Under the pieces are notes generated by a model. The model ran no database searches. It saw only the letters and a list, made by a program, of their open reading frames with translations, and was not told the DNA's origin. From Thermoplasmata archaeon (lineage in GTDB: Archaea; Thermoplasmatota; Thermoplasmata; Lutacidiplasmatales; UBA184), in the NCBI GenBank assembly GCA_049285595.1, contig JBAQAF010000036.1, positions 21,910-85,909 of the forward strand: a stretch of 64,000 nucleotides of DNA, in the 5' to 3' direction. Shown one piece after another: positions 1-64,000 of the stretch; the stretch's first letter is position 1; the number at the start of each line of letters is the position of its first letter. Both the position numbers and the translations under genes were made by a program.

Positions 1-869
1 GGTCGCAGGCCGTCGTCCTGGATGCTGACCTGCTCCGCGGCCACGACGTCCCCCATGTTCGGCGCGATCTTGCGGAGCCGCGCGGCTCCGGTGAACCGGT
101 ATCCTACCACCGGGGGGACGATCCCGGCCAGCACGCCCGCGGGAAGGACGACCGCGAGGTCGCCGCTCGGCGGAGGGACCGCCCGACGTACGTCCGCTGC
201 GTAGGTGCACCATGAGTTGATGTCGGCGGGCAGGCGCTCGGTGTCGAGGCGGCGGGAGCTCGAGTTCACCCAATACTCGCCCGGCGGAGCCCCCTCGGGG
301 CCTCCGAACGACTTCACGGCGACCTCGAAATCCACGAGCGTATGCGCGAACGACGCCTTCAGACCTGCGGAGTTCGCGATCGTCGTCTCGGAAAGGGTCG
401 CCCGCACGGAGCCAAAGCTCGGCACGACCTCCTTGCGGCCCTCGAACCCCCGGAGGAGCTCGGCGATATGAGCCTCCACCGCCCCCAACGGATCTTCCCA
501 GAGCCGGTGGTCGATGATCTCGGCCCGCTCCCCTAGGATCGGAGAGTTGCCGGGGAGCTCGACCTTCTTGGCCGGGAACTCCGAGAACCGGGCGACCGAC
601 TCGGCGTCTGCCACGGTCGCGCGGATCCCGGCCTCCGTGAGGTCGGTGGACGCCTGGAACCCCGTCCCCGTCGAACCGTTGCGAGCTCGGAGGATCCGGA
701 TACCGTATCCCTCGAGGGCGATCGGACCGCGGACCATCTCGACCGAACGGCCTCCGAGATGGATCTCGAACCGTCGGGTGCTCTCCGCGTACACTTCCCA
801 AGGGGCGGAGGCGTGGATGCGTTCCGCCACCCGGAACGCCGTGTCCACGGGACGGGACGCGGCGCTCAT
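1..869 (-). CDS. pmbA: PmbA/TldE-family protein (TldD partner); 3' end runs off the window
   Basis: Absent from the ORF track because it has no stop in the window. My minus-strand translation from ATG 869-867 reads MSAASRPVDTAFRVAERIHASAPWEVYAESTRRFEIHLGGRSVEMVRGP...SVRATLSETTIANSAGLKASFAHT... and stays open to position 1. Its ATG overlaps the tldD stop (ATGA at 866-869). Family assigned from the TldD/PmbA-like sequence and the adjacency to tldD. Confidence 0.7.
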   Translation of the reverse strand, partial: MSAASRPVDTAFRVAERIHASAPWEVYAESTRRFEIHLGGRSVEMVRGPIALEGYGIRILRARNGSTGTGFQASTDLTEAGIRATVADAESVARFSEFPAKKVELPGNSPILGERAEIIDHRLWEDPLGAVEAHIAELLRGFEGRKEVVPSFGSVRATLSETTIANSAGLKASFAHTLVDFEVAVKSFGGPEGAPPGEYWVNSSSRRLDTERLPADINSWCTYAADVRRAVPPPSGDLAVVLPAGVLAGIVPPVVGYRFTGAARLRKIAPNMGDVVAAEQVSIQDDGLR

Positions 870-2260
870 GCCGGCCCCACGACGGCGGTAGAAAGGAGCG
901 GCACCCCGCCGGTGCCGACGGGAAGGAGATAGGTCGATCCTTTCCCGCAGAATCCGGGTTCGATCGTAAGGCCGTGGTTGCGGCCCACCCCGCGGATCGC
1001 CTTCATGAAATCGAGCACCTTCCCGGAGAGCGCCATCGAGGAAACGAGACCGGTGATCTGGCCGTTCTCGATCCGATGCCCCCGCTTCACCTTGAGCTGC
1101 ATCTGGCCCCCGAGCGGGTCCTCGATCCCGCTCGTTCCACGCTCGAGCAGGATGCCGGTCTTCGCCTCCTTCACGAGCTCCTCCATCGACCAGTCTCCGG
1201 GAGCGACGTACGTGTTGGTCATCCGGACGAACGCCCGGCTCAGGAAATCGGCGCGACGGGTATTTCCGGTCGCCTTCGTTCCATACGCCGCCGCCGTCTC
1301 CCGGTCGTGCAGCGCGGCGACGAACCGTCCGTGGTCGACGAGGACGGTCTTCTGGCCGGGGTGGCCCTCGTCGTCGCAGTAGATCGACCCCCACCCCCCC
1401 GGGAACGACCCGTCGTCGGCGATCGTCAGGAATTCGGGGGCGACCTTCTCGCCCAGGATCGGCTTCAGGTACGAACGGTCGCGGACGAACTGGTCCGCCT
1501 CCGTGCCGTGGCCGAACGATTCGTGCGCGAAGAGGCCCGTAACGCTCCCATCGAGGAGGACCGCCATCTCTCCGACCGGCGCATCGGCTGCGGCGAGCAT
1601 CTCCTTCGCTCCCTTCGCGACCTGCACGGCGGTCGGTTCGGTGATGAACTCGAGGATCTCTCGACCGCCGACCCCGCCGCGGCTATCGAAATCGAACTCC
1701 GCGCGGCCGTTCTCCATCGCGATCGCGGAGAGGCCGCCCCGCACGCGGCTCACTCGCTGGAAGCAGCGCGCGCCGGCGGTATTGAGGTAGAGACGTTCGT
1801 TATCCTCCCAGCCGATACCGATCTGGGCATCGGAGACCCCGGGCACGGACATCGCCCAGCCTCGGGCGTCCTTTGCCAGGGAGAGGATCTCCTCGACCGG
1901 GACCTCGCGCATGGGGTGAGCGGTCGAGGTCGTCCATTCCTTCTTGGTCGTGGACGAGACCCCCGGGACGGGGTGGTGGCCGCCGCTCTTGGCGGCCGCC
2001 TGCTCGAGCGCGGTGACCGCCCCGCCGAGGCCACGCGCGTCGAGCGATGAGGTCGCCGCTTCCACCCAGTGCCGGCCGTCCCAGATACGGAAGATCGCTC
2101 CCCCGAGGCGCGCCTCGACGGACGGCGTGGTCGACCGGGTGTCGAGACGGAGCCCAGCCCCGGCCGCCCGCTCGGCGAGCACGTCGGCGAACGGCGCCCG
2201 CTTGCCGAGTCGACCGAGCGCGGTCGCGATCTCTCCTTCGTGGTCCCGAAGGTCGGCCAT
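866..2260 (-). CDS. tldD: TldD-family metalloprotease
   Basis: 464-aa ORF with ATG at 2260. It has the HExxxH motif (FAHESFGHGTEADQF), GNTRRADF, and the C-terminal FCGKGS region typical of TldD. Confidence 0.9.
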   Translation of the reverse strand: MADLRDHEGEIATALGRLGKRAPFADVLAERAAGAGLRLDTRSTTPSVEARLGGAIFRIWDGRHWVEAATSSLDARGLGGAVTALEQAAAKSGGHHPVPGVSSTTKKEWTTSTAHPMREVPVEEILSLAKDARGWAMSVPGVSDAQIGIGWEDNERLYLNTAGARCFQRVSRVRGGLSAIAMENGRAEFDFDSRGGVGGREILEFITEPTAVQVAKGAKEMLAAADAPVGEMAVLLDGSVTGLFAHESFGHGTEADQFVRDRSYLKPILGEKVAPEFLTIADDGSFPGGWGSIYCDDEGHPGQKTVLVDHGRFVAALHDRETAAAYGTKATGNTRRADFLSRAFVRMTNTYVAPGDWSMEELVKEAKTGILLERGTSGIEDPLGGQMQLKVKRGHRIENGQITGLVSSMALSGKVLDFMKAIRGVGRNHGLTIEPGFCGKGSTYLLPVGTGGVPLLSTAVVGPA

Positions 2261-2282
2261 CGGGCAGGGGCATCGGAGCCCC

Positions 2283-2290
2283 TCTTATAC
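2283..2290 (-). promoter_or_regulatory. TATA-like box for tldD (leaderless geometry)
   Basis: The minus strand reads cccgTATAAGAGg, centred ~27 nt upstream of ATG 2260 in otherwise GC-rich DNA. Confidence 0.45.
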
Positions 2291-2358
2291 GGGTGCCGGG
2301 CGGAGCGGCGCCCGTCCGAGGCGCTCGAACGCACCGGCACCCTCAGGGCGCGGTGCGA

Positions 2359-2372
2359 GCCGCTATAGCGGC
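2359..2372 (+). promoter_or_regulatory. Palindromic TATA-like element GCCGCTATAGCGGC upstream of the VOC gene
   Basis: Perfect 14-bp palindrome. Its CTATAG core lies ~26 nt upstream of the in-frame GTG at 2392. Confidence 0.4.
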
Positions 2373-2391
2373 CCGCGAGTCTCGGACGCCT

Positions 2392-2829
2392 GTGCCGGCG
2401 AAGACGGCGACCCGGGATTTCGGCCTCATCGGGTTCGATCACGTAGACCTGCGTGTGAAGGATCGCGCGAAGGCACGACGGTTCTTCATCGAGCAGCTCG
2501 GCATGGACGTGATCGGCGAGGGGGCCGACCACACCTACCTGCTGTTCGGCGACCAGGTCCTCGGCCTGAAGGACTCGAAGGATGGGGAGGTACTCTCGGG
2601 GATCGATCGGATCGCGATCCGCGTCAGCGATTGGACCGGGCTCCGTAGCCGGGTCAGCCGGGCCCGAGTGACGATCATCGGGGAGAAGGAGCGGGAGGAT
2701 TCTCGTTCGCTGTTCCTTCGGGGTCCCGAAGGGCTGCGGATCGAGCTGATCTGGAGACCCGACCCGCACACCCACCTCTGCCGCCACCCGCCGCCGCCCG
2801 CGCCCCCGGCGGAGCCCGACGAGGAGTGA
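2392..2829 (+). CDS. VOC/glyoxalase-family protein
   Basis: C-terminal part of ORF 2047..2829: FGLIGFDHVDLRVKDRAKARRFFIEQLGMDV...IDRIAIRVSD...GLRIELI. The start is trimmed to GTG 2392 because the upstream part is R/P/A-rich and overlaps tldD. The start remains uncertain. Confidence 0.7.
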   Translation: MPAKTATRDFGLIGFDHVDLRVKDRAKARRFFIEQLGMDVIGEGADHTYLLFGDQVLGLKDSKDGEVLSGIDRIAIRVSDWTGLRSRVSRARVTIIGEKEREDSRSLFLRGPEGLRIELIWRPDPHTHLCRHPPPPAPPAEPDEE

Positions 2830-2842
2830 TCGTTCCGCGCCC

Positions 2843-3805
2843 TCAGCGCCGCCGCACGCGCGGGGTGGTGGCGGCGGGCGCCAGCTGCCGCACCGGGGTG
2901 AGCCAGTTCTCGTACTGCGGCGCCTCGCCTCGGACCGCCTTCGCGAAGACGCCCATGATCTCGCGGGTCACGGGGCCGGGAACCGGCGGACCGAACGAAT
3001 AGACGCCGATCTGCTTGATCGGGGCGAGCTCGGCGTACGTCCCGGAGAAGAACGCCTCGTCGGCGCTCAGAAGCTCGTTGACCGAGAGCAGCTTCTCGAC
3101 GGTCTCGTAGCCCAGGTCGGTCGCGATCTTGATCACCGAGTTGCGGGTCACCCCGAGGAGAATGTCCGACTCGAGACCCGGGGTGTACACCTTCTCGCCG
3201 CGGACGACGAAGATGTTCTCTCCGGTTCCCTCGGCGACATAGCCGTTCGAGTCGAGCAGGATCGCCTCATCGTAGCCGTCCTGCATCGCATCGAGACCGG
3301 CGAGGTAGCTGTTCACGTAGTTGCCCGACGCCTTGGCGAACGACGGGTTCGCGTCCGAGTGGGGCTTTCGAATGTGGGAGATCTTGGCTCGGACTCCGGC
3401 TTCCGACGCGTCCCCGAGATACTTCTTGGCGGGAATCGCGGCGATGGCGAGCGAGACCTTGCCCTTACGGTTCTTGACCCCGAGCGCCGGCTCGCCGCGG
3501 TAGACGAGGGGGCGGATGTACGACGGCACGATGTCGTTCGCTGCCTGGGTATCGACGATCGCGCGGGCGATCTCCTCCGCGGTGTACGGGATCGGCATCA
3601 GGTAGATCCGGGCCGAGGCGACGAGCCGCTCGACATGCTCTCGGAGGCGGAAGATCGCGGCCCCCCGGGGCGTCGGGTAGGCGCGGATCCCTTCGAAGAC
3701 GCCGACTCCGTAGTGAAGGGTGTGGTTCAGGACGTGTACCTTGGCGTCCGCGAAGTCGACGAGCCGGCCGTCCATCCAGACCTTCTTTCCTTCCGCCGCC
3801 ATCAT
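2843..3805 (-). CDS. ilvE: Branched-chain amino acid aminotransferase
   Basis: MMAAEGKKVWMDGRLVDFADAKVHVLNHTLHYGVGVFEGIRAY...EGTGENIFVV...GVTR. The track start at 3886 is a TTG, so I trimmed it to the ATG ATG at 3805. Confidence 0.9.
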   Translation of the reverse strand: MMAAEGKKVWMDGRLVDFADAKVHVLNHTLHYGVGVFEGIRAYPTPRGAAIFRLREHVERLVASARIYLMPIPYTAEEIARAIVDTQAANDIVPSYIRPLVYRGEPALGVKNRKGKVSLAIAAIPAKKYLGDASEAGVRAKISHIRKPHSDANPSFAKASGNYVNSYLAGLDAMQDGYDEAILLDSNGYVAEGTGENIFVVRGEKVYTPGLESDILLGVTRNSVIKIATDLGYETVEKLLSVNELLSADEAFFSGTYAELAPIKQIGVYSFGPPVPGPVTREIMGVFAKAVRGEAPQYENWLTPVRQLAPAATTPRVRRR

Positions 3806-4043
3806 AGTACAGGTACCTCTGACGGAGATCGGCGACCTCCTCGCGTTCCCATGGGGGTCCTTCGTAAAAGGCCTATCCCGGGTCAAACGCGGCAGATGAC
3901 GAGCGATTCGTCCTCCAAGTGGTCGATCTGAGAAGTACGCTTAACCCGGTTTCACCGGCTGTCCAATTCGACGAGCTAGTTCGACGATCACGGGAGAAAG
4001 GAAGGAAAGGGTTAGTCTTGCGAGACCGGGTGTCCCGACTTCT

Positions 4044-6680
4044 CTAGCTGGCCCCCGGAGGCGGGGTCGGTGGGGAGCCTCCCGTGGCGGGTGGAGGGGC
4101 CGGAGCGCTACTGCCGGGCGCGGTCGAGGCGCCCTGGTTCCAGGCGGTGGGCGAGCTGCTCGTTGGCTTGCGGCGGCGGCGCATCATCACGGCCGCGAGG
4201 GCGAGGATGACCAACAGGATGATGATCGCCGCGATCAGGCCGTACCCCTCCGTCGGAGGCAGCCCGAGGACGGTCGGCGCCTTCGATACCGAGATCGACA
4301 GCGTCTTCGTGACGGTTCCGCCGACCGCATCGGTGATCACGACGGTCGCGGTGAACGTCCCGGCGCTACTGTAGGTGTGGGACGGCGTCGCGCTGGTCGA
4401 GGTCCCGCCGTCACCGAACGTCCAGGCGTAGGTGTACGTCGGGGTTCCTCCGGTCGGGGTCGCGGTGAAGCTCACCGAGGTGGTGGTCGTTGGAGAGAGC
4501 GTGCTCGCCGAGATCGCCCCGGTCAGATCCGGGTTGATGGTGACCGAGGTGGTGGCTTCCACCGTGAACCCGAGCGAGTCGGTGACCGTTACGTCCACCG
4601 TATAGGTTCCCGTGCCCGCGTACGTGTGGCTGGCGCTCGCGCCGGTCCCCGTGTCGGAGTCTCCATAAGTCCAAGCGTACGAGGCATACGACCCTGATCC
4701 GCCCGCGGGCGTCGCGGTGAACGTCACCGCATCCCCCAGGTCCGTGGCGGCCTTGTTCGGGGCCGCGGTCGCGGTGAGCCTCGGGTCGACGGTCACGGTG
4801 AACGTCGTCTGGTTCCAGGAACCGATCGAGTCGGTGACGTTCAGGGTGACGGTGTACGTCCCGGCGGCGGCATAGGTGTGGGTGGGGTCGGCGGCCGCCG
4901 ATATCGGAGAGCCGTCCCCGAAGTTCCAGGCGTAGGTGTAGCCTCCGGTACCAAGGGTCGCCCCCGCCGTGAACGCGACCGCGGCGCCGACCTCTGTGGG
5001 GTTCTCTACCGCCGACGGCGCAAGCTCGGTCAACTGGTCCACGACGAGAGTGGTTGTGACGAAACTATAGACGTCGAAGAAGTCCCCGATCTCGGCGTAG
5101 ACGGTGTAGGTGCCCGGCTCGGTGTAGCTGAAGTTGGCGTACGCCGTGTACGCGGCGGTGGTGAAGTTAACGTCCGTCTCATCCGAAATCACGTAGTTCG
5201 GACCGGAGTCGAACAGAAGGACGGTCTCGACCGGTCCCGAACCGTCCCCCTTGAGGTTCGACACCGAGACGTTGACGACGAACTGAGTGTCTGCGGGGCT
5301 CGGAGTGATCCCGACGAACGACGGGGACGGCGGTATCTCCAGGACCCACGTGTCGTTTTCGCAGAACTGATAGCATATGCCTCCGACCAGCGCCGGCGCG
5401 ACGACCGAACTGTTGGGGTCCATCGCCCCGCCCCAACCGGCCAGAGGACCCGGAATGGACTCGAAGAAGTCCGACGCCTCCCACGTACCGTTGTAGAAGT
5501 ACCACGTGTCGTTGAGGTAGCCCCCGGGCCCATCCCCTCCGACCATCACGATCGCGTTGATTTGGCCGTCCCAGGTCATGGAGCCGAACCCACGGGCCGA
5601 GGGGTACAGATAGATGCAGCCGAGGATGTCTATGCACTCCCGCGAACTCGTGGTAATGTTCCACCATCCGGTCGAGTTCAGAATGTACGTACCGTTGGTA
5701 ACGGAACTGTTGGAGACGTCGAGACCCCCAAAGTACACCATCTCCCGACTGATGGGGTCGTACGCCATCGACGCGCCCCAGAGGAAGTCGAAGGGTCCGG
5801 CGCCGATCACTCCCCACCCCCCGTCGTCCGTCAGTTCCCAAGTGCCGGTCCAAACAATGGTGCAGTTCGCGAGGGCGCAACCGTCGACGAGGATCATCGA
5901 CTGGAGCGCGCCGTCCCACGCCATCGAGGCGAACGCGGTGCCGTTGTAGCCTACGAGAGCCGCCGGTGCTCCAACGAACTGGGTCCAGTTGAACCACTCG
6001 GTTCCGTAGAAGCCCCAGGTCGAGTTATCAACGACGTCGCCCGCGCTCACACCGCCGACCATGATGACCGCGTTGAATTGCGGATCCCATGCCATGCTCA
6101 TGCCGTAGGCGGCCGGAACGTACCCCGCGATCTCGAGCGTGACGTTGGCCCAACCGTACTGGTCGTAGACCCACGTCTGATTGCTGGGGCATTGATAGGA
6201 ACACCCGCCGAAGTAGACCATTTCTTGTAAAGCCGGGTCGTAGGCGACTGCCCCGTAGAACGCGGTGGGGCCGGTGCCGCCATAGAACTGGTCGTTGGTA
6301 TAGAACGTCTGATTGAACCAGGAGATCACCCCGGAGGCGGAAGGATTGACCTCTCGCGCCGGACGAGACGTCGAGGCGGGCGCTCGGGACGAGGCGTGAT
6401 GGGTGGTCGTCGGGAGGCCAGCGCATCGCAGCGAACCGCTCGCGGGGGAACTGCAGCGCATCGGCTCTCCGTGGGCCGGGCCGGCGCCAGTGGCGAGAGA
6501 CGCGGCCGCCTGTTGTGTCAGAGTCGTCTCCTGACTGTGAGCAGCAGGGATTGCACTCACGACGGAGGACGACGCCCCGGTTCGAGAGACGGAGAGGGCT
6601 CCCGAGTTGGCGGACAGTATCACGAGGGCGATGGCGAGTACGGCGAGGGCTACGCTACCGATTTTACCGGCGGGACGCAT
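4044..6680 (-). CDS. Large surface protein: signal/anchor, six Kelch-like blades, three PKD-like domains, C-terminal TM helix and Pro-rich tail
   Basis: 878 aa. The N-terminus is hydrophobic (VALAVLAIALVILSA). Repeated ...FGG...W blades are present (MVYFGGCSYQCPSNQTWVYD, VMVGGDGPGGYLNDTWYFYNGTW). PKD signatures are YTYAWNFGDGS, YAWTYGDSDTG and YTYAWTFGDGGTS. The C-terminus reads LIAAIIILLVILALAAVMMRRRRK plus a P-rich tail. Confidence 0.8.
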   Translation of the reverse strand: MRPAGKIGSVALAVLAIALVILSANSGALSVSRTGASSSVVSAIPAAHSQETTLTQQAAASLATGAGPAHGEPMRCSSPASGSLRCAGLPTTTHHASSRAPASTSRPAREVNPSASGVISWFNQTFYTNDQFYGGTGPTAFYGAVAYDPALQEMVYFGGCSYQCPSNQTWVYDQYGWANVTLEIAGYVPAAYGMSMAWDPQFNAVIMVGGVSAGDVVDNSTWGFYGTEWFNWTQFVGAPAALVGYNGTAFASMAWDGALQSMILVDGCALANCTIVWTGTWELTDDGGWGVIGAGPFDFLWGASMAYDPISREMVYFGGLDVSNSSVTNGTYILNSTGWWNITTSSRECIDILGCIYLYPSARGFGSMTWDGQINAIVMVGGDGPGGYLNDTWYFYNGTWEASDFFESIPGPLAGWGGAMDPNSSVVAPALVGGICYQFCENDTWVLEIPPSPSFVGITPSPADTQFVVNVSVSNLKGDGSGPVETVLLFDSGPNYVISDETDVNFTTAAYTAYANFSYTEPGTYTVYAEIGDFFDVYSFVTTTLVVDQLTELAPSAVENPTEVGAAVAFTAGATLGTGGYTYAWNFGDGSPISAAADPTHTYAAAGTYTVTLNVTDSIGSWNQTTFTVTVDPRLTATAAPNKAATDLGDAVTFTATPAGGSGSYASYAWTYGDSDTGTGASASHTYAGTGTYTVDVTVTDSLGFTVEATTSVTINPDLTGAISASTLSPTTTTSVSFTATPTGGTPTYTYAWTFGDGGTSTSATPSHTYSSAGTFTATVVITDAVGGTVTKTLSISVSKAPTVLGLPPTEGYGLIAAIIILLVILALAAVMMRRRRKPTSSSPTAWNQGASTAPGSSAPAPPPATGGSPPTPPPGAS

Positions 6681-6901
6681 ACCCGCGCGACGAAGAAACT
6701 ACTAGTTGAAGGTATTGGTACTTCCCAGAGCGACTTCTTCGGTCGGTCGACCTTCGAGCACCGTGCGTCGAGAGCTGATCCTCGAGCGACCGATCGAGGA
6801 GAACTGACTCTCTCCCGCCGTGATCGGCCGAAGCTCTTCACCGGGACCGTGAGGTGACTCTCGAGCGGATCGGATCGCTGGCTCGAGGAGCCGGGCCCAG
6901 C

Positions 6902-7057
6902 TCAGTCGAATTCCGGTTCGTCGCTCATTCGCTGAATCACGTGACGGCACGACGGGCATTGGGCCATTCGCCACTCCGCCTCCACGGGGACGGGGGTCGC
7001 ACAGCGCGGGCAGACCGTGGTGGCGCTCGACGGTGGTTCCGCGCCTCCAGATCCCAT
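6902..7057 (-). CDS. Small zinc-ribbon protein (51 aa)
   Basis: Below the ORF-track size cut-off. My translation is MGSGGAEPPSSATTVCPRCATPVPVEAEWRMAQCPSCRHVIQRMSDEPEFD*. It has CPRC...CPSC knuckles, and a GGGGAG lies 8 nt upstream of the ATG. Confidence 0.45.
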   Translation of the reverse strand: MGSGGAEPPSSATTVCPRCATPVPVEAEWRMAQCPSCRHVIQRMSDEPEFD

Positions 7058-7105
7058 GGACGTCGCTCCCCGGAGCTGCATCCCACGCAGGACGTAGTAC
7101 GTCGA

Positions 7106-7270
7106 TCACCACTTACGTAGCGCCTGGGCGACCTGCTTACGGGCTGCCCGGGTCTGGTGCGGAGGAGCGTTTCGGTCGTAGGCCGTGCACCCGCATGCGC
7201 GACAACGGCCGTCCGGGCCATGCAGCCTCTTCTGATGCAGGCAGCCGGGGGTCTCGCACTCGGTCGTCAC
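7106..7270 (-). CDS. Small Cys/His-rich protein (54 aa)
   Basis: The GTG at 7270 overlaps the stop of the upstream small ORF (GTGA). Translation: (V)TTECETPGCLHQKRLHGPDGRCRACGCTAYDRNAPPHQTRAARKQVAQALRKW*. It is the C-terminal part of track ORF 7106..7423. Confidence 0.35.
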   Translation of the reverse strand: MTTECETPGCLHQKRLHGPDGRCRACGCTAYDRNAPPHQTRAARKQVAQALRKW

Positions 7271-7494
7271 GGGTACTCGCCTCGCGCCGTGAGATTCCCC
7301 GAGGGTCCCGACGGTCCCAGCCGGTTCGTGCCGACGAGGATCGAAGAGGCCCGGCCAGGCGCCGCTGCGAGAGAGGAGACCCTTCTGGCCGTCTGGTGAT
7401 CCGGGAGGGGCTCCGGCTCGCACGTGAATTGTCGTACAACGCTTTCGGCAATGATGACCCGGGTCGCTCTCGGAGTTTTGAATCGGATACCCAT
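7267..7494 (-). CDS. Small hypothetical protein (75 aa), first gene of a possible three-gene small-protein operon
   Basis: Internal ATG of ORF 7267..7605: MGIRFKTPRATRVIIAESVVRQFTCEPEPLPDHQ.... Its stop overlaps the next gene's GTG. No family recognised. Confidence 0.3.
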   Translation of the reverse strand: MGIRFKTPRATRVIIAESVVRQFTCEPEPLPDHQTARRVSSLAAAPGRASSILVGTNRLGPSGPSGNLTARGEYP

Positions 7495-7651
7495 GGCGCC
7501 ACTCTGGTAGACGTAGAAGGGTGGTTGAACCTGATAAGGACGGCTCAGGGTCCGAATCGTTCTCTGTGCCGCGAATTCGTGGCGTTCTCCGGCATCAAGA
7601 CCCACGACCTACGCGGACTCCGCCTCCGGTCGCCCGAGTCGGCTCGAACTG

Positions 7652-8200
7652 CTAGGCGGTTTTGGGCCCCCGGCGTTTACGCGGCATCGAGATCAGCATG
7701 GACGTGTAATGCGTTCCCCCCGTATTCTCCTCGGTCAGGACCCGATATCTTCGAGCGCGCGCGGCGGCAAGCAAGGCATCGAAAGCCGACTTTGTGAGGA
7801 ATCCCCAGATTCTTGGGTCCGATAGGATGAACCATCGGATCGCCTCGCCTTCCTTTCCTGCGGGTGATGCGGTCTCGCGGAGCTCCAGCTCGAAGCCGGG
7901 AGGGGCCCAAAGGACGCGGTCTTGGACCCGGTCCGCATGGACGAACGTGACCCCCGTCTCATCAAGCTGCAGCTCCTCGACGTCGGAGAAGGTAACCTTG
8001 CGCGCCAGCCCCGTGACCAGGATGAGGAGCAGCGAGAATCCCATGAGGACGATGACGCCGATGTCGTCGCTCGCGTTCGACCGTCCCGGCGCCCAGACCG
8101 TCGTGGCGGTGAGATCGATCACCCCGAGGACGAATAGAATTCCGCCCACCATCCGCATCGAGCGAAGCAGACGAGCGCGGTTGGTGACTCGCTGATTCAT
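7652..8200 (-). CDS. Hypothetical membrane protein (2 TM + soluble domain)
   Basis: Internal ATG 8200 of ORF 7652..8623: MNQRVTNRARLLRSMRMVGGILFVLGVIDL...IGVIVLMGFSLLLILVTGL, followed by a ~110-aa soluble part. The upstream 141 codons look non-coding (S/R/P/G-rich). Confidence 0.5.
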   Translation of the reverse strand: MNQRVTNRARLLRSMRMVGGILFVLGVIDLTATTVWAPGRSNASDDIGVIVLMGFSLLLILVTGLARKVTFSDVEELQLDETGVTFVHADRVQDRVLWAPPGFELELRETASPAGKEGEAIRWFILSDPRIWGFLTKSAFDALLAAARARRYRVLTEENTGGTHYTSMLISMPRKRRGPKTA

Positions 8201-8536
8201 CCGGCGCACCTCGGGAAGGTCGAATATTGCACGGAGGTCGAATCGCTCCCCACCCGAACTCGGTGGGTTTGAAGCTCCCATAGAAACTCCGAACCTTCCG
8301 CGCCGAGCGTACTCGGATACTTGGTTCGTTCTCCTTCCAGGCTCGAGCCCATAGGAATGGCGCAGAGTAACCGCGGGGCGGATTGGAAAGCCCCATGAGC
8401 AGGCACGTCTCGAATCAGTGGATGAGACTCCAGAGACCGCCCCCTTCGAGGGTGTAACCTGGAACGGCCCGCTCGGCGGTGAGATGGCCCGCCCACCAAG
8501 AGTATTAATTCCGGATGGACGCAATTCAATCATGGA

Positions 8537-8893
8537 ATGGCCCACGGTATTGAGACTTCTCAACTGAGCAGCCGTATCGAGAGCACCCTCAATTCCGACC
8601 CGGAGCGGCCCTGGTGCGTTCATCGGCTCTACGAGGAGCTCGTGGCGGCACGGGAACCCGGGAATCGCGAGGTGCTATTGGAGGCGACCCAGCGGGCGGC
8701 AGACGCGCTTGTCGTCAACGGGAAGGCGCATCGGGAATTCGTTTCCGCGATCGGGATCGGAGTCCATTGCGAGGATGCACTTTACTGGTCGAAGAGATCC
8801 ATCAAGCGGTCGTTGGCGGATTTCGGGCCGGAGTATGAGTCTCCCACCATTCTCCGTAGGCTCGCCTCGCACTTCCAGTGCCACGGGCTCTGA
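8537..8893 (+). CDS. Hypothetical protein
   Basis: 118-aa ORF with ATG start and a balanced, protein-like composition (ERPWCVHRLYEELVAAREPGNREVLLEATQRAADAL). No family recognised. Confidence 0.45.
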   Translation: MAHGIETSQLSSRIESTLNSDPERPWCVHRLYEELVAAREPGNREVLLEATQRAADALVVNGKAHREFVSAIGIGVHCEDALYWSKRSIKRSLADFGPEYESPTILRRLASHFQCHGL

Positions 8894-9272
8894 ACAGCAC
8901 CCCGCTCGGATCGAGCTCGAAGGCGGGTTCGGTCGGTAGGGCCGGGCGTTGAGTCCGTTCTCCCGCGACGACCCTCCAGCCCCGAGACCTCGTCGAGGCG
9001 CCCTGGTTGGCCCCCAAGTATTCGACCTCCCGCACGGGGCGACTCTGTGAACGTCGTCGCAGCCTCTCAGTCCAGGTGCCGGTGTTCGGTGAACCTCCTA
9101 GACCTCTCCGAGCGAGAAACTAGCTTCAAGAGCAAGGAATCCGTCGCCCAGAGCGGTCGACTGTGGAGTCATCACCTCGACACGTCGAACTGGCCTCAGT
9201 CGAAGTAGTTGGCTACGCGGAGGCTTTCCAACATCAGATCGACCGAACCGGAACAGTTGACCAAGAGGCGCG

Positions 9273-10184
9273 ATGAGCGGGGTCCCGCGGAACATGATCT
9301 ATTGTCCGAACTGCGACCGCCCTAACCCGCCGGATCGCACTACCTGCTGGGGCTGTTCCGCCTCACTCGCCCGCACGGCAACTGTCAATCCAGCTCCCCC
9401 AGCGTCTCGGCTTCCGTCGGGTGTTCCTCCGGCCGGCTTGCCAGCGCTTGGCCGGCCCCTCTCGCCGGCTCAACCTCGCGCCCCTACCCTACCCCCCTCC
9501 CGACCTCCTCCACCCGCGTCCTTCCGCACCGCTGGGGAGACGTGGAACCCGCCGGTGGCGCGCACGACCCAGAATCTGCCTTCGGACATCCCCTCGCAGC
9601 AAGCAGCTCGCGGCGCGTTTCGAATCTTCGTGGCTGTCCTGCTCGGGCTGGTCGCTGTAGTGACGGTGTTGGTCATACTCCCGATTGAGGTGAGCGCGCT
9701 GGCGAGCGCCCCTCCCACCACCGTCGGGACCCCCGCGATCAGTCAATATTTCGAAGTTCTTGAGGCGATAACGTTCGTCGGCATCGCGCTCGGAGCGGCG
9801 CAGTTGTATCTGCTCGCTACAGGGTTTGGCATGCTCGCGGGTGGCGATGAGGAATTCCGAACTCCGGCGACGATGATCTGGGTCGGCTTCGTCGGGGTCA
9901 TTTTCGTGTCCGTGGCGGTTCTGACCGAGTTTGGAGGGGGCTTCGCGCTCCTCGGCCTGCTCGCGATCGTCGTTGGGGCGATTTTCGCGGGCGTCGGGGG
10001 AATCGGAGTTCTGATCGGATTCTGGCGAATGGGAGTCACGTACGAGGTGGGACGGATGAAGCTCGCGGTGATTCTTCTCTGCATCCCGTACGTCGACGCC
10101 CTGGGCTATGCGTTCCTGCTCCGAGGAACGTACCTCGTTTGGAAGAGATTGGCCCGAGAGTCGTCCCCGACTAACTTTTTCTAA
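9273..10184 (+). CDS. Membrane protein with N-terminal zinc ribbon and Pro-rich linker
   Basis: MIYCPNCDRPNPPDRTTCWGCSASL (CxxC...CxxC), then a ~70-aa P-rich linker, then about 5 hydrophobic helices. The start is ATG 9273 or ATG 9294. Confidence 0.65.
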   Translation: MSGVPRNMIYCPNCDRPNPPDRTTCWGCSASLARTATVNPAPPASRLPSGVPPAGLPALGRPLSPAQPRAPTLPPSRPPPPASFRTAGETWNPPVARTTQNLPSDIPSQQAARGAFRIFVAVLLGLVAVVTVLVILPIEVSALASAPPTTVGTPAISQYFEVLEAITFVGIALGAAQLYLLATGFGMLAGGDEEFRTPATMIWVGFVGVIFVSVAVLTEFGGGFALLGLLAIVVGAIFAGVGGIGVLIGFWRMGVTYEVGRMKLAVILLCIPYVDALGYAFLLRGTYLVWKRLARESSPTNFF

Positions 10185-10233
10185 CGTCGGAACCCGAGGG
10201 ACGATCGATCGCCTTCCCCGTAGGTTCGTGCTT

Positions 10234-10608
10234 CTACGAATCGGACCGGTCCTCGTCCGAAAGTAGGCGGGAGGCAATCGTCCATTCCGTGAGACCGAGG
10301 CCAAGGACGACGACCCCGGCCATCAAGAGGAGCAGCAAGCCAAGGAACGGGACCTGGGAGGTCCCATAGATTCCCGCCAAGATCCAGGCCGTCGCCGCTG
10401 CACCCACGATCGCGAGCGCCGCCTCGGAATACCGGGCGTAGACTGCCGGAAGTACTCCGAGCACGACGAAGAGCCCAATCCCGGCGTATCCCCACCCGGT
10501 GTCGCCGAGGTGCGAACTCGATATCGCCAGCGTGGCCAAGGCCCCCTCCATCAACAGGAGCCCACCGAACAGCGCCACGGCCCCCCGGATCCTGGGAATA
10601 TCCTCCAT
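10234..10608 (-). CDS. Hypothetical small membrane protein (4 TM)
   Basis: MEDIPRIRGAVALFGGLLLMEGALATLAI...GLFVVLGVLPAVY...AAATAWILAGIYG...LLLLLMAGVVVLGLGL. ATG at 10608; the track start at 10689 is a GTG. Confidence 0.55.
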   Translation of the reverse strand: MEDIPRIRGAVALFGGLLLMEGALATLAISSSHLGDTGWGYAGIGLFVVLGVLPAVYARYSEAALAIVGAAATAWILAGIYGTSQVPFLGLLLLLMAGVVVLGLGLTEWTIASRLLSDEDRSDS

Positions 10609-10963
10609 CCGGCCCAGCCTACCGGAGTCCCGAATGTCCTGCGTTTCCTGAGACGTGACGTCGGTAGATGTGGGGTGGGCCTCCGTCACAATCGGCTGGA
10701 GGTTGGTCTTCCCTCCGATGCCACCGGAATTCCATCAAGGCTTCTCAATCATTCCCATTTCAGCGCCGCTATGTCCACCAGCTCCGGGATTTTTGGGTGC
10801 GAGTGCAGCAGGCGAGCTCTCGTGGCCCTCCTGCGCGAATGGCTGTGGCCGACATCGACAGGTTGCACTAGTCCGAATAACCGCATGGCGCGCCCCTCCG
10901 ATTTCGGACACCTTATCTCCTCGGTTCGGCATCTTCATAGACGTGAATCAAGCCGGCCCCGCG

Positions 10964-11665
10964 ATGAGGACTCCCTTCTTCGGGGACATCGGTCGGGGTC
11001 CGTGGGTGACTGTGGTATGGGGTGACTCCCGCGCCGCGGTCCATCGCGTCAGTTACGCGATCGCGCACGAGATCGACCCGGGCTTCGCCTGGCTGGACAT
11101 CTGCAACCTGACCGACGAACCACTGGAGCCCGGCCCGGTCGAACTGGGCTGGATCCCCGACGGCCGGCTCTTCATCACGAAGCGTCCATCGGAGGCCCGA
11201 CCTCAGCGTCCCGTGAGCCCGGGAGTGATCTGGCAAGTCGTCCGTTCGGACAACCCCGAACACGAGTTAGCGACTTTCAGGGACTTCCTCCAGCTCCCCG
11301 AAGTCACCCAGAAGATCGTTTCCATGGGGGGCCCGGCCTCGGGACGCCGTGCTGTGGTCTTCGGTAATGCAGAACGAGTGCGAGAATACTATCCAAAGTC
11401 ACTCGAGGAGATTCGCCCTTTCTTTGCGGCTGAGGTAGCCTCGGGACTGGTCCCGATCTACGGAGTCACGGGTCCCAGCGGCCCGGCTCGTATGGCGGCC
11501 GATTGTGTGTTCGAGGTGCAGACCCCGGATCTTCGGCATTGGCGAGAGGGAGCTCTCCACTGCGAGAAGGCCCCGTCAGGAGCGTCCTTCCTCGCAGGCG
11601 ATCGGACGCCGCTAACGTCCGAGCCTATCGCGTCGACCTTTACTCGCGACCGGGACTGGAAGTAG
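10964..11665 (+). CDS. Hypothetical soluble protein (233 aa)
   Basis: Internal ATG 10964 of ORF 10655..11665: MRTPFFGDIGRGPWVTVVWGDSRAAVHRVSYAIAHEIDPG.... Composition is protein-like. No family confidently recognised. Confidence 0.55.
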   Translation: MRTPFFGDIGRGPWVTVVWGDSRAAVHRVSYAIAHEIDPGFAWLDICNLTDEPLEPGPVELGWIPDGRLFITKRPSEARPQRPVSPGVIWQVVRSDNPEHELATFRDFLQLPEVTQKIVSMGGPASGRRAVVFGNAERVREYYPKSLEEIRPFFAAEVASGLVPIYGVTGPSGPARMAADCVFEVQTPDLRHWREGALHCEKAPSGASFLAGDRTPLTSEPIASTFTRDRDWK

Positions 11666-11812
11666 CGACTCGGACCACCCCGTCCGGATGAAGACGCGGA
11701 CCGAGCCCCGCAATCTCGAGGTTGACGACGGTCTTGCGATGGCGGATTCCGGCAGGAGAGGTTCGTTCCCTCGTTGCGGAGATCTCGGACCAAGGTCGAG
11801 GAGCACGCTCGT

Positions 11813-12307
11813 TCATGAGCGGCTAAGGCTCTGGAACCTCACCCGGAACGCCACGAGCCCTAAGGCAAGACCCACTGGGATGCCCACGGCCGCTCCGTCC
11901 ACGGCTCCGTCCCCGATGACCGACGTAAGGGGGAAGCAGTTGTGGACCGGCTGGCAGGAAATGGCCCACGTGATCGCGGCTGCTTGGCTCCCAATGAGGC
12001 TTCCCAGAAAAATACTGAACACAACCCCGATTGCCAGGTACTGCGCGGCCAATCCTCGGCGTGCGATGTCGGGACTCCCAATGGACCCGCCACAACAGAG
12101 TAGGGCGGCGAGAGTCGCGGGAGGGCACAGTAGTGCGGTGAGCATCGCGGCCGTTCGGTTAGTGTCCGTCGGCACGCTATGCAACCACCAGTTTCCGATG
12201 ACCACCGCCTCGTATCCTACGACGGCAAAGGCAACAATGCCCGCAAGACCACCGATCAGAGCGAGCGGGACCGTCTGCCGGAGTCGTACACCGGCGTAGG
12301 AGAGCAC
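11813..12307 (-). CDS. Hypothetical membrane protein
   Basis: 164 aa with GTG start and several hydrophobic helices (VPLALIGGLAGIVAFAVVGY, AAMLTALLCPPATLAALLCCGG, YLAIGVVFSIFLGSLIG, GIPVGLALGLVAF). I prefer it to the R/P-rich opposite-strand ORF 11688..12299. Confidence 0.55.
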   Translation of the reverse strand: MLSYAGVRLRQTVPLALIGGLAGIVAFAVVGYEAVVIGNWWLHSVPTDTNRTAAMLTALLCPPATLAALLCCGGSIGSPDIARRGLAAQYLAIGVVFSIFLGSLIGSQAAAITWAISCQPVHNCFPLTSVIGDGAVDGAAVGIPVGLALGLVAFRVRFQSLSRS

Positions 12308-12340
12308 CGCCGCAACGAACGCCGAGATTGGTGCACCGAA

Positions 12341-12520
12341 CTAACCCATTACCGTTTCGAGATCGAGTCCCTGTGGCGAGAAGTCTCCGGCTTGGGGGCC
12401 TAGCCAGCCCGACAGCGAGACCGCTTTCAATGCCAGGTTGCCCGCGAACCAGCCTCCGACCAAGGCGATGATGACTGACGTGTGTATCAGCCACGAGTGC
12501 CTCGGGCCGGCCGTCGCCAT
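12341..12520 (-). CDS. Possible small membrane protein (59 aa)
   Basis: Internal ATG of the TTG-started ORF 12341..12673: MATAGPRHSWLIHTSVIIALVGGWFAGNLALKAVSLSGWLG.... Weak evidence. Confidence 0.25.
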   Translation of the reverse strand: MATAGPRHSWLIHTSVIIALVGGWFAGNLALKAVSLSGWLGPQAGDFSPQGLDLETVMG

Positions 12521-12683
12521 CGGGCGGAAAGCTCCTGCGCGAATACCCCACGACGTCCCCAAGGATAAGATTGGTCTCCGCACGCTCGGCGCCGCCCGCA
12601 GAGTGGATCGAGTCCGCTTTAGAACGGGCGACCGGATTCGAAACTGGTGGGAGGTCCAGGACGGCTTCGACAATTCTACATAT

Positions 12684-12697
12684 ACATATGCATATGT
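12684..12697. promoter_or_regulatory. Perfect palindrome ACATATGCATATGT (contains CATATGCATATG)
   Basis: Read directly at 12684-12697 inside a local AT-rich patch (ctacatatacatatgcatatgttgc). The same 12-mer recurs at 14037-14048. Confidence 0.5.
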
Positions 12698-13030
12698 TGC
12701 TATTCCCAGCCCCGTCCGCGCGCCTCTCCCCGATCTCAGTGGGGTGTTAGGTGGAGGTTGTGCCGGTCCCCTCGCCCCCGTGCATGGATCCTTGCGTGGC
12801 CTGTTATCGCTAGCCGGGGTGGATTGGGGGAAGTCTACACTTTTTGGGAGATTCCAGCGTCGCAGACGCCCTCACGCCGTTCCGCCGTTCGCGAGCTGCC
12901 CGCCGCCAGGGCAGGATCGGGGCCCCGCGAGCCTCATTGACTGAAATCTTCTCGCGCCCCGGATTCGCCGGGACGCGACCTTTGGCGAGGAGCCCTCAGT
13001 GGATGGACAACTATGGTGGCAGTATTACGT

Positions 13031-13197
13031 GACTGACGTGTCTAAGGGTTGTTTCTAACGAAATCCGAAGATCACTCGAGGAATCGCCCACCCCGCGCCG
13101 AAGGTGGGTGATCGGGGGGTCCAGCCGGGCGGATTGGGGGCGACATTCATGGCTGTATAACTCGTGTTATACGCCTTTACCGTCAGAGACTGACGTG
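13031..13197 (+). repeat. Two copies of GACTGACGTG (13031-13040 and 13188-13197) in a non-coding gap
   Basis: Read directly. The second copy sits inside the inverted repeat CGTCAG-aga-CTGACG (13181-13195). Confidence 0.5.
13155..13172. repeat. Inverted repeat GTATAAC-tcgt-GTTATAC
   Basis: Perfect 7-bp arms with a 4-nt spacer, read directly in the non-coding gap. Confidence 0.5.
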
Positions 13198-13439
13198 AGC
13201 GAACCCTTTGGAAGGGTGCCTGCCCAGGGGGATAACATGTTCGTTTAGTAGTGGTCGTAAAGGTTTATGCATTACATTGGAAGGATTGACCGCCAATCGA
13301 CGGGTTCGGAGCCAAGATCTGGGCAATCGGGGCCCCGGAGGGGTGGGGTTTTCGTGCAAGTGGGGGCATTTGACCTCATTTGTGGCATTCTGCCTTCTAT
13401 GTAACGTGTGTAGCGTAACAGGTGGTTCATAGCCATCGT

Positions 13440-13832
13440 TCATGTGAATTTGGTCGTCTTGAACCGCCACTTGCCTTGGATTTGCCTCGGATCGTCTGTG
13501 AGCAGCTCCTCGCAACCGTTCGTCTCGAGGGTCGAGAGCATCGCCAGAACCGTCAGGCCAGGAGTCGGTCCTCCTCTCTCCAGACGGCGGAACGCCTCGT
13601 CCACGGCGCGGGAATCGACCCCCAGCACGGTGATCCGTCGACGTAAACGGCCCAGGGCGGCCATCCGATGGGCACGTCCTCGGGAGCTGCTGTGCGCCGC
13701 CAGAAAGGCCAGCTCGAGGAGATTCACCTCGGTGGTGGCGACCTCCTCGCCTCTCCACTTCTTCAACAGCTGACGGACCCGTGGGTTTCCCTCGAGGAGC
13801 GCCAGGAGCGCCGGGGTGTCGAGCGCCTTCAC
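13440..13832 (-). CDS. vapC: PIN-domain toxin VapC
   Basis: The GTG at 13832 overlaps the vapB stop (GTGA). Translation: (V)KALDTPALLALLEGNPRVRQLL...TTEVNLLELAFLA...VLGVDSRAVDEAF...CEELLTDDPRQ, with acidic residues spaced as in PIN domains. It is the C-terminal part of ORF 13440..14045. Confidence 0.8.
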   Translation of the reverse strand: MKALDTPALLALLEGNPRVRQLLKKWRGEEVATTEVNLLELAFLAAHSSSRGRAHRMAALGRLRRRITVLGVDSRAVDEAFRRLERGGPTPGLTVLAMLSTLETNGCEELLTDDPRQIQGKWRFKTTKFT

Positions 13833-14035
13833 TTTCGCCGTCCTCCCGAGCGGATATCCTTGAGGATCGCACCCTCGCCTCGGCCGGGGTGGCCCCAACT
13901 GCCCACGATCTCGTCGATTCCCCCTCGCTGGTCGAGGAGCCTCCGGAAGAGGGCAGTGAAGCTCTCCCCGGCTCTTTTCTCTCGGGAGAGTAGGTCGTAC
14001 ACGGTCTTCTGAACCGCAATATTCCGCGATGGCAT
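13829..14035 (-). CDS. vapB: VapB-type antitoxin (PF02697-like putative antitoxin family)
   Basis: 68 aa: MPSRNIAVQKTVYDLLSREKRAGESFTALFRRLL.... This resembles the archaeal M..I.v.devy..L...k...eSFS..i..Ll antitoxin pattern, and the gene lies immediately upstream of and overlapping a PIN gene. Confidence 0.7.
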   Translation of the reverse strand: MPSRNIAVQKTVYDLLSREKRAGESFTALFRRLLDQRGGIDEIVGSWGHPGRGEGAILKDIRSGGRRK

Positions 14036-14036
14036 G

Positions 14037-14048
14037 CATATGCATATG
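14037..14048. promoter_or_regulatory. Palindrome CATATGCATATG abutting the vapB start codon (candidate operator)
   Basis: Read directly. It lies between an AT-rich TATA-like patch (minus strand cttcatttacc, ~14058-14068) and the vapB ATG at 14035. Confidence 0.5.
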
Positions 14049-14221
14049 GGTATGTGGTAAATGAAGATGTGGCCCGAACGCGATGCGACCGGCCGGACCC
14101 GTCGGGCCGACCCGGGGTGGGCCGACGGAAACGCCGGAACCGCGGGACCCTGGACGTCCGGCAGAGACCCCTCTCGGCGGAGGGTCGCCCGGAAGAGTGG
14201 GGAACCGTGTAGGGCGGAGCT

Positions 14222-15616
14222 CTAGAGGTCGGAGATGGGCTTGCCCTGCAGCTCGGGAGGGATCGGAACGCCGAGGATCGCGAGTACCGTGGGAGCGATG
14301 TCGATGAGGCGTTCCTCGGGGCCGCGAGTACCGCGACCTACGGACGGGTCGGAGAGAGCATAGACTCCCTCGAAGGAGTGAACCGAGTCGTCGGGGCCGG
14401 TGTCGTTCTCAGCCAGGTAGAGGCTGTCGTACCCGATCGTTCCGGCAGACCGCCAGGCCGCGTTGTCGAAGTAGACCATCAGGTCGGGGGCGTCGCCGCG
14501 GACCTCCCTGTAGATGTTCTTAGGAACACGAACGTCCACCGCCAGCGGGCGGCCGTCTGGTTTCTTGAGAAGCTTGAGGTCGCCAGAGAGTTTCGCCTCG
14601 AAGGCGGGGAGATCGGCGGGGGCGATCGTGCCGCTCGGCTCCCGACCCTTCACATTGTAGAAGATGCGCGCGTAGTAGCCGCCGGCCCCCCAGGCGGACG
14701 TCTTCGACCAGTCAATCGCAGCCTGCTCGATCGGGGTGCCCGCCTTCGGCCGCGGACCCTTCAGCGCAAGGTATCCTTTCTGGATGAGCCACTCGTTGAT
14801 GCAGAAGCAACCCTGCATCGCCTGGCTACCGTGATCGGAGACGACCAGGATCCGGACGTCGGAGTCGACCATGTCGAGCAACTGGCCGATCTCCGCATCG
14901 AGCATCGCATAGTACTCGTCGACCAGCGCGAGGAATTTCGGGTTCTGCTCGAAACGGGGGTGCGCCGGATCGAAGAACTTCCAGAAGGTGTGGTGCAGGC
15001 GATCAGGACCGATCTCGTGGATCGCGAAGAAGTCCCATTTCTCCTTGGCCCAGAGGTGCCGGGCGACGGCGAAGTGCTTCTGGGTCATCTCGAACAGCTC
15101 GCGCCCGATACGATCGCGGTCGTCGGCGCGGAACGTCACATCGAACGTGTAGCCACCCGCCACACGCTCGATCTCCGGTCGAAGGAACGCAGGGGTGACG
15201 TAGTCTTGGGCGTTGTCGGGGGTCAGGAAGTCCGAGATGTAGATCCCGTTGACCTGGGGAGGCGGATACCCCGGGGGCATCCCAATGATGCACACTCGCT
15301 TTCCGATCCGGGACAGCCGGTCCCAGACCATCGGCTTGAGGATCGTCCGAGAGGTTGGGATGTACTGGTCCCAGTAGGTCCCGGGTCGACGGTGACGGAA
15401 GCCGTACACTCCGAGCGTTCCCGGGTCGACCCCCGAGAACATCACGGCCCACGCGGGCACGGTGATGGGGGGATCGATACTGCGGAGTGTACCGCACCGG
15501 GAACGGGCGAGAAGTTCCCGCATCCGGGGCATCTTGGGCAGAAATCGCTCGTACAGGAGCCAAGGAGAGACGGAATCGAGCCCCAGAACGAGAACTCGGG
15601 CCCGGGAGTCAGCCAT
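14222..15616 (-). CDS. Alkaline-phosphatase-superfamily nucleotide pyrophosphatase/phosphodiesterase-like protein
   Basis: 464 aa: RVLVLGLDSVSPWLL...DPPITVPAWAVMFSGVDPGTLGVYGF...ILVVSDHGS. These are metal-ligand motifs typical of the type I phosphodiesterase/NPP family. Confidence 0.8.
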   Translation of the reverse strand: MADSRARVLVLGLDSVSPWLLYERFLPKMPRMRELLARSRCGTLRSIDPPITVPAWAVMFSGVDPGTLGVYGFRHRRPGTYWDQYIPTSRTILKPMVWDRLSRIGKRVCIIGMPPGYPPPQVNGIYISDFLTPDNAQDYVTPAFLRPEIERVAGGYTFDVTFRADDRDRIGRELFEMTQKHFAVARHLWAKEKWDFFAIHEIGPDRLHHTFWKFFDPAHPRFEQNPKFLALVDEYYAMLDAEIGQLLDMVDSDVRILVVSDHGSQAMQGCFCINEWLIQKGYLALKGPRPKAGTPIEQAAIDWSKTSAWGAGGYYARIFYNVKGREPSGTIAPADLPAFEAKLSGDLKLLKKPDGRPLAVDVRVPKNIYREVRGDAPDLMVYFDNAAWRSAGTIGYDSLYLAENDTGPDDSVHSFEGVYALSDPSVGRGTRGPEERLIDIAPTVLAILGVPIPPELQGKPISDL

Positions 15617-15635
15617 CGGAGCGCGCAGGGGGCGA

Positions 15636-15648
15636 TTCTAATAAGATT
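15636..15648 (-). promoter_or_regulatory. TATA-like box for the phosphodiesterase gene
   Basis: The minus strand reads aatCTTATTAGAa, centred ~26 nt upstream of ATG 15616. Confidence 0.45.
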
Positions 15649-15802
15649 GCCACCCGGGGAGGGAGGGGGAACTCGCCTTGTTCTCTCCCCTGCCGGCGCG
15701 CGTATTGCTCCAATCCACCCCGTCAGTCGGTACCGAGGGGGCACGCCGGCAGGACCGCCTCGAGCGGGGTTCCCTTATACCCCGGCACCCGTAGGTACGG
15801 CG

Positions 15803-15808
15803 CATAAA
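15803..15808 (+). promoter_or_regulatory. TATA-like box for the ComA-like gene
   Basis: gCATAAAcg lies ~24 nt upstream of ATG 15829. Confidence 0.4.
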
Positions 15809-15828
15809 CGGCGCAGGAGTTGAGCTCA

Positions 15829-16830
15829 ATGGAGGCAACGACCGCCCGTCAGCGGTCTCGAGGGCCGTTCTTTCCCGCGGACGTCGTCCGGGTCACCCGG
15901 CCTCGCGCCCGTGGAATCACCGAGGTTCTCGACCGACTGTCCGGCTTCCACCCGGAGGAGCTCGGCAACCTCGCGCCGTACATCGATGTCGCCCGCATCG
16001 GGTGGGGTCTTCCGCTCTTGGTCGCCCGGGATCGGCTCAAGGACCGGATCCGTCGCTACCACGACGTCGGCATCGACGTCTCCACCAGCAGCGAGCTCGT
16101 GGAGCTGGCCGCCGTCCAAGAGCGGATCCCGCAGTTTCTCGATGAGGGGAGAACGCTCGGGTTCGACATCATCGAGGTCTCGGCGGGGCCGGCGGGAGCG
16201 GGGGACGCTCAGCTCGAGCGGGTCTCCAGGGCGGTGAACTCCCGTAGCCTGGGACTCGTCATCGAGGTCGGCGGTCGGGACCCCTCCCAGCAACTCTCCT
16301 TGCAGGAGCTGATCTCGCAGATCGGCCGGGCGAGGGCGCACAGCCCACGCCGAGTTTCCCTCCCCGCGCCGGAGGGGGGTCGGGCCGGCGGCATCTACGA
16401 CGCCGACACGGGGATCAAGTACGACTGGCTCCGCGCGATCGTCAACGATCGGCCCCACGAAGACCTTCTGTTCGAAGCCCCGTTGGAGGCCCAACAGTCG
16501 TACTTGCTCCGCGAGCTCGGCCAGGACGTGAACCTGGGTGGGGTGGCGATCTCCTCGGTCGCCCAGCTGGCCACCGAGCGCCTCGGCATCGTGTCGGGCC
16601 CGACGACCACCGGGGGGCGAAGCAAGGAAATCGGGGGACCTCCTGCGGCGAAGTTCCTCTTCTTCCTCCTCGAACGCCACCGGGGCCTCGACCAGGGGCA
16701 GCTCGTGAAACTGTCGCGCCTTCCCCGCCGGACGGTCCAGAGCGCCCTCGAGTCCCTGCGCAAGCAGGGTCTCGTGAAGGAGTCGATCGTTCTCCACGAC
16801 TCCCGCCGCCGAGAGTATCGCATCGTGTAG
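15829..16830 (+). CDS. Phosphosulfolactate synthase (ComA)-like domain fused to a C-terminal winged-helix DNA-binding domain
   Basis: The track start 15820 is a TTG; the first ATG is 15829. ComA-like part: RPRARGITEVLDRL...YIDVARIGWGLPLL...GFDIIEVSAG. C-terminal wHTH (about 16645-16827): AAKFLFFLLERHRGLDQGQLVKLSRLPRRTVQSALESLRKQGLVKE. Confidence 0.7.
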   Translation: MEATTARQRSRGPFFPADVVRVTRPRARGITEVLDRLSGFHPEELGNLAPYIDVARIGWGLPLLVARDRLKDRIRRYHDVGIDVSTSSELVELAAVQERIPQFLDEGRTLGFDIIEVSAGPAGAGDAQLERVSRAVNSRSLGLVIEVGGRDPSQQLSLQELISQIGRARAHSPRRVSLPAPEGGRAGGIYDADTGIKYDWLRAIVNDRPHEDLLFEAPLEAQQSYLLRELGQDVNLGGVAISSVAQLATERLGIVSGPTTTGGRSKEIGGPPAAKFLFFLLERHRGLDQGQLVKLSRLPRRTVQSALESLRKQGLVKESIVLHDSRRREYRIV

Positions 16831-16852
16831 TTCCGAGGGGGTCGCGCTGAGA

Positions 16853-17725
16853 ATGAACGGCGTCCCGGACGAGCTGGCGGGGCGCGTCGTCGTAGTTACC
16901 GGGGCGACCTCGGGGATCGGGCGCGAGATCGCGATCGGTGTCGCCCGTCTCGGGGCCACCACCGTCGTGGTCGGGCGAGGAGCCGATCGGTCGGCGACGG
17001 CGGCGGAGGAAGTCGGCAAAGCGGCGGTCTCCCGCCACGTCGAGTCGGTCGCGGTGGCCGATCTCGCCCGCCGGGCCGATCAACGGGCGCTCGCGGACGA
17101 GCTGCTCCGACGCTACCCCGAGATCCATGTCCTGGTCAACAACGCCGGGGGGATCTTCGCTCGGAGGGAGGTGACGACCGACGGTCTCGAACGAACGTTC
17201 GCCCTGAACGTCTTGGCGCCGTTCGTGCTGACCGAGCGCCTCGCCCCCCGCCTCCGGGAGAGCGGCGAAGGCCGGGTCGTGAACATCGCGTCGGCCGCGC
17301 ACCGGCGCCAGCACGTCGAGCTATCCGACCTTCAGACGAGTCGATCGTACCAGGGGTGGGGGGCGTACGGCCGATCCAAGCTCGAGTTGATCCTGCTCAC
17401 CGGGGAGTTCGCGCGGCGCTACGGGGCCAACGGCCCGACGGTCAACGCCGTCCACCCCGGGTTCGTGCGCTCCGGATTTGCGCAGAACAATCCGGGGGGA
17501 TTCGCCGCGCTCGTGAAGATCGCGGGCTGGATCGGTGGGCGGAGCCTGGTCCGAGGGGCGGTGACGCCTCTCTTCGTGGCCTCCGACCCGTCGCTCGCGA
17601 AGGTTTCGGGGGAGTATTTCGCCGATCGGAAGGTTCGCCGGGGTTCCCGCGCCTCCAGAGATCTTAGCGTTGCGACGCAGCTGTTCGAGCGCTGCCAGGC
17701 CCTCGCGTCCGGGGGAACGAACTGA
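16853..17725 (+). CDS. Short-chain dehydrogenase/reductase (SDR)
   Basis: VVVVTGATSGIGREIA (TGxxxGIG), NNAG, and Y..SK (YGRSKLE). Confidence 0.9.
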   Translation: MNGVPDELAGRVVVVTGATSGIGREIAIGVARLGATTVVVGRGADRSATAAEEVGKAAVSRHVESVAVADLARRADQRALADELLRRYPEIHVLVNNAGGIFARREVTTDGLERTFALNVLAPFVLTERLAPRLRESGEGRVVNIASAAHRRQHVELSDLQTSRSYQGWGAYGRSKLELILLTGEFARRYGANGPTVNAVHPGFVRSGFAQNNPGGFAALVKIAGWIGGRSLVRGAVTPLFVASDPSLAKVSGEYFADRKVRRGSRASRDLSVATQLFERCQALASGGTN

Positions 17726-17784
17726 GAGCCGGAGAGGAGCGTCCGGGCGGACCGGAAGCGCTCCCGCTCCGTCCCACGACTCGT

Positions 17785-18222
17785 CTAGCGCGTCCGAGAG
17801 CGGGAACGCGGTTTCGTAGTCGGTCGCTTCGGCACAGGCGCGCGAGACTTCAGGGTCGCGCGGACCAGGGCGGTCGGAACCTCGAGGAGCCAGAAGATAT
17901 TCCCGTCCGGATCGGCGAACTTTGCCATCGACCCCCAGGATTCCTTCTTCGGAGGAACGGGGAACTGCACCTTTCCCTTCGCCATCCGGGCGACCAGTGC
18001 GTCCATCTCGTCGGTGATGAAGGCGATCCCGGTGTCCCCCGGCTCGAGCGGGGCGAACCCTTCGCACAGATGCACCACGAACCGGTCCCCCGGCGGTGCG
18101 ACGAGGGTGGCGTGCCCCGAGCCTCCGAGGGTGTACGTGGCGAATCCCAGGTTCTTCGTCCACCAGCGGGCGGTCACCTTGGCGTTCGAAACCATGACGG
18201 CGACGTCGGCGAGTGCGATCAT
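17785..18222 (-). CDS. VOC/glyoxalase-family protein
   Basis: Internal ATG 18222 of ORF 17785..19074: MIALADVAVMVSNAKVTARWWTKNLGF...VVHLCE...GIAFITDEMDALVARM...FADPDGNIFWLLE. The upstream part of that ORF overlaps the ROK gene out of frame. Confidence 0.75.
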   Translation of the reverse strand: MIALADVAVMVSNAKVTARWWTKNLGFATYTLGGSGHATLVAPPGDRFVVHLCEGFAPLEPGDTGIAFITDEMDALVARMAKGKVQFPVPPKKESWGSMAKFADPDGNIFWLLEVPTALVRATLKSRAPVPKRPTTKPRSRSRTR

Positions 18223-18245
18223 CGCGCCTCCGACGGGCGACGCCC

Positions 18246-19310
18246 TCATGAGGTGTGGGGTCGCGCACTTTCGGGACCGTGGGAGGTCCCCGGGAAGACG
18301 CCCGACCGTTCGAACGCGGCCACGGCGGCGCCGATCAGTGGTGCTTCTTCGCCGAACTGCGCTGCGACGACCTCCGCCCGAGCCGCCGGGGGCTGGCAAC
18401 GGCTCTGGACCGCCTCGTGGACGACGCGCACCATTCCCGGCCAGCCGGTGATGACCCCGCCCGCGAGGAGAAGACGAGCCGGGTTGAACGCATTCACGAT
18501 CCCGACCGCGCCGTCGGCGAGGTACGATTCCGTCTCCTGGACGATGCGGTTCGCCAACGGGTCCCCCGCTCGGGCCGCATCGAACACCGTACGCGCGGTG
18601 ATGTTCTTCGCGGATCCGGCGAGCTCTACCATCGGCCCTCCCGCACGTTCCGACTGGGTGGCGGCCTCCTGAGCGCGCTCCGCGATCGCCCAGCCCCCGA
18701 CGTACGCCTCGAGGCAGCCGCGGTTGGGGCAGTGACACCGTCGTCCCCCCGCGAGGATCGTCATGTGGCCCACCTCCCCTGCCGCGTATCGTGTCCCCTC
18801 CGCGAGCCTTCCCCCGATCACCGCGCTGCCTCCGACCCCGGTACCGAGGCTCAGGCAGAATAGGTCCTTCCAGCCTCGACCCGCGCCCAACCGCCATTCG
18901 GCGACCGTCGCCGCCCGGGCATCGTTCACTACCAGCACAGGGAGGTGGAACTCCTCGGCGATCGTCGGGCCGAGCGGATAGTCTCGCCAACCGAGATTGG
19001 GCGCGTAGAGCACGGTCCCGGTCGAAGTATCGACCTGCGCGGCGACGCCGATCCCGATCGCCTGGGGTCTCCACTCCCCGGAGGCGAGGCAGGAGCGAGC
19101 GGAGCTCAGCACCGTCGCCACGACACTCCGGGGTCCGGCGTTGGCGTGGGGATACCGACCGCTGCGAAGGAGCACCTGGCCGTCGGCGCCGACCAGCGCG
19201 CTCGCGATCTTGGACGCGCCGACATCGATCGCGAGGACCGTGCGGGGCCCGGTCTCACTCTTCGGAGACCTCACCGCGCGTCTCCGACTCGGCATACTTG
19301 TGGACGACAT
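18246..19310 (-). CDS. ROK-family sugar kinase (glucokinase-like)
   Basis: VLAIDVGASKIASALV, GTGVGGSAVIGGRL...GEVGH, and the zinc motif CHCPNRGCLEAY. The start is ATG 19310 or 19295. Either one overlaps the GH15 3' end by 41-56 nt. Confidence 0.85.
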   Translation of the reverse strand: MSSTSMPSRRRAVRSPKSETGPRTVLAIDVGASKIASALVGADGQVLLRSGRYPHANAGPRSVVATVLSSARSCLASGEWRPQAIGIGVAAQVDTSTGTVLYAPNLGWRDYPLGPTIAEEFHLPVLVVNDARAATVAEWRLGAGRGWKDLFCLSLGTGVGGSAVIGGRLAEGTRYAAGEVGHMTILAGGRRCHCPNRGCLEAYVGGWAIAERAQEAATQSERAGGPMVELAGSAKNITARTVFDAARAGDPLANRIVQETESYLADGAVGIVNAFNPARLLLAGGVITGWPGMVRVVHEAVQSRCQPPAARAEVVAAQFGEEAPLIGAAVAAFERSGVFPGTSHGPESARPHTS

Positions 19311-21120
19311 CCACGAACGTGGAGTGCGACCAAGTGAGGGGCGTCGCGCTCTTGGCCTCTCCGCTCACGTGATCGACCTGCTCGGGGAGCAACCCGGTGG
19401 GGGTCGCGCGGTCGGCGACCCACTCGATCAGCTCCCGGCACCGGGTGCGGTCCCCGAGGCGCAGGCGCGCCTCGGCCAACCAGAGCGTGCAGACGATCCA
19501 GGGGTTCTCGCTGCCGTAGTAGGCGTCGCCCTCGTAGCGGGCGAGCCCTCCGATCCCCGGGACCCAGAGACGCTTCTCGACCCCGTCGACGACCGCCCGC
19601 GCCTTCGGATCGCCCCAGGGGAGAAGGCCGAGTTTGAGGGCGAGGAGGACGGAGGCGTCCTGCTTTGCATCGCGGGGCGCGATCGAGCGGACGAATCGAC
19701 CGAGCTCCGCGTCCCACAGATGCGTACGGGCCGCCGCCATCACCTCGTCGGCCGCCTGCTTCCAGACGGACGGGTCCTTCCCTATCTCGGAGGCGATCCG
19801 GGACGCCCGTTCCAGGGCGTGGGCCACGGCCGCCGCCGAGTACGTGTGGATCCCGAGGCGCTCCTCCCAGAGATCGAAGCTCGGGGAGGGCAGGCCGGTC
19901 GCCGGGTCCCGGAAGCTCGCGAGGAACGTCGCCGCCCCCTTGACGAGCGGCCAGTGACGGAGCAGGACGTCCGGATCCCCGCCGCGCTTGAAGTGGTGCC
20001 AGGCCGCCGCAACGACGGTCGCCGTCTGGTCGATCTGGAGGAACGGGGGGGGATGCCAGGTGCTGCCGATCGCCCCGTCGGGGAAATGGCGGTGGAAGAA
20101 CGAGCCGTCGGGGTTCTGGCACTGCTGCGCGAACGTAAGGAACTGAGCCGAGTTCTCGTAGAGGCCGGCCTCGTCCATCGCCTTCGCGATGTACCCCCCG
20201 TCCCGCCACCAGCAGTAATTGTACGTGTCGCCGGCCATCGCGAGCGAGCGCGTGTCGGGCGAGGCGATGATCGCTCCGGAGGTGCCGGCACAGTGGCGCA
20301 TCACGAGCACGCTGGCCCGGTAGAGCTCCTTTGCCTTCGCGCTGAGGTCCGCGGGGGGATGCGGCAGTCGGCGCCCCACCCACGTCTCCCAGAACCGTTC
20401 CGACTCGCGGACGAACCGGGTGGGGCCCCCGTGGCGGACGTAGTCGCGGATCTCGTGGACCGCGGGGAGGCTCCGCCCCGCGGCCATGAACAGTTGGATC
20501 TCCGTCTCGCCGCCGTCGGTCGAGGGAATGTCCCACTGCATGACACTGTCCGCCGCGCCGTGCGCGACGAGCCGCCCTTCCAGATGGCCGTCCTCGGCGT
20601 CGACGTACGTTCCTTGAAGTCCCTTCAGCGTGTGCTCCCCGCAGACCGCGTGGGTGAAGGCGGGGTTCGAGAAGAACTCGAAGAAGAACCCCCGCTTGTA
20701 GTGGACGAGCGACGGGATGCTCTCGTCGACATAGGCGGTATCCTGGTACATCGATTCCGCGATCTGGAAGGCGTGGTACGCGAACAATCGGACGGGCCGG
20801 GGGGGATCGGTTCGGATCCGGAACACTCGCGCGATCAGGTCGTGGTTCGGGTGGACATGGTCTCGAACGGAGATCGTCACCCCGTGGGCGTTCCAGAGGG
20901 ATTCGGGGAGGTGGCCGGCCCCGTGAGGCACCTGGGCGACCTGGTACCCGTTACCGCCGCGCAGCCAGGCGAACCTCGACGCCGCCACGTCGTACAGACC
21001 GAGGCGGGCCTCTCGGAGCTGCTGGAACTGGCCCGGGAACGGATAGAACAGGTCGTTCCAATCGCCGTTCTCGTTGACGGTAAGGAGGAGACGTCCGTTC
21101 CCGGCGAGCTGGGTAATCAC
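19255..21120 (-). CDS. Glycoside hydrolase family 15 (glucoamylase/glucodextranase-like)
   Basis: 621 aa with GTG start: LAGNGRLLLTVNENGDWNDLFYP...YNYCWWRDGGYIAKAMDEAG...LWEERLGIHTYSAA...ARYEGDAYYG. Confidence 0.88.
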   Translation of the reverse strand: MITQLAGNGRLLLTVNENGDWNDLFYPFPGQFQQLREARLGLYDVAASRFAWLRGGNGYQVAQVPHGAGHLPESLWNAHGVTISVRDHVHPNHDLIARVFRIRTDPPRPVRLFAYHAFQIAESMYQDTAYVDESIPSLVHYKRGFFFEFFSNPAFTHAVCGEHTLKGLQGTYVDAEDGHLEGRLVAHGAADSVMQWDIPSTDGGETEIQLFMAAGRSLPAVHEIRDYVRHGGPTRFVRESERFWETWVGRRLPHPPADLSAKAKELYRASVLVMRHCAGTSGAIIASPDTRSLAMAGDTYNYCWWRDGGYIAKAMDEAGLYENSAQFLTFAQQCQNPDGSFFHRHFPDGAIGSTWHPPPFLQIDQTATVVAAAWHHFKRGGDPDVLLRHWPLVKGAATFLASFRDPATGLPSPSFDLWEERLGIHTYSAAAVAHALERASRIASEIGKDPSVWKQAADEVMAAARTHLWDAELGRFVRSIAPRDAKQDASVLLALKLGLLPWGDPKARAVVDGVEKRLWVPGIGGLARYEGDAYYGSENPWIVCTLWLAEARLRLGDRTRCRELIEWVADRATPTGLLPEQVDHVSGEAKSATPLTWSHSTFVDVVHKYAESETRGEVSEE

Positions 21121-21395
21121 CGGGAGTCCTCCCTCGGGACCGCCGGGCGAGGCACCGTCACGGCGAAGACGAGGAGCCGCGGAGCGTCTTTAACGGTTCG
21201 TTGGAACCGCACGGACGGCGGCGTGGGTCGGCCGACCGGACGACCTCGAGCTTCGCGGAGACGGTCCGGAGGCTCGAGCCGGCGCGAACGCTCCCACGGG
21301 GCGGTCGGTACGGTCGGTAGGGGGGTTCGGCGGCCAGGGGAGCGATAAACGGGCCGTTCCCCTCCCTTCGACACGCGTAGGACCGGTGGAAGGGC

Positions 21396-22430
21396 GTGGC
21401 GCAGAGCGGTCGCGGTTCGAGCTTGGGCCTTCTCATGTACTCCCGGAACGACGTCGACGGCGTTCTCCGTAACGTGCGAACACTACGCCCCTCGATCGCC
21501 GAAGTGGTCGTCGTGGACAGCTCCGATCCGCCGCAGCGCGCCCGACTCGCCGAGGGCCTCCGTCCCCCCGGGGAGAGAATCTGCCCGGCCCCCCCGCTGG
21601 GGAATATCGATCTCCTTCGTCCGTACGGCCTCGCTCAGATGTCGACCGACCGGGTGCTCCAGCTCGACGCCGACGAAGTTCCGAGCCCCGCGTTGGTCGC
21701 CCATCTCTCGGAGCTCGACGCGGCGGAGGCGTACGTGCTCCCCCGATGGGAGGAGGGCGCCCGCGGGTACACGTATCATCTGCGCCTGGTCCGAAGGACG
21801 CACGTCCGGTACGCGGGTCCCAGCTACGGATTCCCCCAAGTCGACGGAACCACGACGGTGCTCGCCCGCCCGTTCCGTCTCGTTCACTCCGCCGCTCCCG
21901 GGGAGCGCTACTGGTCCGACGGGGATCGGCGACGACGGTACCTCCCGTCCGACCTCCTGGAGCGGCCGTACGACCGACGATACCTCCGTCGAACGGTCCG
22001 GGGGAGGGCCGGCCCAGCCGACCCGGCCCCGGACCCTGCCCGCCCTCGGAGCGAGCCTCCACTCTCCCCGGGGGCGACCCGGTTGGTCCTCTGGATCGAA
22101 GCCGCGCGTTCGTTCCTGACCTCGGGGTCATGGGGGATCGCCCGGATGCGCCTCGAGCAGGGACGCCAACGCCGGATCTTCTGGGAACGGTTGACCTCGG
22201 ACCAACAGCGTTGGTTCACCGACACGGCCCCGAGCGTGCGGACCGCGGGCGGTCTGGTGGGGTTCCTCGGCTTCGACGACGTCGCCTATGTGGAAAGGTT
22301 GAGCCGAACGTTCGGCCCCGAGATCGACGGTCCCTCGTTGCTCGATTTTCTCCTGCACGAGCGATCGAGGACAGGTCGGCCCTGGGACGGCGCCAGCCTA
22401 CCGCCGAAATTCCATGTCACCCCGGCGTGA
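21396..22430 (+). CDS. Glycosyltransferase family 2-like protein with an uncharacterised C-terminal half
   Basis: LGLLMYSRNDVDGVLRNVRTLRPSIAEVVVVDSSD...LQLDADEV (DxD-like). GTG start at 21396; an alternative ATG is at 21435. Confidence 0.55.
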   Translation: MAQSGRGSSLGLLMYSRNDVDGVLRNVRTLRPSIAEVVVVDSSDPPQRARLAEGLRPPGERICPAPPLGNIDLLRPYGLAQMSTDRVLQLDADEVPSPALVAHLSELDAAEAYVLPRWEEGARGYTYHLRLVRRTHVRYAGPSYGFPQVDGTTTVLARPFRLVHSAAPGERYWSDGDRRRRYLPSDLLERPYDRRYLRRTVRGRAGPADPAPDPARPRSEPPLSPGATRLVLWIEAARSFLTSGSWGIARMRLEQGRQRRIFWERLTSDQQRWFTDTAPSVRTAGGLVGFLGFDDVAYVERLSRTFGPEIDGPSLLDFLLHERSRTGRPWDGASLPPKFHVTPA

Positions 22431-22628
22431 ACTTCGCAACCCACCTCCGAGCTGGGAGCGAGGTTCTCGGTCCGGCTCATACGCCGAGACTAGTTCCTGA
22501 TGGGTCGGAAAGCCCACTAGCGAAACTCTCCCAGAATCCCGCCGGGCACGAATCGCCTCGTTCGGGCCTCGGAGGGGATCTCTGAAATCCGGGGTCGGAA
22601 CCCTCGCGAGGACCGCGGAGGAGTCGGT

Positions 22629-23318
22629 TCACCGGGCGAGGCATTTGCGATACAGTCGTGCGGGAGAGTCGCGGAGGGCCCGGTGTACCTGGGGCGCGGT
22701 CAGCCCGGCCCCTCGGGCGACCGTCTCGGCCCGGCCGTAGTCCAACAGATGGCTCGTCTCGTGGGCGTCCGAATCGACCACGAGGTCGGCGCCCACCCGC
22801 AGGGCGATCCGGGCGACATGGCCGTTCGTTCGGCCGTGCAGAGACCGGCCCGACAGCTCGATCGCCGTGCCGTTCGCACGGGCGATCTCGGCCTCTCTCT
22901 CCGACAGGAACCCCGGATGGGCGAGGACGTCGACCTCTCCGGACTCCACCGCCGCCCGATTCGTCCCCGGGGGGACCCGTTCCGCCGTCGTTTCGCCGTG
23001 AACGATCACGATCTGAGCCCCCGCGACGCGCGCCCGGCGCGCCGTCTCGGCGATCCGCCGGGGCGGGAGCAACGTGAGCTCGACGCCCAGGAGGGTGGCG
23101 ATCGACCCGTCGTCGAACGCCCGGGACTCCTGGATCAGCTGGTCGAGGATCGGGGTCGGGTCTTCCAAGGCGACGTGGTCGGTGATCGCGAGGACCCGAT
23201 GGCCGAGCTGGGACGCCGCCCACCACATCGAGGTCGCCGACTCCGTCCCGTCGGTGAGGTAGGTATGCGAGTGGAAGTCGAACCGGCGGGCAGGGGCGAC
23301 GGATCGGGATCTCGGCAC
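22629..23318 (-). CDS. PHP-domain metal-dependent phosphoesterase
   Basis: FDFHSHTYLTDGT...LAITDHV...IVHGE...LAHPG...VVDSDAHE (PHP His/Asp motifs). GTG start. Confidence 0.8.
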   Translation of the reverse strand: MPRSRSVAPARRFDFHSHTYLTDGTESATSMWWAASQLGHRVLAITDHVALEDPTPILDQLIQESRAFDDGSIATLLGVELTLLPPRRIAETARRARVAGAQIVIVHGETTAERVPPGTNRAAVESGEVDVLAHPGFLSEREAEIARANGTAIELSGRSLHGRTNGHVARIALRVGADLVVDSDAHETSHLLDYGRAETVARGAGLTAPQVHRALRDSPARLYRKCLAR

Positions 23319-23361
23319 GGAACCGGGCGCGGCAGACCGCTCGGCGGCTTAACTCGCCGGC

Positions 23362-24555
23362 TCACTTGAGAACGGGAACGCCGAGCCGCTCGAGGGCCCG
23401 TCGGCGCAGATCGGTCAGCGCGTTCATGTAATTCGCGTAGGCGTCGTACGGGCTCTCGTAGCTCGAAAAGTACTGATGGACGCCCTGATCGGCGCCGTGG
23501 CCGGCCACGTACATGTAGTAGAAGTGGTCCGACGTGAGCAGGCGGCGCCAATCGGTCAGGATCTCGCGGTCGCCGCACTGTCGCGCGAGCGCCCCGACCT
23601 TCTTCGCCGCTTCGAACGCGGAACGCTGCAGGTCGTTCCCGAGCCAGGCGCCGAGGTCGCGGTGCTGATCGGCCCAGCTCATCGTGTACGGCACGCTGAT
23701 CGGGGCCCGCGGGGGACCGTCGATCGCTTCGTCGACCGTCGCCCACCCGAGCTCGGGGTGGTGGGCGACCTCGCCGGGGAGCGCGCTCAGGAATTCGAGG
23801 ATCCCCGTCGAGGCGGCGTGGTGCTCGCCGAACGTCTCGAAGTCCATGAACAGGCCGACCAGCTCGCCCGGCGTGGACGCGATCCATCGGGCGTACTTCT
23901 CGGCCGTCAGGGGGAACTCGTTCCATCCCTGCGCCGAGAAGCGGAATCCGACGTCGTCGCTCAGCGGGTAGTGCCGGAGGAGCAGGCGGACGGTCGGCGC
24001 GGGGGCGGCGCAGTAGCGGAACGTGGGGGCTTCGCCGTGCAGCGCGCCCTCCCATCCCTCGGCGAGCATGCCGCGGAACCGTTCCGCCTCCGCGAACCGG
24101 GCAAGGTCGTCCGAGTACGCGAGCTCGGTCATCCTCAGGACCTTGGGAGCCGCCCCGAACTCGCTCTGGAGGAGGGCCCGGTGCATCGCGACCTCTTCCG
24201 CCAGCTCCGGCGGGGGAAGCAGGAAGGCGAGCGAGTGGTAGTACGTCTCCGAGAGGAGCGCCACGCGCTGGGTACGCACGAGATGGCGCAGCCGATCGAG
24301 CACGTCCGGCGCCGCGAGGCGCGCCTGCTCGACGAACGTGCCGGTCACCGAGAGGCTGAGCCGGAACTCGGGATGCTCCTCGAGGCTGCGCAGCAGGCGG
24401 TCCATCGCCGGCCGGTAGCACCGCTCGGCGATCCCTCGAAAGATCGAAAGGTTCCGCTCGAGGTCGAAGTACGACCGCCCCGAGCCGAGGTCGAGATACC
24501 GGAACCGGGCGAGTCGCCACGGTTGGTGGAGATGCAGGTAGAGGACGATCTTCAC
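23362..24555 (-). CDS. Glycoside hydrolase family 57-like alpha-glucan enzyme
   Basis: (V)KIVLYLHLHQPWRL...SETYYHSLAFL...DFETFGEH. The start is trimmed to GTG 24555, which overlaps the glgA stop (GTGA at 24552-24555). Confidence 0.8.
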   Translation of the reverse strand: MKIVLYLHLHQPWRLARFRYLDLGSGRSYFDLERNLSIFRGIAERCYRPAMDRLLRSLEEHPEFRLSLSVTGTFVEQARLAAPDVLDRLRHLVRTQRVALLSETYYHSLAFLLPPPELAEEVAMHRALLQSEFGAAPKVLRMTELAYSDDLARFAEAERFRGMLAEGWEGALHGEAPTFRYCAAPAPTVRLLLRHYPLSDDVGFRFSAQGWNEFPLTAEKYARWIASTPGELVGLFMDFETFGEHHAASTGILEFLSALPGEVAHHPELGWATVDEAIDGPPRAPISVPYTMSWADQHRDLGAWLGNDLQRSAFEAAKKVGALARQCGDREILTDWRRLLTSDHFYYMYVAGHGADQGVHQYFSSYESPYDAYANYMNALTDLRRRALERLGVPVLK

Positions 24556-25694
24556 GGCGGCTTGGGCCCCGCCCGGAGCGCGTCGCGGTACGTCTCGACG
24601 GTCTCGAGCGCCCGCTCGGGCCACCCCGCGCGGAGCGCCTCCCACTGCCCCTGATCGCTCATCGCACGCCGTAGCGTGGGGTACTCGAGCAGTTCCGCGA
24701 TCCGGCTCGCGAACTCATCCACGTCCCAGAAGTCGACGCGGAACGTGCCGCTGGAGATCTCCGCGACGCCGCTCGTCTTCGACACGATCGTCGGCACTCC
24801 GGCGGCCATCGCCTCGAGGGCCGCGATGCCGAACGGTTCCACCACCGACGGAAGCACGAAGACGGAGCTCCCGGCCAGGAGCAGCTCCCGTTCCTCGTCG
24901 GAGACCTTGCCGAGGAACATCACCCGCTCTCCGATGCCCAGCCGGGCCGCGAGCTCGACCAAGCGGCCGTACTCCGGCCCCTCCCCGGCGATGACGAACA
25001 ACACGTCGGAGAAGGCGCTCGCGACGACCGCCGCGGCGCGCAGGAACGTGTCGACCCCCTTCATCACCGCAAGACGGCCCACGTAGAGCACGACCCGCCG
25101 CTTGGGATCGATCTCGGCGAGTCGCTCGCTGGGTCGCACGGCGTTGTAGATCACCGTGACGCGGGCCGGCTCGGCGCGATACCGCTGAACGAGCTGAAGC
25201 TTGAGGTGTTGACTGACGGCGATCACGCGCGTCGCGGCGTCGATACCGGCCTGTTCGCGCTCGAGGATGTGGGCCCAGGGATGGCCCAGCGAACGATCGT
25301 ACTCCGTGGAGTGCACCGTCATGACGAGTGGAACCCCCAGCCGCCGAGCCAGGGCGCCCCCGCCCCGGGTGCCGAACCAGTCGTGGACATGGACGATGTC
25401 GGGCTTGGAGGACAAGCGGAGGCTCCCGACCCAGGCGTTGTACCCATCGATGCTGTCGCCGAAGGGGGAACCCGGGAGCTCGCCCGACCAGTACGCCGGG
25501 GGGAACTCGGGGGGTTTCCCCTCGACCGGTTCGCCGGGGTGCCGGAACGTGACACCGCCGACCGGGGTGAACGGCCCGGAGAACGGGGAGAGGAACGTGA
25601 CCCGGTGGCCCAATTTCGTGATCTCGCGGCAGATCTCGTAGCAGTGGACCCCGAGGCCCCCGGAGTGGCTCGGGGGGAACTCCCAGCCGACCAT
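24552..25694 (-). CDS. glgA: Archaeal-type glycogen/starch synthase (GT-B glycosyltransferase)
   Basis: MVGWEFPPSHSGGLGVHCYEI...VHDWF...LPSVVEPFGIAALEAMAAGVP. ATG at 25694. The track ORF extends to GTG 25964 through an R/G-rich 90-aa segment that I could not validate. Confidence 0.85.
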   Translation of the reverse strand: MVGWEFPPSHSGGLGVHCYEICREITKLGHRVTFLSPFSGPFTPVGGVTFRHPGEPVEGKPPEFPPAYWSGELPGSPFGDSIDGYNAWVGSLRLSSKPDIVHVHDWFGTRGGGALARRLGVPLVMTVHSTEYDRSLGHPWAHILEREQAGIDAATRVIAVSQHLKLQLVQRYRAEPARVTVIYNAVRPSERLAEIDPKRRVVLYVGRLAVMKGVDTFLRAAAVVASAFSDVLFVIAGEGPEYGRLVELAARLGIGERVMFLGKVSDEERELLLAGSSVFVLPSVVEPFGIAALEAMAAGVPTIVSKTSGVAEISSGTFRVDFWDVDEFASRIAELLEYPTLRRAMSDQGQWEALRAGWPERALETVETYRDALRAGPKPP

Positions 25695-26171
25695 GAGGAT
25701 CTCCAACGGTCGGCCCGGTCGGCTGGAGACCCGCTTCTCGGGACGGCCCCGCCCACGTTCGGAAGAGGGGAGCCGCGCGACCCCGCGATCGAGCGCCTCG
25801 ACTCCGTCGGATTCGGAACGACGCTCGCGACGCACCGCGGGTCGTCCTCTGCCTCGCCCGGAGCCCCGGCCCCGAACGGCGGACCGCGCGCGGCGAGCGG
25901 GACGGGAGTTCTCCGATGGTGCCAATTTCTCCCTCTCCTCGGCGCGCGGCGGCGCGGCGGCCACCGGGCCGGGGCAGATGAAGCCGCCGACACCGGGCGG
26001 GGGGGCTCACCGCTCGTCGCCGACCGCGACGCCGCGGCAGGCGAGTTCATCCGGACAGTAGATAAGGAGCCGCCGATACCGTCGGGTCGTAGGGGATGAA
26101 GCTCCCCTTCAACCGCCCGGCGCGGGCTGATAGCTTCTACTTCGCCGAACCGCGCCCCCGAGGGCGAACGC

Positions 26172-27299
26172 ATGGTCGAGTGGACGCTACTGTCGATCGT
26201 CGTCGGGCTCGCGGTCATCGCTTCGCTGTTCTCGTTGCGCCTCGGGGTCTCGGTCGCCATCCTCGAACTTCTCGCCGGCGTCGTGGCAGGTAACTACCTC
26301 GGAGTATCCGCCTCGGGGGCCGATTGGCTCCCGTTCCTCGCGGGGATCGGCAGTGTCGTCCTCACGTTCCTGGCGGGCGCCGAGATCGACCCAGCGGCGA
26401 TGCGCCGGACCTGGAAGGCGTCCGCCAGCATCGGTCTCCTTTCGTTCCTGGCCCCGTTCCTGGCCGCGTGGGCGTTTACCGGGCTGGTACTGCGCTGGTC
26501 CTCGCCGGCGTCGCTCCTCGCCGGGGTCGCGCTCTCGACCACCTCCGTCGCGGTCGTCTACGTGGTCCTCGTCGAGACCGGAGCGAGCTCGACGCCGACC
26601 GGGAAATTGATCCTCTCGGCGTGCTTCATCACCGACCTCGGCACGGCGCTCGCCCTGAGCCTTCTGTTCGTCCATCCGAACGAATACATCTTCCTCCTGC
26701 TCGCCGCGGTCGTCGCCGCGACCCTCACCGTTCCGAGGCTGTTCGACTGGCTGTTCGCCCAACTGAAAGGGCGGGCCGGCGAGCCCGAAGTGAAGCTGCT
26801 CTTCTTCCTGGTGATCGTGCTCGGCGCGGTGGCCCAGCTCGCCGGCGCGCCGGCGGTCCTGCCGGCGTACATCCTCGGGCTCGCGCTCGCCTCGGTGCTG
26901 GGGCGGAATCGAGACGTCCTGCTCAAACTTCGGTCGATCACGCTCGGGTTCCTGACCCCGTTCTTCTTCATCAACGCCGGACTGAACGTCTCCGTCGCCG
27001 CGCTCGCCAGCGGGGCGTTCCTCATCGTCGTCCTGTTTGGCGTCAAAGTCGGAGCGAAGCTCGCCGGCGTCCTTCCGGTGACCCGCCGTTTCGTCGGGCA
27101 CGACTCGGCGTACATCTCCCTCCTGATGAGCACGGGTCTGACGTTCGGCACGATCGCCTCGATCTACGGTCTGGACGCGGGGATCATCGACCGGTTCCAG
27201 TTCTCGGTACTCCTGACCGTCGTCATCGCGACGGCGATCGTACCGACCGTGATCGCGCAGACCTGGTTCCGGCCCGCGGCGGAGAAGCAGCCTACGTGA
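26172..27299 (+). CDS. Cation:proton antiporter (CPA2 / Na+-H+ exchanger family)
   Basis: 375 aa and highly hydrophobic: VAILELLAGVVAGNYLG...FLAGAEID.... It has about 11 helices and no RCK tail. Confidence 0.85.
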   Translation: MVEWTLLSIVVGLAVIASLFSLRLGVSVAILELLAGVVAGNYLGVSASGADWLPFLAGIGSVVLTFLAGAEIDPAAMRRTWKASASIGLLSFLAPFLAAWAFTGLVLRWSSPASLLAGVALSTTSVAVVYVVLVETGASSTPTGKLILSACFITDLGTALALSLLFVHPNEYIFLLLAAVVAATLTVPRLFDWLFAQLKGRAGEPEVKLLFFLVIVLGAVAQLAGAPAVLPAYILGLALASVLGRNRDVLLKLRSITLGFLTPFFFINAGLNVSVAALASGAFLIVVLFGVKVGAKLAGVLPVTRRFVGHDSAYISLLMSTGLTFGTIASIYGLDAGIIDRFQFSVLLTVVIATAIVPTVIAQTWFRPAAEKQPT

Positions 27300-27906
27300 G
27301 CCGCTGCCGGGTCCCTCGGACCGTCCCGTCGATCGGTGAACCCCGATCGCGTCGGAAGCAGGTCGGGGCGTGGTCGTTGACGATTCCGATCGCCTGCATC
27401 CACGCGTAGACGATCACAGGGCCGACGAACTGGAAGCCCCGTGCCTTCAGGGCTTGGGAGATCGTCTGGGAGAGATCGGTCTGGGTAGGCACGGGACCGG
27501 CGTTCTGGATCGGCGCGCCGCCGACGAACTCCCAGACGAACGCGGAGAAATCGATCCCTTCCTTCTTCATCGCGAGGAACGCCCGCGCACCCCGGATCGT
27601 CGCTTCGATCTTCCGACGGGAGCGGATGATCCCCGGGTCCCCGAGCAGACGTAGCACGTCCTTCTCCTGGAACCGCGCCACCCGCTGGGGGTCGAAGTCA
27701 CGGAACGCGGCACGCAGCGCCTCGCGCTTACGTAGGACGATGAGCCAGGAGAGCCCGGCCTGAAACCCGTCGAGCATCAGCTTCTCCCAGAGCTTGCGAC
27801 CGTCCCGCTCGGGAACCCCCCACTCCCGGTCGTGGTAAGACCGCAGGAGCGGGTCGGTCTCGGCCCAAGCACATCGACGAACCGGGGAGGACGGCCGGGG
27901 AGTCAT
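27292..27906 (-). CDS. tag: DNA-3-methyladenine glycosylase I
   Basis: CAWAETDPLLRSYHDREWGVPERDGRKLWEKLMLDGFQAGLSWLIVLRKREALRAAF. GGAGGAAG lies 5 nt upstream of ATG 27906 (SD-like, co-transcribed with tpiA). Confidence 0.9.
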   Translation of the reverse strand: MTPRPSSPVRRCAWAETDPLLRSYHDREWGVPERDGRKLWEKLMLDGFQAGLSWLIVLRKREALRAAFRDFDPQRVARFQEKDVLRLLGDPGIIRSRRKIEATIRGARAFLAMKKEGIDFSAFVWEFVGGAPIQNAGPVPTQTDLSQTISQALKARGFQFVGPVIVYAWMQAIGIVNDHAPTCFRRDRGSPIDGTVRGTRQRLT

Positions 27907-27928
27907 GTGCGCTTCCTCCTGACCCGCG

Positions 27929-28669
27929 CTAGAATCCGGCGAGGAGCTCCGCGATCGCCGCCTTCGGGTCGGCCGCGCGGGCCACCGCGCTCGCGACGAG
28001 CACCCCGGCGCTGCCCAGCTCGATCGCTCGATGCACGTCGTGGCGGTCGCGCACTCCGGCGCCGCACAGCACGCGGGTCTGGGGAGCGACTTGGCGCACG
28101 GCGAGGACCGTCTCCGAGACGACCTCCGGGCGCGCCGAGGAGACGGAGCGATCTCCGCCGATCAGCTCCGGCGGCTCCACCGCGAGGTACGCCGGAGCCA
28201 CCGCCGCAAGGGCGCGCGCCCGGTCGACCGTCCCCGCGCAGACGACGGCGACCAGGCCGAGGGCCTCGAGCCGTTGGCACGCGTCCTCCACATCGGGACC
28301 GCCGATCGGGTGCTCCGAATGATTCAGCAGACTGCCGCGGGCACCCGCCGCCCGAAGAGATTCGGGGGGAATCGAGCCGGTGCGGGCCCCGGCGTCCACC
28401 GGGTCGACGTGCTGGGCGAGCACAGGGCAACGGACGGCAGCGGCGACCCGCGCGAGATCCGGGGCTGCGGGGGCGACCGCCGTCGGAACCCCGGCCGCCC
28501 GTCCGAGCCCGTCGAGGATCGTCGCCATCTCTACGGCGCCGTTCCCGAGGCAGTTCGGGTACGTCTTCAGGTTCAGCAGGAGCAGCGGGGTGCCGAGCGC
28601 CGCGCGCTCAGTGGGTCGCGGCCGCTTTGGCGCGCTTCGGCCGAGAGCAGATGGCGTACTCGTCCCCAT
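27929..28669 (-). CDS. tpiA: Triosephosphate isomerase, archaeal short type
   Basis: PLLLLNLKTYPNCLG...VLAQHVDPVDAGARTGS...LLNHSEH...AVEPPELIG...LCGAGV. The start is uncertain: ATG 28669 gives a 27-aa S/R/P-rich extension that overlaps the upstream small ORF. Confidence 0.85.
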   Translation of the reverse strand: MGTSTPSALGRSAPKRPRPTERAALGTPLLLLNLKTYPNCLGNGAVEMATILDGLGRAAGVPTAVAPAAPDLARVAAAVRCPVLAQHVDPVDAGARTGSIPPESLRAAGARGSLLNHSEHPIGGPDVEDACQRLEALGLVAVVCAGTVDRARALAAVAPAYLAVEPPELIGGDRSVSSARPEVVSETVLAVRQVAPQTRVLCGAGVRDRHDVHRAIELGSAGVLVASAVARAADPKAAIAELLAGF

Positions 28670-28817
28670 CGAAGAAGACCTCCCGGTCGGGGTGCTTGCG
28701 CTGGAGTTCGGAGATTCGCGAGAGGACGTCTTCGAGCGTGGTCGACTCGTCATTCGGATCGATCCTCAGGTGCACCGTCTTTTCGGGCCGATCCGTCGTA
28801 TGACCCGTTCCGGGCAT
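28608..28817 (-). CDS. Small acidic hypothetical protein (69 aa)
   Basis: MPGTGHTTDRPEKTVHLRIDPNDESTTLEDVLSRISELQRKHPDREVFFDGDEYAICSRPKRAKAAATH. Composition is protein-like, in contrast to the overlapping tpiA-frame extension. No family recognised. Confidence 0.45.
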   Translation of the reverse strand: MPGTGHTTDRPEKTVHLRIDPNDESTTLEDVLSRISELQRKHPDREVFFDGDEYAICSRPKRAKAAATH

Positions 28818-28974
28818 GAGGCTCCGGGGAGCCGCCTAGACGTAAGGGGCCATTAAGGATGCGAGAAGCCCCCCGACCGCTCCCTCGCGACGGACGAGCG
28901 AGTTATCCAACGCACTTCGCCCGGCTCCCGGCGGGGAATCCCGCCTGGGTTCCCCCGCCGGGAATCGGGCAATT

Positions 28975-28982
28975 CGTAAATA
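28975..28982 (+). promoter_or_regulatory. TATA-like box for acs
   Basis: ttcGTAAATAgc lies ~22 nt upstream of ATG 29000. Confidence 0.45.
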
Positions 28983-28999
28983 GCGTGCGAAGCTGGCTC

Positions 29000-31129
29000 A
29001 TGGGAGGGTTGACGATGGCGGAAGGTCGCGCGAAGGAGTCCGAGGAGTCCGGCAATCTCACCGAGGCCGAGATCGCGGTCCACTGGAAGGAGGAGGAGTA
29101 CTTCCTCCCGTCGCCGAAGTTCACCGGTCAGGCGAACCTCACGGATCCGGCGATCATGGAGCGGTTCGGGCTCGATCGGTTCCCCGAGTGCTTTCGCGAG
29201 TACGCCGACCTGCTCACGTGGGACCAGTACTGGCACACCACGCTCGACACGAGCACTGCCCCGTTCTACAAGTGGTTCGTCGGTGGGAAGCTGAACGTCT
29301 CGGTGAACTGCATCGATCGGCACCTGCCGAAGTACCGGAACAAGGCCGCGATCATCTTCCAGGGGGAGCCGGAAGAGGAGCCCCCGATCTCGATCACGTA
29401 CCAGGAACTGTGGATCCGCGTGAACGAGTTCGCGGCCGTGCTGCGCGATTTCTGCCACCTCAAGGCCGGCGACCGGGTGACGATCCACATGCCGATGACC
29501 CCCGAGCTTCCGATCACGATGCTCGCGTGCGCGCGGCTGGGCGTCGTTCACTCGGTCGTCTTCGGCGGCTTCAGCGGCGAAGCGGCCGGCCACCGAGCCG
29601 CCGACTCCGGCAGTAAAGTGATGATCACGATGGACGGTTACTGGAGGAACGGCAAGGCGACCGATCACAAGGCGGTCCTCCAGTCGTCGATCGACGCCGC
29701 CAAGGCGGACGGTCATACCGTCGAGAGGGTGCTCATCTGGCAGCGGTACCGCGACCGGCTCCTGACGACCGTTCCCATGACGCCCGGACGCGACTACCTC
29801 GTCCAGGAGCTGCTCAAGGAGACGGTTGGAAAGCGGGTCGATCCGGTGTCGATGCCGGCGGAGGCGCCGTTCTTCCTGATGTACACGAGCGGTACGACGG
29901 GAAAGCCCAAAGGCTGCCAGCATTCGACGGGCGGCTACCTCGCCTACGTCGCGGGGACGTCGAAGTTCATCGAGGACATCCACCCGACCGACGTCTACTG
30001 GTGCATGGCCGACATCGGCTGGATCACGGGCCACTCCTACATCGTCTACGGTCCGCTCGCGCTCGCCGCGACGACCGTGATGTACGAGGGGGTGCCGACG
30101 TTCCCGGACCCCGGGCGCCCGTGGCGGATCGCCGAGCGGCTCGGCGTGAACATCTTCCACACGTCGCCGACGGCGATCCGACAGCTGCGCAAGCTCGGGC
30201 CGGACGAGCCGAAGAAGTACAACTATCACTTCAAGCACATGACGACGGTCGGGGAGCCGATCGAGCCGGAGGCGTGGCGGTGGTACTACCATTCGGTCGG
30301 CAAGGACGAGGCGGTGATCGTCGACACCTGGTGGCAGACGGAGACCGGCGGGTTCCTCTGCTCGACGAAGCCCGGGATCGACCGGATGAAGCCGGGGAGC
30401 GCCGGCCCCGGGATGCCCGGGATCCACCCGATCATCTTCGACGAGAACGGCCATGTCATCACGGCCGGCTCGAACAAGGCCGGCAATATCTGCATCCAGA
30501 ACCCGTGGCCGGGCCTGATGCAGACGATCTGGGGGGATCCGGAACGGATGGTCCGGCAGTACTTCCAGAAGTACAACAAGAACCCGAAGAGCAAGGACTG
30601 GAAGGATTGGCCGTACTTCGCCGGGGACGGCGCGCTGATCTCGGCCGACGGCTACTACCGCATCCTCGGCCGGATCGATGACGTGATCAACGTCGCCGGG
30701 CACCGCCTGGGGACGAAGGAGATCGAGTCGGCCTGCCTGACGGTCCCCGAGGTCGCCGAGGCGGCCGTCGTGCCGGTCGCGGACGAGCTCAAGGGACGGG
30801 TCGTCGAGGTGTACGTCGCGGTCAAGCCCGGGACGAAGGCGACTCCGGCCGAGGTCGCCCAGAAGGTGACCCACGCGATCGAGACATCGATCGGCAAGAT
30901 CGCCCGACCGAAGACGGTCCACATCGTCCCGGATATGCCGAAGACGCGCTCCGGGAAGATCATGCGCCGCGTGCTCGCGGGGATCTCGAACCGATTGGAC
31001 ACCGGGGACATCACGACCCTCGCGAACCCGGATATCGTGGAACAGATCCGTAAGCAGGTCCAGGGCGATGCGCCGGTCGTTCTGAAGAAGGGGCCCGCGG
31101 ACATCGAGGCGTTCGGAAAGGTCGACTAG
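29000..31129 (+). CDS. acs: Acetyl-CoA synthetase (AMP-forming)
   Basis: WFVGGKLNVSVNCIDRHL, FFLMYTSGTTGKPKG, YWCMADIGWITGHSY, TWWQTETGG, YFAGDGA...DGYYRILGRIDDVINVAGHRLGT, PKTRSGKIMRR. The start is trimmed from 28859 to ATG 29000. Confidence 0.92.
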   Translation: MGGLTMAEGRAKESEESGNLTEAEIAVHWKEEEYFLPSPKFTGQANLTDPAIMERFGLDRFPECFREYADLLTWDQYWHTTLDTSTAPFYKWFVGGKLNVSVNCIDRHLPKYRNKAAIIFQGEPEEEPPISITYQELWIRVNEFAAVLRDFCHLKAGDRVTIHMPMTPELPITMLACARLGVVHSVVFGGFSGEAAGHRAADSGSKVMITMDGYWRNGKATDHKAVLQSSIDAAKADGHTVERVLIWQRYRDRLLTTVPMTPGRDYLVQELLKETVGKRVDPVSMPAEAPFFLMYTSGTTGKPKGCQHSTGGYLAYVAGTSKFIEDIHPTDVYWCMADIGWITGHSYIVYGPLALAATTVMYEGVPTFPDPGRPWRIAERLGVNIFHTSPTAIRQLRKLGPDEPKKYNYHFKHMTTVGEPIEPEAWRWYYHSVGKDEAVIVDTWWQTETGGFLCSTKPGIDRMKPGSAGPGMPGIHPIIFDENGHVITAGSNKAGNICIQNPWPGLMQTIWGDPERMVRQYFQKYNKNPKSKDWKDWPYFAGDGALISADGYYRILGRIDDVINVAGHRLGTKEIESACLTVPEVAEAAVVPVADELKGRVVEVYVAVKPGTKATPAEVAQKVTHAIETSIGKIARPKTVHIVPDMPKTRSGKIMRRVLAGISNRLDTGDITTLANPDIVEQIRKQVQGDAPVVLKKGPADIEAFGKVD

Positions 31130-31300
31130 ATGCCCTCGGGGGGGGCCGGCGTCCCGCCGGCCCCGCGATCGCGGTGCCCTCTCTGCGCCGGGGAATTAGG
31201 CCCTCCGGTGAGCCGGGGGGTCCACTGCTTCGTGACGTGCCTCGGCTGCGGGGAGGAGTTTCAGCTCGACGATGCTCGGCTCCCCTCCGCGGGCGCGTGA
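31130..31300 (+). CDS. Small zinc-ribbon protein (56 aa)
   Basis: Below the track cut-off. Its ATG directly follows the acs stop (TAGATG). Translation: MPSGGAGVPPAPRSRCPLCAGELGPPVSRGVHCFVTCLGCGEEFQLDDARLPSAGA*, with CPLC...CLGC. Confidence 0.45.
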   Translation: MPSGGAGVPPAPRSRCPLCAGELGPPVSRGVHCFVTCLGCGEEFQLDDARLPSAGA

Positions 31301-31322
31301 CCCGCCGCGGGGGCCGCGCGGC

Positions 31323-32027
31323 TCAGAGGCTCGAAGACTTCGGCACGATCCGCGGGGCGTACGCCGCCACGCGCAGGAGGTGGATCGACACGATCACCAA
31401 CCAGAGGAGGAGCGGGGCGACGATCAGCCGCTCCATGCCCCCCATGCCGAGCCCCGCGTAGATCTTGGCGACGAACAGGAGCAGGGCGATCACCCCGATC
31501 AGGCCGGAGAAGAGGGTGTACGACCGGTAGCCGTCCCAACGGGTATCCCGGAACATCGCGAAGCCGAGGACGATCAGAGCGAGGTTCCCTGCCGCGAACG
31601 ACAGGAGGGCGGAGATCGAGTGGACCTGAAGGTTCACGTTCTCCGGCGAGAGGCCGACGCCGATCGCTCCGATCCCCGTGAGCACGAGGAGGCCGAGTCC
31701 GATCGAGCGGCTCGACCGGTCGGGGAAGGCGCTTCGGATCAGGAGCACGCCGAGGATGGCGAGGAGACCGAGAACGATGATGGAGGCGTTGAAGACGACA
31801 TGCCACGGGGAGCATACGTACGGGGAGGTCGCGTTCGGCCAGGCACCGCACCCGGTGTTCCCGAGGTCGCTGATGACGTTCTTCGAGAGGCTGTACGGCG
31901 TTGTCCAGCGCAGCTCGACGACCCCCATCACGACCACGAACTGGACCGCGGCGATCAGCCAGACGATCGCCGCGTGGTGGACCGATCGGTGGACCAGCGG
32001 TCCCAGCCGGGGCTCGGCCGATGCCAT
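31323..32027 (-). CDS. DUF998-like integral membrane protein
   Basis: MASAEPRLGPLVHRSVHHAAIVWLIAAVQFVV...NVISDLGNTGCG...PWHVVFNASIIVLGLLAILG, with about 7 helices. ATG at 32027; the track start at 32078 is a GTG. Confidence 0.6.
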   Translation of the reverse strand: MASAEPRLGPLVHRSVHHAAIVWLIAAVQFVVVMGVVELRWTTPYSLSKNVISDLGNTGCGAWPNATSPYVCSPWHVVFNASIIVLGLLAILGVLLIRSAFPDRSSRSIGLGLLVLTGIGAIGVGLSPENVNLQVHSISALLSFAAGNLALIVLGFAMFRDTRWDGYRSYTLFSGLIGVIALLLFVAKIYAGLGMGGMERLIVAPLLLWLVIVSIHLLRVAAYAPRIVPKSSSL

Positions 32028-32040
32028 CGAGGGGCCGTCC

Positions 32041-32184
32041 CTAATCCTCGCGCGCGTTGCGTTCGTAGGAGGCGTCACTCGTCTTCTTGAGACGGGCGCC
32101 GTCGCGGTCGCAGGTCGGGCGCGCGCTGGGCGGAACGTCGATCACGTAGCCGCCCCCGCACTTCGGGCACTCGTAGTACGTCAT
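32041..32184 (-). CDS. Small zinc-ribbon protein (47 aa)
   Basis: C-terminal part of ORF 32041..32343 from ATG 32184: MTYYECPKCGGGYVIDVPPSARPTCDRDGARLKKTSDASYERNARED* (CPKC...C.RD). Confidence 0.5.
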   Translation of the reverse strand: MTYYECPKCGGGYVIDVPPSARPTCDRDGARLKKTSDASYERNARED

Positions 32185-32270
32185 CGGATCCCTCGAGCGC
32201 AGCAAGAGGGGCGGCATATAAATGGGTCTGCTTCTAATCGAACTCCGCTCTCGAAGAGCACGGGCGATCC

Positions 32271-33209
32271 ATGTCGGTGAACCGCGCGGGATCGCCGCGC
32301 GCGGACCCGATGCCCCGGCGGACCCTCCGCTCGACGACGTCATCGGTCGACGCGGGAGCTCGGCAGCGGTTCCTCGACAACGATGCGTACCGCGCGGGGC
32401 GCGAGTGGATGCGCTACGAGGGGACGCCCCAGCGCGATCTGTTCCGCGAATTGCGCTGCCGCTTTCTCCAGCGGCATTCGGCCGACGCTCGGTGGGTCGC
32501 GGATCTCGGGTCCGGACCGGGCCGGTTCACGAGCGCGCTCGGCCCGGAGGGGGCGCGACGGGTCGCGCTCGACCTCTCGCGGGAGATGCTGACGTACCAC
32601 CCCACCCCCGCTTCCCCGCGTCCCTCCGACGCCTCGGCTCCGCTCGACCGGGTGGTCGGTGACGCCGTCGCGCCGCCGCTCGCCGACGGGGCGTTCGGAG
32701 CGGTCGCCCTGCTCGGAAATGCGGTTGGGTTCGCCGGCGGTGACTCCGAGCGGGTGATCGAGGCGGCGGAGCGTCTGGTCTCGCCCGGCGGATCCTTGAT
32801 CGTCGAGATCGCCCCGGGGCCCGGCGAGCGCTCCCGCTATCTGGCCCGGCTCCCGGAAGGGGCGGTGGGTCGACTGCTGGCGGCCCCGCCCGCCGCGGTG
32901 GTCCCCCGGATCGAGCGCGAGGGGTTCGAGGTCGAACCAACCCGCCATCGATCGGATTCGTTCCGCCGATGGGCCGCGAAGGAGCTGCACCGTCGATGGC
33001 AGCGGCCGGGGTGGACGATTCTTGAGACGCTCTCGATCGCCCCGTGTCTGGGGGCTGACCCGGTCGCCATCGCTCGCGTCTTCGCCGACTCTAAGGCGCG
33101 GGACCACCTGTTCGACGTCGAGGAACGGGTCGGGCGAAGCCCCTCCCGGTGGACCTCGGCGGCGGCCGTGCTGACCTCTGCTCGACGGGACCTCCGTGGA
33201 CAGAATTAA
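32271..33209 (+). CDS. Class I SAM-dependent methyltransferase
   Basis: Motif I VADLGSGPGRFTSAL, then RRVALDLSREML and GDAVAPPLADGAFGAVALLGN. Confidence 0.8.
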   Translation: MSVNRAGSPRADPMPRRTLRSTTSSVDAGARQRFLDNDAYRAGREWMRYEGTPQRDLFRELRCRFLQRHSADARWVADLGSGPGRFTSALGPEGARRVALDLSREMLTYHPTPASPRPSDASAPLDRVVGDAVAPPLADGAFGAVALLGNAVGFAGGDSERVIEAAERLVSPGGSLIVEIAPGPGERSRYLARLPEGAVGRLLAAPPAAVVPRIEREGFEVEPTRHRSDSFRRWAAKELHRRWQRPGWTILETLSIAPCLGADPVAIARVFADSKARDHLFDVEERVGRSPSRWTSAAAVLTSARRDLRGQN

Positions 33210-33244
33210 GACCCGTGGGAACCCATCGTTCGGACCGGGACTCG

Positions 33245-35950
33245 ATGCCGAAAGCGTCTCCGGCCGCCCGTCCCGCCAAATCTACGGCGGGGGCCACCGT
33301 CGCCGGTAAGGAAGATCTCGTGATGGCGAAGGAGGATGCCCTCCTTCAGCTCAAGATCGGCCGGTCGGCGCATCTCTACGCGGTCGGGATCTCCGCGGCG
33401 CTCGCACTCGATGGGATCCTGGTCCTCTTTCTGTTCTCGCACCTCCCGTCGCTCCCGTTCGCCGCGACCCGCCTCGCCGCGCTCGGTCCGACGTTCTACC
33501 TGCTGATCCCCGCTCTCGCCGGACTCTCCATCGCCGCGGTCGGCCTCGTGACGAAGTGGGAAGCGTTCCAGCTGTGGCCGTGGGAGCCACACTTCTCCAC
33601 CACCGTCGCCGCGGTCGGGCTGAACGTCGTCATCGCGGTCGTCTACTTCTTGCGCGTCGCGGGAACGGCCCCGTTCGCCCATACCGCCCTCTTCCCCTGG
33701 TTCCTGCCGCTCGAGTTCGCCGGCATCTCGCTCGCCTTCCTCGGTCTTGTGATGACCTGGAACGAGTGGACCCCGCAGCAGTGGGCGGCGGCCGGCGCCG
33801 CCGTCCTTCCGCTCCTCACCCCCCTGCTCGTGTACGACCGTCCGACCAGTACGTCGACCGAGGCGGACGCGGTCGCGGTCGCATTGTTCCTCTCGGCGAT
33901 CTTCTACCAGACCGCCGGCTCGTTCCTCCACCTGCTCTCCTCGGGCACCGGACCTCACGAGAACGCCCTGATCGCGTCCGGCCAGAACCGGATCGTCCGG
34001 CTCGCCGACGAGACCCGACAGAAGGAGGAGGCGCTGCGCTTCCGCGAGGCGGCGATCGTCCGCCGCGAAGCGGACGCGGAGACGACCGAGGCCGGCTTGC
34101 GGCGCCAGGAACTGCAGTTCGCGGAGGCGCGCAAGGAGCTCGACGGACGCACCGCGAAGGACCGCGGCCGCAGCGAGGAGATCGACCGCCGCGACCGCGA
34201 ACTCGCCGGGAAGCTCGCCGAGGCCGAGTCATCGATCCAGGCCCTGACGAACCGGACCAACGCCGTGGAGCTACGGGAGCAGGAGATCGCACGGCAGCTC
34301 CCGCAGGTCACGGCCCGGGAACAGCGGGTCGCCCAGAAGGAAGGGGACCAGGCGCGGCGCGATACCGAATTCTCCCATCAGCAGCAGGAAGTTCAGCGTC
34401 GCGTCGATGCCGCCGCCGAGACCGAGACGCGTCTCGAGTCCCGCCGAAAGCAACTGGACGAGAAGACCGCCGAGCTGTTGCGGCGGGAGGGGGAACTGAC
34501 CGCCCGCGGTGGGGGACCGGCCGCGAGCTCCAAGACGACGGCCGCGGGGGGCGAGGTCGCCGCCCGTGAACTCAAGCTGCTGCAGCTCAAGGCCACGCTC
34601 GACGAGCAGAACATCATTCTCGGCCGCCGCGCCCGCGAGGTCGCCCAGCGGGAGAAGGCCGCCTCCGACGCCCTCAAACAGGCGACGGAGAAGCTGGGCC
34701 TCCTCGCCGCCCGCGAAAGCGGGGTGGCCCAGAGGGAAGCGAGCCTCGCGGACCGCTTGAAGGCGGCGGACGAGCGACGGGCGCAGTACGAGGCGGCGGC
34801 GACCGAGTACCAGGACCGGCTCTCCGACTTCGGCCGAAAGCAGGTCGACGTCGCCCAGCGGGGCGCCGACCTCGACCGGTCGCTCCAGACGGTCACCGAC
34901 CGAGAGTCGACCATCTCCGACCGGGAACGTCGGCTGCGCGGCAGCCTGATGGAGATCGACCAGCGCGAGCGGGACCTGATCGCCCGGGAGCGCACCGTCG
35001 AGGCGCACGAGGCGGAGATGAGCCTCCGCCGCCAGGAGGCGGATCGGGAGGGCGGTCTCACCCTCGCCGGTCTCGCCGCGGTCGCCGCCGCCGGTCAGAT
35101 CGACCTTCCACCCCCCCGGCCCGGCCCGAGGTCCGCCGGCGGACGCCCCGCCCGACGGGGGGCGGCGGAGGGGGAGGAGGGCTCGACGAGCCCGACCGAC
35201 CTTCTTGCGCCGACCTCGAGCCGACGCTACTCGGACCGACTGCCGTCCGGGACGCCCCGCCTCGACGACCTGCTTCTCGGGGGGATCCCTGCCCGGAACC
35301 ATGTCGTCCTGGTCGGCGATGCGTTCGTCGGCAAGGAGGTCGTCCTCTACGCGTTCATCGCCGAGGGCCTGAAGCGCGGGGAACCGGTCGTCATCGTCAC
35401 CGCCTCCCGGTCGCCGACCGAGATCGCCCAGTCGATCGGCGTCGTACTGCCGCAGTTCCTCGAGTACGACCAGCTCGGCATGGTCACCTGGATCGACGCC
35501 TCGACGACCGGCGGCGCCGCGGGCCCCCGGCGGCTGGTGACGAAAGGGTCCGATGACCGGGCCGGGATCCTCTCCTCGCTCGTCCAGGCGGCCCGTCCGA
35601 TCGAGGAAGAGAAGAAGGGGCCGTTCCGCGTCGGGTTCCTCGGCCTCTCCGCCGTCTTCGCCCACGCCGACGAACGGGCGAGCTTCTCGTTCCTGCAGAA
35701 CGTGGTCGGGATCCTGAAGCCGCGCGAGGCGCTCGCGATGTACTCGCTCGAAGGCGGGGCGCTCAGCGAGCCGCAGGTCGAGTCGTTGCTCGGCCGAATG
35801 GACGGGGCGATCGTCTTCCGCCAGGACCGCGACCGGACGTTCCTCTCCGTGAAAGGATTCGGCGACGTACAGACCCGGGATTGGGTCGAGTGCCGCGCGA
35901 CGAACCGCGCGCTGATCGTGGGATCGTTCGCCCTCGAGCGGATCCGGTAG
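33245..35950 (+). CDS. Multi-pass membrane / long coiled-coil / C-terminal KaiC-RecA-like (degenerate Walker A/B) protein
   Basis: About 6 N-terminal helices (AVGISAALALDGILVLFLF ... AVALFLSAIFYQTAGSFLHLL). An E/R/A/Q-rich segment of ~380 aa follows, with recurring RE-x-x-h-x-x-RE motifs (REQEIARQ, REQRVAQKE, RESGVAQRE, RESTISDRE, RERDLIARE). The C-terminus reads RLDDLLLGGIPARNHVVLVGDAFVGKEVVLYAFIAEGLKRGEPVVIVTASRSPTEIAQSIG, KaiC-like. The start is ATG 33245, or possibly ATG 33323; the track start 33149 overlaps the methyltransferase. Confidence 0.8.
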   Translation: MPKASPAARPAKSTAGATVAGKEDLVMAKEDALLQLKIGRSAHLYAVGISAALALDGILVLFLFSHLPSLPFAATRLAALGPTFYLLIPALAGLSIAAVGLVTKWEAFQLWPWEPHFSTTVAAVGLNVVIAVVYFLRVAGTAPFAHTALFPWFLPLEFAGISLAFLGLVMTWNEWTPQQWAAAGAAVLPLLTPLLVYDRPTSTSTEADAVAVALFLSAIFYQTAGSFLHLLSSGTGPHENALIASGQNRIVRLADETRQKEEALRFREAAIVRREADAETTEAGLRRQELQFAEARKELDGRTAKDRGRSEEIDRRDRELAGKLAEAESSIQALTNRTNAVELREQEIARQLPQVTAREQRVAQKEGDQARRDTEFSHQQQEVQRRVDAAAETETRLESRRKQLDEKTAELLRREGELTARGGGPAASSKTTAAGGEVAARELKLLQLKATLDEQNIILGRRAREVAQREKAASDALKQATEKLGLLAARESGVAQREASLADRLKAADERRAQYEAAATEYQDRLSDFGRKQVDVAQRGADLDRSLQTVTDRESTISDRERRLRGSLMEIDQRERDLIARERTVEAHEAEMSLRRQEADREGGLTLAGLAAVAAAGQIDLPPPRPGPRSAGGRPARRGAAEGEEGSTSPTDLLAPTSSRRYSDRLPSGTPRLDDLLLGGIPARNHVVLVGDAFVGKEVVLYAFIAEGLKRGEPVVIVTASRSPTEIAQSIGVVLPQFLEYDQLGMVTWIDASTTGGAAGPRRLVTKGSDDRAGILSSLVQAARPIEEEKKGPFRVGFLGLSAVFAHADERASFSFLQNVVGILKPREALAMYSLEGGALSEPQVESLLGRMDGAIVFRQDRDRTFLSVKGFGDVQTRDWVECRATNRALIVGSFALERIR

Positions 35951-36021
35951 TAGTCCGGGGGGCCTCCGCGGCCGTTCTCCGGCGCTCGCGTTGGGAGCTC
36001 GCGCCGTACCTTCCGGCGGCT

Positions 36022-37005
36022 CTAGCGTAGTCCGGCGTACTCGGACCGGTCCACCACATGGCGGGGCGCCTCGCCCGAGAAGAACCGCCCGAGGTTGCCG
36101 AGGGCTGCGGAGAGCGCATAGGCTTCGACTGGGGGCGCGAACCCGGCACTATGCGGGGTCCCGAGGACGTTCGGCAGGTCGAGGAAAGGGAAGCGGAACT
36201 GCACGGAACCGTCGGCGTACCCCTCCTCCCACCAGACGTCGAGGGCGGCCCGGAACTCCGGGTGCTCGACCAGGTGCCGGTAGAGCGCCTCCTCGTCGAC
36301 GGTTCCCGCCCGCCCGACGTTCACGAACACCGCGTGCGGACGCATCGCGGCGAACTCTTCGCGGCCGAGCGAGCCGCGGGTGATCCGGGTCAGCGGTCGC
36401 GCGTCGAAAATGATGTCCCCTTCGGCGACCGCCTCCCGCAGATGGTCGGCCGCCCTCATCTCGTCACACCCGGGGCCGAGAACTCCGGTGCGATTGAGGC
36501 CAACGATCCGCATATCGAACCCCCGAAGGCGGGCCGCGATCGCCCGCCCGATCTCCCCGTACCCTAGGATCACGGCGGTCTGCCGCCAGAGCGGTCGGTT
36601 CTCGGGGGCGGGGCGAAGCCGTCCGGCCGCGACCTGCGCCCGAGCGGCGACCAGGGAACGGGCCGCGCCGAGCGCGAGCGCGACCGCGTGCTCCGCGACG
36701 AACGGAGCGTAGCCGCCGACGTTCCCCGCGACCGTGACGTTCGGCGGGATCCGGTCGAACGGAAGGTCGTCGACCCCGGCGAAGATGCGTTGGACGAATC
36801 GAAGCCGGGGGGTCGTTGCCGGGTCCCAGGAACGCGCCTCGCGCGCGACCGAGCCCAGCAGGGCCGCCTCGATCTCCGCGAGATCCTCCGGGGTCGCTTC
36901 CGCGATCTCGACCGACCGGACGTCGGGGAGGCGCCGGGCGACCTCCGTCCGCAGGGAATCGCGGGGGCGCACCGCGAGGAGCAGCCGAGGACGGGCGGTC
37001 GCCAT
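36022..37005 (-). CDS. D-isomer-specific 2-hydroxyacid dehydrogenase family protein
   Basis: AVILGYGEIGRAIAARL (GxGxxG), NVGRAGTVDEEAL, GTPHSAG. ATG at 37005. Confidence 0.85.
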   Translation of the reverse strand: MATARPRLLLAVRPRDSLRTEVARRLPDVRSVEIAEATPEDLAEIEAALLGSVAREARSWDPATTPRLRFVQRIFAGVDDLPFDRIPPNVTVAGNVGGYAPFVAEHAVALALGAARSLVAARAQVAAGRLRPAPENRPLWRQTAVILGYGEIGRAIAARLRGFDMRIVGLNRTGVLGPGCDEMRAADHLREAVAEGDIIFDARPLTRITRGSLGREEFAAMRPHAVFVNVGRAGTVDEEALYRHLVEHPEFRAALDVWWEEGYADGSVQFRFPFLDLPNVLGTPHSAGFAPPVEAYALSAALGNLGRFFSGEAPRHVVDRSEYAGLR

Positions 37006-37099
37006 CGAACGGCGAACCCCGCGAGGTTCATCCGTTCCTCCCACCCGCTCCTGCGGTCGAGGGCGACGTCTTTAGGACCGCTCGGGTCACGCCGGCGCG

Positions 37100-37474
37100 A
37101 TGACGGGGTCCTCCTTCCGGCTCCAGCACGTCCAGATCGCCGCTCCCGCGGGGTCGGAGGCGTCGGCCCGCGCGTTCTTCGTCGATCTTCTCGGGATGGT
37201 CGAGGTGCCCAAGCCCCCCCATCTCGCCCGCCGCGGCGGGATATGGCTCGAGCTCGACGGCTCGCAGCTGCACATCGGGATCGACACCGACTTTCGCCCG
37301 GCGGAGAAGGCCCATCCCGCCTTCGAGGTAGACGACCTCGACGCTCTGCGCCGCCGCCTCACCGCGCGGGGGGTCGAGACGTGGGAGGACGAGGTCTACC
37401 CAGGGCGTCGGCGGTTCTACGCGCGGGACCCGTTCGGCAACCGGCTCGAGTTCCTCACCCGGCCCGGGGAGTGA
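37100..37474 (+). CDS. VOC/glyoxalase-family protein
   Basis: RLQHVQIAAPAGSEASARAFFVDLLGM...AHPAFEVDDLDALRRRL...ARDPFGNRLEF. Confidence 0.8.
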   Translation: MTGSSFRLQHVQIAAPAGSEASARAFFVDLLGMVEVPKPPHLARRGGIWLELDGSQLHIGIDTDFRPAEKAHPAFEVDDLDALRRRLTARGVETWEDEVYPGRRRFYARDPFGNRLEFLTRPGE

Positions 37475-37480
37475 TTCCGG

Positions 37481-38275
37481 GTGCCGAACCTCCACGGAGC
37501 GGTCACCCTCGACCTCTGGCACACGCTCGTCTATCTCACCCCCAGCGCCGAGGAGTCGTACATGAACGCCCAGATGGACCTCGCCGCCGAGGTCCTGGAC
37601 GACACACCCACCCCTCCGGGGTCGGCACGCCGCTCGCGGATCGAACTTCGGACCGAGTTCCAGAAGGTCTATGCGGGGGCGGTCGCCGCGGCGCAGCGGG
37701 GCGTGAGCGTCCCTCCCGCGGCCCAGCTGACGCTCGCCGCGGAGGCGACCGGGCGAAGGGCCGCCCCCGATCAGTACGTCGAGGGACTCCGTCGCCTCGT
37801 CTCACGGACACCGTTCCAGATCGGTCCGGGCGCCCTCGCGACCGTTCGGGCGCTCCGGGATCGGGGATGGCGGACCGCCGTGATCTCGAACACGATCGGG
37901 GAACCGGGGGCGACCCTGCGCCCGATCCTCACCTCGATGGGGTTCGATGAGGTCGTCGAGGAATACCTGTTCAGCGACGAGCTCCCCTGGACGAAGCCCG
38001 ACCCGGCGATCTTCCTCGAGGCGCTGCGACGCCTGGGCTCCGACCCGTCCCACGCGGTCCATGTCGGGGACGGCTGGCCCGATATCGAGGGCCCGAAGAG
38101 GACCGGGATGAAGGCCGGGATCCTGTACACCGGACTTCAGACCTACGGAGCCGAGTACCAGCGCCTCTTCCTCCCCCCCGGATGGGCCTCCCCGTCGGCC
38201 GAGTACCGGATCGAACGTCTGGAGGAGCTGCCGCCGCTCGTCGATCGGATCCTCGGCCCGCCGCCCGGACCGTAG
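37481..38275 (+). CDS. HAD-superfamily hydrolase
   Basis: Motif I VTLDLWHTL, motif II VISNT, motif III WTKPDP, motif IV HVGDGWPDIEG. GTG start. Confidence 0.8.
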   Translation: MPNLHGAVTLDLWHTLVYLTPSAEESYMNAQMDLAAEVLDDTPTPPGSARRSRIELRTEFQKVYAGAVAAAQRGVSVPPAAQLTLAAEATGRRAAPDQYVEGLRRLVSRTPFQIGPGALATVRALRDRGWRTAVISNTIGEPGATLRPILTSMGFDEVVEEYLFSDELPWTKPDPAIFLEALRRLGSDPSHAVHVGDGWPDIEGPKRTGMKAGILYTGLQTYGAEYQRLFLPPGWASPSAEYRIERLEELPPLVDRILGPPPGP

Positions 38276-38283
38276 ACGTTCGC

Positions 38284-38559
38284 CTACTCCGCGCCCATGT
38301 GCCGAGGCTGTGGGATCGACTTCGGCTGATCGGCGTCGGTCGGCATGCCGGTCTTGCCGACCACGATGTCGCAATCCTTCCAGCTGACCCCGACGGTCAC
38401 CCGAGGGAAGGCGACCTTGAGCGTATAGTTCGCGAGCTTTCCGAGCACCAGGCCCACCGACCCGGAGGCGAGGTTCGGATTCATCGTAGTCAGGTCTCTC
38501 GTAAGGATGACCCGGGTCTCGCCAAAGACGATCCGCTCGAGCTCCTTGCGGTCCTCCAT
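38284..38559 (-). CDS. Hypothetical protein (91 aa)
   Basis: MEDRKELERIVFGETRVILTRDLTTMNPNLASGSVGLVLGKLANYTLKVAFPRVTVGVSWKDCDIVVGK.... No family recognised. Confidence 0.4.
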   Translation of the reverse strand: MEDRKELERIVFGETRVILTRDLTTMNPNLASGSVGLVLGKLANYTLKVAFPRVTVGVSWKDCDIVVGKTGMPTDADQPKSIPQPRHMGAE

Positions 38560-38683
38560 GGTCCAGCGGGGGCGTAGCACTCGCGCCGAGACATAACCCT
38601 GCCGGAGGCGGGCCCGGAGCCCCGAACCGAGGGGAAATCAGGTCGAGCGAGACTGTAACACGGAAATCCCGTCGAAAACAGGG

Positions 38684-38691
38684 ATTATCTA
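38684..38691 (+). promoter_or_regulatory. TATA-like box for satP
   Basis: ggATTATCTAct lies ~29 nt upstream of ATG 38717. It overlaps the right arm of the inverted repeat AATCCC-N10-GGGATT (38665-38686). Confidence 0.45.
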
Positions 38692-38716
38692 CTAGGAGCG
38701 CGTGGTGCGGCCTAGC

Positions 38717-39397
38717 ATGCCGGCCTCGGATTCGAACATGGAAACGGCTAGAGGAATGCAGGACGCTCCTCCAAGAGTGGAGGAGAAGCCCGAATGGTGG
38801 GCTAGCCCAGCGGTCATCGGACTGATGGGTTTCGGCCTGACGACGATCATCGCAGGATTGAGCGACCTACCCAAACCCTACGGGATTGGCTTTGGCGCCG
38901 GTGGCGCCTTTGGATCCAGTTCCAACTGGGTCGTCTTTGGTATGGCGATCGCTTTCGGAGGCATCGTACAGCTCATCGCGGGGGTCATCGGTCTCCGGAA
39001 GGGCAATCTCTTCGCCGGTTCGGCGTTCGTCGGCTACGGGGCGTTTTGGCTCGCCTTCACGCTGATGCTCACGAGCTACATTAGCGGTAATCCTGGGCTC
39101 CCAGTAGCATTTTTTGGAGTCGCCGGATTCGCATTTGTCTGGATGATGTTCACGTTGACCTTCTTGATCAACTCGATGAAGCATGGATGGGGGATTTTCT
39201 TTGTCTTCCTGTTCCTGTTCATCGCGTTCGTCCTGCTGGTCGCACAGTTCTGGCAGATGGGCGGCGGACACACCCCCTCCAACGGCGAGTTCTGGGCGAC
39301 GGGCTCTGAGATCATCCTCACGGGTCTGACGGCTTGGTACGTCGCGACGGCGGACCTGACCAACTGGAACTACGGCCGGAAGGTCCTGCCGGTCTAA
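38717..39397 (+). CDS. satP: GPR1/FUN34/YaaH-family acetate/succinate transporter
   Basis: WWASPAVIGLMGFGLTTIIAGL (compare the family signature NPAPLGL.GFG.TT) and VGYGAFWLAF, with 6 helices. Start chosen by promoter geometry; alternatives are GTG 38702 and ATG 38738. Confidence 0.85.
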   Translation: MPASDSNMETARGMQDAPPRVEEKPEWWASPAVIGLMGFGLTTIIAGLSDLPKPYGIGFGAGGAFGSSSNWVVFGMAIAFGGIVQLIAGVIGLRKGNLFAGSAFVGYGAFWLAFTLMLTSYISGNPGLPVAFFGVAGFAFVWMMFTLTFLINSMKHGWGIFFVFLFLFIAFVLLVAQFWQMGGGHTPSNGEFWATGSEIILTGLTAWYVATADLTNWNYGRKVLPV

Positions 39398-39430
39398 GCG
39401 CGACCCACACAGCCGGGACGAACCCTTTCT

Positions 39431-39478
39431 CCCTCCGTCCGGAGCACCGGGCGGAGGGGGTCCTGTATTGGTTTTTTT
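39431..39478 (+). terminator. Hairpin plus T7 run downstream of satP
   Basis: CCCTCCGTCCGG-agca-CCGGGCGGAGGG forms a 12-bp stem with one G-U pair (39431-39458). TTTTTTT follows at 39472-39478. Confidence 0.5.
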
Positions 39479-39549
39479 GGCGAGTCGGGAAGAGTTGCCC
39501 CCCGGTCCCTGAGATTCCCGCTCCGGGGAGGCGACGGGAGCGCGGGTGA

Positions 39550-40242
39550 TCAGGCGACCTTGGGTCGATACCGCAGAACGAGCTCGAGGCCCCCGCGGAC
39601 CAGGAGCACGGCGAGCAGGAAGAGGGGGATCAGGAACAGGTCCCCACCGGGCCAGGCGTATCCTCGGGCCTCCCCGGCCCAGAAGGCGGCGAAGGCGAAC
39701 AGCATCGATGTCCCGCCGAGCTTGAGCCAGGGGACCTTGATCCGGCGCACGCGTTCGCCCACGGAGAGGGCCACAACGACCAGCAGGACCCCTCCGGCGA
39801 GCGCTCCGAGGATGGCCGAGCTCCCGTAGCCCGCGGCGGTGAGGGCGAGAAGGACGATGACGACCTCGGTCGCCTCGACCGCCCCCACGGTGAATCCGCC
39901 CACGAACTGCGCGACTCGCCGGGGGCCCCCCGGCGCTGTCGTGGCCGCAGCGCGAAGACGACGATAGGTCCGCAGCGTGCTCCGGAACAGGAACACCCCG
40001 AATGCCGTCAGCACGACCGCGGCGGCCCAGAGGAGGTACGCCCGGGGGGCGAGGAGGAGGGCGCGACCCGACACCAGGGCGACGACCGCGATCGTCGCGC
40101 ACCCGGCCACCGCTCCGGCGGCCCCATGGCGCAGGCTCGACTCGTCCGCCCCCAGGGCCAGGACGAGCGCGACCACCTCGGTCATCTCGAGGACCGTGAT
40201 CAACAGCGCCGCGAGGATCACGGGGACGTAGAGGGAGAACAT
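39550..40242 (-). CDS. Integral membrane protein with an internal duplication (motif h-E-x-T-E-V-V)
   Basis: 230 aa. LITVLEMTEVVALVLALG appears in helix 1 and TVGAVEATEVVIVLLALT in the second half. It may be a UPF0016/GDT1-like or COG4280-like cation transporter, which I could not verify. Confidence 0.6.
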   Translation of the reverse strand: MFSLYVPVILAALLITVLEMTEVVALVLALGADESSLRHGAAGAVAGCATIAVVALVSGRALLLAPRAYLLWAAAVVLTAFGVFLFRSTLRTYRRLRAAATTAPGGPRRVAQFVGGFTVGAVEATEVVIVLLALTAAGYGSSAILGALAGGVLLVVVALSVGERVRRIKVPWLKLGGTSMLFAFAAFWAGEARGYAWPGGDLFLIPLFLLAVLLVRGGLELVLRYRPKVA

Positions 40243-40289
40243 CGGCGCGGTCCGGCGCAGGAACCGCCCGCGGGCTTATCCGCTGCGGG

Positions 40290-40919
40290 TCACGCCGCGG
40301 TCGATTCGGTGACCTGCGCCCGCAGCACCATCAGCTGCTCGCGAAGCGCGTTCACGACCCGGTGGACGTCGTACGTCTGCATCGGACCCCACAGCTCGAG
40401 CGAGAGGGAGTGTTCCCGTTCCCGGTGGAGGCGACGCAGGACGGCGTCGACCCGCCGATCGCCGTCCCCGGAGAGCCGCACGAGGAACGCCCGGGCGCTC
40501 GCGAGGTCCTGCCATCGGTCGCTCTCGAGCGCCTTCAGAAGATGCCCGACCGGCTCGGTGAGACCGGGGTGAAGCGCTTCGGGCAACGGCAGCCAGCCAC
40601 CGGGATCGACCTCCCAGTGGTCGACGTGGGAGTACCCGCACGCCTGGAGCGAGTGGAGCATGGCGGCGGCGAGATCGAGCAGGCTCTCCTCCTCCTCGAA
40701 TCGCCGTTCCTTGAGGAGCGAACGGATCTCCGTCACGAACTGGAACCGATGGGGGGCGATCACCTCGTGTCCGAGATCGATCTCGATCCGGACGTGGCGG
40801 AAGCCGCGCTCCTGCTGGTGGCGAGTTCTCGGCGGCGCGTGGTGGCCCGACGGGCGGTGGCCGGCCCCCGTCCGGGGCGGGGGGTTGGACGGGGTGCGGT
40901 GCCGCGCCGACCGCTCCAT
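40290..40919 (-). CDS. Hypothetical protein
   Basis: 209 aa with ATG start. A basic, P/H-rich N-terminus is followed by a protein-like domain (VRIEIDLGHEVIAPHRFQFVTEIRSLLKERRFEEEESLLDLAAAMLHSLQACGYSHVDHWE). No family recognised. Confidence 0.5.
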   Translation of the reverse strand: MERSARHRTPSNPPPRTGAGHRPSGHHAPPRTRHQQERGFRHVRIEIDLGHEVIAPHRFQFVTEIRSLLKERRFEEEESLLDLAAAMLHSLQACGYSHVDHWEVDPGGWLPLPEALHPGLTEPVGHLLKALESDRWQDLASARAFLVRLSGDGDRRVDAVLRRLHREREHSLSLELWGPMQTYDVHRVVNALREQLMVLRAQVTESTAA

Positions 40920-40992
40920 GCCCCCCTACTGGGCGAGCCCCCCTCCTAATCCCTTTGCTGGACGCGGCGTGGGGCGCCGGCCAGAGTTCCGA

Positions 40993-42162
40993 TCAGTGAG
41001 AGACCGAGTGGGCGTGCGGCTGGCCCTCGGACGTGTCGTCCAGCGCGGCCGCGCAGATCAGCTGGGCCGCGACGCGCACGACCCCGATCGACTCCGTCGC
41101 GCCGGCCCGTCGAAGCTTGGCGAGGCTGCTCTCCGCCGTCGCGACCGCGACGATCCGCAGGTTGGGCTGGAGCGCCCGCGCCGTGATCACCGTCAGGAGG
41201 TTCGCCGCGTCCGACTCCTGGGCGACGATCAGGGAACGGGCCCGGGCGACCCCGACGAGCGAGAGCTCTTCCTCGACCGACGGGTCGCCGTGGTGGACCC
41301 GGAACCCCTCCTCCTTGAGTCGATCGACGGCCGCCGCGTCGGAGGCAAGAATCACGAACCGCACTCCGGCCTCCCGGAGCGCGATCGCGGTGGCGTGCGC
41401 CTCGGGGGTCGCCCCGCAGACGATGACGTGCCGTTCGAGCTCCTGCATCTGGGACCGTTCGAGTCGCTCTCCGATCCGGGAGAGCCGCCGCTCGAGGAAC
41501 GGTACGAAAAGCACCACGATGGCGGATAAGAACGTTCCGACGCCGATCAGGATCAACAGAACCTCGAACCACCGGGCCGCGTCCGTCATCGGCTGGTACG
41601 TCGCGCCGATCGTTGAGATCGTTGCGACCGTGAAGTAGACCGCTTCCCCCCAGGAGGTGATGTGGGGGGAGAACCGGTTGCCGAGCCACTCGGCGCCGAC
41701 GGTGCCGAAGAGGATCGAGACGAGGCTCGCGACGACAAGCAGCAGCTGGGTGCCCTCCGGACCGGTCGCCGAGCCGATGTAGAAGCTGGCGCGGTAGGGG
41801 TAGATCGCCCCGAGCAGCACCGCCGAGGCGAGCGTCGAGGCGATCGAGAACTCGTTCGGGCTGAGCAGGGCGATCGCACCCGCGAGGATCGGTACGGGGA
41901 TGGAGAAGATCCAGGCGACGGGGCTGCGCCGACGGATCCGGAACGACAGGACGAACAGGAGCAGTCCCGCGACGACGTCGAACGGGGGGTCGTAGCCGGC
42001 GAGCGGCGTGTGATACAGCTCGTTCGGCAGGCGCGAGGCGGAGAGGAGCCCGAAGAAGATCATCAGGAGGCCCACCAGCGCCGCCGCGAGGCCGACGTAC
42101 GGGGCCCGAGCGGCGAAGGAGGGGAATCTGGTCTCTGGCCCTGGGGACGGCTCCGAGCCCAT
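40993..42162 (-). CDS. RCK/TrkA-N-domain cation channel with a non-canonical pore filter
   Basis: Pore region GEAVYFTVATISTIGATYQP. RCK domain HVIVCGATPEAHATAIALREAGVRFVILASD...DPSVEEELSLVGVARARSLIV. ATG at 42162; the track start 42204 is a GTG. Confidence 0.8.
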   Translation of the reverse strand: MGSEPSPGPETRFPSFAARAPYVGLAAALVGLLMIFFGLLSASRLPNELYHTPLAGYDPPFDVVAGLLLFVLSFRIRRRSPVAWIFSIPVPILAGAIALLSPNEFSIASTLASAVLLGAIYPYRASFYIGSATGPEGTQLLLVVASLVSILFGTVGAEWLGNRFSPHITSWGEAVYFTVATISTIGATYQPMTDAARWFEVLLILIGVGTFLSAIVVLFVPFLERRLSRIGERLERSQMQELERHVIVCGATPEAHATAIALREAGVRFVILASDAAAVDRLKEEGFRVHHGDPSVEEELSLVGVARARSLIVAQESDAANLLTVITARALQPNLRIVAVATAESSLAKLRRAGATESIGVVRVAAQLICAAALDDTSEGQPHAHSVSH

Positions 42163-42240
42163 CGCGGCTCGGTAGTCCCGCCGGTAGTAAAGTGCGACTC
42201 CCACTCTCTAGGCTGGCGAGGAACCCCGCCGGTGATCCGA

Positions 42241-45200
42241 CTACCGAGGGGGGGTCGCCCCGGGAGCGTCCGAACCTTCGTCCGGGTCCTCTTGCCAGGG
42301 GGGACGGGCGGCCGCGGCCGGCGCGGCGGCCGTCGGGGAGACCGGCCCCGCAACGTACGGTGTCACGGGTGCCGCAGGCGGCGGCCGACGCCGAGAGAAC
42401 GCCGCGACCAGGAACCCGAGTACCGCGAGAACGGCCAGGCCGGCGATCAACGCCCAGCCGACGAGAGGGATTCCCCAGGGACCCGTCGCCGACGTCGTCG
42501 GAACGGCCACCAGAACGATATGGAGCTCGGCGGTGGTGCCGCTGAGGACGCTGACATTCTCGTAGAACGTCACATACCCGGGCGCCTCGACGACCACCGA
42601 TTGGATCCCGGGAAGCTGCGAGGTAAAGAAGCCCAGTCCGTGGAGGGGAACGAGGCTGGCGTCGATGTACACGTAGGCGCCGGCAACGTTGACCGTGCCG
42701 TCAAGTATCCCATAGACGATCGAGAACTGCAACGAGACGGTCGCGAACGTCGAGCTATTCCCGATCCCCGCGGAGGGAGTGACCGTGTAGTTCGCGGCCG
42801 TGGCCGTCCATGCGTACGCTCCCGCGGGGAGCTCAAAGACGGTGAGGTTGAGGAACTCACCGGTGGAGATGTAGCGCTGATCGAACCCCGGCCCGGTGAT
42901 CTCCACCGACCAGGATCGGGGAGCTCGACCGACGAACGACTCGTTGAAGGTGACGGCGGGCTGGAGGAGAAAGGCGATGGGGGGGACCGTCGCGCCGTCG
43001 TTCCCGACCACGACCGTCCCATTCGGGGTCGATGTGTTGTACCCCCGCGAGCTCGTGTTCCAAGTATACGTTCCCGGATTCACTTCGAACACGATCGTCG
43101 CACGGGTGGAATTGATGGTCGCGAGGAACGCGGGGCCGCCGAGCCCGATGCTGACGTTCCAGGTCCAGCCCGGCAGGATGCCACCTTCTACGAACGTGAG
43201 CGCGACGAGCGGCGTGAAGAGGATCGTCACTTCGGTACCTGTGCCGTTCACAGTGTAGTTCCCGGCCGTGGCGCCGGTATAATTGCTCGGGAGCAGGACC
43301 GTGTAGTTGTAGGTCCCGTTCGGCGAGTAGAGGGTCAGGCTCGTCTGGTTCGTGCGGTACTCGACGCCCTGGACCTCGACCCCCCAGACGACACCGCTCG
43401 CGAGGCCGAGCTCGTTCACGTCGACCGCGAACGCCATCGAACGGACGAGCGGCACGAAATCTCCCTCGTACGTGATGCGATCCCCGTCGTTGTACGGCAG
43501 GCGGCCGAGGGGGTTCGCCGCGGTCCCGTAGTTGGACCAGTAGTTGCCGCCCTGGTACGTCGTCCCGATGATGCTCCCCGATAGGTTGGATCCGAGGACG
43601 GTGTCGATCGTGTCGGCCGGCGCGGAGGGTACGTTCCACCGGTCCTCGTAGACGACCGCGCTGCAGAGGATCTCGCACGACACCGGATCGATCGTCGGGG
43701 TGTACGCCGGCGCGGGGAGGGCGAAGTAATTGTTGTAGATCAGGTCCCCGGACTCCGCCTCCCAGATCCCGGTCGTATTGTTCCCCGAATTCTCGACCGC
43801 GCTTTGGTTCGTCGCGGGCGCGGTGGAGTTGAGGAAGCTGTTGCCCCAGATCGTGTTGTGCGATCCGCCGTAGAGCGCGAGGGAGATCCCCTGGTCGTAG
43901 AAGGTGTTCCCCGCGACCAGGTCTCCGGTCGCGTTCCACAGGATGACCGCGCCGAGGGGGCTGAAGCCGACGTTGGCGGAGAGCCAGCCGCTGATCCCGG
44001 GAGAGTCCTCGAGCGTGAGGTTCGTGACGTTCCAGAACTCGGCCTGGAGGTGGTTCGCTCCCGGGAGCCCCGCCCCGGAGAGGTTCGCCGCGACGTCGGC
44101 GGAGTAGACGATCGCCAAGCTCGGTGGGGTGACGTGGACGAACGAATGCGTGTCGATCAGAAGGATCCCGGGGAACACGGGGAAGAAGTAGTCGTTCATC
44201 GCTCCAAAGATCGCGTCGATCGGGTGCGGTTGGTTCGACTCGAGGATGTACGGGCTGGCCACGGTCCCGGCACCAGACGCCGCGAGGTCCGACAACTCCG
44301 TGTCCCCCCAGGCAACGAGGGGCGTGTAGATCCCGAGCGCGTTGGAGCGGACCATCGTGGCGGTGATCGAACCGGTCGAGTTGCCGACCGGGTTGAACGA
44401 GCGGTGGATCGGGCGGAAATCGCTAAGCATCCACTCAAAGTAGAAGTTTCCGACGTCCGGGAACGCGACGATCGCGGGTCCCGTGGTGAAACCCAGCGTC
44501 GGGACCCACTGCGCGGAGCGGGGGTTCAACGCCGTCCCCGGGGTTACGAATAGGAAGGCGTTCGCCGGGGTGACCGCCGCGGAAAGGGTCCGGTAGCCGG
44601 GGTGCCCGGAGAGGTTCCACAGACCTCCCAGGAACGACGGACCGATCACCAGGTCGGCGTGAGGGATCGTCGCGCCTCCTGCCGTCGTGTTGTAGAAGAC
44701 GGCGACCCCATCGCTCGTCTCGCCCGTGTCGGAGCCGGCGTCGTACGCGGAGGGAACGGGGGCGTACGCGCTCGCGCTCGAATTCCATGTGTCGAGCGAG
44801 AATTGAGCGTTCAGTCGGACGAACGTCGTGGTGTCCCCGTCCCCGTCTCCGACGAGGACGAGCTCGAGGTCGTTCGGTAGACCCAGCGGGTCGTTGGCCG
44901 TGCCGTTCGCCTGGAACTGGGGTACCGGGGCCGCGAAGATCGGGGGCAATCGATCGGAGTTGAACACGACGTTGTCGAACGTGCCCGACGCGTGAACCGA
45001 CGGGGCCCGGAGCGTATAGTTGAAGAAGATCGCCGGCCGATTCCCGACGTCCGTCGCGTTGAGGTAGAACGTCACGGTGAACGGATAGTGAACCGTGAAC
45101 GTGGGGCCGGTCGCGTAGTAGAAGATCGGGGCGAGGAGCGTCCCGTTGGCCCCGTGGGAGTGGAAGACGTTCGACGAGATCAGGCCGGCAGGGCTCGACA

Positions 45201-45813
45201 TGTTCCAGATGTTGTCGCCGAATGTCAGCGTCCCATTGCTCGAAGTGTAGCTCACGAAGTTCTGGGCCCAGAACTCATAGCTTGACTTCCCGAACAGCTC
45301 GACGTGCGTGGCGACGGCGTTCATCTGAACGCCGAAGATGTCGGGGCCATCGCCGTCCAGATAGACCGACTGTGCGCTCGTGATGGCCGCGGTGCCTTCC
45401 ACGCTCGTGGTGTTGAGGACGGTCGGGGTGACGGTCCCGGATTCGTTCTCCAACCCCAGGTCGGCGACCCCCATCGGAGCGGGGGCAAGGTCGTACGTCG
45501 GGGCTACGGGTCCGACCCGGCCCGGATCCGCTGCCGCGAGGTTCGGGAGGTGGGCATCTTGGAACGGCACCCCGCGCTCGCGAAGCGTGGTCTCGATCGC
45601 GCCGATGCGGGCCTGCGCCGACGGATGGGCCGATAACTGGGGTCGAGCGGCATCGGACGGAGGTACCGCGGTGGACGGAGTCGCACGCGGGGTCCCGACC
45701 CACGCCGGTCCGGGAACCAACAGCAGCACGACGATCGCGATGACCGGGACGATCCAGAGCGAACGAGTGCGACCCACGGAATCTCGAAGAGGGCGACGCG
45801 GCCGCTTCCTCAT
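42241..45813 (-). CDS. Giant surface protein: thermopsin (peptidase A5)-like domain, parallel beta-helix repeats, beta-sandwich modules, C-terminal TM anchor and Pro-rich tail
   Basis: 1190 aa. N-terminal anchor LWIVPVIAIVVLLLVPG. Thermopsin-like segment PAPMGVADLGL...NTTSVEGT...FGVQMNAVATHVELFG...YEFWAQNFVSY. Beta-helix segment GNTFYDQGISLALYGGSHNTIWGNSF. Modules LTFVEGGILPGWTWNVSI and VTFNESFVGRAPRSWSVEI. C-terminus GWALIAGLAVLAVLGFLVAAFSRRR plus a P-rich tail. The thermopsin call is from memory of the family pattern. Confidence 0.75.
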   Translation of the reverse strand: MRKRPRRPLRDSVGRTRSLWIVPVIAIVVLLLVPGPAWVGTPRATPSTAVPPSDAARPQLSAHPSAQARIGAIETTLRERGVPFQDAHLPNLAAADPGRVGPVAPTYDLAPAPMGVADLGLENESGTVTPTVLNTTSVEGTAAITSAQSVYLDGDGPDIFGVQMNAVATHVELFGKSSYEFWAQNFVSYTSSNGTLTFGDNIWNMSSPAGLISSNVFHSHGANGTLLAPIFYYATGPTFTVHYPFTVTFYLNATDVGNRPAIFFNYTLRAPSVHASGTFDNVVFNSDRLPPIFAAPVPQFQANGTANDPLGLPNDLELVLVGDGDGDTTTFVRLNAQFSLDTWNSSASAYAPVPSAYDAGSDTGETSDGVAVFYNTTAGGATIPHADLVIGPSFLGGLWNLSGHPGYRTLSAAVTPANAFLFVTPGTALNPRSAQWVPTLGFTTGPAIVAFPDVGNFYFEWMLSDFRPIHRSFNPVGNSTGSITATMVRSNALGIYTPLVAWGDTELSDLAASGAGTVASPYILESNQPHPIDAIFGAMNDYFFPVFPGILLIDTHSFVHVTPPSLAIVYSADVAANLSGAGLPGANHLQAEFWNVTNLTLEDSPGISGWLSANVGFSPLGAVILWNATGDLVAGNTFYDQGISLALYGGSHNTIWGNSFLNSTAPATNQSAVENSGNNTTGIWEAESGDLIYNNYFALPAPAYTPTIDPVSCEILCSAVVYEDRWNVPSAPADTIDTVLGSNLSGSIIGTTYQGGNYWSNYGTAANPLGRLPYNDGDRITYEGDFVPLVRSMAFAVDVNELGLASGVVWGVEVQGVEYRTNQTSLTLYSPNGTYNYTVLLPSNYTGATAGNYTVNGTGTEVTILFTPLVALTFVEGGILPGWTWNVSIGLGGPAFLATINSTRATIVFEVNPGTYTWNTSSRGYNTSTPNGTVVVGNDGATVPPIAFLLQPAVTFNESFVGRAPRSWSVEITGPGFDQRYISTGEFLNLTVFELPAGAYAWTATAANYTVTPSAGIGNSSTFATVSLQFSIVYGILDGTVNVAGAYVYIDASLVPLHGLGFFTSQLPGIQSVVVEAPGYVTFYENVSVLSGTTAELHIVLVAVPTTSATGPWGIPLVGWALIAGLAVLAVLGFLVAAFSRRRPPPAAPVTPYVAGPVSPTAAAPAAAARPPWQEDPDEGSDAPGATPPR

Positions 45814-45932
45814 AGAGATTTGGTCCGAACTCGAGAGCCCTCACCGCGACGGGATCGGGGGGGACTCCTGCTTCAGACTCGTTCGACCTCGGCGGCGCTG
45901 GACGAGGGCGCTCGTCCCGCCGGAGAGAGAGC

Positions 45933-46736
45933 TCAGGGCGAGATCCAGCGAAGAGTGGAATCGGTAGGGTCGGTCCGGGACTCCCTCACCCCACGGTGGA
46001 ATTCGGGCAGCCAAGGGACGCTCGAAAGGGCCTCTTCGACGGCGGGGAGCCGCGCCGCGTTCCGCCGCCAGCGGTGGGCTGCCAGGCGATCGTAACCGTC
46101 CACAGGGGTCGCATAGCCGACGGTGAGGACCAGGGCCGCGCCTCCGACAAGGAGGAGCGTGAAGCCGACCAGCTCGATGAGGAGTCCAAGGCCGACCAGA
46201 TCGAGAGTGCTCGTGAGAAGTCCGAGGGCGACCACTAGGGCGGCCCCGAGGGAGAAGAGAGTACCCCAGAGGAACGGACCGAACGCGTAGGCATGGACCC
46301 GAGCGACCCGGCGGGACTCGTCCGCGACCGTGACATACGCTCGCCAGATGCCGGCGAGGGCGGCGTCCGGCTCGGGGGACTTGTTCTCGGAGAGGTGCGC
46401 GATCACCGTACGGGCGAGATCCAAGTCCAGCCGCTGATAGGTGGAGATGTCTCCCCCGAGCATCGTGGCAAGGGCAAACGTGCCGACGGCCCCGACGATC
46501 AGGGGGGTGGTGACGACCCACGCCGAGAGGGAGAGCATCCCGTTGTACTCGGCCACCAACAGGAGCGCGTAGACCAGGGCAAACAGACTCGCCGTAGCGA
46601 CCGCGAGCCCCCCGGGAGAATCCGGAGGGGGCAGGCTGATCGCCGCCAGCGAACGGGGACGGGGAGCCCATGCGGGCGCCGCGGGCGTGGCGCCCGCCGA
46701 CGACTCGGACCAAGGCTGACTGGGCACGGAACCCAC
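45933..46736 (-). CDS. Hypothetical membrane protein
   Basis: From ORF 45933..46868: SLFALVYALLLVAEYNG...VVTTPLIVGAVGTFALATMLGG...FGPFLWGTLFSLGAALVVALGLL...LLIELVGFTLLLVGGAALVL. The start is guessed at GTG 46736 to avoid overlapping the MOSC gene. Confidence 0.45.
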   Translation of the reverse strand: MGSVPSQPWSESSAGATPAAPAWAPRPRSLAAISLPPPDSPGGLAVATASLFALVYALLLVAEYNGMLSLSAWVVTTPLIVGAVGTFALATMLGGDISTYQRLDLDLARTVIAHLSENKSPEPDAALAGIWRAYVTVADESRRVARVHAYAFGPFLWGTLFSLGAALVVALGLLTSTLDLVGLGLLIELVGFTLLLVGGAALVLTVGYATPVDGYDRLAAHRWRRNAARLPAVEEALSSVPWLPEFHRGVRESRTDPTDSTLRWISP

Positions 46737-46801
46737 GACCTTCCCCCGGGTTCTTAAACGCTCCGTCGAACGAGAACCGGGCGGCGCGCGGCCTCCGAGC
46801 G

Positions 46802-47311
46802 CTACGGGAGCGATCGGATCGAGTCGCCCACCCGGATCTCGCCGGGGACGACCACTCGAGCGTACCACCCTCGTCGACCGATCATCGTTCGAAGGAACTC
46901 CGCGCCCCTCGAACGACCGACGTACGGCAGGAGCAACAGATTATCGCACGGGTCGCACGGCTTCGAGATTTCCACGGTCGCCTCGCCGACGCGAAGTCGG
47001 CAGGGTGGGGAGAACTGTAAATTCGGTATTCCTCGGGTGGTCACGTTCTCCCCGAGGTCCCCGAGTCGGATCGGCCATCCTTCCCGGCGAAGCTCCTCGA
47101 TGTTTTCCATCGGAATGAGCAACAGCGCCATCGCCTCGTCGCCCGCCCGCTCTTGGGACCGCCACCGATTGAAATCCCCGTCCGCCCCACGGGCGCTCAC
47201 CTGGAGCGAGGGTACCGACGGTTTGGGGAGACCGCGTTCCCCGGGGACCTCGGGCTTCCGGTGGAGGCCAGCGACCGTTCCCGATACGACGCGCGCACTG
47301 ATCGCCTCCAC
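46802..47311 (-). CDS. MOSC-domain protein (YiiM-like)
   Basis: VSGTVAGLHRKPEV...GLPKPSV...GADGDF...LGENVTTRGI...LRVGEATVEISKPCDPCDNL...RGWYARVVVPGEIRVGDSI. The start is guessed at GTG 47311, just after the msrB stop. Confidence 0.7.
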   Translation of the reverse strand: MEAISARVVSGTVAGLHRKPEVPGERGLPKPSVPSLQVSARGADGDFNRWRSQERAGDEAMALLLIPMENIEELRREGWPIRLGDLGENVTTRGIPNLQFSPPCRLRVGEATVEISKPCDPCDNLLLLPYVGRSRGAEFLRTMIGRRGWYARVVVPGEIRVGDSIRSLP

Positions 47312-47319
47312 GAACGCTC

Positions 47320-47730
47320 CTACGGCCGTTTCGGCAGAGGGGAACCGGGGGAGGACGCCGGAACGAAGAGGAGCGAGATCGAGTTCACGCAATGACGAAC
47401 GTTCCGTTCCGTCAGGCGTTCGCCGTTGAAGACGTGGCCGAGGTGCGCCCCGCATCGCCGGCACTGGATCTCGGTCCGATCGCCGTCGGCATCAGGAATA
47501 TGGGCGACCGCCCCTTCCACCTCTCGATCGAAGGCGGGCCAGCCGCACCCCGAGTCGAACTTGGAATCGGATTCGTAGAGCGACGCTCCGCACCGCTTGC
47601 AGACGTAGGTGCCGCGCGCGAACAGCCGATCATACTCACCGGTGAACGGCGCTTCGGTGCCTTTGTGGACGATCACCCGCTCTTCGGCATGGGTCAGCTT
47701 GCGCAGCGGGGTGCCCGGACTCGCGCTCAC
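47320..47730 (-). CDS. msrB: Peptide-methionine (R)-S-oxide reductase
   Basis: [10 protein letters not shown]...[28 protein letters not shown]...[17 protein letters not shown]...RHCVNS. GTG start. Confidence 0.92.
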
Positions 47731-47750
47731 GAACGTCTTGAGCGCGGCGG

Positions 47751-47759
47751 CCTATTTGG
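47751..47759 (-). promoter_or_regulatory. TATA-like box for msrB
   Basis: The minus strand reads gCCAAATAGg, ~25 nt upstream of GTG 47730. Confidence 0.4.
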
Positions 47760-47820
47760 CGGGCTCGGCTTCGATGGGGGTCGCTCCCGGGGGCCGTGGC
47801 CACCATCCGAGCGTTGTGGG

Positions 47821-47828
47821 GTTATATT
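47821..47828 (+). promoter_or_regulatory. TATA-like box for the YVTN-repeat gene
   Basis: gGTTATATTcg lies ~25 nt upstream of ATG 47850. Confidence 0.45.
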
Positions 47829-47849
47829 CGCGCGGGGTTCCGACGAACG

Positions 47850-50744
47850 ATGTCGACCTCGACAGCACGCCGACCGTTATCCGATTCCCGCATTTCGCTC
47901 CGTTCGGTATCGTTCTTGCTGCTCGCGGCGGTGGTCGTGAGTCTAATCGCTTCCGCCGGCGCGGGAGTCATGGCGATGCCTCACCCTTCGGTCGGAGGCC
48001 CGTCCCCCGCGGGGTCCCTCCCATCCTCCGTTCGCTCTACGCCGACGGTTCGCTCGCCGTCCGCGAGCGCAGTGGTCGCCGTGGACGACCTGCTGACGGA
48101 CACCGTCACGACGGGGAACAACCTCCCCTCGGAGCAGTTCGATCCCCAGAGTGGAGTCTACGACGCCGGCAATGGCAATTTCTACATCCGAGGGAATTCG
48201 GGACAGACCCTCTCCGTCGTCAACGGCACCACGGACCGCGAGGTCGCGGTCCTCCCGGTCTCGGCCGCTGAGGCCGACTACGCCCAAGTGCCGAGCCTCG
48301 CGGTCGATCCGCTCTACGGCACCGTGTTCGTCACCAATAGCAACCCCGGAAACGTCTCCGTGATCGACGGCGCCACCGAATCGGTGGTCACCTCGATCCC
48401 GGTCCTCGGGGAACCGACCGGTATCGTCGCCGACCCGACGTCCGGGGATCTGTTCGTCGCCGATTCCTCGCTGAGAAACGTCACGGTGATCTCGGGGCTG
48501 ACCAATTCGGTCATCACACGGATTCCGGTCGGCACCGAGCCGAACGGGATCATCTACGACTCGACCGACCACCTGGTGTTCGTCGCGAACTTCGGGTCGT
48601 CGAACGTCACCGTGATCGACGCGGTGACGGACGAGGTGGTGACCAATCTCGCTACCGGTCACGAACCGCTGGCGATGGTCTGGGACCCGACGGACGACTA
48701 TCTCGATGTCGCGAACTACGGCGGGTCGAGCGTCTCGATCTTCTCCGCGTCGACGGGCGCGCTGCTGTGGACGTACCCGCTCGGCTCGGGGACGCCGATC
48801 GACCTCACCTACAGTCCGGCCGGCGATCGGGTCTTCGTCGTGAACTTCTTCTCGAACAACGCAACGGTCATCGACCAGTCGCCGTACGGCGGGGATGGCA
48901 GCCTCGCGCTGCCCGGAACTCCGCAGTGGGCGGCGTACGACCCGACCGACCAGCACGTCTTCGTCGCCTGCCCGCAGTCGTACGCCGTCAGCATCCTCGC
49001 CGCCTCTCCGGCCGGATATGTCAGCAACGTCACGATCCCCGACTTCCCGACCGCCGTCCTGGTGGACACCGCGAACGGACGTGCCCTGTCGGTCAACACC
49101 GGATCCTCGTCGGTCGATGCCAACGCGACCGTCCTCGACCCGACGACCGATCTTCCGATCGCGAACATTCCCCTCAGTCTCAATCTCGCCGGGATCACCG
49201 ACGACCCAACGCTGTCGACCCTCGAGGTCGCGGACGAGTACGGGAACAGCGTCTTCGGCCTGGCGGCGTCGACCGGCCTCGACGCGTACTTCGACCGCGT
49301 GGGGAATCTGCCGATCGCCTCCGCGTACGACTCGAAATCCGGGAACCTGTTCGTACTGAACCGGGAGGGCTCGAACGTGAGCACGATCGGCCCCGCGGGT
49401 ACGATCGTCGGAAGCCTCGCGACCGGCGATCTCCTGACCGGGGTCACGGTCGATACTCGGACCGGGGTCGTGTACGTGAGCTCGGACGAGGGGAACGTGA
49501 CGGTGATCGACGCCGCGAACCCGACGGTCCGCACGTCGATCCTCATCGGAGCGGATGTCTCCCTCGGGTCGGTCCTCTACGATCCCCACTCGAACGAAGT
49601 GTACGTTTCGAACTGGGAGAACGGCACGATCGCGGTCATCGACCCCGCCACGAACTCGACCGTGGGCCCGGCCATCCCGGTGGGTTCCGAGCCAGCGACG
49701 CTGACGTACGATCCCGTCAACCAGACCGTCTTCGTCGTGAATCAGGGCTCCGGCAACCTGAGCGTGATCGACACCGCCACCGATGCGGTGGCGCGCACGG
49801 TCGCCTCCGCGGGGACGACCGCCCTCGTCTTCGACCCCTCGAAGAACGCGATGTATGCGGTCGGCGAGTACACCCCGGTGGTCACCGCCGTCAACGCCTC
49901 CACCTACGTGAGTCTCGGCGCAGGTCTGGAACTCGGGAACGTCCTCGTCGGAGGGATCGGCTACGACCCGTCGGACCACCGCATCCTCGTATCGGACATC
50001 TACAACGGGTGCCTCCTCGAAGTCGGAGCGCCTTCCTCGAGCCCGAGCGACTATCCGATCACGTTCACCGAATCCGGCCTCGGGGCCGGCACATCGTGGT
50101 CGATCACCCTCACCTCCGTCGCGACGATGAGTTCCGTCACGTCCACGATCGACTTCTCCGAGCCGAACGCCACCTACGACTTCACCCTCGGCGCGGTCGC
50201 GGGGTACGTCGCGCTGACCCTCCCCGGAAACGTCCTCGTGAGCGGCGCCCCGGTCACGCAGGCGGTCGACTTCTACGCGAAGTTCGGTGACACCCTCGCG
50301 TCCAACGCGAGCACGATCGTACTCGGAGGCTCCGTGACGCTCACGACCTCGCTCACCGGCGGCCTCTCCCCGTACACGTTCGTCTACAGCGTTCCGGCTC
50401 CGTGCGAGAGCGCGAACACGCCGTCGATCGTCTGCACCCCGGCGGCGCTCGGAACGTTCCACGTCCACGTGAACGTCACCGACCAGCAGGGCCAGGTCCG
50501 GATGGCGAACGCAACGTTCACCGTCCAGTCGTCCGCTCCGTCGCCGACGAGCCCGAAATCGAGCCTGCCTACATGGGAATGGTTCGGCCCGCTTCTCCTG
50601 GTCATCGCGGCCCTCCTCGCCATCGCCGTGTGGTTGACGCGTCGGCGCAAGAAGGAGGAGCCCGCCGCCTCGGTCCCGCCTCCGTCGGGCGGCGCGACGA
50701 ACCTGCCGCCGCGCTCCGGTAACGGGAACGCGCCGCCGCCGTAG
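47850..50744 (+). CDS. Giant surface protein with YVTN-family beta-propeller repeats, shared beta-sandwich module, C-terminal TM anchor and Pro-rich tail
   Basis: Signal/anchor VSFLLLAAVVVSLIASAGA. Many ~42-aa repeats are present (P.G.vyD...g.vFVaN..s.NVtVID..t..Vv..I.vG), for example FVTNSNPGNVSVIDGATESVVTSIPVLGEPTGIV. Module ITFTESGLGAGTSWSITL. C-terminus LLLVIAALLAIAVWLTRRRKKEE plus a P-rich tail. The start is trimmed to ATG 47850 by promoter geometry. Confidence 0.85.
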   Translation: MSTSTARRPLSDSRISLRSVSFLLLAAVVVSLIASAGAGVMAMPHPSVGGPSPAGSLPSSVRSTPTVRSPSASAVVAVDDLLTDTVTTGNNLPSEQFDPQSGVYDAGNGNFYIRGNSGQTLSVVNGTTDREVAVLPVSAAEADYAQVPSLAVDPLYGTVFVTNSNPGNVSVIDGATESVVTSIPVLGEPTGIVADPTSGDLFVADSSLRNVTVISGLTNSVITRIPVGTEPNGIIYDSTDHLVFVANFGSSNVTVIDAVTDEVVTNLATGHEPLAMVWDPTDDYLDVANYGGSSVSIFSASTGALLWTYPLGSGTPIDLTYSPAGDRVFVVNFFSNNATVIDQSPYGGDGSLALPGTPQWAAYDPTDQHVFVACPQSYAVSILAASPAGYVSNVTIPDFPTAVLVDTANGRALSVNTGSSSVDANATVLDPTTDLPIANIPLSLNLAGITDDPTLSTLEVADEYGNSVFGLAASTGLDAYFDRVGNLPIASAYDSKSGNLFVLNREGSNVSTIGPAGTIVGSLATGDLLTGVTVDTRTGVVYVSSDEGNVTVIDAANPTVRTSILIGADVSLGSVLYDPHSNEVYVSNWENGTIAVIDPATNSTVGPAIPVGSEPATLTYDPVNQTVFVVNQGSGNLSVIDTATDAVARTVASAGTTALVFDPSKNAMYAVGEYTPVVTAVNASTYVSLGAGLELGNVLVGGIGYDPSDHRILVSDIYNGCLLEVGAPSSSPSDYPITFTESGLGAGTSWSITLTSVATMSSVTSTIDFSEPNATYDFTLGAVAGYVALTLPGNVLVSGAPVTQAVDFYAKFGDTLASNASTIVLGGSVTLTTSLTGGLSPYTFVYSVPAPCESANTPSIVCTPAALGTFHVHVNVTDQQGQVRMANATFTVQSSAPSPTSPKSSLPTWEWFGPLLLVIAALLAIAVWLTRRRKKEEPAASVPPPSGGATNLPPRSGNGNAPPP

Positions 50745-50777
50745 ACCGGGGCGGGCCCGGCGTCGGCCGCCGCCGGC

Positions 50778-53180
50778 TCAGTGGACCCGCTCGAGGAGCC
50801 GGGTGTAGACCTCGAGCAGGTCGAGCCCCTTCGTGACCGCGCGGGCCGACTCGGGGAACGACTGCCGCGCGGCCCAGGCGCGCATCTCCGCCGGTCGGGA
50901 GAGGCCGAGGAACGGGACGGCCAGCTGCAGGAAGATGCCCTGGAGTCCGAGTCCGGCCGTGAATGCGAGGAACGCATCGATCCGTTCGGTGAGGAACGTC
51001 CAGACCGCCTCCGAGTGGTCCGCGTTCAGCACGAACGAGCTCCCGAACAGTTCGATCCACGGTCCCAGGAGGATCTTCCCCGAAAACAGCGCCTCGAGAC
51101 CCTCGCGCACCCACTCGTCCCGGGCGACGAGCCCGAGGGCGGAGGCGATCTGGCGCTGCGCATCGGGCGAGGACGCGCGGGAGTACCGTTCCTGTAACGC
51201 GGCGTACTCTGCGGGAGACCCTTGGAGTGCGACGGCAAGGAGCACCCCGCGCACCGACTCGGGGGGGAGGGTATCGAGCTGGGAGAACTTCTCCGACAGC
51301 CGCCTCGCGAACGGCGGGTCGAGCCGGACGCGGGCGATCGTGATCGATTCTCTCAGGGTCCGGATCCGGTCCGGCTCGCCGGCGACGGGGTCGAGGCCCA
51401 GTCGTTCGGACTGGGCGACGACGACGGACCGGAACGCCGCTTCCCAGCGGGGGACTCGATGGATCACCGGGTACAGGGATCGGAAGGTCTCGGTCACGGT
51501 CCCTACGACAAATGGGTCCGTCTCGCCTTCGAGTCGGCCGAAGACGGAGAGGTAGGTGTCGAGGTCGTAGGTGCCCGACAGGAAGAGGGCGCGGACGTCG
51601 TCCAGGATCCCCCAGCGATCGACCGGCTCGAGCGTAGAATATCCCGCGAGGATCCGCTCCCGGAGGATCCCTTCGTACTGCACGCGATAGAATCCCGTTC
51701 GACCCGGGTTCACGATCGGCACGGTCCCGTCGCCCGGGAGGTGGAGCGCCGGCCCGTCGAACAGAGCCCGCTCGGTGCGGTTCCCCCATCGGACCTGGAG
51801 CGGGATCGGCCACGGCTCCGACGGCGTCTCACCGAGCGAAGAGAATCGGCGTTGCTCCAGCCGGAGCGTGCTCCCTTCGAGCGTCGCGGTGACGACCGGG
51901 AACCCGGGCCGGTCCACCCACTCGGTGAATACCCGCTCGACCGGTTCCTCGGAGGTGGCCGCGACGGCCCGCCAGAGGTCGCCCGATTCGGCGTTCCCCT
52001 GGGCGTGGTCGGCGAGATAGCGGGAGACGCCCCGGCGGAACGCCTCCTCTCCGACGTACGCCTCCGCCATCCGCAGCACGCTCGCGCCCTTGCCGTAGCT
52101 GATCTCGTCGAAGATCTGCCGGATCTGGAGCGGGTCGCGTACTTCCACGCGGATCGGGTGGGTGTGCGGGAGCCCGTCCCAGCGCAGGGCGTTCGCGTAC
52201 TGGGTCGAGAGGAAATCATCCCACGGCGACCACTCCGGGAACAGCGCCTCGGTCGCCTTCACCGCGACGAGCGACGCGAAGCTCTCGTTCAGCCAGAGAT
52301 CGTTCCACCAGCGCATCGTCACGAGATCGCCGAACCACTGGTGCGCAACCTCGTGGCAGATCACTTCGACGGTGCGCATCTTCGCGGAAGCGGTGGTCCG
52401 TTCGTCGTGGAGCAGGAGGTACTCCTGGAAGGCGATCGCCCCCCAGTTCTCCATCGCGCCGGTGCCGAACGCCGGGACCGCGATCAGATGGAGCTTTGAG
52501 AGCGGATACGGGATCGAGTAGTACTCCGAGAAATAGGCGACCGACCGTTCCCCCTGCTCGAGTGAGAACCGGGTGCCCGCGGAACGACCCGGGGCCGTGG
52601 CGACGATCACCTGGGGTGTGGTTCGCGTCCCCGCGAGCTCCTCGAACGGCCCGATCCCGAGATACAACAGGTACGTCGACATCGGCGGGGTCGGGAGGAA
52701 CCAGACCCGGCGCCGGCCGTCGGGCATCGGCTCGCTCCGTTCCACGGCGGTGTTGGAGATCACGGTCGCGGCGGGAGGGGCGGTGACGTCGAGGACGAAG
52801 ACGGCCTTCGCGTCGGGCCGGTCGAGGCACGGAAGGAGTCGCCGCGCCCCCGCGGGTTCGAAATATGTCGTGTAGGCCCGCCCCGGGCCGAGGGGCGAAA
52901 CGTAGAAACCCCGAAGCCCGGGTTCATCGATCGATCCCGTGTAGTCGATTACCAGCTCCCGGGCGGCGACCGGGATGCTCGGGAGCGTGAGTCGGTTCTC
53001 CTTCGGCTCATGGGCGAACGGGATCGCCGTCGAGTCGGCCGAGACGGACCGGATGTCGTGGCCTACGCTGTCGAGCTCAAGGCGGGAGGGGAGGGTCCCT
53101 GCGGAGATCGCGAGGCGGCCAACAAACTCGAGCGCGTCGTCCCGGACCGCGATCGAGAGCCGATAGTGGAGGCCGTCCAT
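50778..53180 (-). CDS. M1-family aminopeptidase (tricorn-interacting-factor F2/F3-like)
   Basis: GAMENWGAIAFQE and the zinc motif HEVAHQWFGDLVTMRWWNDLWLNESFA (HExxH-18-E). 800 aa with an ERAP-like C-terminal helical domain and no signal peptide. Confidence 0.92.
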   Translation of the reverse strand: MDGLHYRLSIAVRDDALEFVGRLAISAGTLPSRLELDSVGHDIRSVSADSTAIPFAHEPKENRLTLPSIPVAARELVIDYTGSIDEPGLRGFYVSPLGPGRAYTTYFEPAGARRLLPCLDRPDAKAVFVLDVTAPPAATVISNTAVERSEPMPDGRRRVWFLPTPPMSTYLLYLGIGPFEELAGTRTTPQVIVATAPGRSAGTRFSLEQGERSVAYFSEYYSIPYPLSKLHLIAVPAFGTGAMENWGAIAFQEYLLLHDERTTASAKMRTVEVICHEVAHQWFGDLVTMRWWNDLWLNESFASLVAVKATEALFPEWSPWDDFLSTQYANALRWDGLPHTHPIRVEVRDPLQIRQIFDEISYGKGASVLRMAEAYVGEEAFRRGVSRYLADHAQGNAESGDLWRAVAATSEEPVERVFTEWVDRPGFPVVTATLEGSTLRLEQRRFSSLGETPSEPWPIPLQVRWGNRTERALFDGPALHLPGDGTVPIVNPGRTGFYRVQYEGILRERILAGYSTLEPVDRWGILDDVRALFLSGTYDLDTYLSVFGRLEGETDPFVVGTVTETFRSLYPVIHRVPRWEAAFRSVVVAQSERLGLDPVAGEPDRIRTLRESITIARVRLDPPFARRLSEKFSQLDTLPPESVRGVLLAVALQGSPAEYAALQERYSRASSPDAQRQIASALGLVARDEWVREGLEALFSGKILLGPWIELFGSSFVLNADHSEAVWTFLTERIDAFLAFTAGLGLQGIFLQLAVPFLGLSRPAEMRAWAARQSFPESARAVTKGLDLLEVYTRLLERVH

Positions 53181-53258
53181 CGTTACGTCCCGAGCCGCCG
53201 GGACGGAAAGCCGCGCCGGGGGCGGGAGTGGCCCCCGCGCCGGCCGTCCGCGATCGGA

Positions 53259-55322
53259 CTAAGCGTCGAGCCGGGGTGGGGTCGCGGCGGGCTCCCAACC
53301 GCCGCCGCCCCCGCAGTGGTGACCGGAGCCCTGGCTGGAGAACCGGATGCGGACGTCCTGGTCGTGGTGGGAGATCGTCACCGTGCCGGAGCTGGGGGAG
53401 GCGGAGTAGCCGGTGACGGGGGTGACCGTGAACATGTAGGTTCCGCTCGAGAGTCCCGAGATCACGATGTCGCCGCTGCTCGAGCAGTAGCTCGAGCCGA
53501 CGTTCACGCACCAGATCGTGCCCCCCGGCAGACCGCTTTCGTGGAACGTGAGAGTAAACGTGGTAGGCGTCGGAGACCCCTTGCCAAACGTCACGCTGAC
53601 CGTCACTGCGGCGCCCGCGATCGTCACGGGAGAGGCGGGTGTTTCCGAGGTGACCGAAAAGCCGTTCGGGCCGGAGACCGTGTAGGTGTACGTCCCGTTC
53701 GGCTCGGCGAACTGGATCGAGTCGGTGGTACTGCTCCGCGTCGTGTTCCCGACGGTCACGCTCCACGCCGTGGACTGGCCGCACATTCCGCTCAAGCCGG
53801 TCTCCACGAACGTTAGATCGAAGGTGGCGCTCGAAGAGGCTGCGAACGTCACGTCGACGACGACCGGACCGGCGCCCACTGTGACCGGGGAGGCAGGTAC
53901 GGCCTCGACCACGTGGTAGCCCACGGGCCCCCCGGGCGTGTAAGCATACGTCCCCGGGAGTTTCCCGAAGAGGATGGACGCGGAGGTCGTGGTGAGCGTT
54001 CGGGCGCCCAGGGCCACCGACCAAGCGCTTCCTGCCGGCAGGCCGGTCTCGTTGAAGACGACGGCGTAGGCGGTCGCGATGACACTGACGTTGTGCGAGT
54101 CGGAGTTCGGGACGTAGACGTAGGTGTTGGCGGTATCGTAGACGGTCGACGAGGGCTCGTGCCCGACGGTCACGTTCCCGAGGTCGGAGGTACCCTCGAC
54201 GATCGTCACTTCCGATGCGCCGAGATCCGTCACGTACACGAGGTCGGTGAAGGCGTCGTACGCCGACCACCCCGGGCCAGCCCCCGTGGCGACGTTGGCG
54301 ACCCAGGTCGTCCCGTCCAGCACGCTCACATCGCTCTCGTTCGAGTTGCTGACGTACAGATCGCCGTTCGCCGGGTCGAATAGGACGAAGGACGGGTTCG
54401 CGCCTGTGGTGACGTTCCCGACGCTCGAGTCTCCGTCCACGACCGTGACGTTCCCACTCTGATTGTTCGCCGCGTAGACGTCTCCCGAGGACGGGTCGAC
54501 CGCAAGGGCATCGGGTTGACCGCCGACTCCTACGGTGCCGACCATCGATATGCCGTCGAACACGGTCAGGGCCGAAGCGCCGTGGTCGGCGACGTAGACG
54601 TAGCCGTTGGACGGGTCGAACGCCACCGCGCCGGGATCTTTCCCTGTAGCCAGATTCGACACGAGCGCCGTGCCGTTCAAGATCGCCACCTTGTTCGCAC
54701 CCGATTCGGTGACGTAGACATCCCCGTTCGCCGAGTCGTACGCCGCGGCGCTGGGAAGGAGCCCGATGGTCACGGTCGTCAGGAGCGTCGTCCCATTCAG
54801 GATGCTGACCCCGCCGCCGGGGGTCTCGAAGAGGTAACGGTCGACGACGTACACGTAACCGTTCCCCGGATCGTAGACTTCGTAGGTCGGATCCCCCACG
54901 GTCACGCTCGGGGTGCTGAGCGCGACGTTCGCCACGACCGTCGATCCGCTCAGAACCGAGACGTTGTTCGAGATCTCGTTCGCGGCGTAGACATAGCCGT
55001 TGCCGCTATCGAATGCTATCGGGACCGGACCCGAACCGACGGGCACCGAAGCGAGGACCTGGGGCGGGACCTGTTCGAACGGGGGGAGGTGCAGCGGCAC
55101 GAAATTCGGCGTCGCCGCGGCGTGGAAGGGGGTCGGGGCCGTGAGCTCCCGAACGGGAGAAAAGTAGGGGGTGGTATCGAAGCCTGCGGTCGGCCCGGTC
55201 GAGGCGATCGGCGCGGCCTGGGTCGCGGGAATTAGGGCGGTCAGCGAGAGGGCTAAGACCAGCGCGGAGACCCAGAGGACCCCCCTCGCTGCGGCGTTCC
55301 GTTCTACCCGGGAACCGAACAT
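53259..55322 (-). CDS. Secreted YVTN beta-propeller repeat protein with three shared beta-sandwich modules
   Basis: Signal GVLWVSALVLALSLTALIPATQA. YVTN repeats include YVYAANEISNNVSVLSGSTVV and YVADHGASALTVFDGISMV. Modules VVFNETGLPAGSAWSVAL, LTFVETGLSGMCGQSTAWSVTV and LTFHESGLPGGTIWCVNV. No C-terminal TM helix. Confidence 0.85.
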   Translation of the reverse strand: MFGSRVERNAAARGVLWVSALVLALSLTALIPATQAAPIASTGPTAGFDTTPYFSPVRELTAPTPFHAAATPNFVPLHLPPFEQVPPQVLASVPVGSGPVPIAFDSGNGYVYAANEISNNVSVLSGSTVVANVALSTPSVTVGDPTYEVYDPGNGYVYVVDRYLFETPGGGVSILNGTTLLTTVTIGLLPSAAAYDSANGDVYVTESGANKVAILNGTALVSNLATGKDPGAVAFDPSNGYVYVADHGASALTVFDGISMVGTVGVGGQPDALAVDPSSGDVYAANNQSGNVTVVDGDSSVGNVTTGANPSFVLFDPANGDLYVSNSNESDVSVLDGTTWVANVATGAGPGWSAYDAFTDLVYVTDLGASEVTIVEGTSDLGNVTVGHEPSSTVYDTANTYVYVPNSDSHNVSVIATAYAVVFNETGLPAGSAWSVALGARTLTTTSASILFGKLPGTYAYTPGGPVGYHVVEAVPASPVTVGAGPVVVDVTFAASSSATFDLTFVETGLSGMCGQSTAWSVTVGNTTRSSTTDSIQFAEPNGTYTYTVSGPNGFSVTSETPASPVTIAGAAVTVSVTFGKGSPTPTTFTLTFHESGLPGGTIWCVNVGSSYCSSSGDIVISGLSSGTYMFTVTPVTGYSASPSSGTVTISHHDQDVRIRFSSQGSGHHCGGGGGWEPAATPPRLDA

Positions 55323-55483
55323 GGCGGTGCTGGATATACGTCAGCCAGATGAACCTGACGGCCACCTCCCCCCGACCGAGATCGGGAAGGGTCACCGAGA
55401 GCGGCGATCTCCCCCTCGTCTACAGGCGATCGAGGCCCGCATCGTGGGCTGCCCTCCGCCCACACGGAGCTTCGGGGTTCGGC

Positions 55484-55810
55484 TCAATGTGATCGCCTAG
55501 ATGAAAGGGGGGCCGCCCGCTGGGAGTCGTCTGGGGGGTGCCGGTCGTCGGCCGCGGTAGCTGAGGTCCCCGGCAGCCCAGGGACGCCGACACGGCGGAG
55601 CGCGATCTCAAAGTAGAGAGTCGAGACGGCCGCAGGGTCCAACGGCGGTGCGGCCCGAGGAGGCAGGAACGCCCGGAGGCGGCTCAAGATCGCCTCGGAC
55701 GCGAGCGACTCGACCGACTCCGTGCGGTCCGTGTCGAAATGGGTCATTCCGTCGACGACCACACGGAGTCCCGAGGGTGCCGGATAGACGCGCACGATGA
55801 ACTGGGCCAT
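55484..55810 (-). CDS. Possible hypothetical protein (108 aa)
   Basis: Internal ATG of ORF 55484..55972: MAQFIVRVYPAPSGLRVVVDGMTHFDTDRTESVESLASEAILSRLRAFL.... The C-terminal half is low-complexity. Weak evidence. Confidence 0.3.
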   Translation of the reverse strand: MAQFIVRVYPAPSGLRVVVDGMTHFDTDRTESVESLASEAILSRLRAFLPPRAAPPLDPAAVSTLYFEIALRRVGVPGLPGTSATAADDRHPPDDSQRAAPLSSRRSH

Positions 55811-55890
55811 GGCGGCGGAGCGGCTCGGTGCGCCATACCCCTCCCGGCCAGGCGACGAAACGGCTGCCGGGTCGCGGCCGAGGGGCGGCC

Positions 55891-56211
55891 TCAGGGAACC
55901 TTCGGCCGCTGCTCGAGCTTCCCGGTCCGTCCGAGCGTCATCTGGGGCCGTCCCCGGTACTCGGAGACCCACCCGTCGAGGATCGCCACCCGGTCTCCGT
56001 CCGCGACGAGGTCGACCTCGGATCCCCAGAGGACGAGGGAGATCTCCCCCGTCGCGTCTTTCAGCTTGCCGTTGCGCACTTTCTTCGTCCCGCCGTCCCG
56101 CGTCTCGATCTCGCGGACCGGTTCCAGACCCACGACCGTCGCTTCGATGGTCGCGAGCTTCGAGGGTCGAAGGTCGCTGATGAACGTCGATGGGGGTTTG
56201 CTGTCGGGCAT
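55891..56211 (-). CDS. OB-fold nucleic-acid-binding protein (SSB/RPA-like single OB domain)
   Basis: MPDSKPPSTFISDLRPSKLATIEATVVGLEPVREIETRDGGTKKVRNGKLKDATGEISLVLWGSEVDLVADGDRVAILDGWVSEYRGRPQMTLGRTGKLE. This is the classic pattern of archaeal short OB-fold proteins. An alternative ATG at 56295 would overlap the upstream terminator. Confidence 0.65.
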   Translation of the reverse strand: MPDSKPPSTFISDLRPSKLATIEATVVGLEPVREIETRDGGTKKVRNGKLKDATGEISLVLWGSEVDLVADGDRVAILDGWVSEYRGRPQMTLGRTGKLEQRPKVP

Positions 56212-56305
56212 CGCGGCCGCCAACCCCCGGGACGGGATAGGAGTTCCGTCGCGCGGGACGATCGACGCGATCGGGCGCCGCTTCGAAGTTTCCAAGAGTA
56301 GAATG

Positions 56306-56340
56306 AAAAACAGGGAGGGGGGCCGCCGGAGGGCGGCCCC
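56306..56340 (-). terminator. Intrinsic-terminator-like hairpin plus T5 after the thermopsin-like gene
   Basis: The minus strand reads GGGGCCGCC-ctcc-GGCGGCCCC (perfect 9-bp stem, 56319-56340), followed by ctccctgTTTTTc (T-run at 56306-10). It lies 23 nt after the stop at 56363. Confidence 0.5.
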
Positions 56341-56362
56341 CTAGGGAAAGGTTTGCCCGACG

Positions 56363-59300
56363 TTACGCCGCGGATCCCCGGAGCACGGCCAACCGGGCCG
56401 TGGCAGGGAACAGGTCCGCACCGCCGGAGTTCACCGGCACGTGGTGGGCAGGAGGCGTGTAGACGCAGACCAGCGCCACCGACGCCCCGCTCCCCGAGAT
56501 CGCCTGGCTCCCCGAGGTGGGCGTGCAAACGGTGTGCGCAGGGGGCAGCACGGTGAACGTGTACGTCCCGTTCGGCACCATGAATCCCAACGACGCGCCC
56601 GTGGTGTAGACGGTCCTCGAATGGATCCCGTGGCCGTTGACGGGCCCCGTGATCCGGACGCCCCACCGCTTCCCCGGCTGAACTCCCGTCTCGCTGAACG
56701 ATAGCGAGTAGGTCACGAGGTGGAAGCGGACGTGCAGCGCGGTGGACCCCGCGATCGTCAGCGCACCGGCGGAGGGGCTGGGCGAGTAGCCGGGGACCCC
56801 GGGCACGGTGAACGTATACGACCCGTCGATCACAACGATCTGGGCGGACGTTCCCGTGACCTGGATGGTCTGACCGAACGGATCGGTCGTGGGCGACGTC
56901 CCGGCGATGACCACGCTCCAGGAGGAGCTGGGGGGCAGGCCGGACTCGCGCACCGTGAGGAACGCGTAGCCGGTCGCGAGGCGATAGGTCACGCCGACCG
57001 TGATCGGGTGGTCGGTCAGGTGGAACGTCCCGGAGTGCGCCGTGTAGCCGACGGGCACAACGGGCGACCAAGCGTAGCGTCCAGGCGCCGGGAAGACGCT
57101 CAGGGTGATGAAGTTCGAGGTCGTGTTGAACGACACGACGTTCGACCCGACCGTGATGTCGAGGCCCCAGGCGGTGCCCGGAACGAGGCCGTGCTCCACG
57201 AACGTGACCGCCGGTCCGACGTTCGGCACGAGCGGGGCGAAGTCGCCGCCCGCGTAGATGTAGCTGAAGTAGTAGTAGGACGGCCCGTAGATCTCGACGA
57301 TCAGGGTGAGCGCGTTCTCATCGTACGGCAACTGGGCGTAGGGGTTGTTCGCACCGTTGTACGGGTTGAAGGCGAGCCCATAGTCCCACCAGAAGTTCCC
57401 GCCCTGGGTCGCCCCCCCGATGATGCTCCCGCTCAGGGGCACGTTCGGGAAGCCGGCCGCGTAGTGGACGATCGAGGCGGCCTGCGGGGAGATGTTCCAG
57501 CTGTTCGTGACGTAGTAGAACGGATAGCCCGAGTACATGTTGAGCGGCAGCAGCCACGCGGTGGTCGGCGTGTTGAAGCTGTTGTCGTAGATCAGGTCGC
57601 CGTCCTCCGCGAGTTGTAGACCGATGCCGAACACCTGGTCGAACAACCCTTCGCAGTTCCCGACGTTCGGGCAGCTGGCCGGTTGGGGGGTCTCGGTGAA
57701 CGTGTTCCCCCAGACCGTGTTGTTCCCGCCCGCCGTGTTGACGGGTCCGAACAGGGTCCCGCCGTCGAACATCAGGAGCGCCTGGCTCTGCGTGTCAAAG
57801 TTGTTCCCGGCGATCAGGTTGTCGCTCGAGCCGTAGAAGATGACGTTGAACGAGTCGAAGCTGATCGGGTACCACGCGAAGTTCGTGAACCAGCCCGAGA
57901 TGTTCGCAGCGTCGACCAGCGCGACCCCCGAGACGTTCCAGAACCAGAGCTGCAGGTCGTTGGTCTGGGGCAGCTCGTCGCCCGGGAACTGGAAGTCGTT
58001 CGTCGCGGCCGAGAAGTTCGCCGGCTGGAACAGCTCGGTCGAAACGGTCGTTCCCATCAGGAATACGCCCGGGAAGACGGGGAAGCCGTAGTCGTTGTAG
58101 AGCCCGAAGTCGGACGAAAGGGCCGCGCTCTGGTCGTTCGGCATCATGTACGGGCTCGCCGACGTTCCGGAGCCGCTCGTCGCCAGCGCAGCGACTTCGG
58201 CGTTCGAGAACGCCCAGAGGGGGGTGTAGACGCCGAGCGCCATGTCCGAGGACAGCGTCACGGTGAGCGTCTGGGGACCCGCGACGGTCAGAGACTGCGA
58301 GTCGGGGTCGAAGTTGGAGAGCTCCGTCAGCAGGGTATACGACCCCGGCATCAGGTAGAGGGTGCTCGCTGCGATCGTCGGAGCGAACTCGGATTCCGCC
58401 ACGATCGGGGTGCTGAAGCCCGCCGCCCCGTTGTACTCGAGGAAGTTGAACGCGTTCGACGGGGTCACGGCGAGCGTGATGGCGTCCGAGCCTTCGGGAG
58501 CGCCCGTGCCCCAGAGCCCCGACAGGATCGAGGGGCCGGTCGTCATCGTCCCGTACTCGGCAAGGCCGCCCGGTCCGCCGGGGGCGTTGCTCCATGCAAC
58601 GTTCGCGCCGGTCGCCGTCTCGCCGGTCTCGCCGCCGTAGTTGTACGCGGCAGGGACCGCCACGAACGTCCCCGAGGAGAGGTAGGAGAGACCGAGGGTG
58701 GCGTCCGCCGCCCCGAGGTCGACCTGGCTTCCCCCGCCGGGACCGCAGATGTCGAGCTCAAAGTCGTTGGTCAGGCCCACCGGATTGTAGCTCTCCCCGT
58801 TCGCCGTGTAGTTGGACGGTTGGGTGAGGGGTCCAGGGAAGCCGACGTTGGTCGAGTTGAAGATCGCGTAATCCCAGTTCGGGGCGGAGAAGTCCTCGCC
58901 GGGGATGGCACTGCTCACGAGCGAATCGCTGAAGCTCATGTTGTCGCGGCCCGCGTTGATCCCCGAGTTCATCGTCAGGGTCAGGTCGAACGGATAGTAG
59001 ACCGGGAACGGAACGACGAGTTCGGCGTAATAGTAGCCGAGCTCGCCGTAGTAGTTGGTGCCGTCCGGGCCGTGCTCGTAGAACTCGTTCCCGACGTACG
59101 ACCCGCCCGAGAAGTTCCAGATGTTCGTGATGAGGACCATGAACCCCGAGGACGGGTAGTATTCGACGACGTTCTGGGTCCAGTACGAGAAGCCAGACTG
59201 TCCGAAGAGCGTCACGTTGGTCAGGACGGAGTTGAGCTGGATGCCGTAGCTGTCCGGAGAGCTCTGATAGAGATCGAGCCCCTGGATGCCGGTCGCGTTG

Positions 59301-59767
59301 GCGTCGACCGTCCCTTGGACGGCGGTGGTGTTCAGGATCGTGGCGATCGGCGATCCCGTTCCCGTCCCGCTCAGACCGTAGTAGGCGACTCCGATCGGGG
59401 CCGGATCACCCGAGTAGAGGGGAGTGACAACCCCGCTCTCGCGCGCCTGGGCCTCCTGGGCAAGGTCCGCCGAAGGTCGAGGGAGGAATACGACGTTGGA
59501 CTTCAGGCCCGCCGCCCGTGTGGCGGCCAAGGCGTTCGCGGCCATGGCGGAAGCTACGTTCGAGCCACCGATGCTCACGTCCGCGCGCGAATTCTCGAGC
59601 GAAGGCGGAGCGGCGGCCTTGCTCACCGGAACGATTGCCGTGCTGGTCGCTCCCGCATGGCTCGGCGACGCCGTGGCGGGTCCGCCCACCAGGCTGGTCA
59701 CTCCCAAACCCATCCATCCGACTACGGCAAAGGCAACTACCGCCAGAACTAGTGCTTTCGACTCCAA
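56363..59767 (-). CDS. Giant secreted protein: thermopsin (A5)-like domain, beta-helix repeats and three shared modules; paralog of 42241..45813
   Basis: 1134 aa with TTG start. Signal ALVLAVVAFAVVGWMGLGV. Thermopsin-like segment PAPIGVAYYGL...NTTAVQGT...YGIQLNSVLTNVTLFG...FSYWTQNVVEY. Beta-helix segment GNNFDTQSQALLMFDGG...NNTVWGNTF. Modules VTFVEHGLVPGTAWGLDI, LTVRESGLPPSSSWSVVI and LSFSETGVQPGKRWGVRI. No C-terminal TM helix. Confidence 0.75.
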   Translation of the reverse strand: MESKALVLAVVAFAVVGWMGLGVTSLVGGPATASPSHAGATSTAIVPVSKAAAPPSLENSRADVSIGGSNVASAMAANALAATRAAGLKSNVVFLPRPSADLAQEAQARESGVVTPLYSGDPAPIGVAYYGLSGTGTGSPIATILNTTAVQGTVDANATGIQGLDLYQSSPDSYGIQLNSVLTNVTLFGQSGFSYWTQNVVEYYPSSGFMVLITNIWNFSGGSYVGNEFYEHGPDGTNYYGELGYYYAELVVPFPVYYPFDLTLTMNSGINAGRDNMSFSDSLVSSAIPGEDFSAPNWDYAIFNSTNVGFPGPLTQPSNYTANGESYNPVGLTNDFELDICGPGGGSQVDLGAADATLGLSYLSSGTFVAVPAAYNYGGETGETATGANVAWSNAPGGPGGLAEYGTMTTGPSILSGLWGTGAPEGSDAITLAVTPSNAFNFLEYNGAAGFSTPIVAESEFAPTIAASTLYLMPGSYTLLTELSNFDPDSQSLTVAGPQTLTVTLSSDMALGVYTPLWAFSNAEVAALATSGSGTSASPYMMPNDQSAALSSDFGLYNDYGFPVFPGVFLMGTTVSTELFQPANFSAATNDFQFPGDELPQTNDLQLWFWNVSGVALVDAANISGWFTNFAWYPISFDSFNVIFYGSSDNLIAGNNFDTQSQALLMFDGGTLFGPVNTAGGNNTVWGNTFTETPQPASCPNVGNCEGLFDQVFGIGLQLAEDGDLIYDNSFNTPTTAWLLPLNMYSGYPFYYVTNSWNISPQAASIVHYAAGFPNVPLSGSIIGGATQGGNFWWDYGLAFNPYNGANNPYAQLPYDENALTLIVEIYGPSYYYFSYIYAGGDFAPLVPNVGPAVTFVEHGLVPGTAWGLDITVGSNVVSFNTTSNFITLSVFPAPGRYAWSPVVPVGYTAHSGTFHLTDHPITVGVTYRLATGYAFLTVRESGLPPSSSWSVVIAGTSPTTDPFGQTIQVTGTSAQIVVIDGSYTFTVPGVPGYSPSPSAGALTIAGSTALHVRFHLVTYSLSFSETGVQPGKRWGVRITGPVNGHGIHSRTVYTTGASLGFMVPNGTYTFTVLPPAHTVCTPTSGSQAISGSGASVALVCVYTPPAHHVPVNSGGADLFPATARLAVLRGSAA

Positions 59768-60256
59768 GATCCCCAGCCCCCTGAGGCAGGGCCGCAGAGT
59801 CGTATCCTCGTATAACCTTTCAGGGAGCGATCCGGCTAGAATTCATAGCGTTCCGAACCGCCTGGCTCCCCGCGCCCCTTGAAGAAGGACCCCAAAGAAC
59901 GCTCTCGTCCATGGGAAGCATCGGGCCGAGGGGCGGTGGAATCAGGCTGCGGCCCCTCCGGACGAGGAAGGGGCGATGCTCCGTTGGCTCGCGATGCATC
60001 GGTCGCAACGGCCCACTCCGTTCGCCGTTGAGACCGTAGGCGCTCCGAGCGGGTTGGTCTCCTTTCGGGCTCACAGGCTGTTCGCTCAGGCGGAGGGAGC
60101 CGGCGGCCCGTCCGGGTGAGCGTCCGTTCTCTCTTCTCCGTCGTGGAGCGGGAGCTGGTTGAGTATCATTTGTCAGAAACGTTCCTAAGTCGTAAGTAGC
60201 CTCATTCCGGTCCCAACGAAGTGCCTCCGCACGGCGGGGGTCGTTGGAAACAGGTC

Positions 60257-63200
60257 ATGTCGAGTTGGAGTCGGACCATCGGAGTGTTCGCGTTGTTGAT
60301 CCTGATGACGCTCGGGTTTGGCGTGGGAGCGATCGCCGGGGAGGCGTTCTCTGCCCCGACGTCGGCTCACGCGGCGGGGTTCTCCGTGAGCGAGCTGTTG
60401 CAACCTTCGATCGGGTGGAGCGTCGCTCAACTGAAGGCGTCCGCTCCCACCGCTGCCCCCTACGACGAGCCTGGCCTCGACCTCTCGGGCGCCGCGTATC
60501 TCGGCGCTCCTCACCTCTCAACGCCCGCGAATCCCGCGGGCTCGATCGACCTACTGATCACCCTGGCGTTCTCGAACGAGTCGCGGTTGAACGCCCTACT
60601 CGCCTCCCTCTCGAACCCCTCCTCCGCTCAATACCATCACTACCTCACCGCGAACCAGTTCAACGAACAGTTCGGGGCTTCGTCGGCGGTGTACAACTCC
60701 CTCGACAGCTACCTTGCATCGTTCGGTGTGAGCGGTTTGACGACCCACCCCGATCGGCTCGCCCTGTCGTTCGAGGCGACTCCGGCGCAGGTCCAGTCGA
60801 TCTTCCACACCACGCTCGGCGCCTACGTCTCAGCCACCGGCCTGCCGTTCTATGCGCCCCGAACCGCCCCCGCGCTCCCGTCCCTCCTCACCCCCTACCT
60901 CGTGGACGTCGAGGGGCTGAGCAACTACTCGCAGTACGAGAACCACCTCGCGCCGATCGCTTCGTTGGAGGCGTCCGCCGCGGCGCTCGCGGGCGACGCG
61001 GCGACCGGTGGAGCGATCCACGCGGTCAGCGCGATCAACCCCCACGAGACGCCGCTCTCTCCCGGCGGCGCGAGCAATCCGTTCGCGAGCACGACCGTCA
61101 CCTCGAACGGTCTGACGAACTCCTACGACCAGCCCGTGATCCTGAACCTGAACGGCAAGAGCGGCACCTGCGACACGAACGACTGCGGTGAGTTCGTGCA
61201 GGCCCCGGACCTCCAGGTCGCCTACAACGAGACCGGTCTGTTCCAGCAGTACGGCTATCCGGTCAACGCGACGGTCGCCGCGGTCCTCTGGTCCGATACG
61301 ATCTGCCACGCCAATACGGGAACGTGCAGCGCCGACGCGTACTACAACTACTACTGTTCGACCCTCACCTCGGGAAGCGCCGCCTGGGACTTCTTCATGC
61401 CGGACGTGAATTCGTTCTGGAAGTACTCGATCCCGGCCGGCGAACCGATGCCGCGGGCCGTCTCGATGCCGATCACCGGCTACACGTATGCCTACCCTAC
61501 CGGTTCGCAAGGGTACTCGGCGTCCTGCGATGACGCCGAGGCCGAAGGAGAGAACACACTGGACGTCGACATGCTGGGGGCAATGGCCCCCGGCGCGAAC
61601 ATCTTCCAGGCGTTCGGAGGATCGTCGAGCAGCACGGCGATCGACACGGTCGTGGCGGATATCTTGAGCCCGGCCACGGCCGAGTTCTCGACCACGGGCG
61701 GCTTTGACACTGCGGCCAACGTCGGGGACCTCACGAACGTCAGCGTCATCAGCAACTCCTGGACGACGTCGGGGACGCTCCCGGCGGCGTTTACCACCGA
61801 CCTCAAGACGGCACAGGCCCGAGGGATCACCGTACTCGGAGCCACGGGCGACTCGGGAACGGCCTTGGCGCCGCCCGCCGAGATCGGTGCGAACACCTAC
61901 GGAACGGTCGCCGTCGGCGGAACGACGGACGCGTTCAACACGACGACCCTCCTGCGGGGAGCGCCCCACCTCGCTTCGGCCGCGGCTCCGTACTACGGCG
62001 TCGGGCGGGGAGAGATCGGCTGGTACGAGCCGAGCGGAAAGGTCGACGGGTTTACCAGTACGTATGGTGGTACGGGCGGGGTCGCCACCTCCACCACCTA
62101 CTACCGAGCCTCCTGGGTCAACGGCTCGAGCGACGCCCTGGGCGTAGCGAACGCCGTGCGAACCGGGAACTACCGACCCGCGCCGGATGTCTCCGCCATC
62201 GCCAACGACACGATCGTGGACCTGGACGCCGGACCGTACTCGCTGAACTTCACCTGCTGGATCACCACGAGTTGCACCGCGACCTCGTCGATGGCGGTGG
62301 GCGTCACTTCCGGTTCGGCGCCGACCGTCGGAGGTACGTACTTCATCGGCACCAGTATCTCCGCCCAGGTCGTCGCGGGCGAGATCGCTACGATCGACCA
62401 CTCGCTCTACACGCAGCACCAGGGGTGGCTCGGCTTCCTCGACCCGGCGGTCTATCCGATGGGTCAGAAGCAGTACGGCAGCGACCTGTCCCTCAAGTCG
62501 TTCTACGACGTCACGACGTACACCGATGCCGGCGGTCTGACCGCCAACTACGAAGCGAAGGTCGGCTACGATCTGGCCACGGGCTGGGGAGTTATCGACC
62601 CCGGAAACTATACCCGCAACACGCTGACCCACCCGATCACCTTCACCGAGTCGGGACTTCCGAGTGGGACCCACTGGTCGGTGACGCTGACGCCCCGCGT
62701 CGGCGATGCCAGTTGCACCGTGAGCGGCTCGGTCTGCACGAATCCGACCGTGACGTCCTCGACGACATCGACGATCGTCTTCAACGAGGCGTACGGCACC
62801 TTCGGGTACAAGATCAACCTCGTCGCGGGGTACTCCCCAGCGCCCGCCTCGGGGACGGTCACGGTGAACGGCGTGGCCGTCGGTGTGAGCATTGTCTTCA
62901 GCCAGGTCACGTACGCGGTCTCCTTCGGCGAATCCGGGCTCCCGTCCGGCACGCTCTGGACCGTTACGCTGAGCGGCACCCCCCACAGTTCGACGGGAAC
63001 GACGATCTCGGTCAGCGAACCGAACGGGACCTACGGCTACTCGGTCGGCGGAGTCGCCGGATACTCGGTGAGTCCGTCGTCCGGCTCGGTCACGGTGAAC
63101 GGAGCGAGCGTATCGACTGGGGTCGTCTTCAGCCCGACGACGTACTCGGTGGCGTTCAGCGAGAGCGGGCTGCCTTCGGGACAGACGTTCAAAGTAACGC

Positions 63201-64000
63201 TCGGCGGAGTGCCCGAGTCGCTCACGACGAATGGGGGAACGGACACCCTTTCGTTCGCCGTCGCGAACGGCACCGACGCCTACACGATCGCCGGCATCGC
63301 CGGTTTCAGTCAGGCGACGCTCCCGGCCAGCGGAAACGTCCTGGTCAACGGAGCCGCGGTGACCGAACCGACGCTCGTCTACACCCAGGTCTCGTATTCG
63401 GTGACGTTCACCGAGAGCGGACTCCCGGGGGGAACCTCCTGGACGGTCACGCTCAACAGCCTCCCGGCGAGCTCGACGGGAAGTTCGATCGGCTTCTCCG
63501 AGCCGAACGGGACATACGGCTTCGCCGTGAGCGGCGTTGCCGGCTACACGGCGTCCCCGGACGCGGGCTCCGTCACGGTCGACGGCGCGGCGACCGACGT
63601 GGCGATGGTCTTTACGCCCGTGTCGTACGTCGTCGCGTTCTCCGAGAGCGGCCTGCCTGCTGGGACGACGTTCCAGGTCACGCTGAACTCCGCGCCGGAG
63701 TCGATCGTGACCGACGGCAGTACGGACACCCTCTCGTTCTCGGTCGTGAACGGCAGTTACGGGTATGCGATCGCGGGTATCTCGGGCTACCACCAGTCGA
63801 CCCTCCCCGGGACCGGAACCGTGGTCGTCGACGGTTCGTCCGTCAGCGAACCGACGCTTCTCTATGGATCCGTGACCTACTCGGTCGGGTTCACCGAATC
63901 CGGCCTCCCCTCGGGGACCCTCTGGTCCGTGACGCTGAATGGGGACACGGAGAGCTCGACGGGGGTCTCGATCGGGTTCTCGGAGTCGAACGGGACGTAT
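60257..64000 (+). CDS. Sedolisin (peptidase S53, kumamolisin-like) pre-pro-enzyme with a long C-terminal array of shared modules; 3' end runs off the window
   Basis: Absent from the ORF track (no stop in the window). My translation from ATG 60257 gives the signal MSSWSRTIGVFALLILMTLGFGVGAIAGEAFS. The pro-kumamolisin-like activation domain reads LITLAFSNESRLNALLASLSNPSSAQYHHYLTANQFNEQFGAS...VQSIFHTTLGAY. The catalytic domain has DLQVAYNE, GENTLDVDMLGAMAPGANI, the Ser motif YFIGTSISAQVVAGE, and the Ca-site-like GYDLATGWGVID. At least 6 modules follow from 62636. Confidence 0.88.
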   Translation, partial: MSSWSRTIGVFALLILMTLGFGVGAIAGEAFSAPTSAHAAGFSVSELLQPSIGWSVAQLKASAPTAAPYDEPGLDLSGAAYLGAPHLSTPANPAGSIDLLITLAFSNESRLNALLASLSNPSSAQYHHYLTANQFNEQFGASSAVYNSLDSYLASFGVSGLTTHPDRLALSFEATPAQVQSIFHTTLGAYVSATGLPFYAPRTAPALPSLLTPYLVDVEGLSNYSQYENHLAPIASLEASAAALAGDAATGGAIHAVSAINPHETPLSPGGASNPFASTTVTSNGLTNSYDQPVILNLNGKSGTCDTNDCGEFVQAPDLQVAYNETGLFQQYGYPVNATVAAVLWSDTICHANTGTCSADAYYNYYCSTLTSGSAAWDFFMPDVNSFWKYSIPAGEPMPRAVSMPITGYTYAYPTGSQGYSASCDDAEAEGENTLDVDMLGAMAPGANIFQAFGGSSSSTAIDTVVADILSPATAEFSTTGGFDTAANVGDLTNVSVISNSWTTSGTLPAAFTTDLKTAQARGITVLGATGDSGTALAPPAEIGANTYGTVAVGGTTDAFNTTTLLRGAPHLASAAAPYYGVGRGEIGWYEPSGKVDGFTSTYGGTGGVATSTTYYRASWVNGSSDALGVANAVRTGNYRPAPDVSAIANDTIVDLDAGPYSLNFTCWITTSCTATSSMAVGVTSGSAPTVGGTYFIGTSISAQVVAGEIATIDHSLYTQHQGWLGFLDPAVYPMGQKQYGSDLSLKSFYDVTTYTDAGGLTANYEAKVGYDLATGWGVIDPGNYTRNTLTHPITFTESGLPSGTHWSVTLTPRVGDASCTVSGSVCTNPTVTSSTTSTIVFNEAYGTFGYKINLVAGYSPAPASGTVTVNGVAVGVSIVFSQVTYAVSFGESGLPSGTLWTVTLSGTPHSSTGTTISVSEPNGTYGYSVGGVAGYSVSPSSGSVTVNGASVSTGVVFSPTTYSVAFSESGLPSGQTFKVTLGGVPESLTTNGGTDTLSFAVANGTDAYTIAGIAGFSQATLPASGNVLVNGAAVTEPTLVYTQVSYSVTFTESGLPGGTSWTVTLNSLPASSTGSSIGFSEPNGTYGFAVSGVAGYTASPDAGSVTVDGAATDVAMVFTPVSYVVAFSESGLPAGTTFQVTLNSAPESIVTDGSTDTLSFSVVNGSYGYAIAGISGYHQSTLPGTGTVVVDGSSVSEPTLLYGSVTYSVGFTESGLPSGTLWSVTLNGDTESSTGVSIGFSESNGTY
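62636..64000 (+). repeat. Tandem in-frame module array inside the S53 gene; exact 483-bp (161-aa, two-module) periodicity from 62918
   Basis: Module starts, read in frame: 62636 ITFTESGLPSGTHWSVTL; 62918 VSFGESGLPSGTLWTVTL; 63149 VAFSESGLPSGQTFKVTL; 63401 VTFTESGLPGGTSWTVTL; 63632 VAFSESGLPAGTTFQVTL; 63884 VGFTESGLPSGTLWSVTL. The spacings are 282, 231, 252, 231 and 252 bp. An A-type (GTxW) and a B-type (TFxV) module therefore alternate as a 483-bp unit. Confidence 0.85.

Follow-up and report, generated by a model that had tools for sequence, protein, structure and literature searches.

A gene of a Thermoplasmata archaeon (33245..35950, forward strand) is predicted to encode a 901-aa protein in which a domain of six transmembrane (TM) helices, a two-armed coiled coil, a linker, and an inactivated KaiC-like domain follow one another. 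A literature search found no description of this architecture; the class of its C-terminal domain, iKaiC, was recognised already. The proposed role is that of a scaffold or signalling protein, non-catalytic and tethered to the membrane, with an iKaiC, DUF7504-like domain at its core, a reading to which we give roughly even chances. Positions refer to the window, the whole 64,000-nucleotide stretch of DNA that was analysed, and all features of the gene lie on the forward strand.

One proposal puts KaiC-like proteins at the centre of signal transduction in archaea. To our knowledge, almost none have been studied apart from ArlH, GvpD, the Cir proteins, and the clock protein of cyanobacteria, and sequence analysis is the sole source on the inactivated forms.

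The gene lies within the open reading frame 33149..35950 (forward strand) and is complete, with 901 codons plus stop. Translation probably starts at the ATG at 33245, since orthologues begin MPKGSP and the internal Met27 comes after a conserved PEDLExAK stretch. More than 120 full-length orthologues share 55–91% identity with the 901-aa protein, and the GTDB set of species-representative genomes holds full-length orthologues at 38–91% identity in 91 matching stretches. Of 80 loci kept from this set, 79 are titled Thermoplasmata. Motifs are invariant among the orthologues and no frame breaks were found. The gene is intact, strongly conserved, and under purifying selection in uncultured Thermoplasmata archaea of soil and peat. 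Scans for sigma-70 promoters and intrinsic terminators are uninformative for an archaeon and were set aside.

The C-terminal domain (aa 661–893; 35225..35923) was identified using Pfam, NCBIfam, PDB sequence, and structure searches. The first-pass annotation had placed the opening of a KaiC-like domain at nucleotide 35258; the domain does start there, at R672. Pfam KaiC (PF06745) matches aa 667–784 (E 5e-11), its 42.7 bits well above the curated cut-off of 26.6. NCBIfam KaiC-type models match at E 1.6e-14 (TIGR03877) to 1e-8, far below their equivalog cut-offs. A PDB sequence search with the domain returned PH0284 (2dr3) at E 5.6e-10. The AF2 model has a pLDDT of 87.9, and Foldseek aligned it to 2dr3 at E 8e-14 with TM-scores of 0.79–0.82 over 234 columns, with KaiC, SSO2452, and FlaH next. 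Model and structural search agree on the RecA/KaiC fold proposed at first pass. No second KaiC paralogue was found in the window.

Mg-ATP hydrolysis in the RecA superfamily depends on three elements: the Walker A Ser/Thr, a catalytic Glu pair after beta-strand 2, and the Walker B Asp. The P-loop of the domain reads GDAFVGKE (aa 691–698; 35315..35338), and HMMER alignment puts E698 at the Walker A Ser/Thr position. In the alignment to PH0284, "valEEhp" pairs with "vtaSRsp", so that the Glu pair is replaced by S721-R722 (35405..35410). The Walker B remnant FRVGFLGLS (aa 794–802; 35624..35650) lacks the Asp; it aligns with "RVVIDSIT" of KaiC 8zn5_B (RVVIDS against RVGFLG), with L799/G800 at the Asp-Ser position. 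Both degenerate motifs are as first described. GxxFxGKE is present in 119 of 128 fetched homologues, and the other nine are N-terminal fragments. The Glu-pair position is conserved as [AS]R and the Walker B remnant as R[VT][GA]F[LF]GL[SA]. Even in peripheral family members with GKT or GKS, neither the Glu pair nor the Walker B Asp is present. The loss of catalytic residues is a derived state fixed across the family, not decay.

A HMMER search with the C-terminal domain gave 1088 matches at E<1e-3, and among the 150 of these listed the domain is C-terminal in nearly all. The protein ends in a free tail, SFALERIR-COOH (aa 894–901; 35924..35947), which is invariant and modelled as disordered; [SA]F.L[ED][RH]I[RK] closes nearly all family members. 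These comparisons place the domain in a large, Pfam DUF7504-like clade whose KaiC domains are inactivated and end in the conserved free tail SF.LERIR. DUF7504 (PF24336) and DUF7090 (PF23365), which are archaeal and KaiC-like, are the best specific match and cover the C-terminal half of the domain. The isolated domain scores 27.0 bits for DUF7504 against a cut-off of 27, and the full protein is not listed. Relatives score higher (P0088, 34 bits; P0186, 64 bits; P0253, 70 bits); those with HMMER E-values between 1e-28 and 1e-40 against the query reach 59–70 bits, and a sister protein is named "DUF7504 family protein" at NCBI. A literature search found no paper that mentions DUF7504. MEDS (PF14417) scores 19.4–21 bits, below its threshold of 29.8, and at most 25.8 bits in orthologues. 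The domain type is a known one, iKaiC of the DUF7504-like kind.

N-terminal partners of the domain vary across the clade and include the six TM helices, a Zn-ribbon with HhH, and a STAND NTPase. Relatives carry HHH_5 (P0186), a Zn-ribbon (P0185), both (P0197), or HD-CE with nSTAND1 (P0243), and P0253 is a stand-alone domain. STAND proteins usually have sensor or binding domains at the site that the domain occupies in P0243. Coiled coil, iKaiC domain, and tail behind other targeting modules would fit a generic assembly or binding module sent to different cellular addresses.

An E/R-rich helical region spans aa ~243–603 (nt 33971–35053), or ~360 aa. It had been described as a single coiled coil of ~380 aa; the long helical region stands, but it forms two arms around a G/A/S-rich break. 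Arm 1 (aa 243–420; 33971..34504) has about 25 heptads in one register, and arm 2 (aa 438–603; 34556..35053) has about 24 and is colinear with arm 1 (hhalign probability 95%). Both share the atypical heptad consensus L-x-x-R-E-x-x. One heptad position is hydrophobic in 93–95% of cells, against 15–43% at the other six. All six RE-x-x-h-x-x-RE units reported at first pass were found (aa 267, 358, 490, 553, 574, and 581), and the spacings between units of one arm (91, 63, and 28) divide exactly by 7. The units are not accidental; they make visible an underlying heptad repeat that runs unbroken. The break (aa 421–437; 34505..34555) varies in length and is the proposed hairpin turn. Arm 2 ends in a short conserved hydrophobic patch, GLTLAGLAAVAAA (aa 604–616; 35054..35092), with the consensus DLxxAGLAAVAAAD. 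The Pro/Arg linker noted earlier follows (aa 617–660; 35093..35224); it is Pro/Arg/Gly-rich and variable in length.

The first-pass picture of a domain tethered by a long rod probably has the wrong geometry, as the arms are equal and covariation favours an antiparallel hairpin. Arg or Lys occupies heptad position d in the arms. A parallel homodimer would stack like charges at this position, and antiparallel pairing would set it opposite Leu; the position-d residues, and the similar length of the arms around a variable break, were counted for the hairpin. In mean-field DCA, the best of 145 antiparallel diagonals is i+j=859 (z 3.9, or 3.75 once gappy columns were removed), which is centred on the break at aa 429.5, is in a-d' register, and contains 14 pairs of the top 5%, distributed between aa 263 and 419; all parallel diagonals have z ≤2.4. 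APC-corrected mutual information gave the same top antiparallel diagonal (z 2.9), with two parallel diagonals higher (z 3.7 and 3.4). The covariation signal, from Neff ~92 sequences, is moderate and does not separate an intramolecular hairpin from intermolecular antiparallel pairing. Covariation favours arms that pair antiparallel with a turn at aa ~430. Rod length across the family is 366–465 aa; a correlation of arm lengths was dropped as a hairpin test because rod length barely varies, and covariation was used instead. Global heptad-register analysis fails for distant members, in which registers are interrupted. PF27881 (CRWN_N), precomputed on most orthologues, is a faint coiled-coil match and was treated as noise, as were matches to RNase_Y_N, FlbB, SMC, JetC, and PbeC models (SMC models E 0.3–0.6).

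The N-terminus begins with a predicted cytoplasmic amphipathic helix (aa 18–40; 33296..33364) bearing the conserved DALLQLKIGR, of which G39 and R40 are invariant even among distant members. The membrane domain follows (aa 41–232; 33365..33940). Six TM helices were obtained both in a Kyte-Doolittle scan of relatives and in an AF2 model of aa 18–280 (pLDDT 89.6), in line with the earlier count of about six and with membrane anchoring. K+R counts are 4.2 for the N-terminus, 1.8 for loop 2-3, 1.4 for loop 4-5, and 4.5 after TM6, and 0.6, 0.4, and 0.2 on the remaining loops. This distribution implies an N-in/C-in topology with both ends cytoplasmic. Loops 2-3 (KWExxQLWPWExHF) and 4-5 (TWxxW) are conserved, the outer loops of ~12–13 aa are variable and poorly conserved, and the conserved residues of the domain face the cytoplasm. 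A juxtamembrane motif, GSFLHLLSSGTGPHE (aa 225–239; 33917..33961), is nearly invariant in close orthologues. Foldseek of the TM-domain model against the PDB gave no fold match (best E 0.15, TM-score <0.4), and a word-indexed search with the domain matched only fragments from the same family.

In the proposed role, the two ~170-aa arms would pair antiparallel into a ~25-nm hairpin that projects into the cytoplasm. Such a hairpin would leave the pseudo-ATPase domain near the membrane on a leash of ~45 aa, where it may sit by the conserved side that the protein's membrane domain turns to the cytoplasm. The C-terminal domain would not hydrolyse ATP. Its P-loop pocket, KaiC-type subunit interfaces, and invariant tail would be used to oligomerise or to dock partners, and thereby recruit or organise a complex at the membrane. 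Points that count against this role are the absence of a classical signalling domain in the protein, of a second KaiC paralogue in the window, and of a neighbour gene kept throughout the family, together with the moderate covariation signal and the invariant P-loop Lys.

The gene neighbourhood bears on two alternatives. In all 80 loci kept, the gene sits in one syntenic setting of housekeeping type, with genes such as TIM and acetyl-CoA synthetase. This setting would suit a structural housekeeping element, not signalling, in which rings of pseudo-KaiC domains join membrane-anchored rods into a sub-membrane lattice that lends mechanical support or spacing. The very strong conservation of rod sequence and length and the absence of a sensor domain, with outer loops short and poorly conserved, point the same way. 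However, the same rod and domain module is also carried on non-membrane Zn-ribbon/HhH and STAND modules, and if the rod is a hairpin, a ring domain and an anchor at one end make poor strut geometry. We consider the lattice unlikely. With loci of distant orthologues included, no neighbour gene is conserved across the whole family. A PADLOC search gave no meaningful match, and an anti-phage defence role was rejected.

A class I SAM-dependent methyltransferase (32271..33209, forward strand; Pfam Methyltransf_11/25) lies 35 bp upstream of the gene. It is found upstream in 73 loci, 35–40 bp away on the same strand, and is probably a co-transcription partner within the clade. The conserved block has four genes and includes a Zn-ribbon mini-protein of about 46–47 aa (MTYYECPKCGG...; 32041..32181, reverse strand; 64–91% identity by tblastn), divergent from the methyltransferase, and downstream of it a DUF998 membrane protein (31323..32078, reverse strand; Pfam DUF998 E 3e-20), which was found in 67 loci. 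Genes of 47–49 aa were called at the Zn-ribbon place in loci L001–L003. Whether the methyltransferase is conserved beside the gene, a point raised at first pass, depends on distance: it is kept within the order-level clade and absent beside more distant orthologues. It persists beside divergent members that have lost downstream synteny.

The Glu/Arg-rich hairpin could be pictured as a substrate of this enzyme, methylated in a CheR/MCP-like manner to tune pseudo-KaiC output, and a TM domain followed by a long, probable Glu/Arg-rich hairpin does resemble methyl-accepting chemotaxis proteins (MCPs). Adjacency is weak evidence for such a device, as the whole region is syntenic in the clade, and the gene pair is not kept in distant orthologues. 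The enzyme is generic Methyltransf_11/25 and not CheR; function searches gave only generic class I matches, with daptide methyltransferase and UbiE-like models far below cut-offs. Matches to MCPsignal and HAMP are absent from the protein. We hold this methylation device to be quite improbable.

The same low probability is given to a domain that is still an enzyme, in which the GK-E, Ser-Arg, Leu-Gly site serves a membrane-bound KaiC-type timer or kinase. The first-pass annotation had called the domain nucleotide-binding-impaired. The sequences do not show such impairment: in more than 1000 relatives the two P-loop glycines, the Lys, and a Phe never vary, which argues for a pocket that remains in use. 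The domain also has many invariant Arg residues. Loss of hydrolysis is the safer inference from these sequences, and the invariant P-loop Lys leaves room for some chemistry. Mg-independent binding with slow turnover, or phosphotransfer, would be possible activities of such an enzyme. Against it, the three catalytic elements are replaced throughout a family of more than 1000 proteins.

Slightly less probable again is a receptor of a Thermoplasmatota-specific pseudo-KaiC-ring system, in which reversible methylation of the hairpin by the co-transcribed methyltransferase would control assembly of the domain with partners. The P-loop remnant and C-terminal tail would mediate assembly, with adaptation parallel to that of chemoreceptors. 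Soluble Zn-ribbon/HhH paralogues with the same rod and domain module are possible partners. A decayed pseudogene or a chance reading frame has next to no likelihood: the window is ~68–72% GC and holds many long spurious reading frames in other frames, but the 91 matching stretches with full-length orthologues, invariant motifs, and unbroken frames, and the high AF2 confidence of both modelled domains, reject decay.

The family offers a well-defined and strongly conserved example of membrane delivery of a pseudo-KaiC domain, encoded by many soil and peat Thermoplasmata species. Its testable oddities are the GK-E P-loop, fixed in over a thousand proteins, the invariant free tail, the core-d Arg, and a six-TM domain without a PDB relative. 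The ligand of the pocket and the docking partner of the tail would tell how non-catalytic KaiC modules work generally.

Among known proteins, PH0284 (2dr3), SSO2452 (2w0m), and ArlH/FlaH (4yds) share the fold of the whole domain (TM-score 0.69–0.82), the N-terminal "LD.LLgGGiP" motif, and the P-loop Lys. These proteins stand alone, are soluble, and keep a catalytic Glu, a Walker B Asp, and a canonical GK[ST], whereas the domain studied here forms the C-terminal part of a membrane protein of 901 aa and has none of the three. Elp4/5/6 (PAXNEB) of eukaryotic and archaeal Elongator are RecA/KaiC-like with a degenerate nucleotide site and form a ring-shaped binding platform. PAXNEB matches the N-terminal motif of the domain weakly (E 1e-4, below the Pfam cut-off, about 60 residues), and the context is unrelated. 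MCPs likewise have a membrane anchor and then a long Glu-rich hairpin, probably antiparallel here, and a methyltransferase gene adjoins; the resemblance is of layout only, without homology (no match to MCPsignal PF00015 or HAMP), the neighbour is Methyltransf_11/25 and not CheR, and a globular pseudo-ATPase follows the hairpin. SMC and Rad50 split the ATPase head between N- and C-terminus and join the parts by an antiparallel coiled coil; here six TM helices take up the N-terminus, and the C-terminal part holds the RecA-like domain complete.

The iKaiC forms described by Makarova, Galperin, and Koonin in 2017, and used by Galperin et al. in 2018 (PMC5847659), are reportedly MEDS (PF14417), DUF835 (PF05763), and haloarchaeal iKaiC. 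The first-pass remark that a described system with this architecture was not known is supported by the literature search, which found no paper on the architecture; the domain type is recognised as iKaiC/DUF7504. A Pfam scan of the protein found no REC, HK, PAS, HAMP, MCPsignal, or HalOD1 domain, and the annotated neighbour genes have no REC, HK, PAS, or HalOD1 domain. As reported in PMC5847659, which cites Makarova et al. 2017, the iKaiC of archaeal signalling proteins are domains of the KaiC superfamily with disrupted catalytic motifs, acting as non-enzymatic modules fused to others, as in the window protein. The partners described for them are REC, histidine-kinase, PAS, or HalOD1 domains, whereas in the window protein these classical signalling domains give way to a six-TM domain and a two-armed coiled coil.

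The gene at 33245..35950 (+) lies within ORF 33149..35950 (+) and is genuine despite the high-GC background of the window (63–72% GC), in which long spurious ORFs are abundant. The start codon is probably the ATG at 33245, yielding a 901-aa protein. This start is preferred because orthologues begin MPKGSP or MPKEAG, and because a conserved TVPxPEDLExAK stretch lies upstream of the internal Met chosen by some gene callers. A 35-bp spacer separates the gene from the preceding methyltransferase gene (32271..33209, +). An antisense ORF (34271–35665, –) and other frames over 33149–35950 extend up to 464 aa. They were rejected as genes, being Arg/Pro/Gly-rich artefacts of 70% GC content. Six hydrophobic helices, an E/R/A/Q-rich region, a Pro/Arg linker, and a C-terminal domain starting at nt 35258 and opening RLDDLLLGGIP, all reported in the first-pass annotation, are present. 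Its six RE-x-x-h-x-x-RE strings were located at aa 267, 358, 490, 553, 574, and 581.

The C-terminal domain matches Pfam KaiC at 42.7 bits (threshold 26.6), with weaker matches to MEDS, DUF7504, DUF7090, and PAXNEB. Archaeal KaiC-type NCBIfam models match at E 1.6e-14, yet far below equivalog cut-offs, and a PDB sequence search matched the archaeal KaiC-like ATPase PH0284 (2dr3; E 5.6e-10). An AF2 model built from 25 orthologous domains has a mean pLDDT of 87.9. Its best Foldseek match is again PH0284 (E 8e-14, TM 0.79–0.82 over ~235 columns), followed by KaiC, SSO2452, and FlaH, so the RecA/KaiC fold proposed earlier stands. The degenerate Walker motifs described with it (GDAFVGKE, and FRVGFLGLS without Asp) were upheld by HMMER alignments. 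GDAFVGKE lies opposite PH0284 GGPGTGKT at Walker A, VTASRSP opposite PH0284 VALEEHP at the Glu-pair site, and RVGFLGLS opposite KaiC RVVIDSIT at Walker B. At these sites none of the three catalytic elements (Walker A Ser/Thr, Glu pair, Walker B Asp) survives, and every sequence-testable hallmark of an active KaiC ATPase is lacking. By the established mechanism of the RecA superfamily, loss of these elements abolishes Mg-ATP hydrolysis, and the replacements are predicted to do so here. Nucleotide binding is not abolished by the replacements alone, since P-loop residues G691, F694, G696, and K697 are invariant. Impaired binding, as first annotated, does not follow from the loss of catalytic motifs.

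An AF2 model of aa 18–280, built from 30 sequences with identity down to 19%, has a pLDDT of 89.6 and contains an N-terminal amphipathic helix, six TM helices, and the beginning of a long helical arm. K+R counts and per-loop conservation predict an N-in/C-in topology. The conserved motifs DALLQLKIGR, KWExxQLWPWExHF, TWxGWxxR, and SGSFLHLISSGTxxHE are all on the cytoplasmic side. In this topology, the outer loops are ~12–13 aa with low conservation, and an external sensor domain is absent. No structural relative of the membrane domain was detected in the PDB by Foldseek, and sequence searches found it only within the protein's own family.

An 18-sequence alignment divides the helical region into arm 1 (aa 243–420), a variable G/A/S-rich break (aa 421–437), and arm 2 (aa 438–603). 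Within each arm, one heptad register runs through ~25 heptads without a stutter. Position a is occupied by L/V/I/M in ~80–90% of cells; Arg/Lys makes up ~60% at d and Glu ~40% at e, so the heptad consensus reads L-x-x-R-E-x-x. The RE-x-x-h-x-x-RE units are part of this repeat; the single rod first described is two arms split by the break. The arms align colinearly in hhalign (probability 95%), which suggests internal duplication. Basic residues are unusual at d. Parallel pairing in a homodimer would place Arg against Arg in the d-d′ layers; with antiparallel pairing, a lies opposite d′, forming Leu-Arg layers with Glu(e) nearby. By standard coiled-coil geometry, the basic d position would suit the antiparallel arrangement better than the parallel one.

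Covariation was analyzed in 137 full-length sequences (Neff ~92). With APC-corrected mutual information, i+j=859 leads the antiparallel diagonals (z 2.9) but is outscored by two parallel ones (z 3.7 and 3.4), so this measure alone gives no preference for antiparallel pairing. Mean-field DCA likewise ranks i+j=859 first of the antiparallel diagonals (z 3.9, 145 diagonals compared; second 2.4), and parallel diagonals are all at z ≤2.4. After removal of gappy columns it stays first (z 3.75), with 14 top-5% pairs from aa 263 to 419 versus a mean of 6.7. Its midpoint (859/2 = 429.5) is the middle of the G/A/S-rich break, and 859 mod 7 matches the value needed for a-d′ pairing of both arm registers. 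An antiparallel hairpin ~25 nm long (about 175 residues, ~0.15 nm rise) is moderately supported, intra- and intermolecular pairing being alike compatible. A conserved hydrophobic patch, LAGLAAVAAA (aa 607–616), follows arm 2 and would be back at the membrane in a hairpin. A variable Pro/Arg/Gly leash of ~45 aa comes next.

Among 5.8 billion proteins searched, >120 full-length relatives were found at 55–91% identity, from Thermoplasmata MAGs wherever named. Scanning a collection with a single genome for each GTDB species yielded 91 matching stretches, and 80 loci were kept (79 titled Thermoplasmata, one "bacterium"). More distant members are labeled Thermoplasmata, Thermoplasmatota, or "Euryarchaeota archaeon RBG...". 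GxxFxGKE is found in 119 of 128 fetched proteins, the remaining nine being mainly N-terminal fragments. An exhaustive HMMER search with the C-terminal domain alone against 1.84 billion cluster representatives yielded 1088 proteins with E<1e-3, 110 of them with E<1e-30. Among the 150 matches listed of these 1088, the domain is C-terminal in nearly all. Most of the 150 have the P-loop G-x-x-[FYH]-x-G-K-E (with a few showing D, Q, H, L, N, T, or S instead of the final E) and end in [SA]F.L[ED][RH]I[RK]. The tail is disordered in the AF2 model (pLDDT <50 over the last 7 residues). The few peripheral GKT/GKS members likewise lack the Glu pair and Walker B Asp, by which the entire clade is read as an inactivated KaiC lineage. 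Relatives score 59–70 bits against Pfam DUF7504, and NCBI names one a "DUF7504 family protein".

Four N-terminal contexts were seen. The present type (840–970 aa) has a homologous 6TM domain and coiled coil. The second has a Zn-ribbon and/or helix-hairpin-helix with coiled coil (protein P0197 has both, P0186 HHH_5 alone, and P0185 the Zn-ribbon alone). Strings of [LI]x[LA]RExx[LIV] occur in this Zn-ribbon class and in more distant members, with interrupted registers. The third, P0243 (1257 aa, JGI metagenome), has an HD-CE nuclease-like domain and an nSTAND1 NTPase, with the inactivated KaiC domain at its C-terminus in place of the usual STAND sensor repeats, a conflict-system-like architecture. 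The fourth is the stand-alone domain (~245 aa). Locus L086 encodes tandem paralogues (7001–10189 and 10557–12443; 1062 and 628 aa), both with a C-terminal domain of the KaiC/DUF7504 type; a LonB-type protease gene lies a few kb away. Their tandem arrangement hints that hetero-oligomers may form.

A class I SAM methyltransferase lies directly upstream on the same strand in 73 loci. Other neighbors are DUF998 (67 loci), a convergent 2-hydroxyacid dehydrogenase (61 loci), and a 47-aa Zn-ribbon protein (at least 28 loci). In the most divergent clade members (38–48% identity), downstream synteny is gone and the block of DUF998 and Zn-ribbon, divergent from methyltransferase and the gene, is kept. 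In the window, the CPxCG...C Zn-ribbon mini-protein (32041–32181, –; ~46–47 aa; MTYYECPKCGGGYVIDVPPSARPTCDRDGARL...) adjoins DUF998, as it does clade-wide at 64–91% identity. In the ORF list it is 100 aa long and runs into the start of the methyltransferase gene, probably through over-extension. A small protein at 38284–38580 (–; ~91–98 aa) is found at 68–81% identity in 63 related loci, even where adjoining genes moved, and has no Pfam/NCBIfam match. Triosephosphate isomerase (27929–28753, –) and AMP-forming acetyl-CoA synthetase (28859–31129, +) are also encoded. Triosephosphate isomerase is a convergent neighbor in distant loci L087 and L088, which looks like old synteny, not a functional link. 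The 64-kb window has no further KaiC paralogue. Still more distant orthologues have no methyltransferase beside them and directly follow ABC transporter genes: a MacB/FtsX-type permease of ~1000 aa in L087 (stretch 1–4914) and L089 (stretch 277–4152), and a different ABC transporter in L088 (stretch 1586–4745). All three loci encode a 128-aa uncharacterized protein, which is cut off by the locus edge in L089; that locus also encodes an AAA_16, DUF835 (another inactivated KaiC type, or iKaiC), and TPR protein (8791–11823).

The established parts are a membrane anchor with cytoplasmic termini, a two-armed heptad rod, a flexible leash, and a RecA/KaiC-fold domain devoid of catalytic residues, in which the P-loop Lys pocket and the free tail are conserved. 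The hairpin would bring the chain back to the membrane, the C-terminal domain may be a non-hydrolysing oligomerisation or docking module, and rod, domain, and tail may form a portable unit on different targeting modules. A non-catalytic, membrane-tethered scaffold or signaling protein is favored at about an even chance. A structural sub-membrane skeleton would use the same anchor and rod, and is unlikely though appreciable. A methylation-tuned, chemoreceptor-like device is improbable. The methyltransferase beside the gene is conserved even in divergent clade members, as the first-pass annotation had asked, but its absence from still more distant orthologues makes the link clade-specific; its profile matches are generic only, and the link could be functional or merely syntenic. 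Residual non-canonical enzymatic activity is equally improbable, with the Lys pocket kept and all three catalytic elements replaced. A decayed pseudogene has a negligible chance against so many full-length relatives and genomic stretches.

Public annotations of relatives read only "ATPase domain-containing protein" or "KaiC/GvpD/RAD55 family RecA-like ATPase". The iKaiC concept is already in print: Galperin et al. (2018; PMC5847659) take it from Makarova, Galperin & Koonin (2017). With the 2017 paper outside the scope, no published work was found on DUF7504 or on the 6TM, coiled coil, and iKaiC architecture. The family is a clean, conserved, unstudied object with several unusual testable features, of moderate interest without an assigned function. 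At the domain level, the C-terminal domain belongs to the inactivated, DUF7504-like branch of the KaiC superfamily, and the non-hydrolysing oligomerisation or docking role proposed for iKaiC and MEDS domains may apply here as well.

Follow-up and report, generated by a model that had tools for sequence, protein, structure and literature searches.

Five very large genes lie within the last 22 kb of the window (the whole 64-kb stretch of DNA analyzed). Do their products, which begin with unrelated heads, share one domain, and if so, what would that domain do? The sequence-only reading had proposed that thermopsin-like, sedolisin and YVTN proteins, each with an N-terminal hydrophobic segment, carry copies of a single module of ~77-94 aa. 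We followed this proposal through profile searches, fold models and the genomic context of related loci.

Five genes and their shared module

All five open reading frames are present, and each begins with a hydrophobic segment (5/5). Open reading frame, Pfam and TM-segment analysis of G1 (42241..45813, minus strand, 1190 aa) gives a signal/anchor, a thermopsin head, a beta-helix region, three modules, a PEGA/CarboxypepD_reg-like domain, a TM anchor and a cytoplasmic tail. Its thermopsin (A5) domain (aa 105-370; 44704..45501, minus strand) matches PF05317 with E 5e-56. The PEGA/CarboxypepD_reg-like domain, which separates the TM helix from the last module (42499..42711, minus strand), stays below threshold for PF08308 (E 0.006) and PF13620 (E 0.03), and its counterparts in homologues exceed the PEGA cut-off. 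G2 (47850..50744, plus strand, 964 aa; an alternative GTG start is possible upstream, at 47796) has a signal/anchor, a YVTN propeller region, one module, an unassigned ~80-aa domain and a TM anchor. In both G1 and G2, the hydropathy scan places a C-terminal TM helix (42391..42477, minus strand, and 50574..50645, plus strand) directly before an Arg/Lys cluster (SRRR and RRRKK, respectively). G3 (53259..55322, minus strand, 687 aa), an identical copy of which is present in a public assembly, combines a signal peptide, a YVTN propeller and three modules, with no C-terminal TM helix. G4 (56363..59767, minus strand) likewise ends without one, after a signal peptide, a thermopsin head (A5 domain at aa 114-387; 58607..59428, minus strand; PF05317, E 7.5e-40), a beta-helix-like middle region and three modules; it measures 1134 aa from a TTG start and 1116 aa in the public gene call. 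G5 (60257..>64000, plus strand) is interrupted by the window end and reaches 2019 aa in an identical public contig. It consists of a signal peptide, a pro-kumamolisin activation domain (aa 89-223; 60521..60925, plus strand; PF09286, E 2e-24, 87 bits), a sedolisin (S53) catalytic region with approximate limits 61406..62581 (plus strand), and a module array.

The heads are thus those that had been named from the letters. PF05317 scores 190 and 138 bits for the two thermopsin heads (cut-off 25), and TIGR02276, the model of the YVTN repeat, reaches 123 and 37 bits for the two propeller proteins (cut-off 27.85). A profile of four G5 orthologues matches kumamolisin over the catalytic region (E 1.2e-7), with identity at the catalytic residues Glu78, Asp82, Asp164 and Ser278. 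The composition of the module proteins is typical for exposed proteins of acidophiles: they contain 0.2-0.8% K and 17-25% S+T, and carry 1.2-3.1 sequons per 100 aa, versus 0-0.45 in non-surface neighbour proteins.

A profile seeded with the G5 copies was iterated over all six-frame open reading frames of the window (653 of at least 50 aa), and found 16 module copies in the five genes and none in any other frame of the 64 kb. Every peptide quoted in the sequence-only reading is present. The G1 copies, on the minus strand, are at 43207..43434 (76 aa, i-Evalue 5e-23), 42961..43206 (82 aa, 3e-21) and 42715..42960 (82 aa, the most divergent copy, 1e-17 after iteration), and the single G2 copy is at 50049..50282 (plus strand, 78 aa, 9e-27). 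G3 has copies at 53835..54071 (79 aa, 4e-24), 53577..53825 (83 aa, 3e-25) and 53331..53561 (77 aa, 3e-28), and G4 at 56975..57217 (81 aa, 9e-20), 56714..56968 (85 aa, 4e-21) and 56450..56713 (88 aa, 6e-23), all on the minus strand. The six G5 copies, on the plus strand, run without interruption through 62627..62908 (94 aa, with a 17-aa insert, 2e-25), 62909..63139 (77 aa, 1e-28), 63140..63391 (84 aa, with F for W at the T-x-W position, 1e-23), 63392..63622 (77 aa, 3e-30), 63623..63874 (84 aa, 4e-22) and 63875..64000, where the profile search recovers the first 42 aa before the sequence stops at base 64000; the identical public contig (L080) has at least 11 full copies. Copies are 76-94 aa long around a module of ~77 residues, with i-Evalues from 8e-15 to 3e-30. 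Since the matches span the whole profile, from positions 1-2 to 75-77, the module is a complete domain and not a short low-complexity G/S/T motif.

Family, fold and relatives of the module

The module is a sequence family of its own, in no curated library model and abundant in Thermoplasmata. Neither Pfam nor NCBIfam has a model that reaches threshold on it, whether whole proteins or each of the 15 separate copies are searched. Public records name module proteins after the head only; those that are almost nothing but modules are called "hypothetical protein" and have no precomputed Pfam domain. Among 1.84 billion representatives, the family comprises 7,689 clusters when the limit is E<=1e-3 and 3,249 when it is E<=1e-30; a single protein has 1 to 44 copies. 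Sedolisin orthologues alone differ between 9 (L008), 16 (L001) and 21 copies (L003). Across 79 genomic loci, 113 open reading frames contain 633 module copies. The named sources of these loci are all Thermoplasmata/Thermoplasmatota, including Cuniculiplasma, and a few MAGs are titled only "bacterium"; the search design, with its narrow pattern and the best 80 of 431 matches kept, biases this range. The consensus reads TYxVTFxE[ST]GLPxGTxWxVxL ... IxFxEPNG[TS]Yx[YF]xV ... GY ... PxSGxVTVxG ... [IV]xFxxV. Aromatic residues are conserved at eight positions (Y2, F6, W17, F35, Y42, Y/F44, Y52 and F74), and 82% of 2,161 copies have an N-x-S/T sequon at profile column 39, in a fixed hairpin turn between two strands.

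AlphaFold2 models a single module as an all-beta sandwich of eight strands (pLDDT 98.1, pTM 0.85), in agreement with the beta-sandwich expected from the letters, and a di-module as two sandwiches with a 2-residue join (pLDDT 93.7, pTM 0.69). For the single module, Foldseek returned no match at E<=1e-3; its top matches are CnaB/SpaA pilin domains, SdrD B-repeats and carboxypeptidase D/N transthyretin-like domains (TM 0.59-0.72), and its neighbours also include carboxypeptidase regulatory domains and the middle domain of rhamnogalacturonan lyase. For the di-module, Foldseek finds SdrD B1-B2 (E 2.3e-6) and the TIE protein of B. anthracis (E 4.8e-6), and after them pilins. Weak profile matches fall on the CnaB2 domain of FbaB (E 0.035) and on SpaA-like domains (E 0.04-0.1). 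On these models, the fold class is that of the prealbumin/CnaB/transthyretin-like beta-sandwiches. The fold models match tandem CnaB-type B-repeats, and the module is therefore a new sequence family with a known fold, probably put to a known use in tandem stalks. Of the earlier suggestion that it is undescribed or merely under-annotated, the second half stands; structural novelty does not.

The comparison with CnaB/SpaA repeats (SdrD B1-B5, pilins, TIE; PF05738 Cna_B, PF17802 SpaA) extends beyond the predicted fold class. Both types of repeat are arranged head-to-tail with very short linkers between a functional head and a cell anchor, and both have a central G-x-Y ... G-Y motif. However, no Pfam model of that class reaches threshold on the module, which has its own E-[ST]-G-L-P-x-G-T-x-W signature and conserved N-G-[ST] sequon. 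Moreover, it lacks a conserved Lys column, so that the Lys-Asn/Asp isopeptide typical of CnaB cannot form. In contrast to the Gram-positive repeats, this is an archaeal, acid-adapted module (K about 1%), and its proteins are anchored by a TM helix instead of a sortase motif. Carboxypeptidase regulatory-like, PEGA and transthyretin-like domains (PF13620, PF08308, PF13715) are of like size and predicted fold (TM 0.56-0.65 against carboxypeptidase D/N transthyretin-like domains), and one PEGA/CarboxypepD_reg-like domain adjoins the last module in G1 and in many thermopsin homologues. The module profile weakly matches those of P0311 and P0324 (E 0.009 and 0.0016). Sequence support for kinship with the named prealbumin-fold families is nevertheless weak, and the two profiles are separate (hhalign probability 26%, pairwise E 7e-4, 53 columns): in place of the module's N-G-[ST]-Y, PEGA/CarboxypepD_reg domains have P-G-x-Y, and the E-S-G-L-P-x-G-T-x-W opening is missing from them.

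The same layout is found in the surface proteins of PMC3958906, with a signal peptide, an acid protease or propeller head, tandem ~80-aa beta-sandwich repeats and a C-terminal membrane anchor; the two ~79-aa repeats of SSO1175 are possible members of the module family. PKD is a different family, with no match on the module (the lowest value, E 0.016, comes from one copy of 15). Elsewhere in the window, 4044-6680 encodes a protein of the same layout, combining a Kelch head with three or four PKD domains and a TM helix.

Position and role of the arrays

The proposed shuffling of one domain between two acid-protease heads and a propeller holds, and extends to many more head types. Beyond A5, S53 and YVTN, the family includes Kelch, phosphoesterase/phospholipase C, alpha/beta-hydrolase, esterase, beta-helix, PKD and many unassigned heads. 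Of 150 representatives, 112 begin with a hydrophobic segment and 95 have a TM helix with a basic cluster at their end; the longest stretch outside the modules lies on the N-terminal side in 80 and on the C-terminal side in 5. The idea that the genes form an island and are kept together is only weakly supported. The closest relative genome keeps the divergent thermopsin-sedolisin pair, and at least two module genes occur in 11 of 34 related 12-kb loci. Five such genes inside 22 of 64 kb have a chance probability of ~0.05 by our own arithmetic, and G1-G5 are interspersed with genes for a cytoplasmic-type M1 aminopeptidase, a MOSC protein, an OB-fold protein and an unassigned 311-aa open reading frame.

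We consider it probable that this unnamed prealbumin-class family forms tandem arrays serving as a stalk between an extracellular head and a membrane anchor. Judging from architecture and analogy, the function of the module is most likely to keep heads off the cell membrane, and the stalk or display role proposed earlier fits its position between the N-terminal head and the C-terminal TM anchor. The array of 1 to 44 modules, joined head-to-tail and essentially without linkers, comes after the N-terminal extracellular head and, in most members, before the TM helix with its basic cytoplasmic stop-transfer cluster. It would act as a semi-rigid spacer setting the distance from head to membrane in an acidophile without an ordered wall, on the model of the CnaB-type B-repeats that carry the A-domain of Gram-positive adhesins. 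Every module may carry an N-glycan on its conserved NG[ST] hairpin, and a large share of the disordered ~20-nm exterior layer of S-layer-less Thermoplasmatales may consist of module proteins. Some observations speak against parts of this explanation: the N-G-[ST] might be conserved for the sake of the beta-turn instead of glycosylation, and the pTM of the di-module model is only 0.69, too low to fix the relative orientation of the two sandwiches and with it the rigidity of the array.

Against a simple head-to-anchor spacer, G3 and G4 end in modules with no TM anchor, as would fit a binding module. The module might then mainly bind carbohydrate, protein or mineral, like carbohydrate-binding modules or adhesin repeats; in arrays it would hold polymeric substrates, or the glycans on other envelope proteins, with higher avidity, and in anchor-less proteins such as G3 and G4 it would tether the enzyme to the cell surface. 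The eight conserved aromatic positions, the binding or regulatory role of structural neighbours (rhamnogalacturonan lyase middle domain, carboxypeptidase regulatory domains) and members that are nearly all modules (10 in 932 aa, 44 in 3552 aa, the maximum) are consistent with binding. We think this unlikely, however: the conserved residues follow the alternation expected for a sandwich core, plus turn glycines, the TM anchor comes directly after the array in most members, and, because the activities of the heads are unrelated, a generic spacer suits them better than a common ligand.

It is still more doubtful that lateral homotypic contacts turn the arrays themselves into a cohesive coat replacing an S-layer. 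The family is very abundant and its arrays are long, and cryo-tomography of Cuniculiplasma and Oxyplasma revealed a dense ~20-nm exterior protein layer, for which the available portion of that report names no component proteins (PMC12448462). COG3391 YVTN propeller proteins of Picrophilus and AMD "plasmas" have also been annotated as putative S-layer proteins (PMC5155288, PMC3750248). Yet the same portion of PMC12448462 explicitly describes the layer as non-crystalline, and heavy predicted glycosylation would tend against tight protein-protein packing. As for the shared motif being a compositional coincidence of surface proteins, with no domain behind it, the chance is negligible. The module proteins are indeed strongly S/T/G/N-rich, but the matches cover the full 77 positions, with i-Evalues down to 3e-30, in only 5 genes among the 653 reading frames; the module is modelled with a pLDDT of 98, and thousands of proteins keep its W, E, G, N and Y positions. 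Compositional coincidence was rejected on these full-length matches, the confident fold model and the family of thousands.

The exterior layer of Thermoplasmatales

By head type, G2, G3 and a protein of a Cuniculiplasma genome (L045; YVTN, module and TM helix) resemble the COG3391 proteins of Picrophilus and AMD "plasmas" in having a YVTN propeller and a signal peptide, and G2 and the L045 protein also have a C-terminal TM helix; unlike here, PMC5155288 and PMC3750248 give no account of the module in those proteins. Genome-wide searches in the Cuniculiplasma/Oxyplasma study (PMC12448462) found no S-layer-like genes. The module proteins are candidates for the uncharacterized exterior protein layer of the S-layer-less Thermoplasmatales.

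A repeat module that curated libraries do not name

Five large ORFs lie in the last 22 kb of the window, as a sequence-only reading had listed them, each opening with an N-terminal hydrophobic segment and each carrying copies of one repeat module: G1 (42241–45813, minus strand, 1190 aa), G2 (47850–50744, plus strand, 964 aa), G3 (53259–55322, minus strand, 687 aa), G4 (56363–59767, minus strand, 1134 aa), and G5 (60257 to >64000, plus strand, open at the window end). We find that this module defines a genuine and abundant domain family, one unnamed in the curated libraries Pfam and NCBIfam. Starting from the G5 copies, an iterated profile search of the window's 653 six-frame ORFs yielded 16 copies, against the roughly 15 counted by eye (three each in G1, G3, and G4, one in G2, and six in G5), and none in any other ORF. 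The window copies are 76–94 aa long and span the whole profile (i-Evalues 8e-15 to 3e-30), as expected of a complete domain and not of a short G/T/S motif. Since nucleotide identity among copies is 63%–77% (DNA-level repeat search) and Tandem Repeats Finder detected no tandem DNA array of them, the copies are old and have been kept at the protein level; the same two observations rule out an assembly artefact or a recent amplification. In the G5 array (62909–64000, plus strand), a 77-aa form with T-x-W alternates with an 84-aa form with T/Q-T-F and a longer loop, producing a two-module super-repeat of 483 nt. The public Logan contig SRR27943675 matches 13.3 kb of the window at 100% identity and extends 1.3 kb beyond it; there the G5 gene call is 2019 aa with at least 11 full module copies, and further along the array the alternation is replaced by runs of 77-aa copies.

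The absence of a named family, suspected from the start, was borne out in Pfam-A (2025) and NCBIfam 20.0: neither the whole proteins nor the 15 full copies scanned singly at E ≤ 10 matched any model at threshold. The sub-threshold matches were scattered (SpaA, PLipase_C_C, and a PKD variant), touching one copy each. None of the 15 copies reached the gathering score of PF05738, PF17802, or PF19403, the best being SpaA (E 0.01) and SpaA_2 (E 0.12), each in one copy; none matched a PKD model at threshold, with K319L-like_PKD alone appearing (E 0.016, one copy of 15); and none had a Pfam match to CarboxypepD_reg (PF13620) or PEGA (PF08308). Public annotation shows the same gap. Homologues that consist almost wholly of modules carry no precomputed Pfam domain and are called "hypothetical protein," and others are named by their head only ("YVTN family beta-propeller protein," "phospholipase C," "protease pro-enzyme activation domain-containing protein").

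Size, distribution, and architecture of the family

HMMER, run exhaustively on 1.84 billion representative proteins, found the module in 7689 clusters at E ≤ 1e-3, 5904 at E ≤ 1e-10, and 3249 at E ≤ 1e-30, with up to 44 modules in one protein. We also scanned one genome per prokaryotic species with a pattern taken from a four-copy alignment, narrow enough to bias the census toward close relatives, and obtained 431 confirmed stretches. The best 80 of these 431 are nearly all from Thermoplasmata/Thermoplasmatota MAGs of soil, peat, and mine drainage, together with Cuniculiplasma sp. SKW4 and a few MAGs labeled only "bacterium"; from them we collected 633 copies in 113 ORFs of 79 loci. The scan of viral contigs found no copy. 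A protein search by module profile, which favors targets near the query length, returned only nine short proteins, and the same length-biased search by thermopsin domain returned short thermopsins only; the S. islandicus and Acidianus thermopsins retrieved were short and had no module. With a 593-aa chimeric query, every match with a named organism was from Thermoplasmata. The closest relative found is the MAG SMAG_U15158; there the G5 orthologue is 79% identical, with 16 modules. The GC content of the window (66%–70%) and its protease set resemble those reported for the acid-soil order Lutacidiplasmatales (PMC9287336).

The consensus of 2161 near-complete copies starts with T-Y-x-V-T-F-x-E-[ST]-G-L-P-x-G-T-x-W-x-V, continues with I-x-F-x-E-P-N-G-[TS]-Y-x-[YF]-x-V ... 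G-Y, and ends with P-x-S-G-x-V-T-V-x-G ... [IV]-x-F-x-x-V; its most conserved positions are W17 (97%), G10, L11, and G40 (96%), F6 (93%), and E8 (90%). The combination of the module with unrelated heads, proposed from the five genes, extends across the family: its proteins fall into groups headed by YVTN propellers, thermopsin plus beta-helix, sedolisin, Kelch, phosphoesterase/phospholipase C, alpha/beta-hydrolase, and sortilin-like domains, along with PKD-bearing proteins and several groups without a Pfam match. Among 150 family representatives, the longest stretch outside the modules lies toward the N-terminus in 80 and toward the C-terminus in five, 112 have a hydrophobic N-terminal segment, and 95 have a C-terminal transmembrane helix, followed in all 95 by a basic cluster. 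Copy number varies even between orthologues, the sedolisin protein having nine, 16, and 21 modules in three related loci and G5 itself at least 11.

The heads named in the sequence-only reading were recovered by Pfam, NCBIfam, and a profile match to kumamolisin. G1 and G4 match Thermopsin PF05317 (cut-off 25) over nearly the entire model (G1, 190.4 bits, E 5e-56, positions 7–256 of 256; G4, 137.5 bits, E 7.5e-40, positions 5–255 of 256), so their heads are thermopsins (MEROPS A5), predicted from sequence to be acid endopeptidases. In both, the middle of the protein (about aa 375–850) includes a region of ~400 aa leading from the thermopsin domain to the modules, with weak NosD/parallel beta-helix matches (including window positions 43771–43950, minus strand) and conserved jointly with the thermopsin head in homologues. 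The G5 head is a sedolisin (MEROPS S53). It matches the pro-kumamolisin activation domain PF09286 (86.7 bits, cut-off 23.5) in the single-sequence Pfam scan; the catalytic domain had no match in that scan, and as a profile of four orthologues it aligned with kumamolisin 1gt9 at E 1.2e-7. Glu78, Asp82, Asp164, and Ser278 of kumamolisin, its Ser-Glu-Asp triad and oxyanion Asp, are identical in G5, within the motifs GE-NTLD, GDSG, and GTS. G2 and G3 match the YVTN repeat TIGR02276 (cut-off 27.85) in five stretches (122.8 bits) and three stretches (37.1 bits), respectively, and lactonase-type propeller models match both as well. At their C-termini, G1 and G2 have a transmembrane helix followed by SRRR and RRRKK, respectively; such an anchor is absent from G3 and G4. 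An extra beta-rich domain of ~75 aa separates the last module from the helix in G1 (42499–42711, minus strand), where it is PEGA/CarboxypepD_reg-like, and in G2 (50337–50564, plus strand), where it has no Pfam match and is detected by phmmer in five family representatives. The public gene call for G4 (1116 aa) begins at an ATG 18 codons downstream from a TTG; this start loses most of the N-terminal hydrophobic segment (start region 59714–59767, minus strand), and the TTG gives a complete signal-like segment.

Fold of the module

The proposal that the module is a beta-sandwich agrees with both structure prediction and structural comparison. AlphaFold2, given an alignment of the 15 window copies only, modeled a single module with eight strands (pLDDT 98.1, pTM 0.85). 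Against the PDB, Foldseek found nothing for this model at E ≤ 1e-3; its top matches were of one class (TM 0.59–0.72, E ≥ 0.04), comprising a streptococcal ancillary pilin and the SdrD B-repeats (TM 0.72) as well as the rhamnogalacturonan lyase middle domain and the transthyretin-like domains found in carboxypeptidases D and N. Two modules modeled in tandem (pLDDT 93.7, pTM 0.69) matched tandem CnaB-type repeats, with SdrD A2-A3-B1-B2 at E 2.3e-6 and the Bacillus anthracis TIE protein at E 4.8e-6, followed by SpyCEP and the pilins PitA, GBS52, and SpaA; most of its 12 matches at E ≤ 1e-3 are pilins, MSCRAMM B-repeats, and related Gram-positive surface proteins. Sequence gave weak hints in the same direction: profile comparison with the PDB returned FbaB CnaB2 (E 0.035) and SpaA-like domains (E 0.04–0.1). 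In G1 and its homologues, the last module is directly followed by a PEGA/CarboxypepD_reg-like domain, and hhalign of the module with seven such domains of the same proteins placed their motifs in register (probability 26%, pairwise E 7e-4).

CnaB domains form an isopeptide bond between a conserved Lys in the first strand and an Asn/Asp in the last, with a catalytic Glu/Asp. In the module, Lys is not one of the three commonest residues at any profile column and makes up 0.98% of all residues; Glu8 is conserved (90%) but lacks a Lys partner. An isopeptide bond is therefore impossible, and the module is not a strict CnaB domain, although it shares the prealbumin-like sandwich with CnaB and SpaA-like domains. 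Nor is a cross-link of either kind known from CnaB and TIE domains, isopeptide or ester, compatible with a profile that has no conserved Lys or Gln. We conclude that the module probably represents a new sequence family of the prealbumin/CnaB/transthyretin-like fold class; it is the family that is new, the fold being of a known kind.

A probable stalk in Thermoplasmata surface proteins

The best-supported role, to judge from architecture, is that of a stalk: the module array would act as a semi-rigid spacer between the N-terminal head and the membrane anchor, projecting enzymes and propellers off the membrane. This reading rests on the placement of the modules between head and anchor, essentially without linkers, on their variable copy number, and on the significant resemblance of the two-module model to the B-repeat stalks of Gram-positive adhesins; in its main points it upholds the stalk or display function first suggested, and such a role is of a known kind. 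A binding function of the module itself, with glycan binding named at the outset, is the main rival; it stays in play because G3 and G4 end in modules and have no anchor. The multi-domain thermopsin-like proteases of Saccharolobus solfataricus share the layout: SsMTP has PKD and Y_Y_Y domains, and SsMTP-1 (SSO1175) has two unnamed "internal repeats" of ~79 aa (PMC3958906). A word search of the survey of peptidase family A5 by Rawlings (PMC3842238) found no mention of repeats, C-terminal extensions, PKD, or domain architecture. For Picrophilus and the AMD plasmas, YVTN-type proteins were annotated as S-layer candidates in papers that do not describe the module (PMC5155288, PMC3750248). A sixth surface protein is encoded at 4044–6680 of the window (minus strand, 878 aa): after its signal peptide come a Kelch-type propeller head, PKD domains (three or four), and, at the C-terminus, a transmembrane helix followed by RRRRK; its layout is like that of the module proteins, but its stalk consists of PKD domains and it has no module copy.

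The weakest part of the finding is the claim that the genes form an island and are kept together. In its favor, the closest relative found retains the divergent thermopsin-sedolisin pair, and 11 of the 34 related loci with full flanks have at least two module genes within 12 kb, a share that chance might also give. Against it, G1 to G5 are interspersed with other genes (a MOSC-domain gene, an unassigned 311-aa ORF, a small OB-fold gene, and the gene of an M1 aminopeptidase that lacks a signal peptide). By the formula P = n r^(n-1) - (n-1) r^n (n = 5, r = 22/64), uniform placement would put five genes within 22 of 64 kb with a probability of about 0.05. The M1-family aminopeptidase (50778–53180, minus strand, 800 aa; Peptidase_M1_N, Peptidase_M1, and ERAP1_C) lies between the YVTN genes, and our guess is that it might act downstream from the extracellular proteases on imported peptides. 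Elsewhere, a fluoride riboswitch (RF01734, 26083–26146, plus strand; 47.2 bits, gathering score 34) overlaps the 5' end of the stop-to-stop ORF span (26100–27299) of a Na+/H+ exchanger-family gene (PF00999). A foreign or mobile origin is possible for the stretch at about 6700–14200, where GC is 0.61–0.64 versus 0.66–0.72 elsewhere in the window and every ORF lacks the high GC at third positions that marks the other genes.

An N-glycan on every module is plausible from the sequences, since an N-x-[ST] sequon occupies one fixed position, in the turn between model strands 4 and 5, in 82% of the 2161 copies, modules average 2.8 sequons, and PEGA-type domains have P-G at the equivalent turn. Alternatively, the Asn-Gly of this conserved hairpin may be retained for the turn alone. 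A cryo-tomography study (PMC12448462) shows Cuniculiplasma divulgatum and Oxyplasma meridianum to have no S-layer and instead a dense, disordered exterior protein layer of ~20 nm; it reports genome searches that found no S-layer-like genes and, in the excerpts covered, names none of the layer's protein components. In Cuniculiplasma sp. SKW4, a protein has the layout of G2: signal peptide, YVTN propeller, a single module, and transmembrane helix. Given such a disordered layer and a module protein in Cuniculiplasma, the module proteins are natural candidates for its components. We tentatively suggest, while regarding it as rather unlikely, that the module is the lineage-specific glycosylated building block of the Thermoplasmata envelope, or exterior protein layer, that replaces the S-layer. 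Thousands of anchored proteins with module arrays, bearing an N-glycan at each NG[ST] hairpin, would then form the disordered, glycan-coated ~20-nm coat of these wall-less acidophiles and carry their extracellular acid proteases.

The module proteins thus offer concrete candidates for the exterior layer recently imaged on Cuniculiplasma and Oxyplasma, a question that can be tested because both organisms are in culture and Cuniculiplasma encodes the module. The conserved sequon provides a defined site at which to study archaeal N-glycosylation at low pH. The module occurs in about 7700 protein clusters, with as many as 44 copies in one protein, yet has no name in Pfam or NCBIfam, and large parts of the predicted Thermoplasmata surface proteome are consequently "hypothetical" or named for their heads. 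Defining the family would correct this annotation, and would supply a simple marker for the extracellular and envelope proteins of mostly uncultured acidophiles of soil, peat, and mine drainage.
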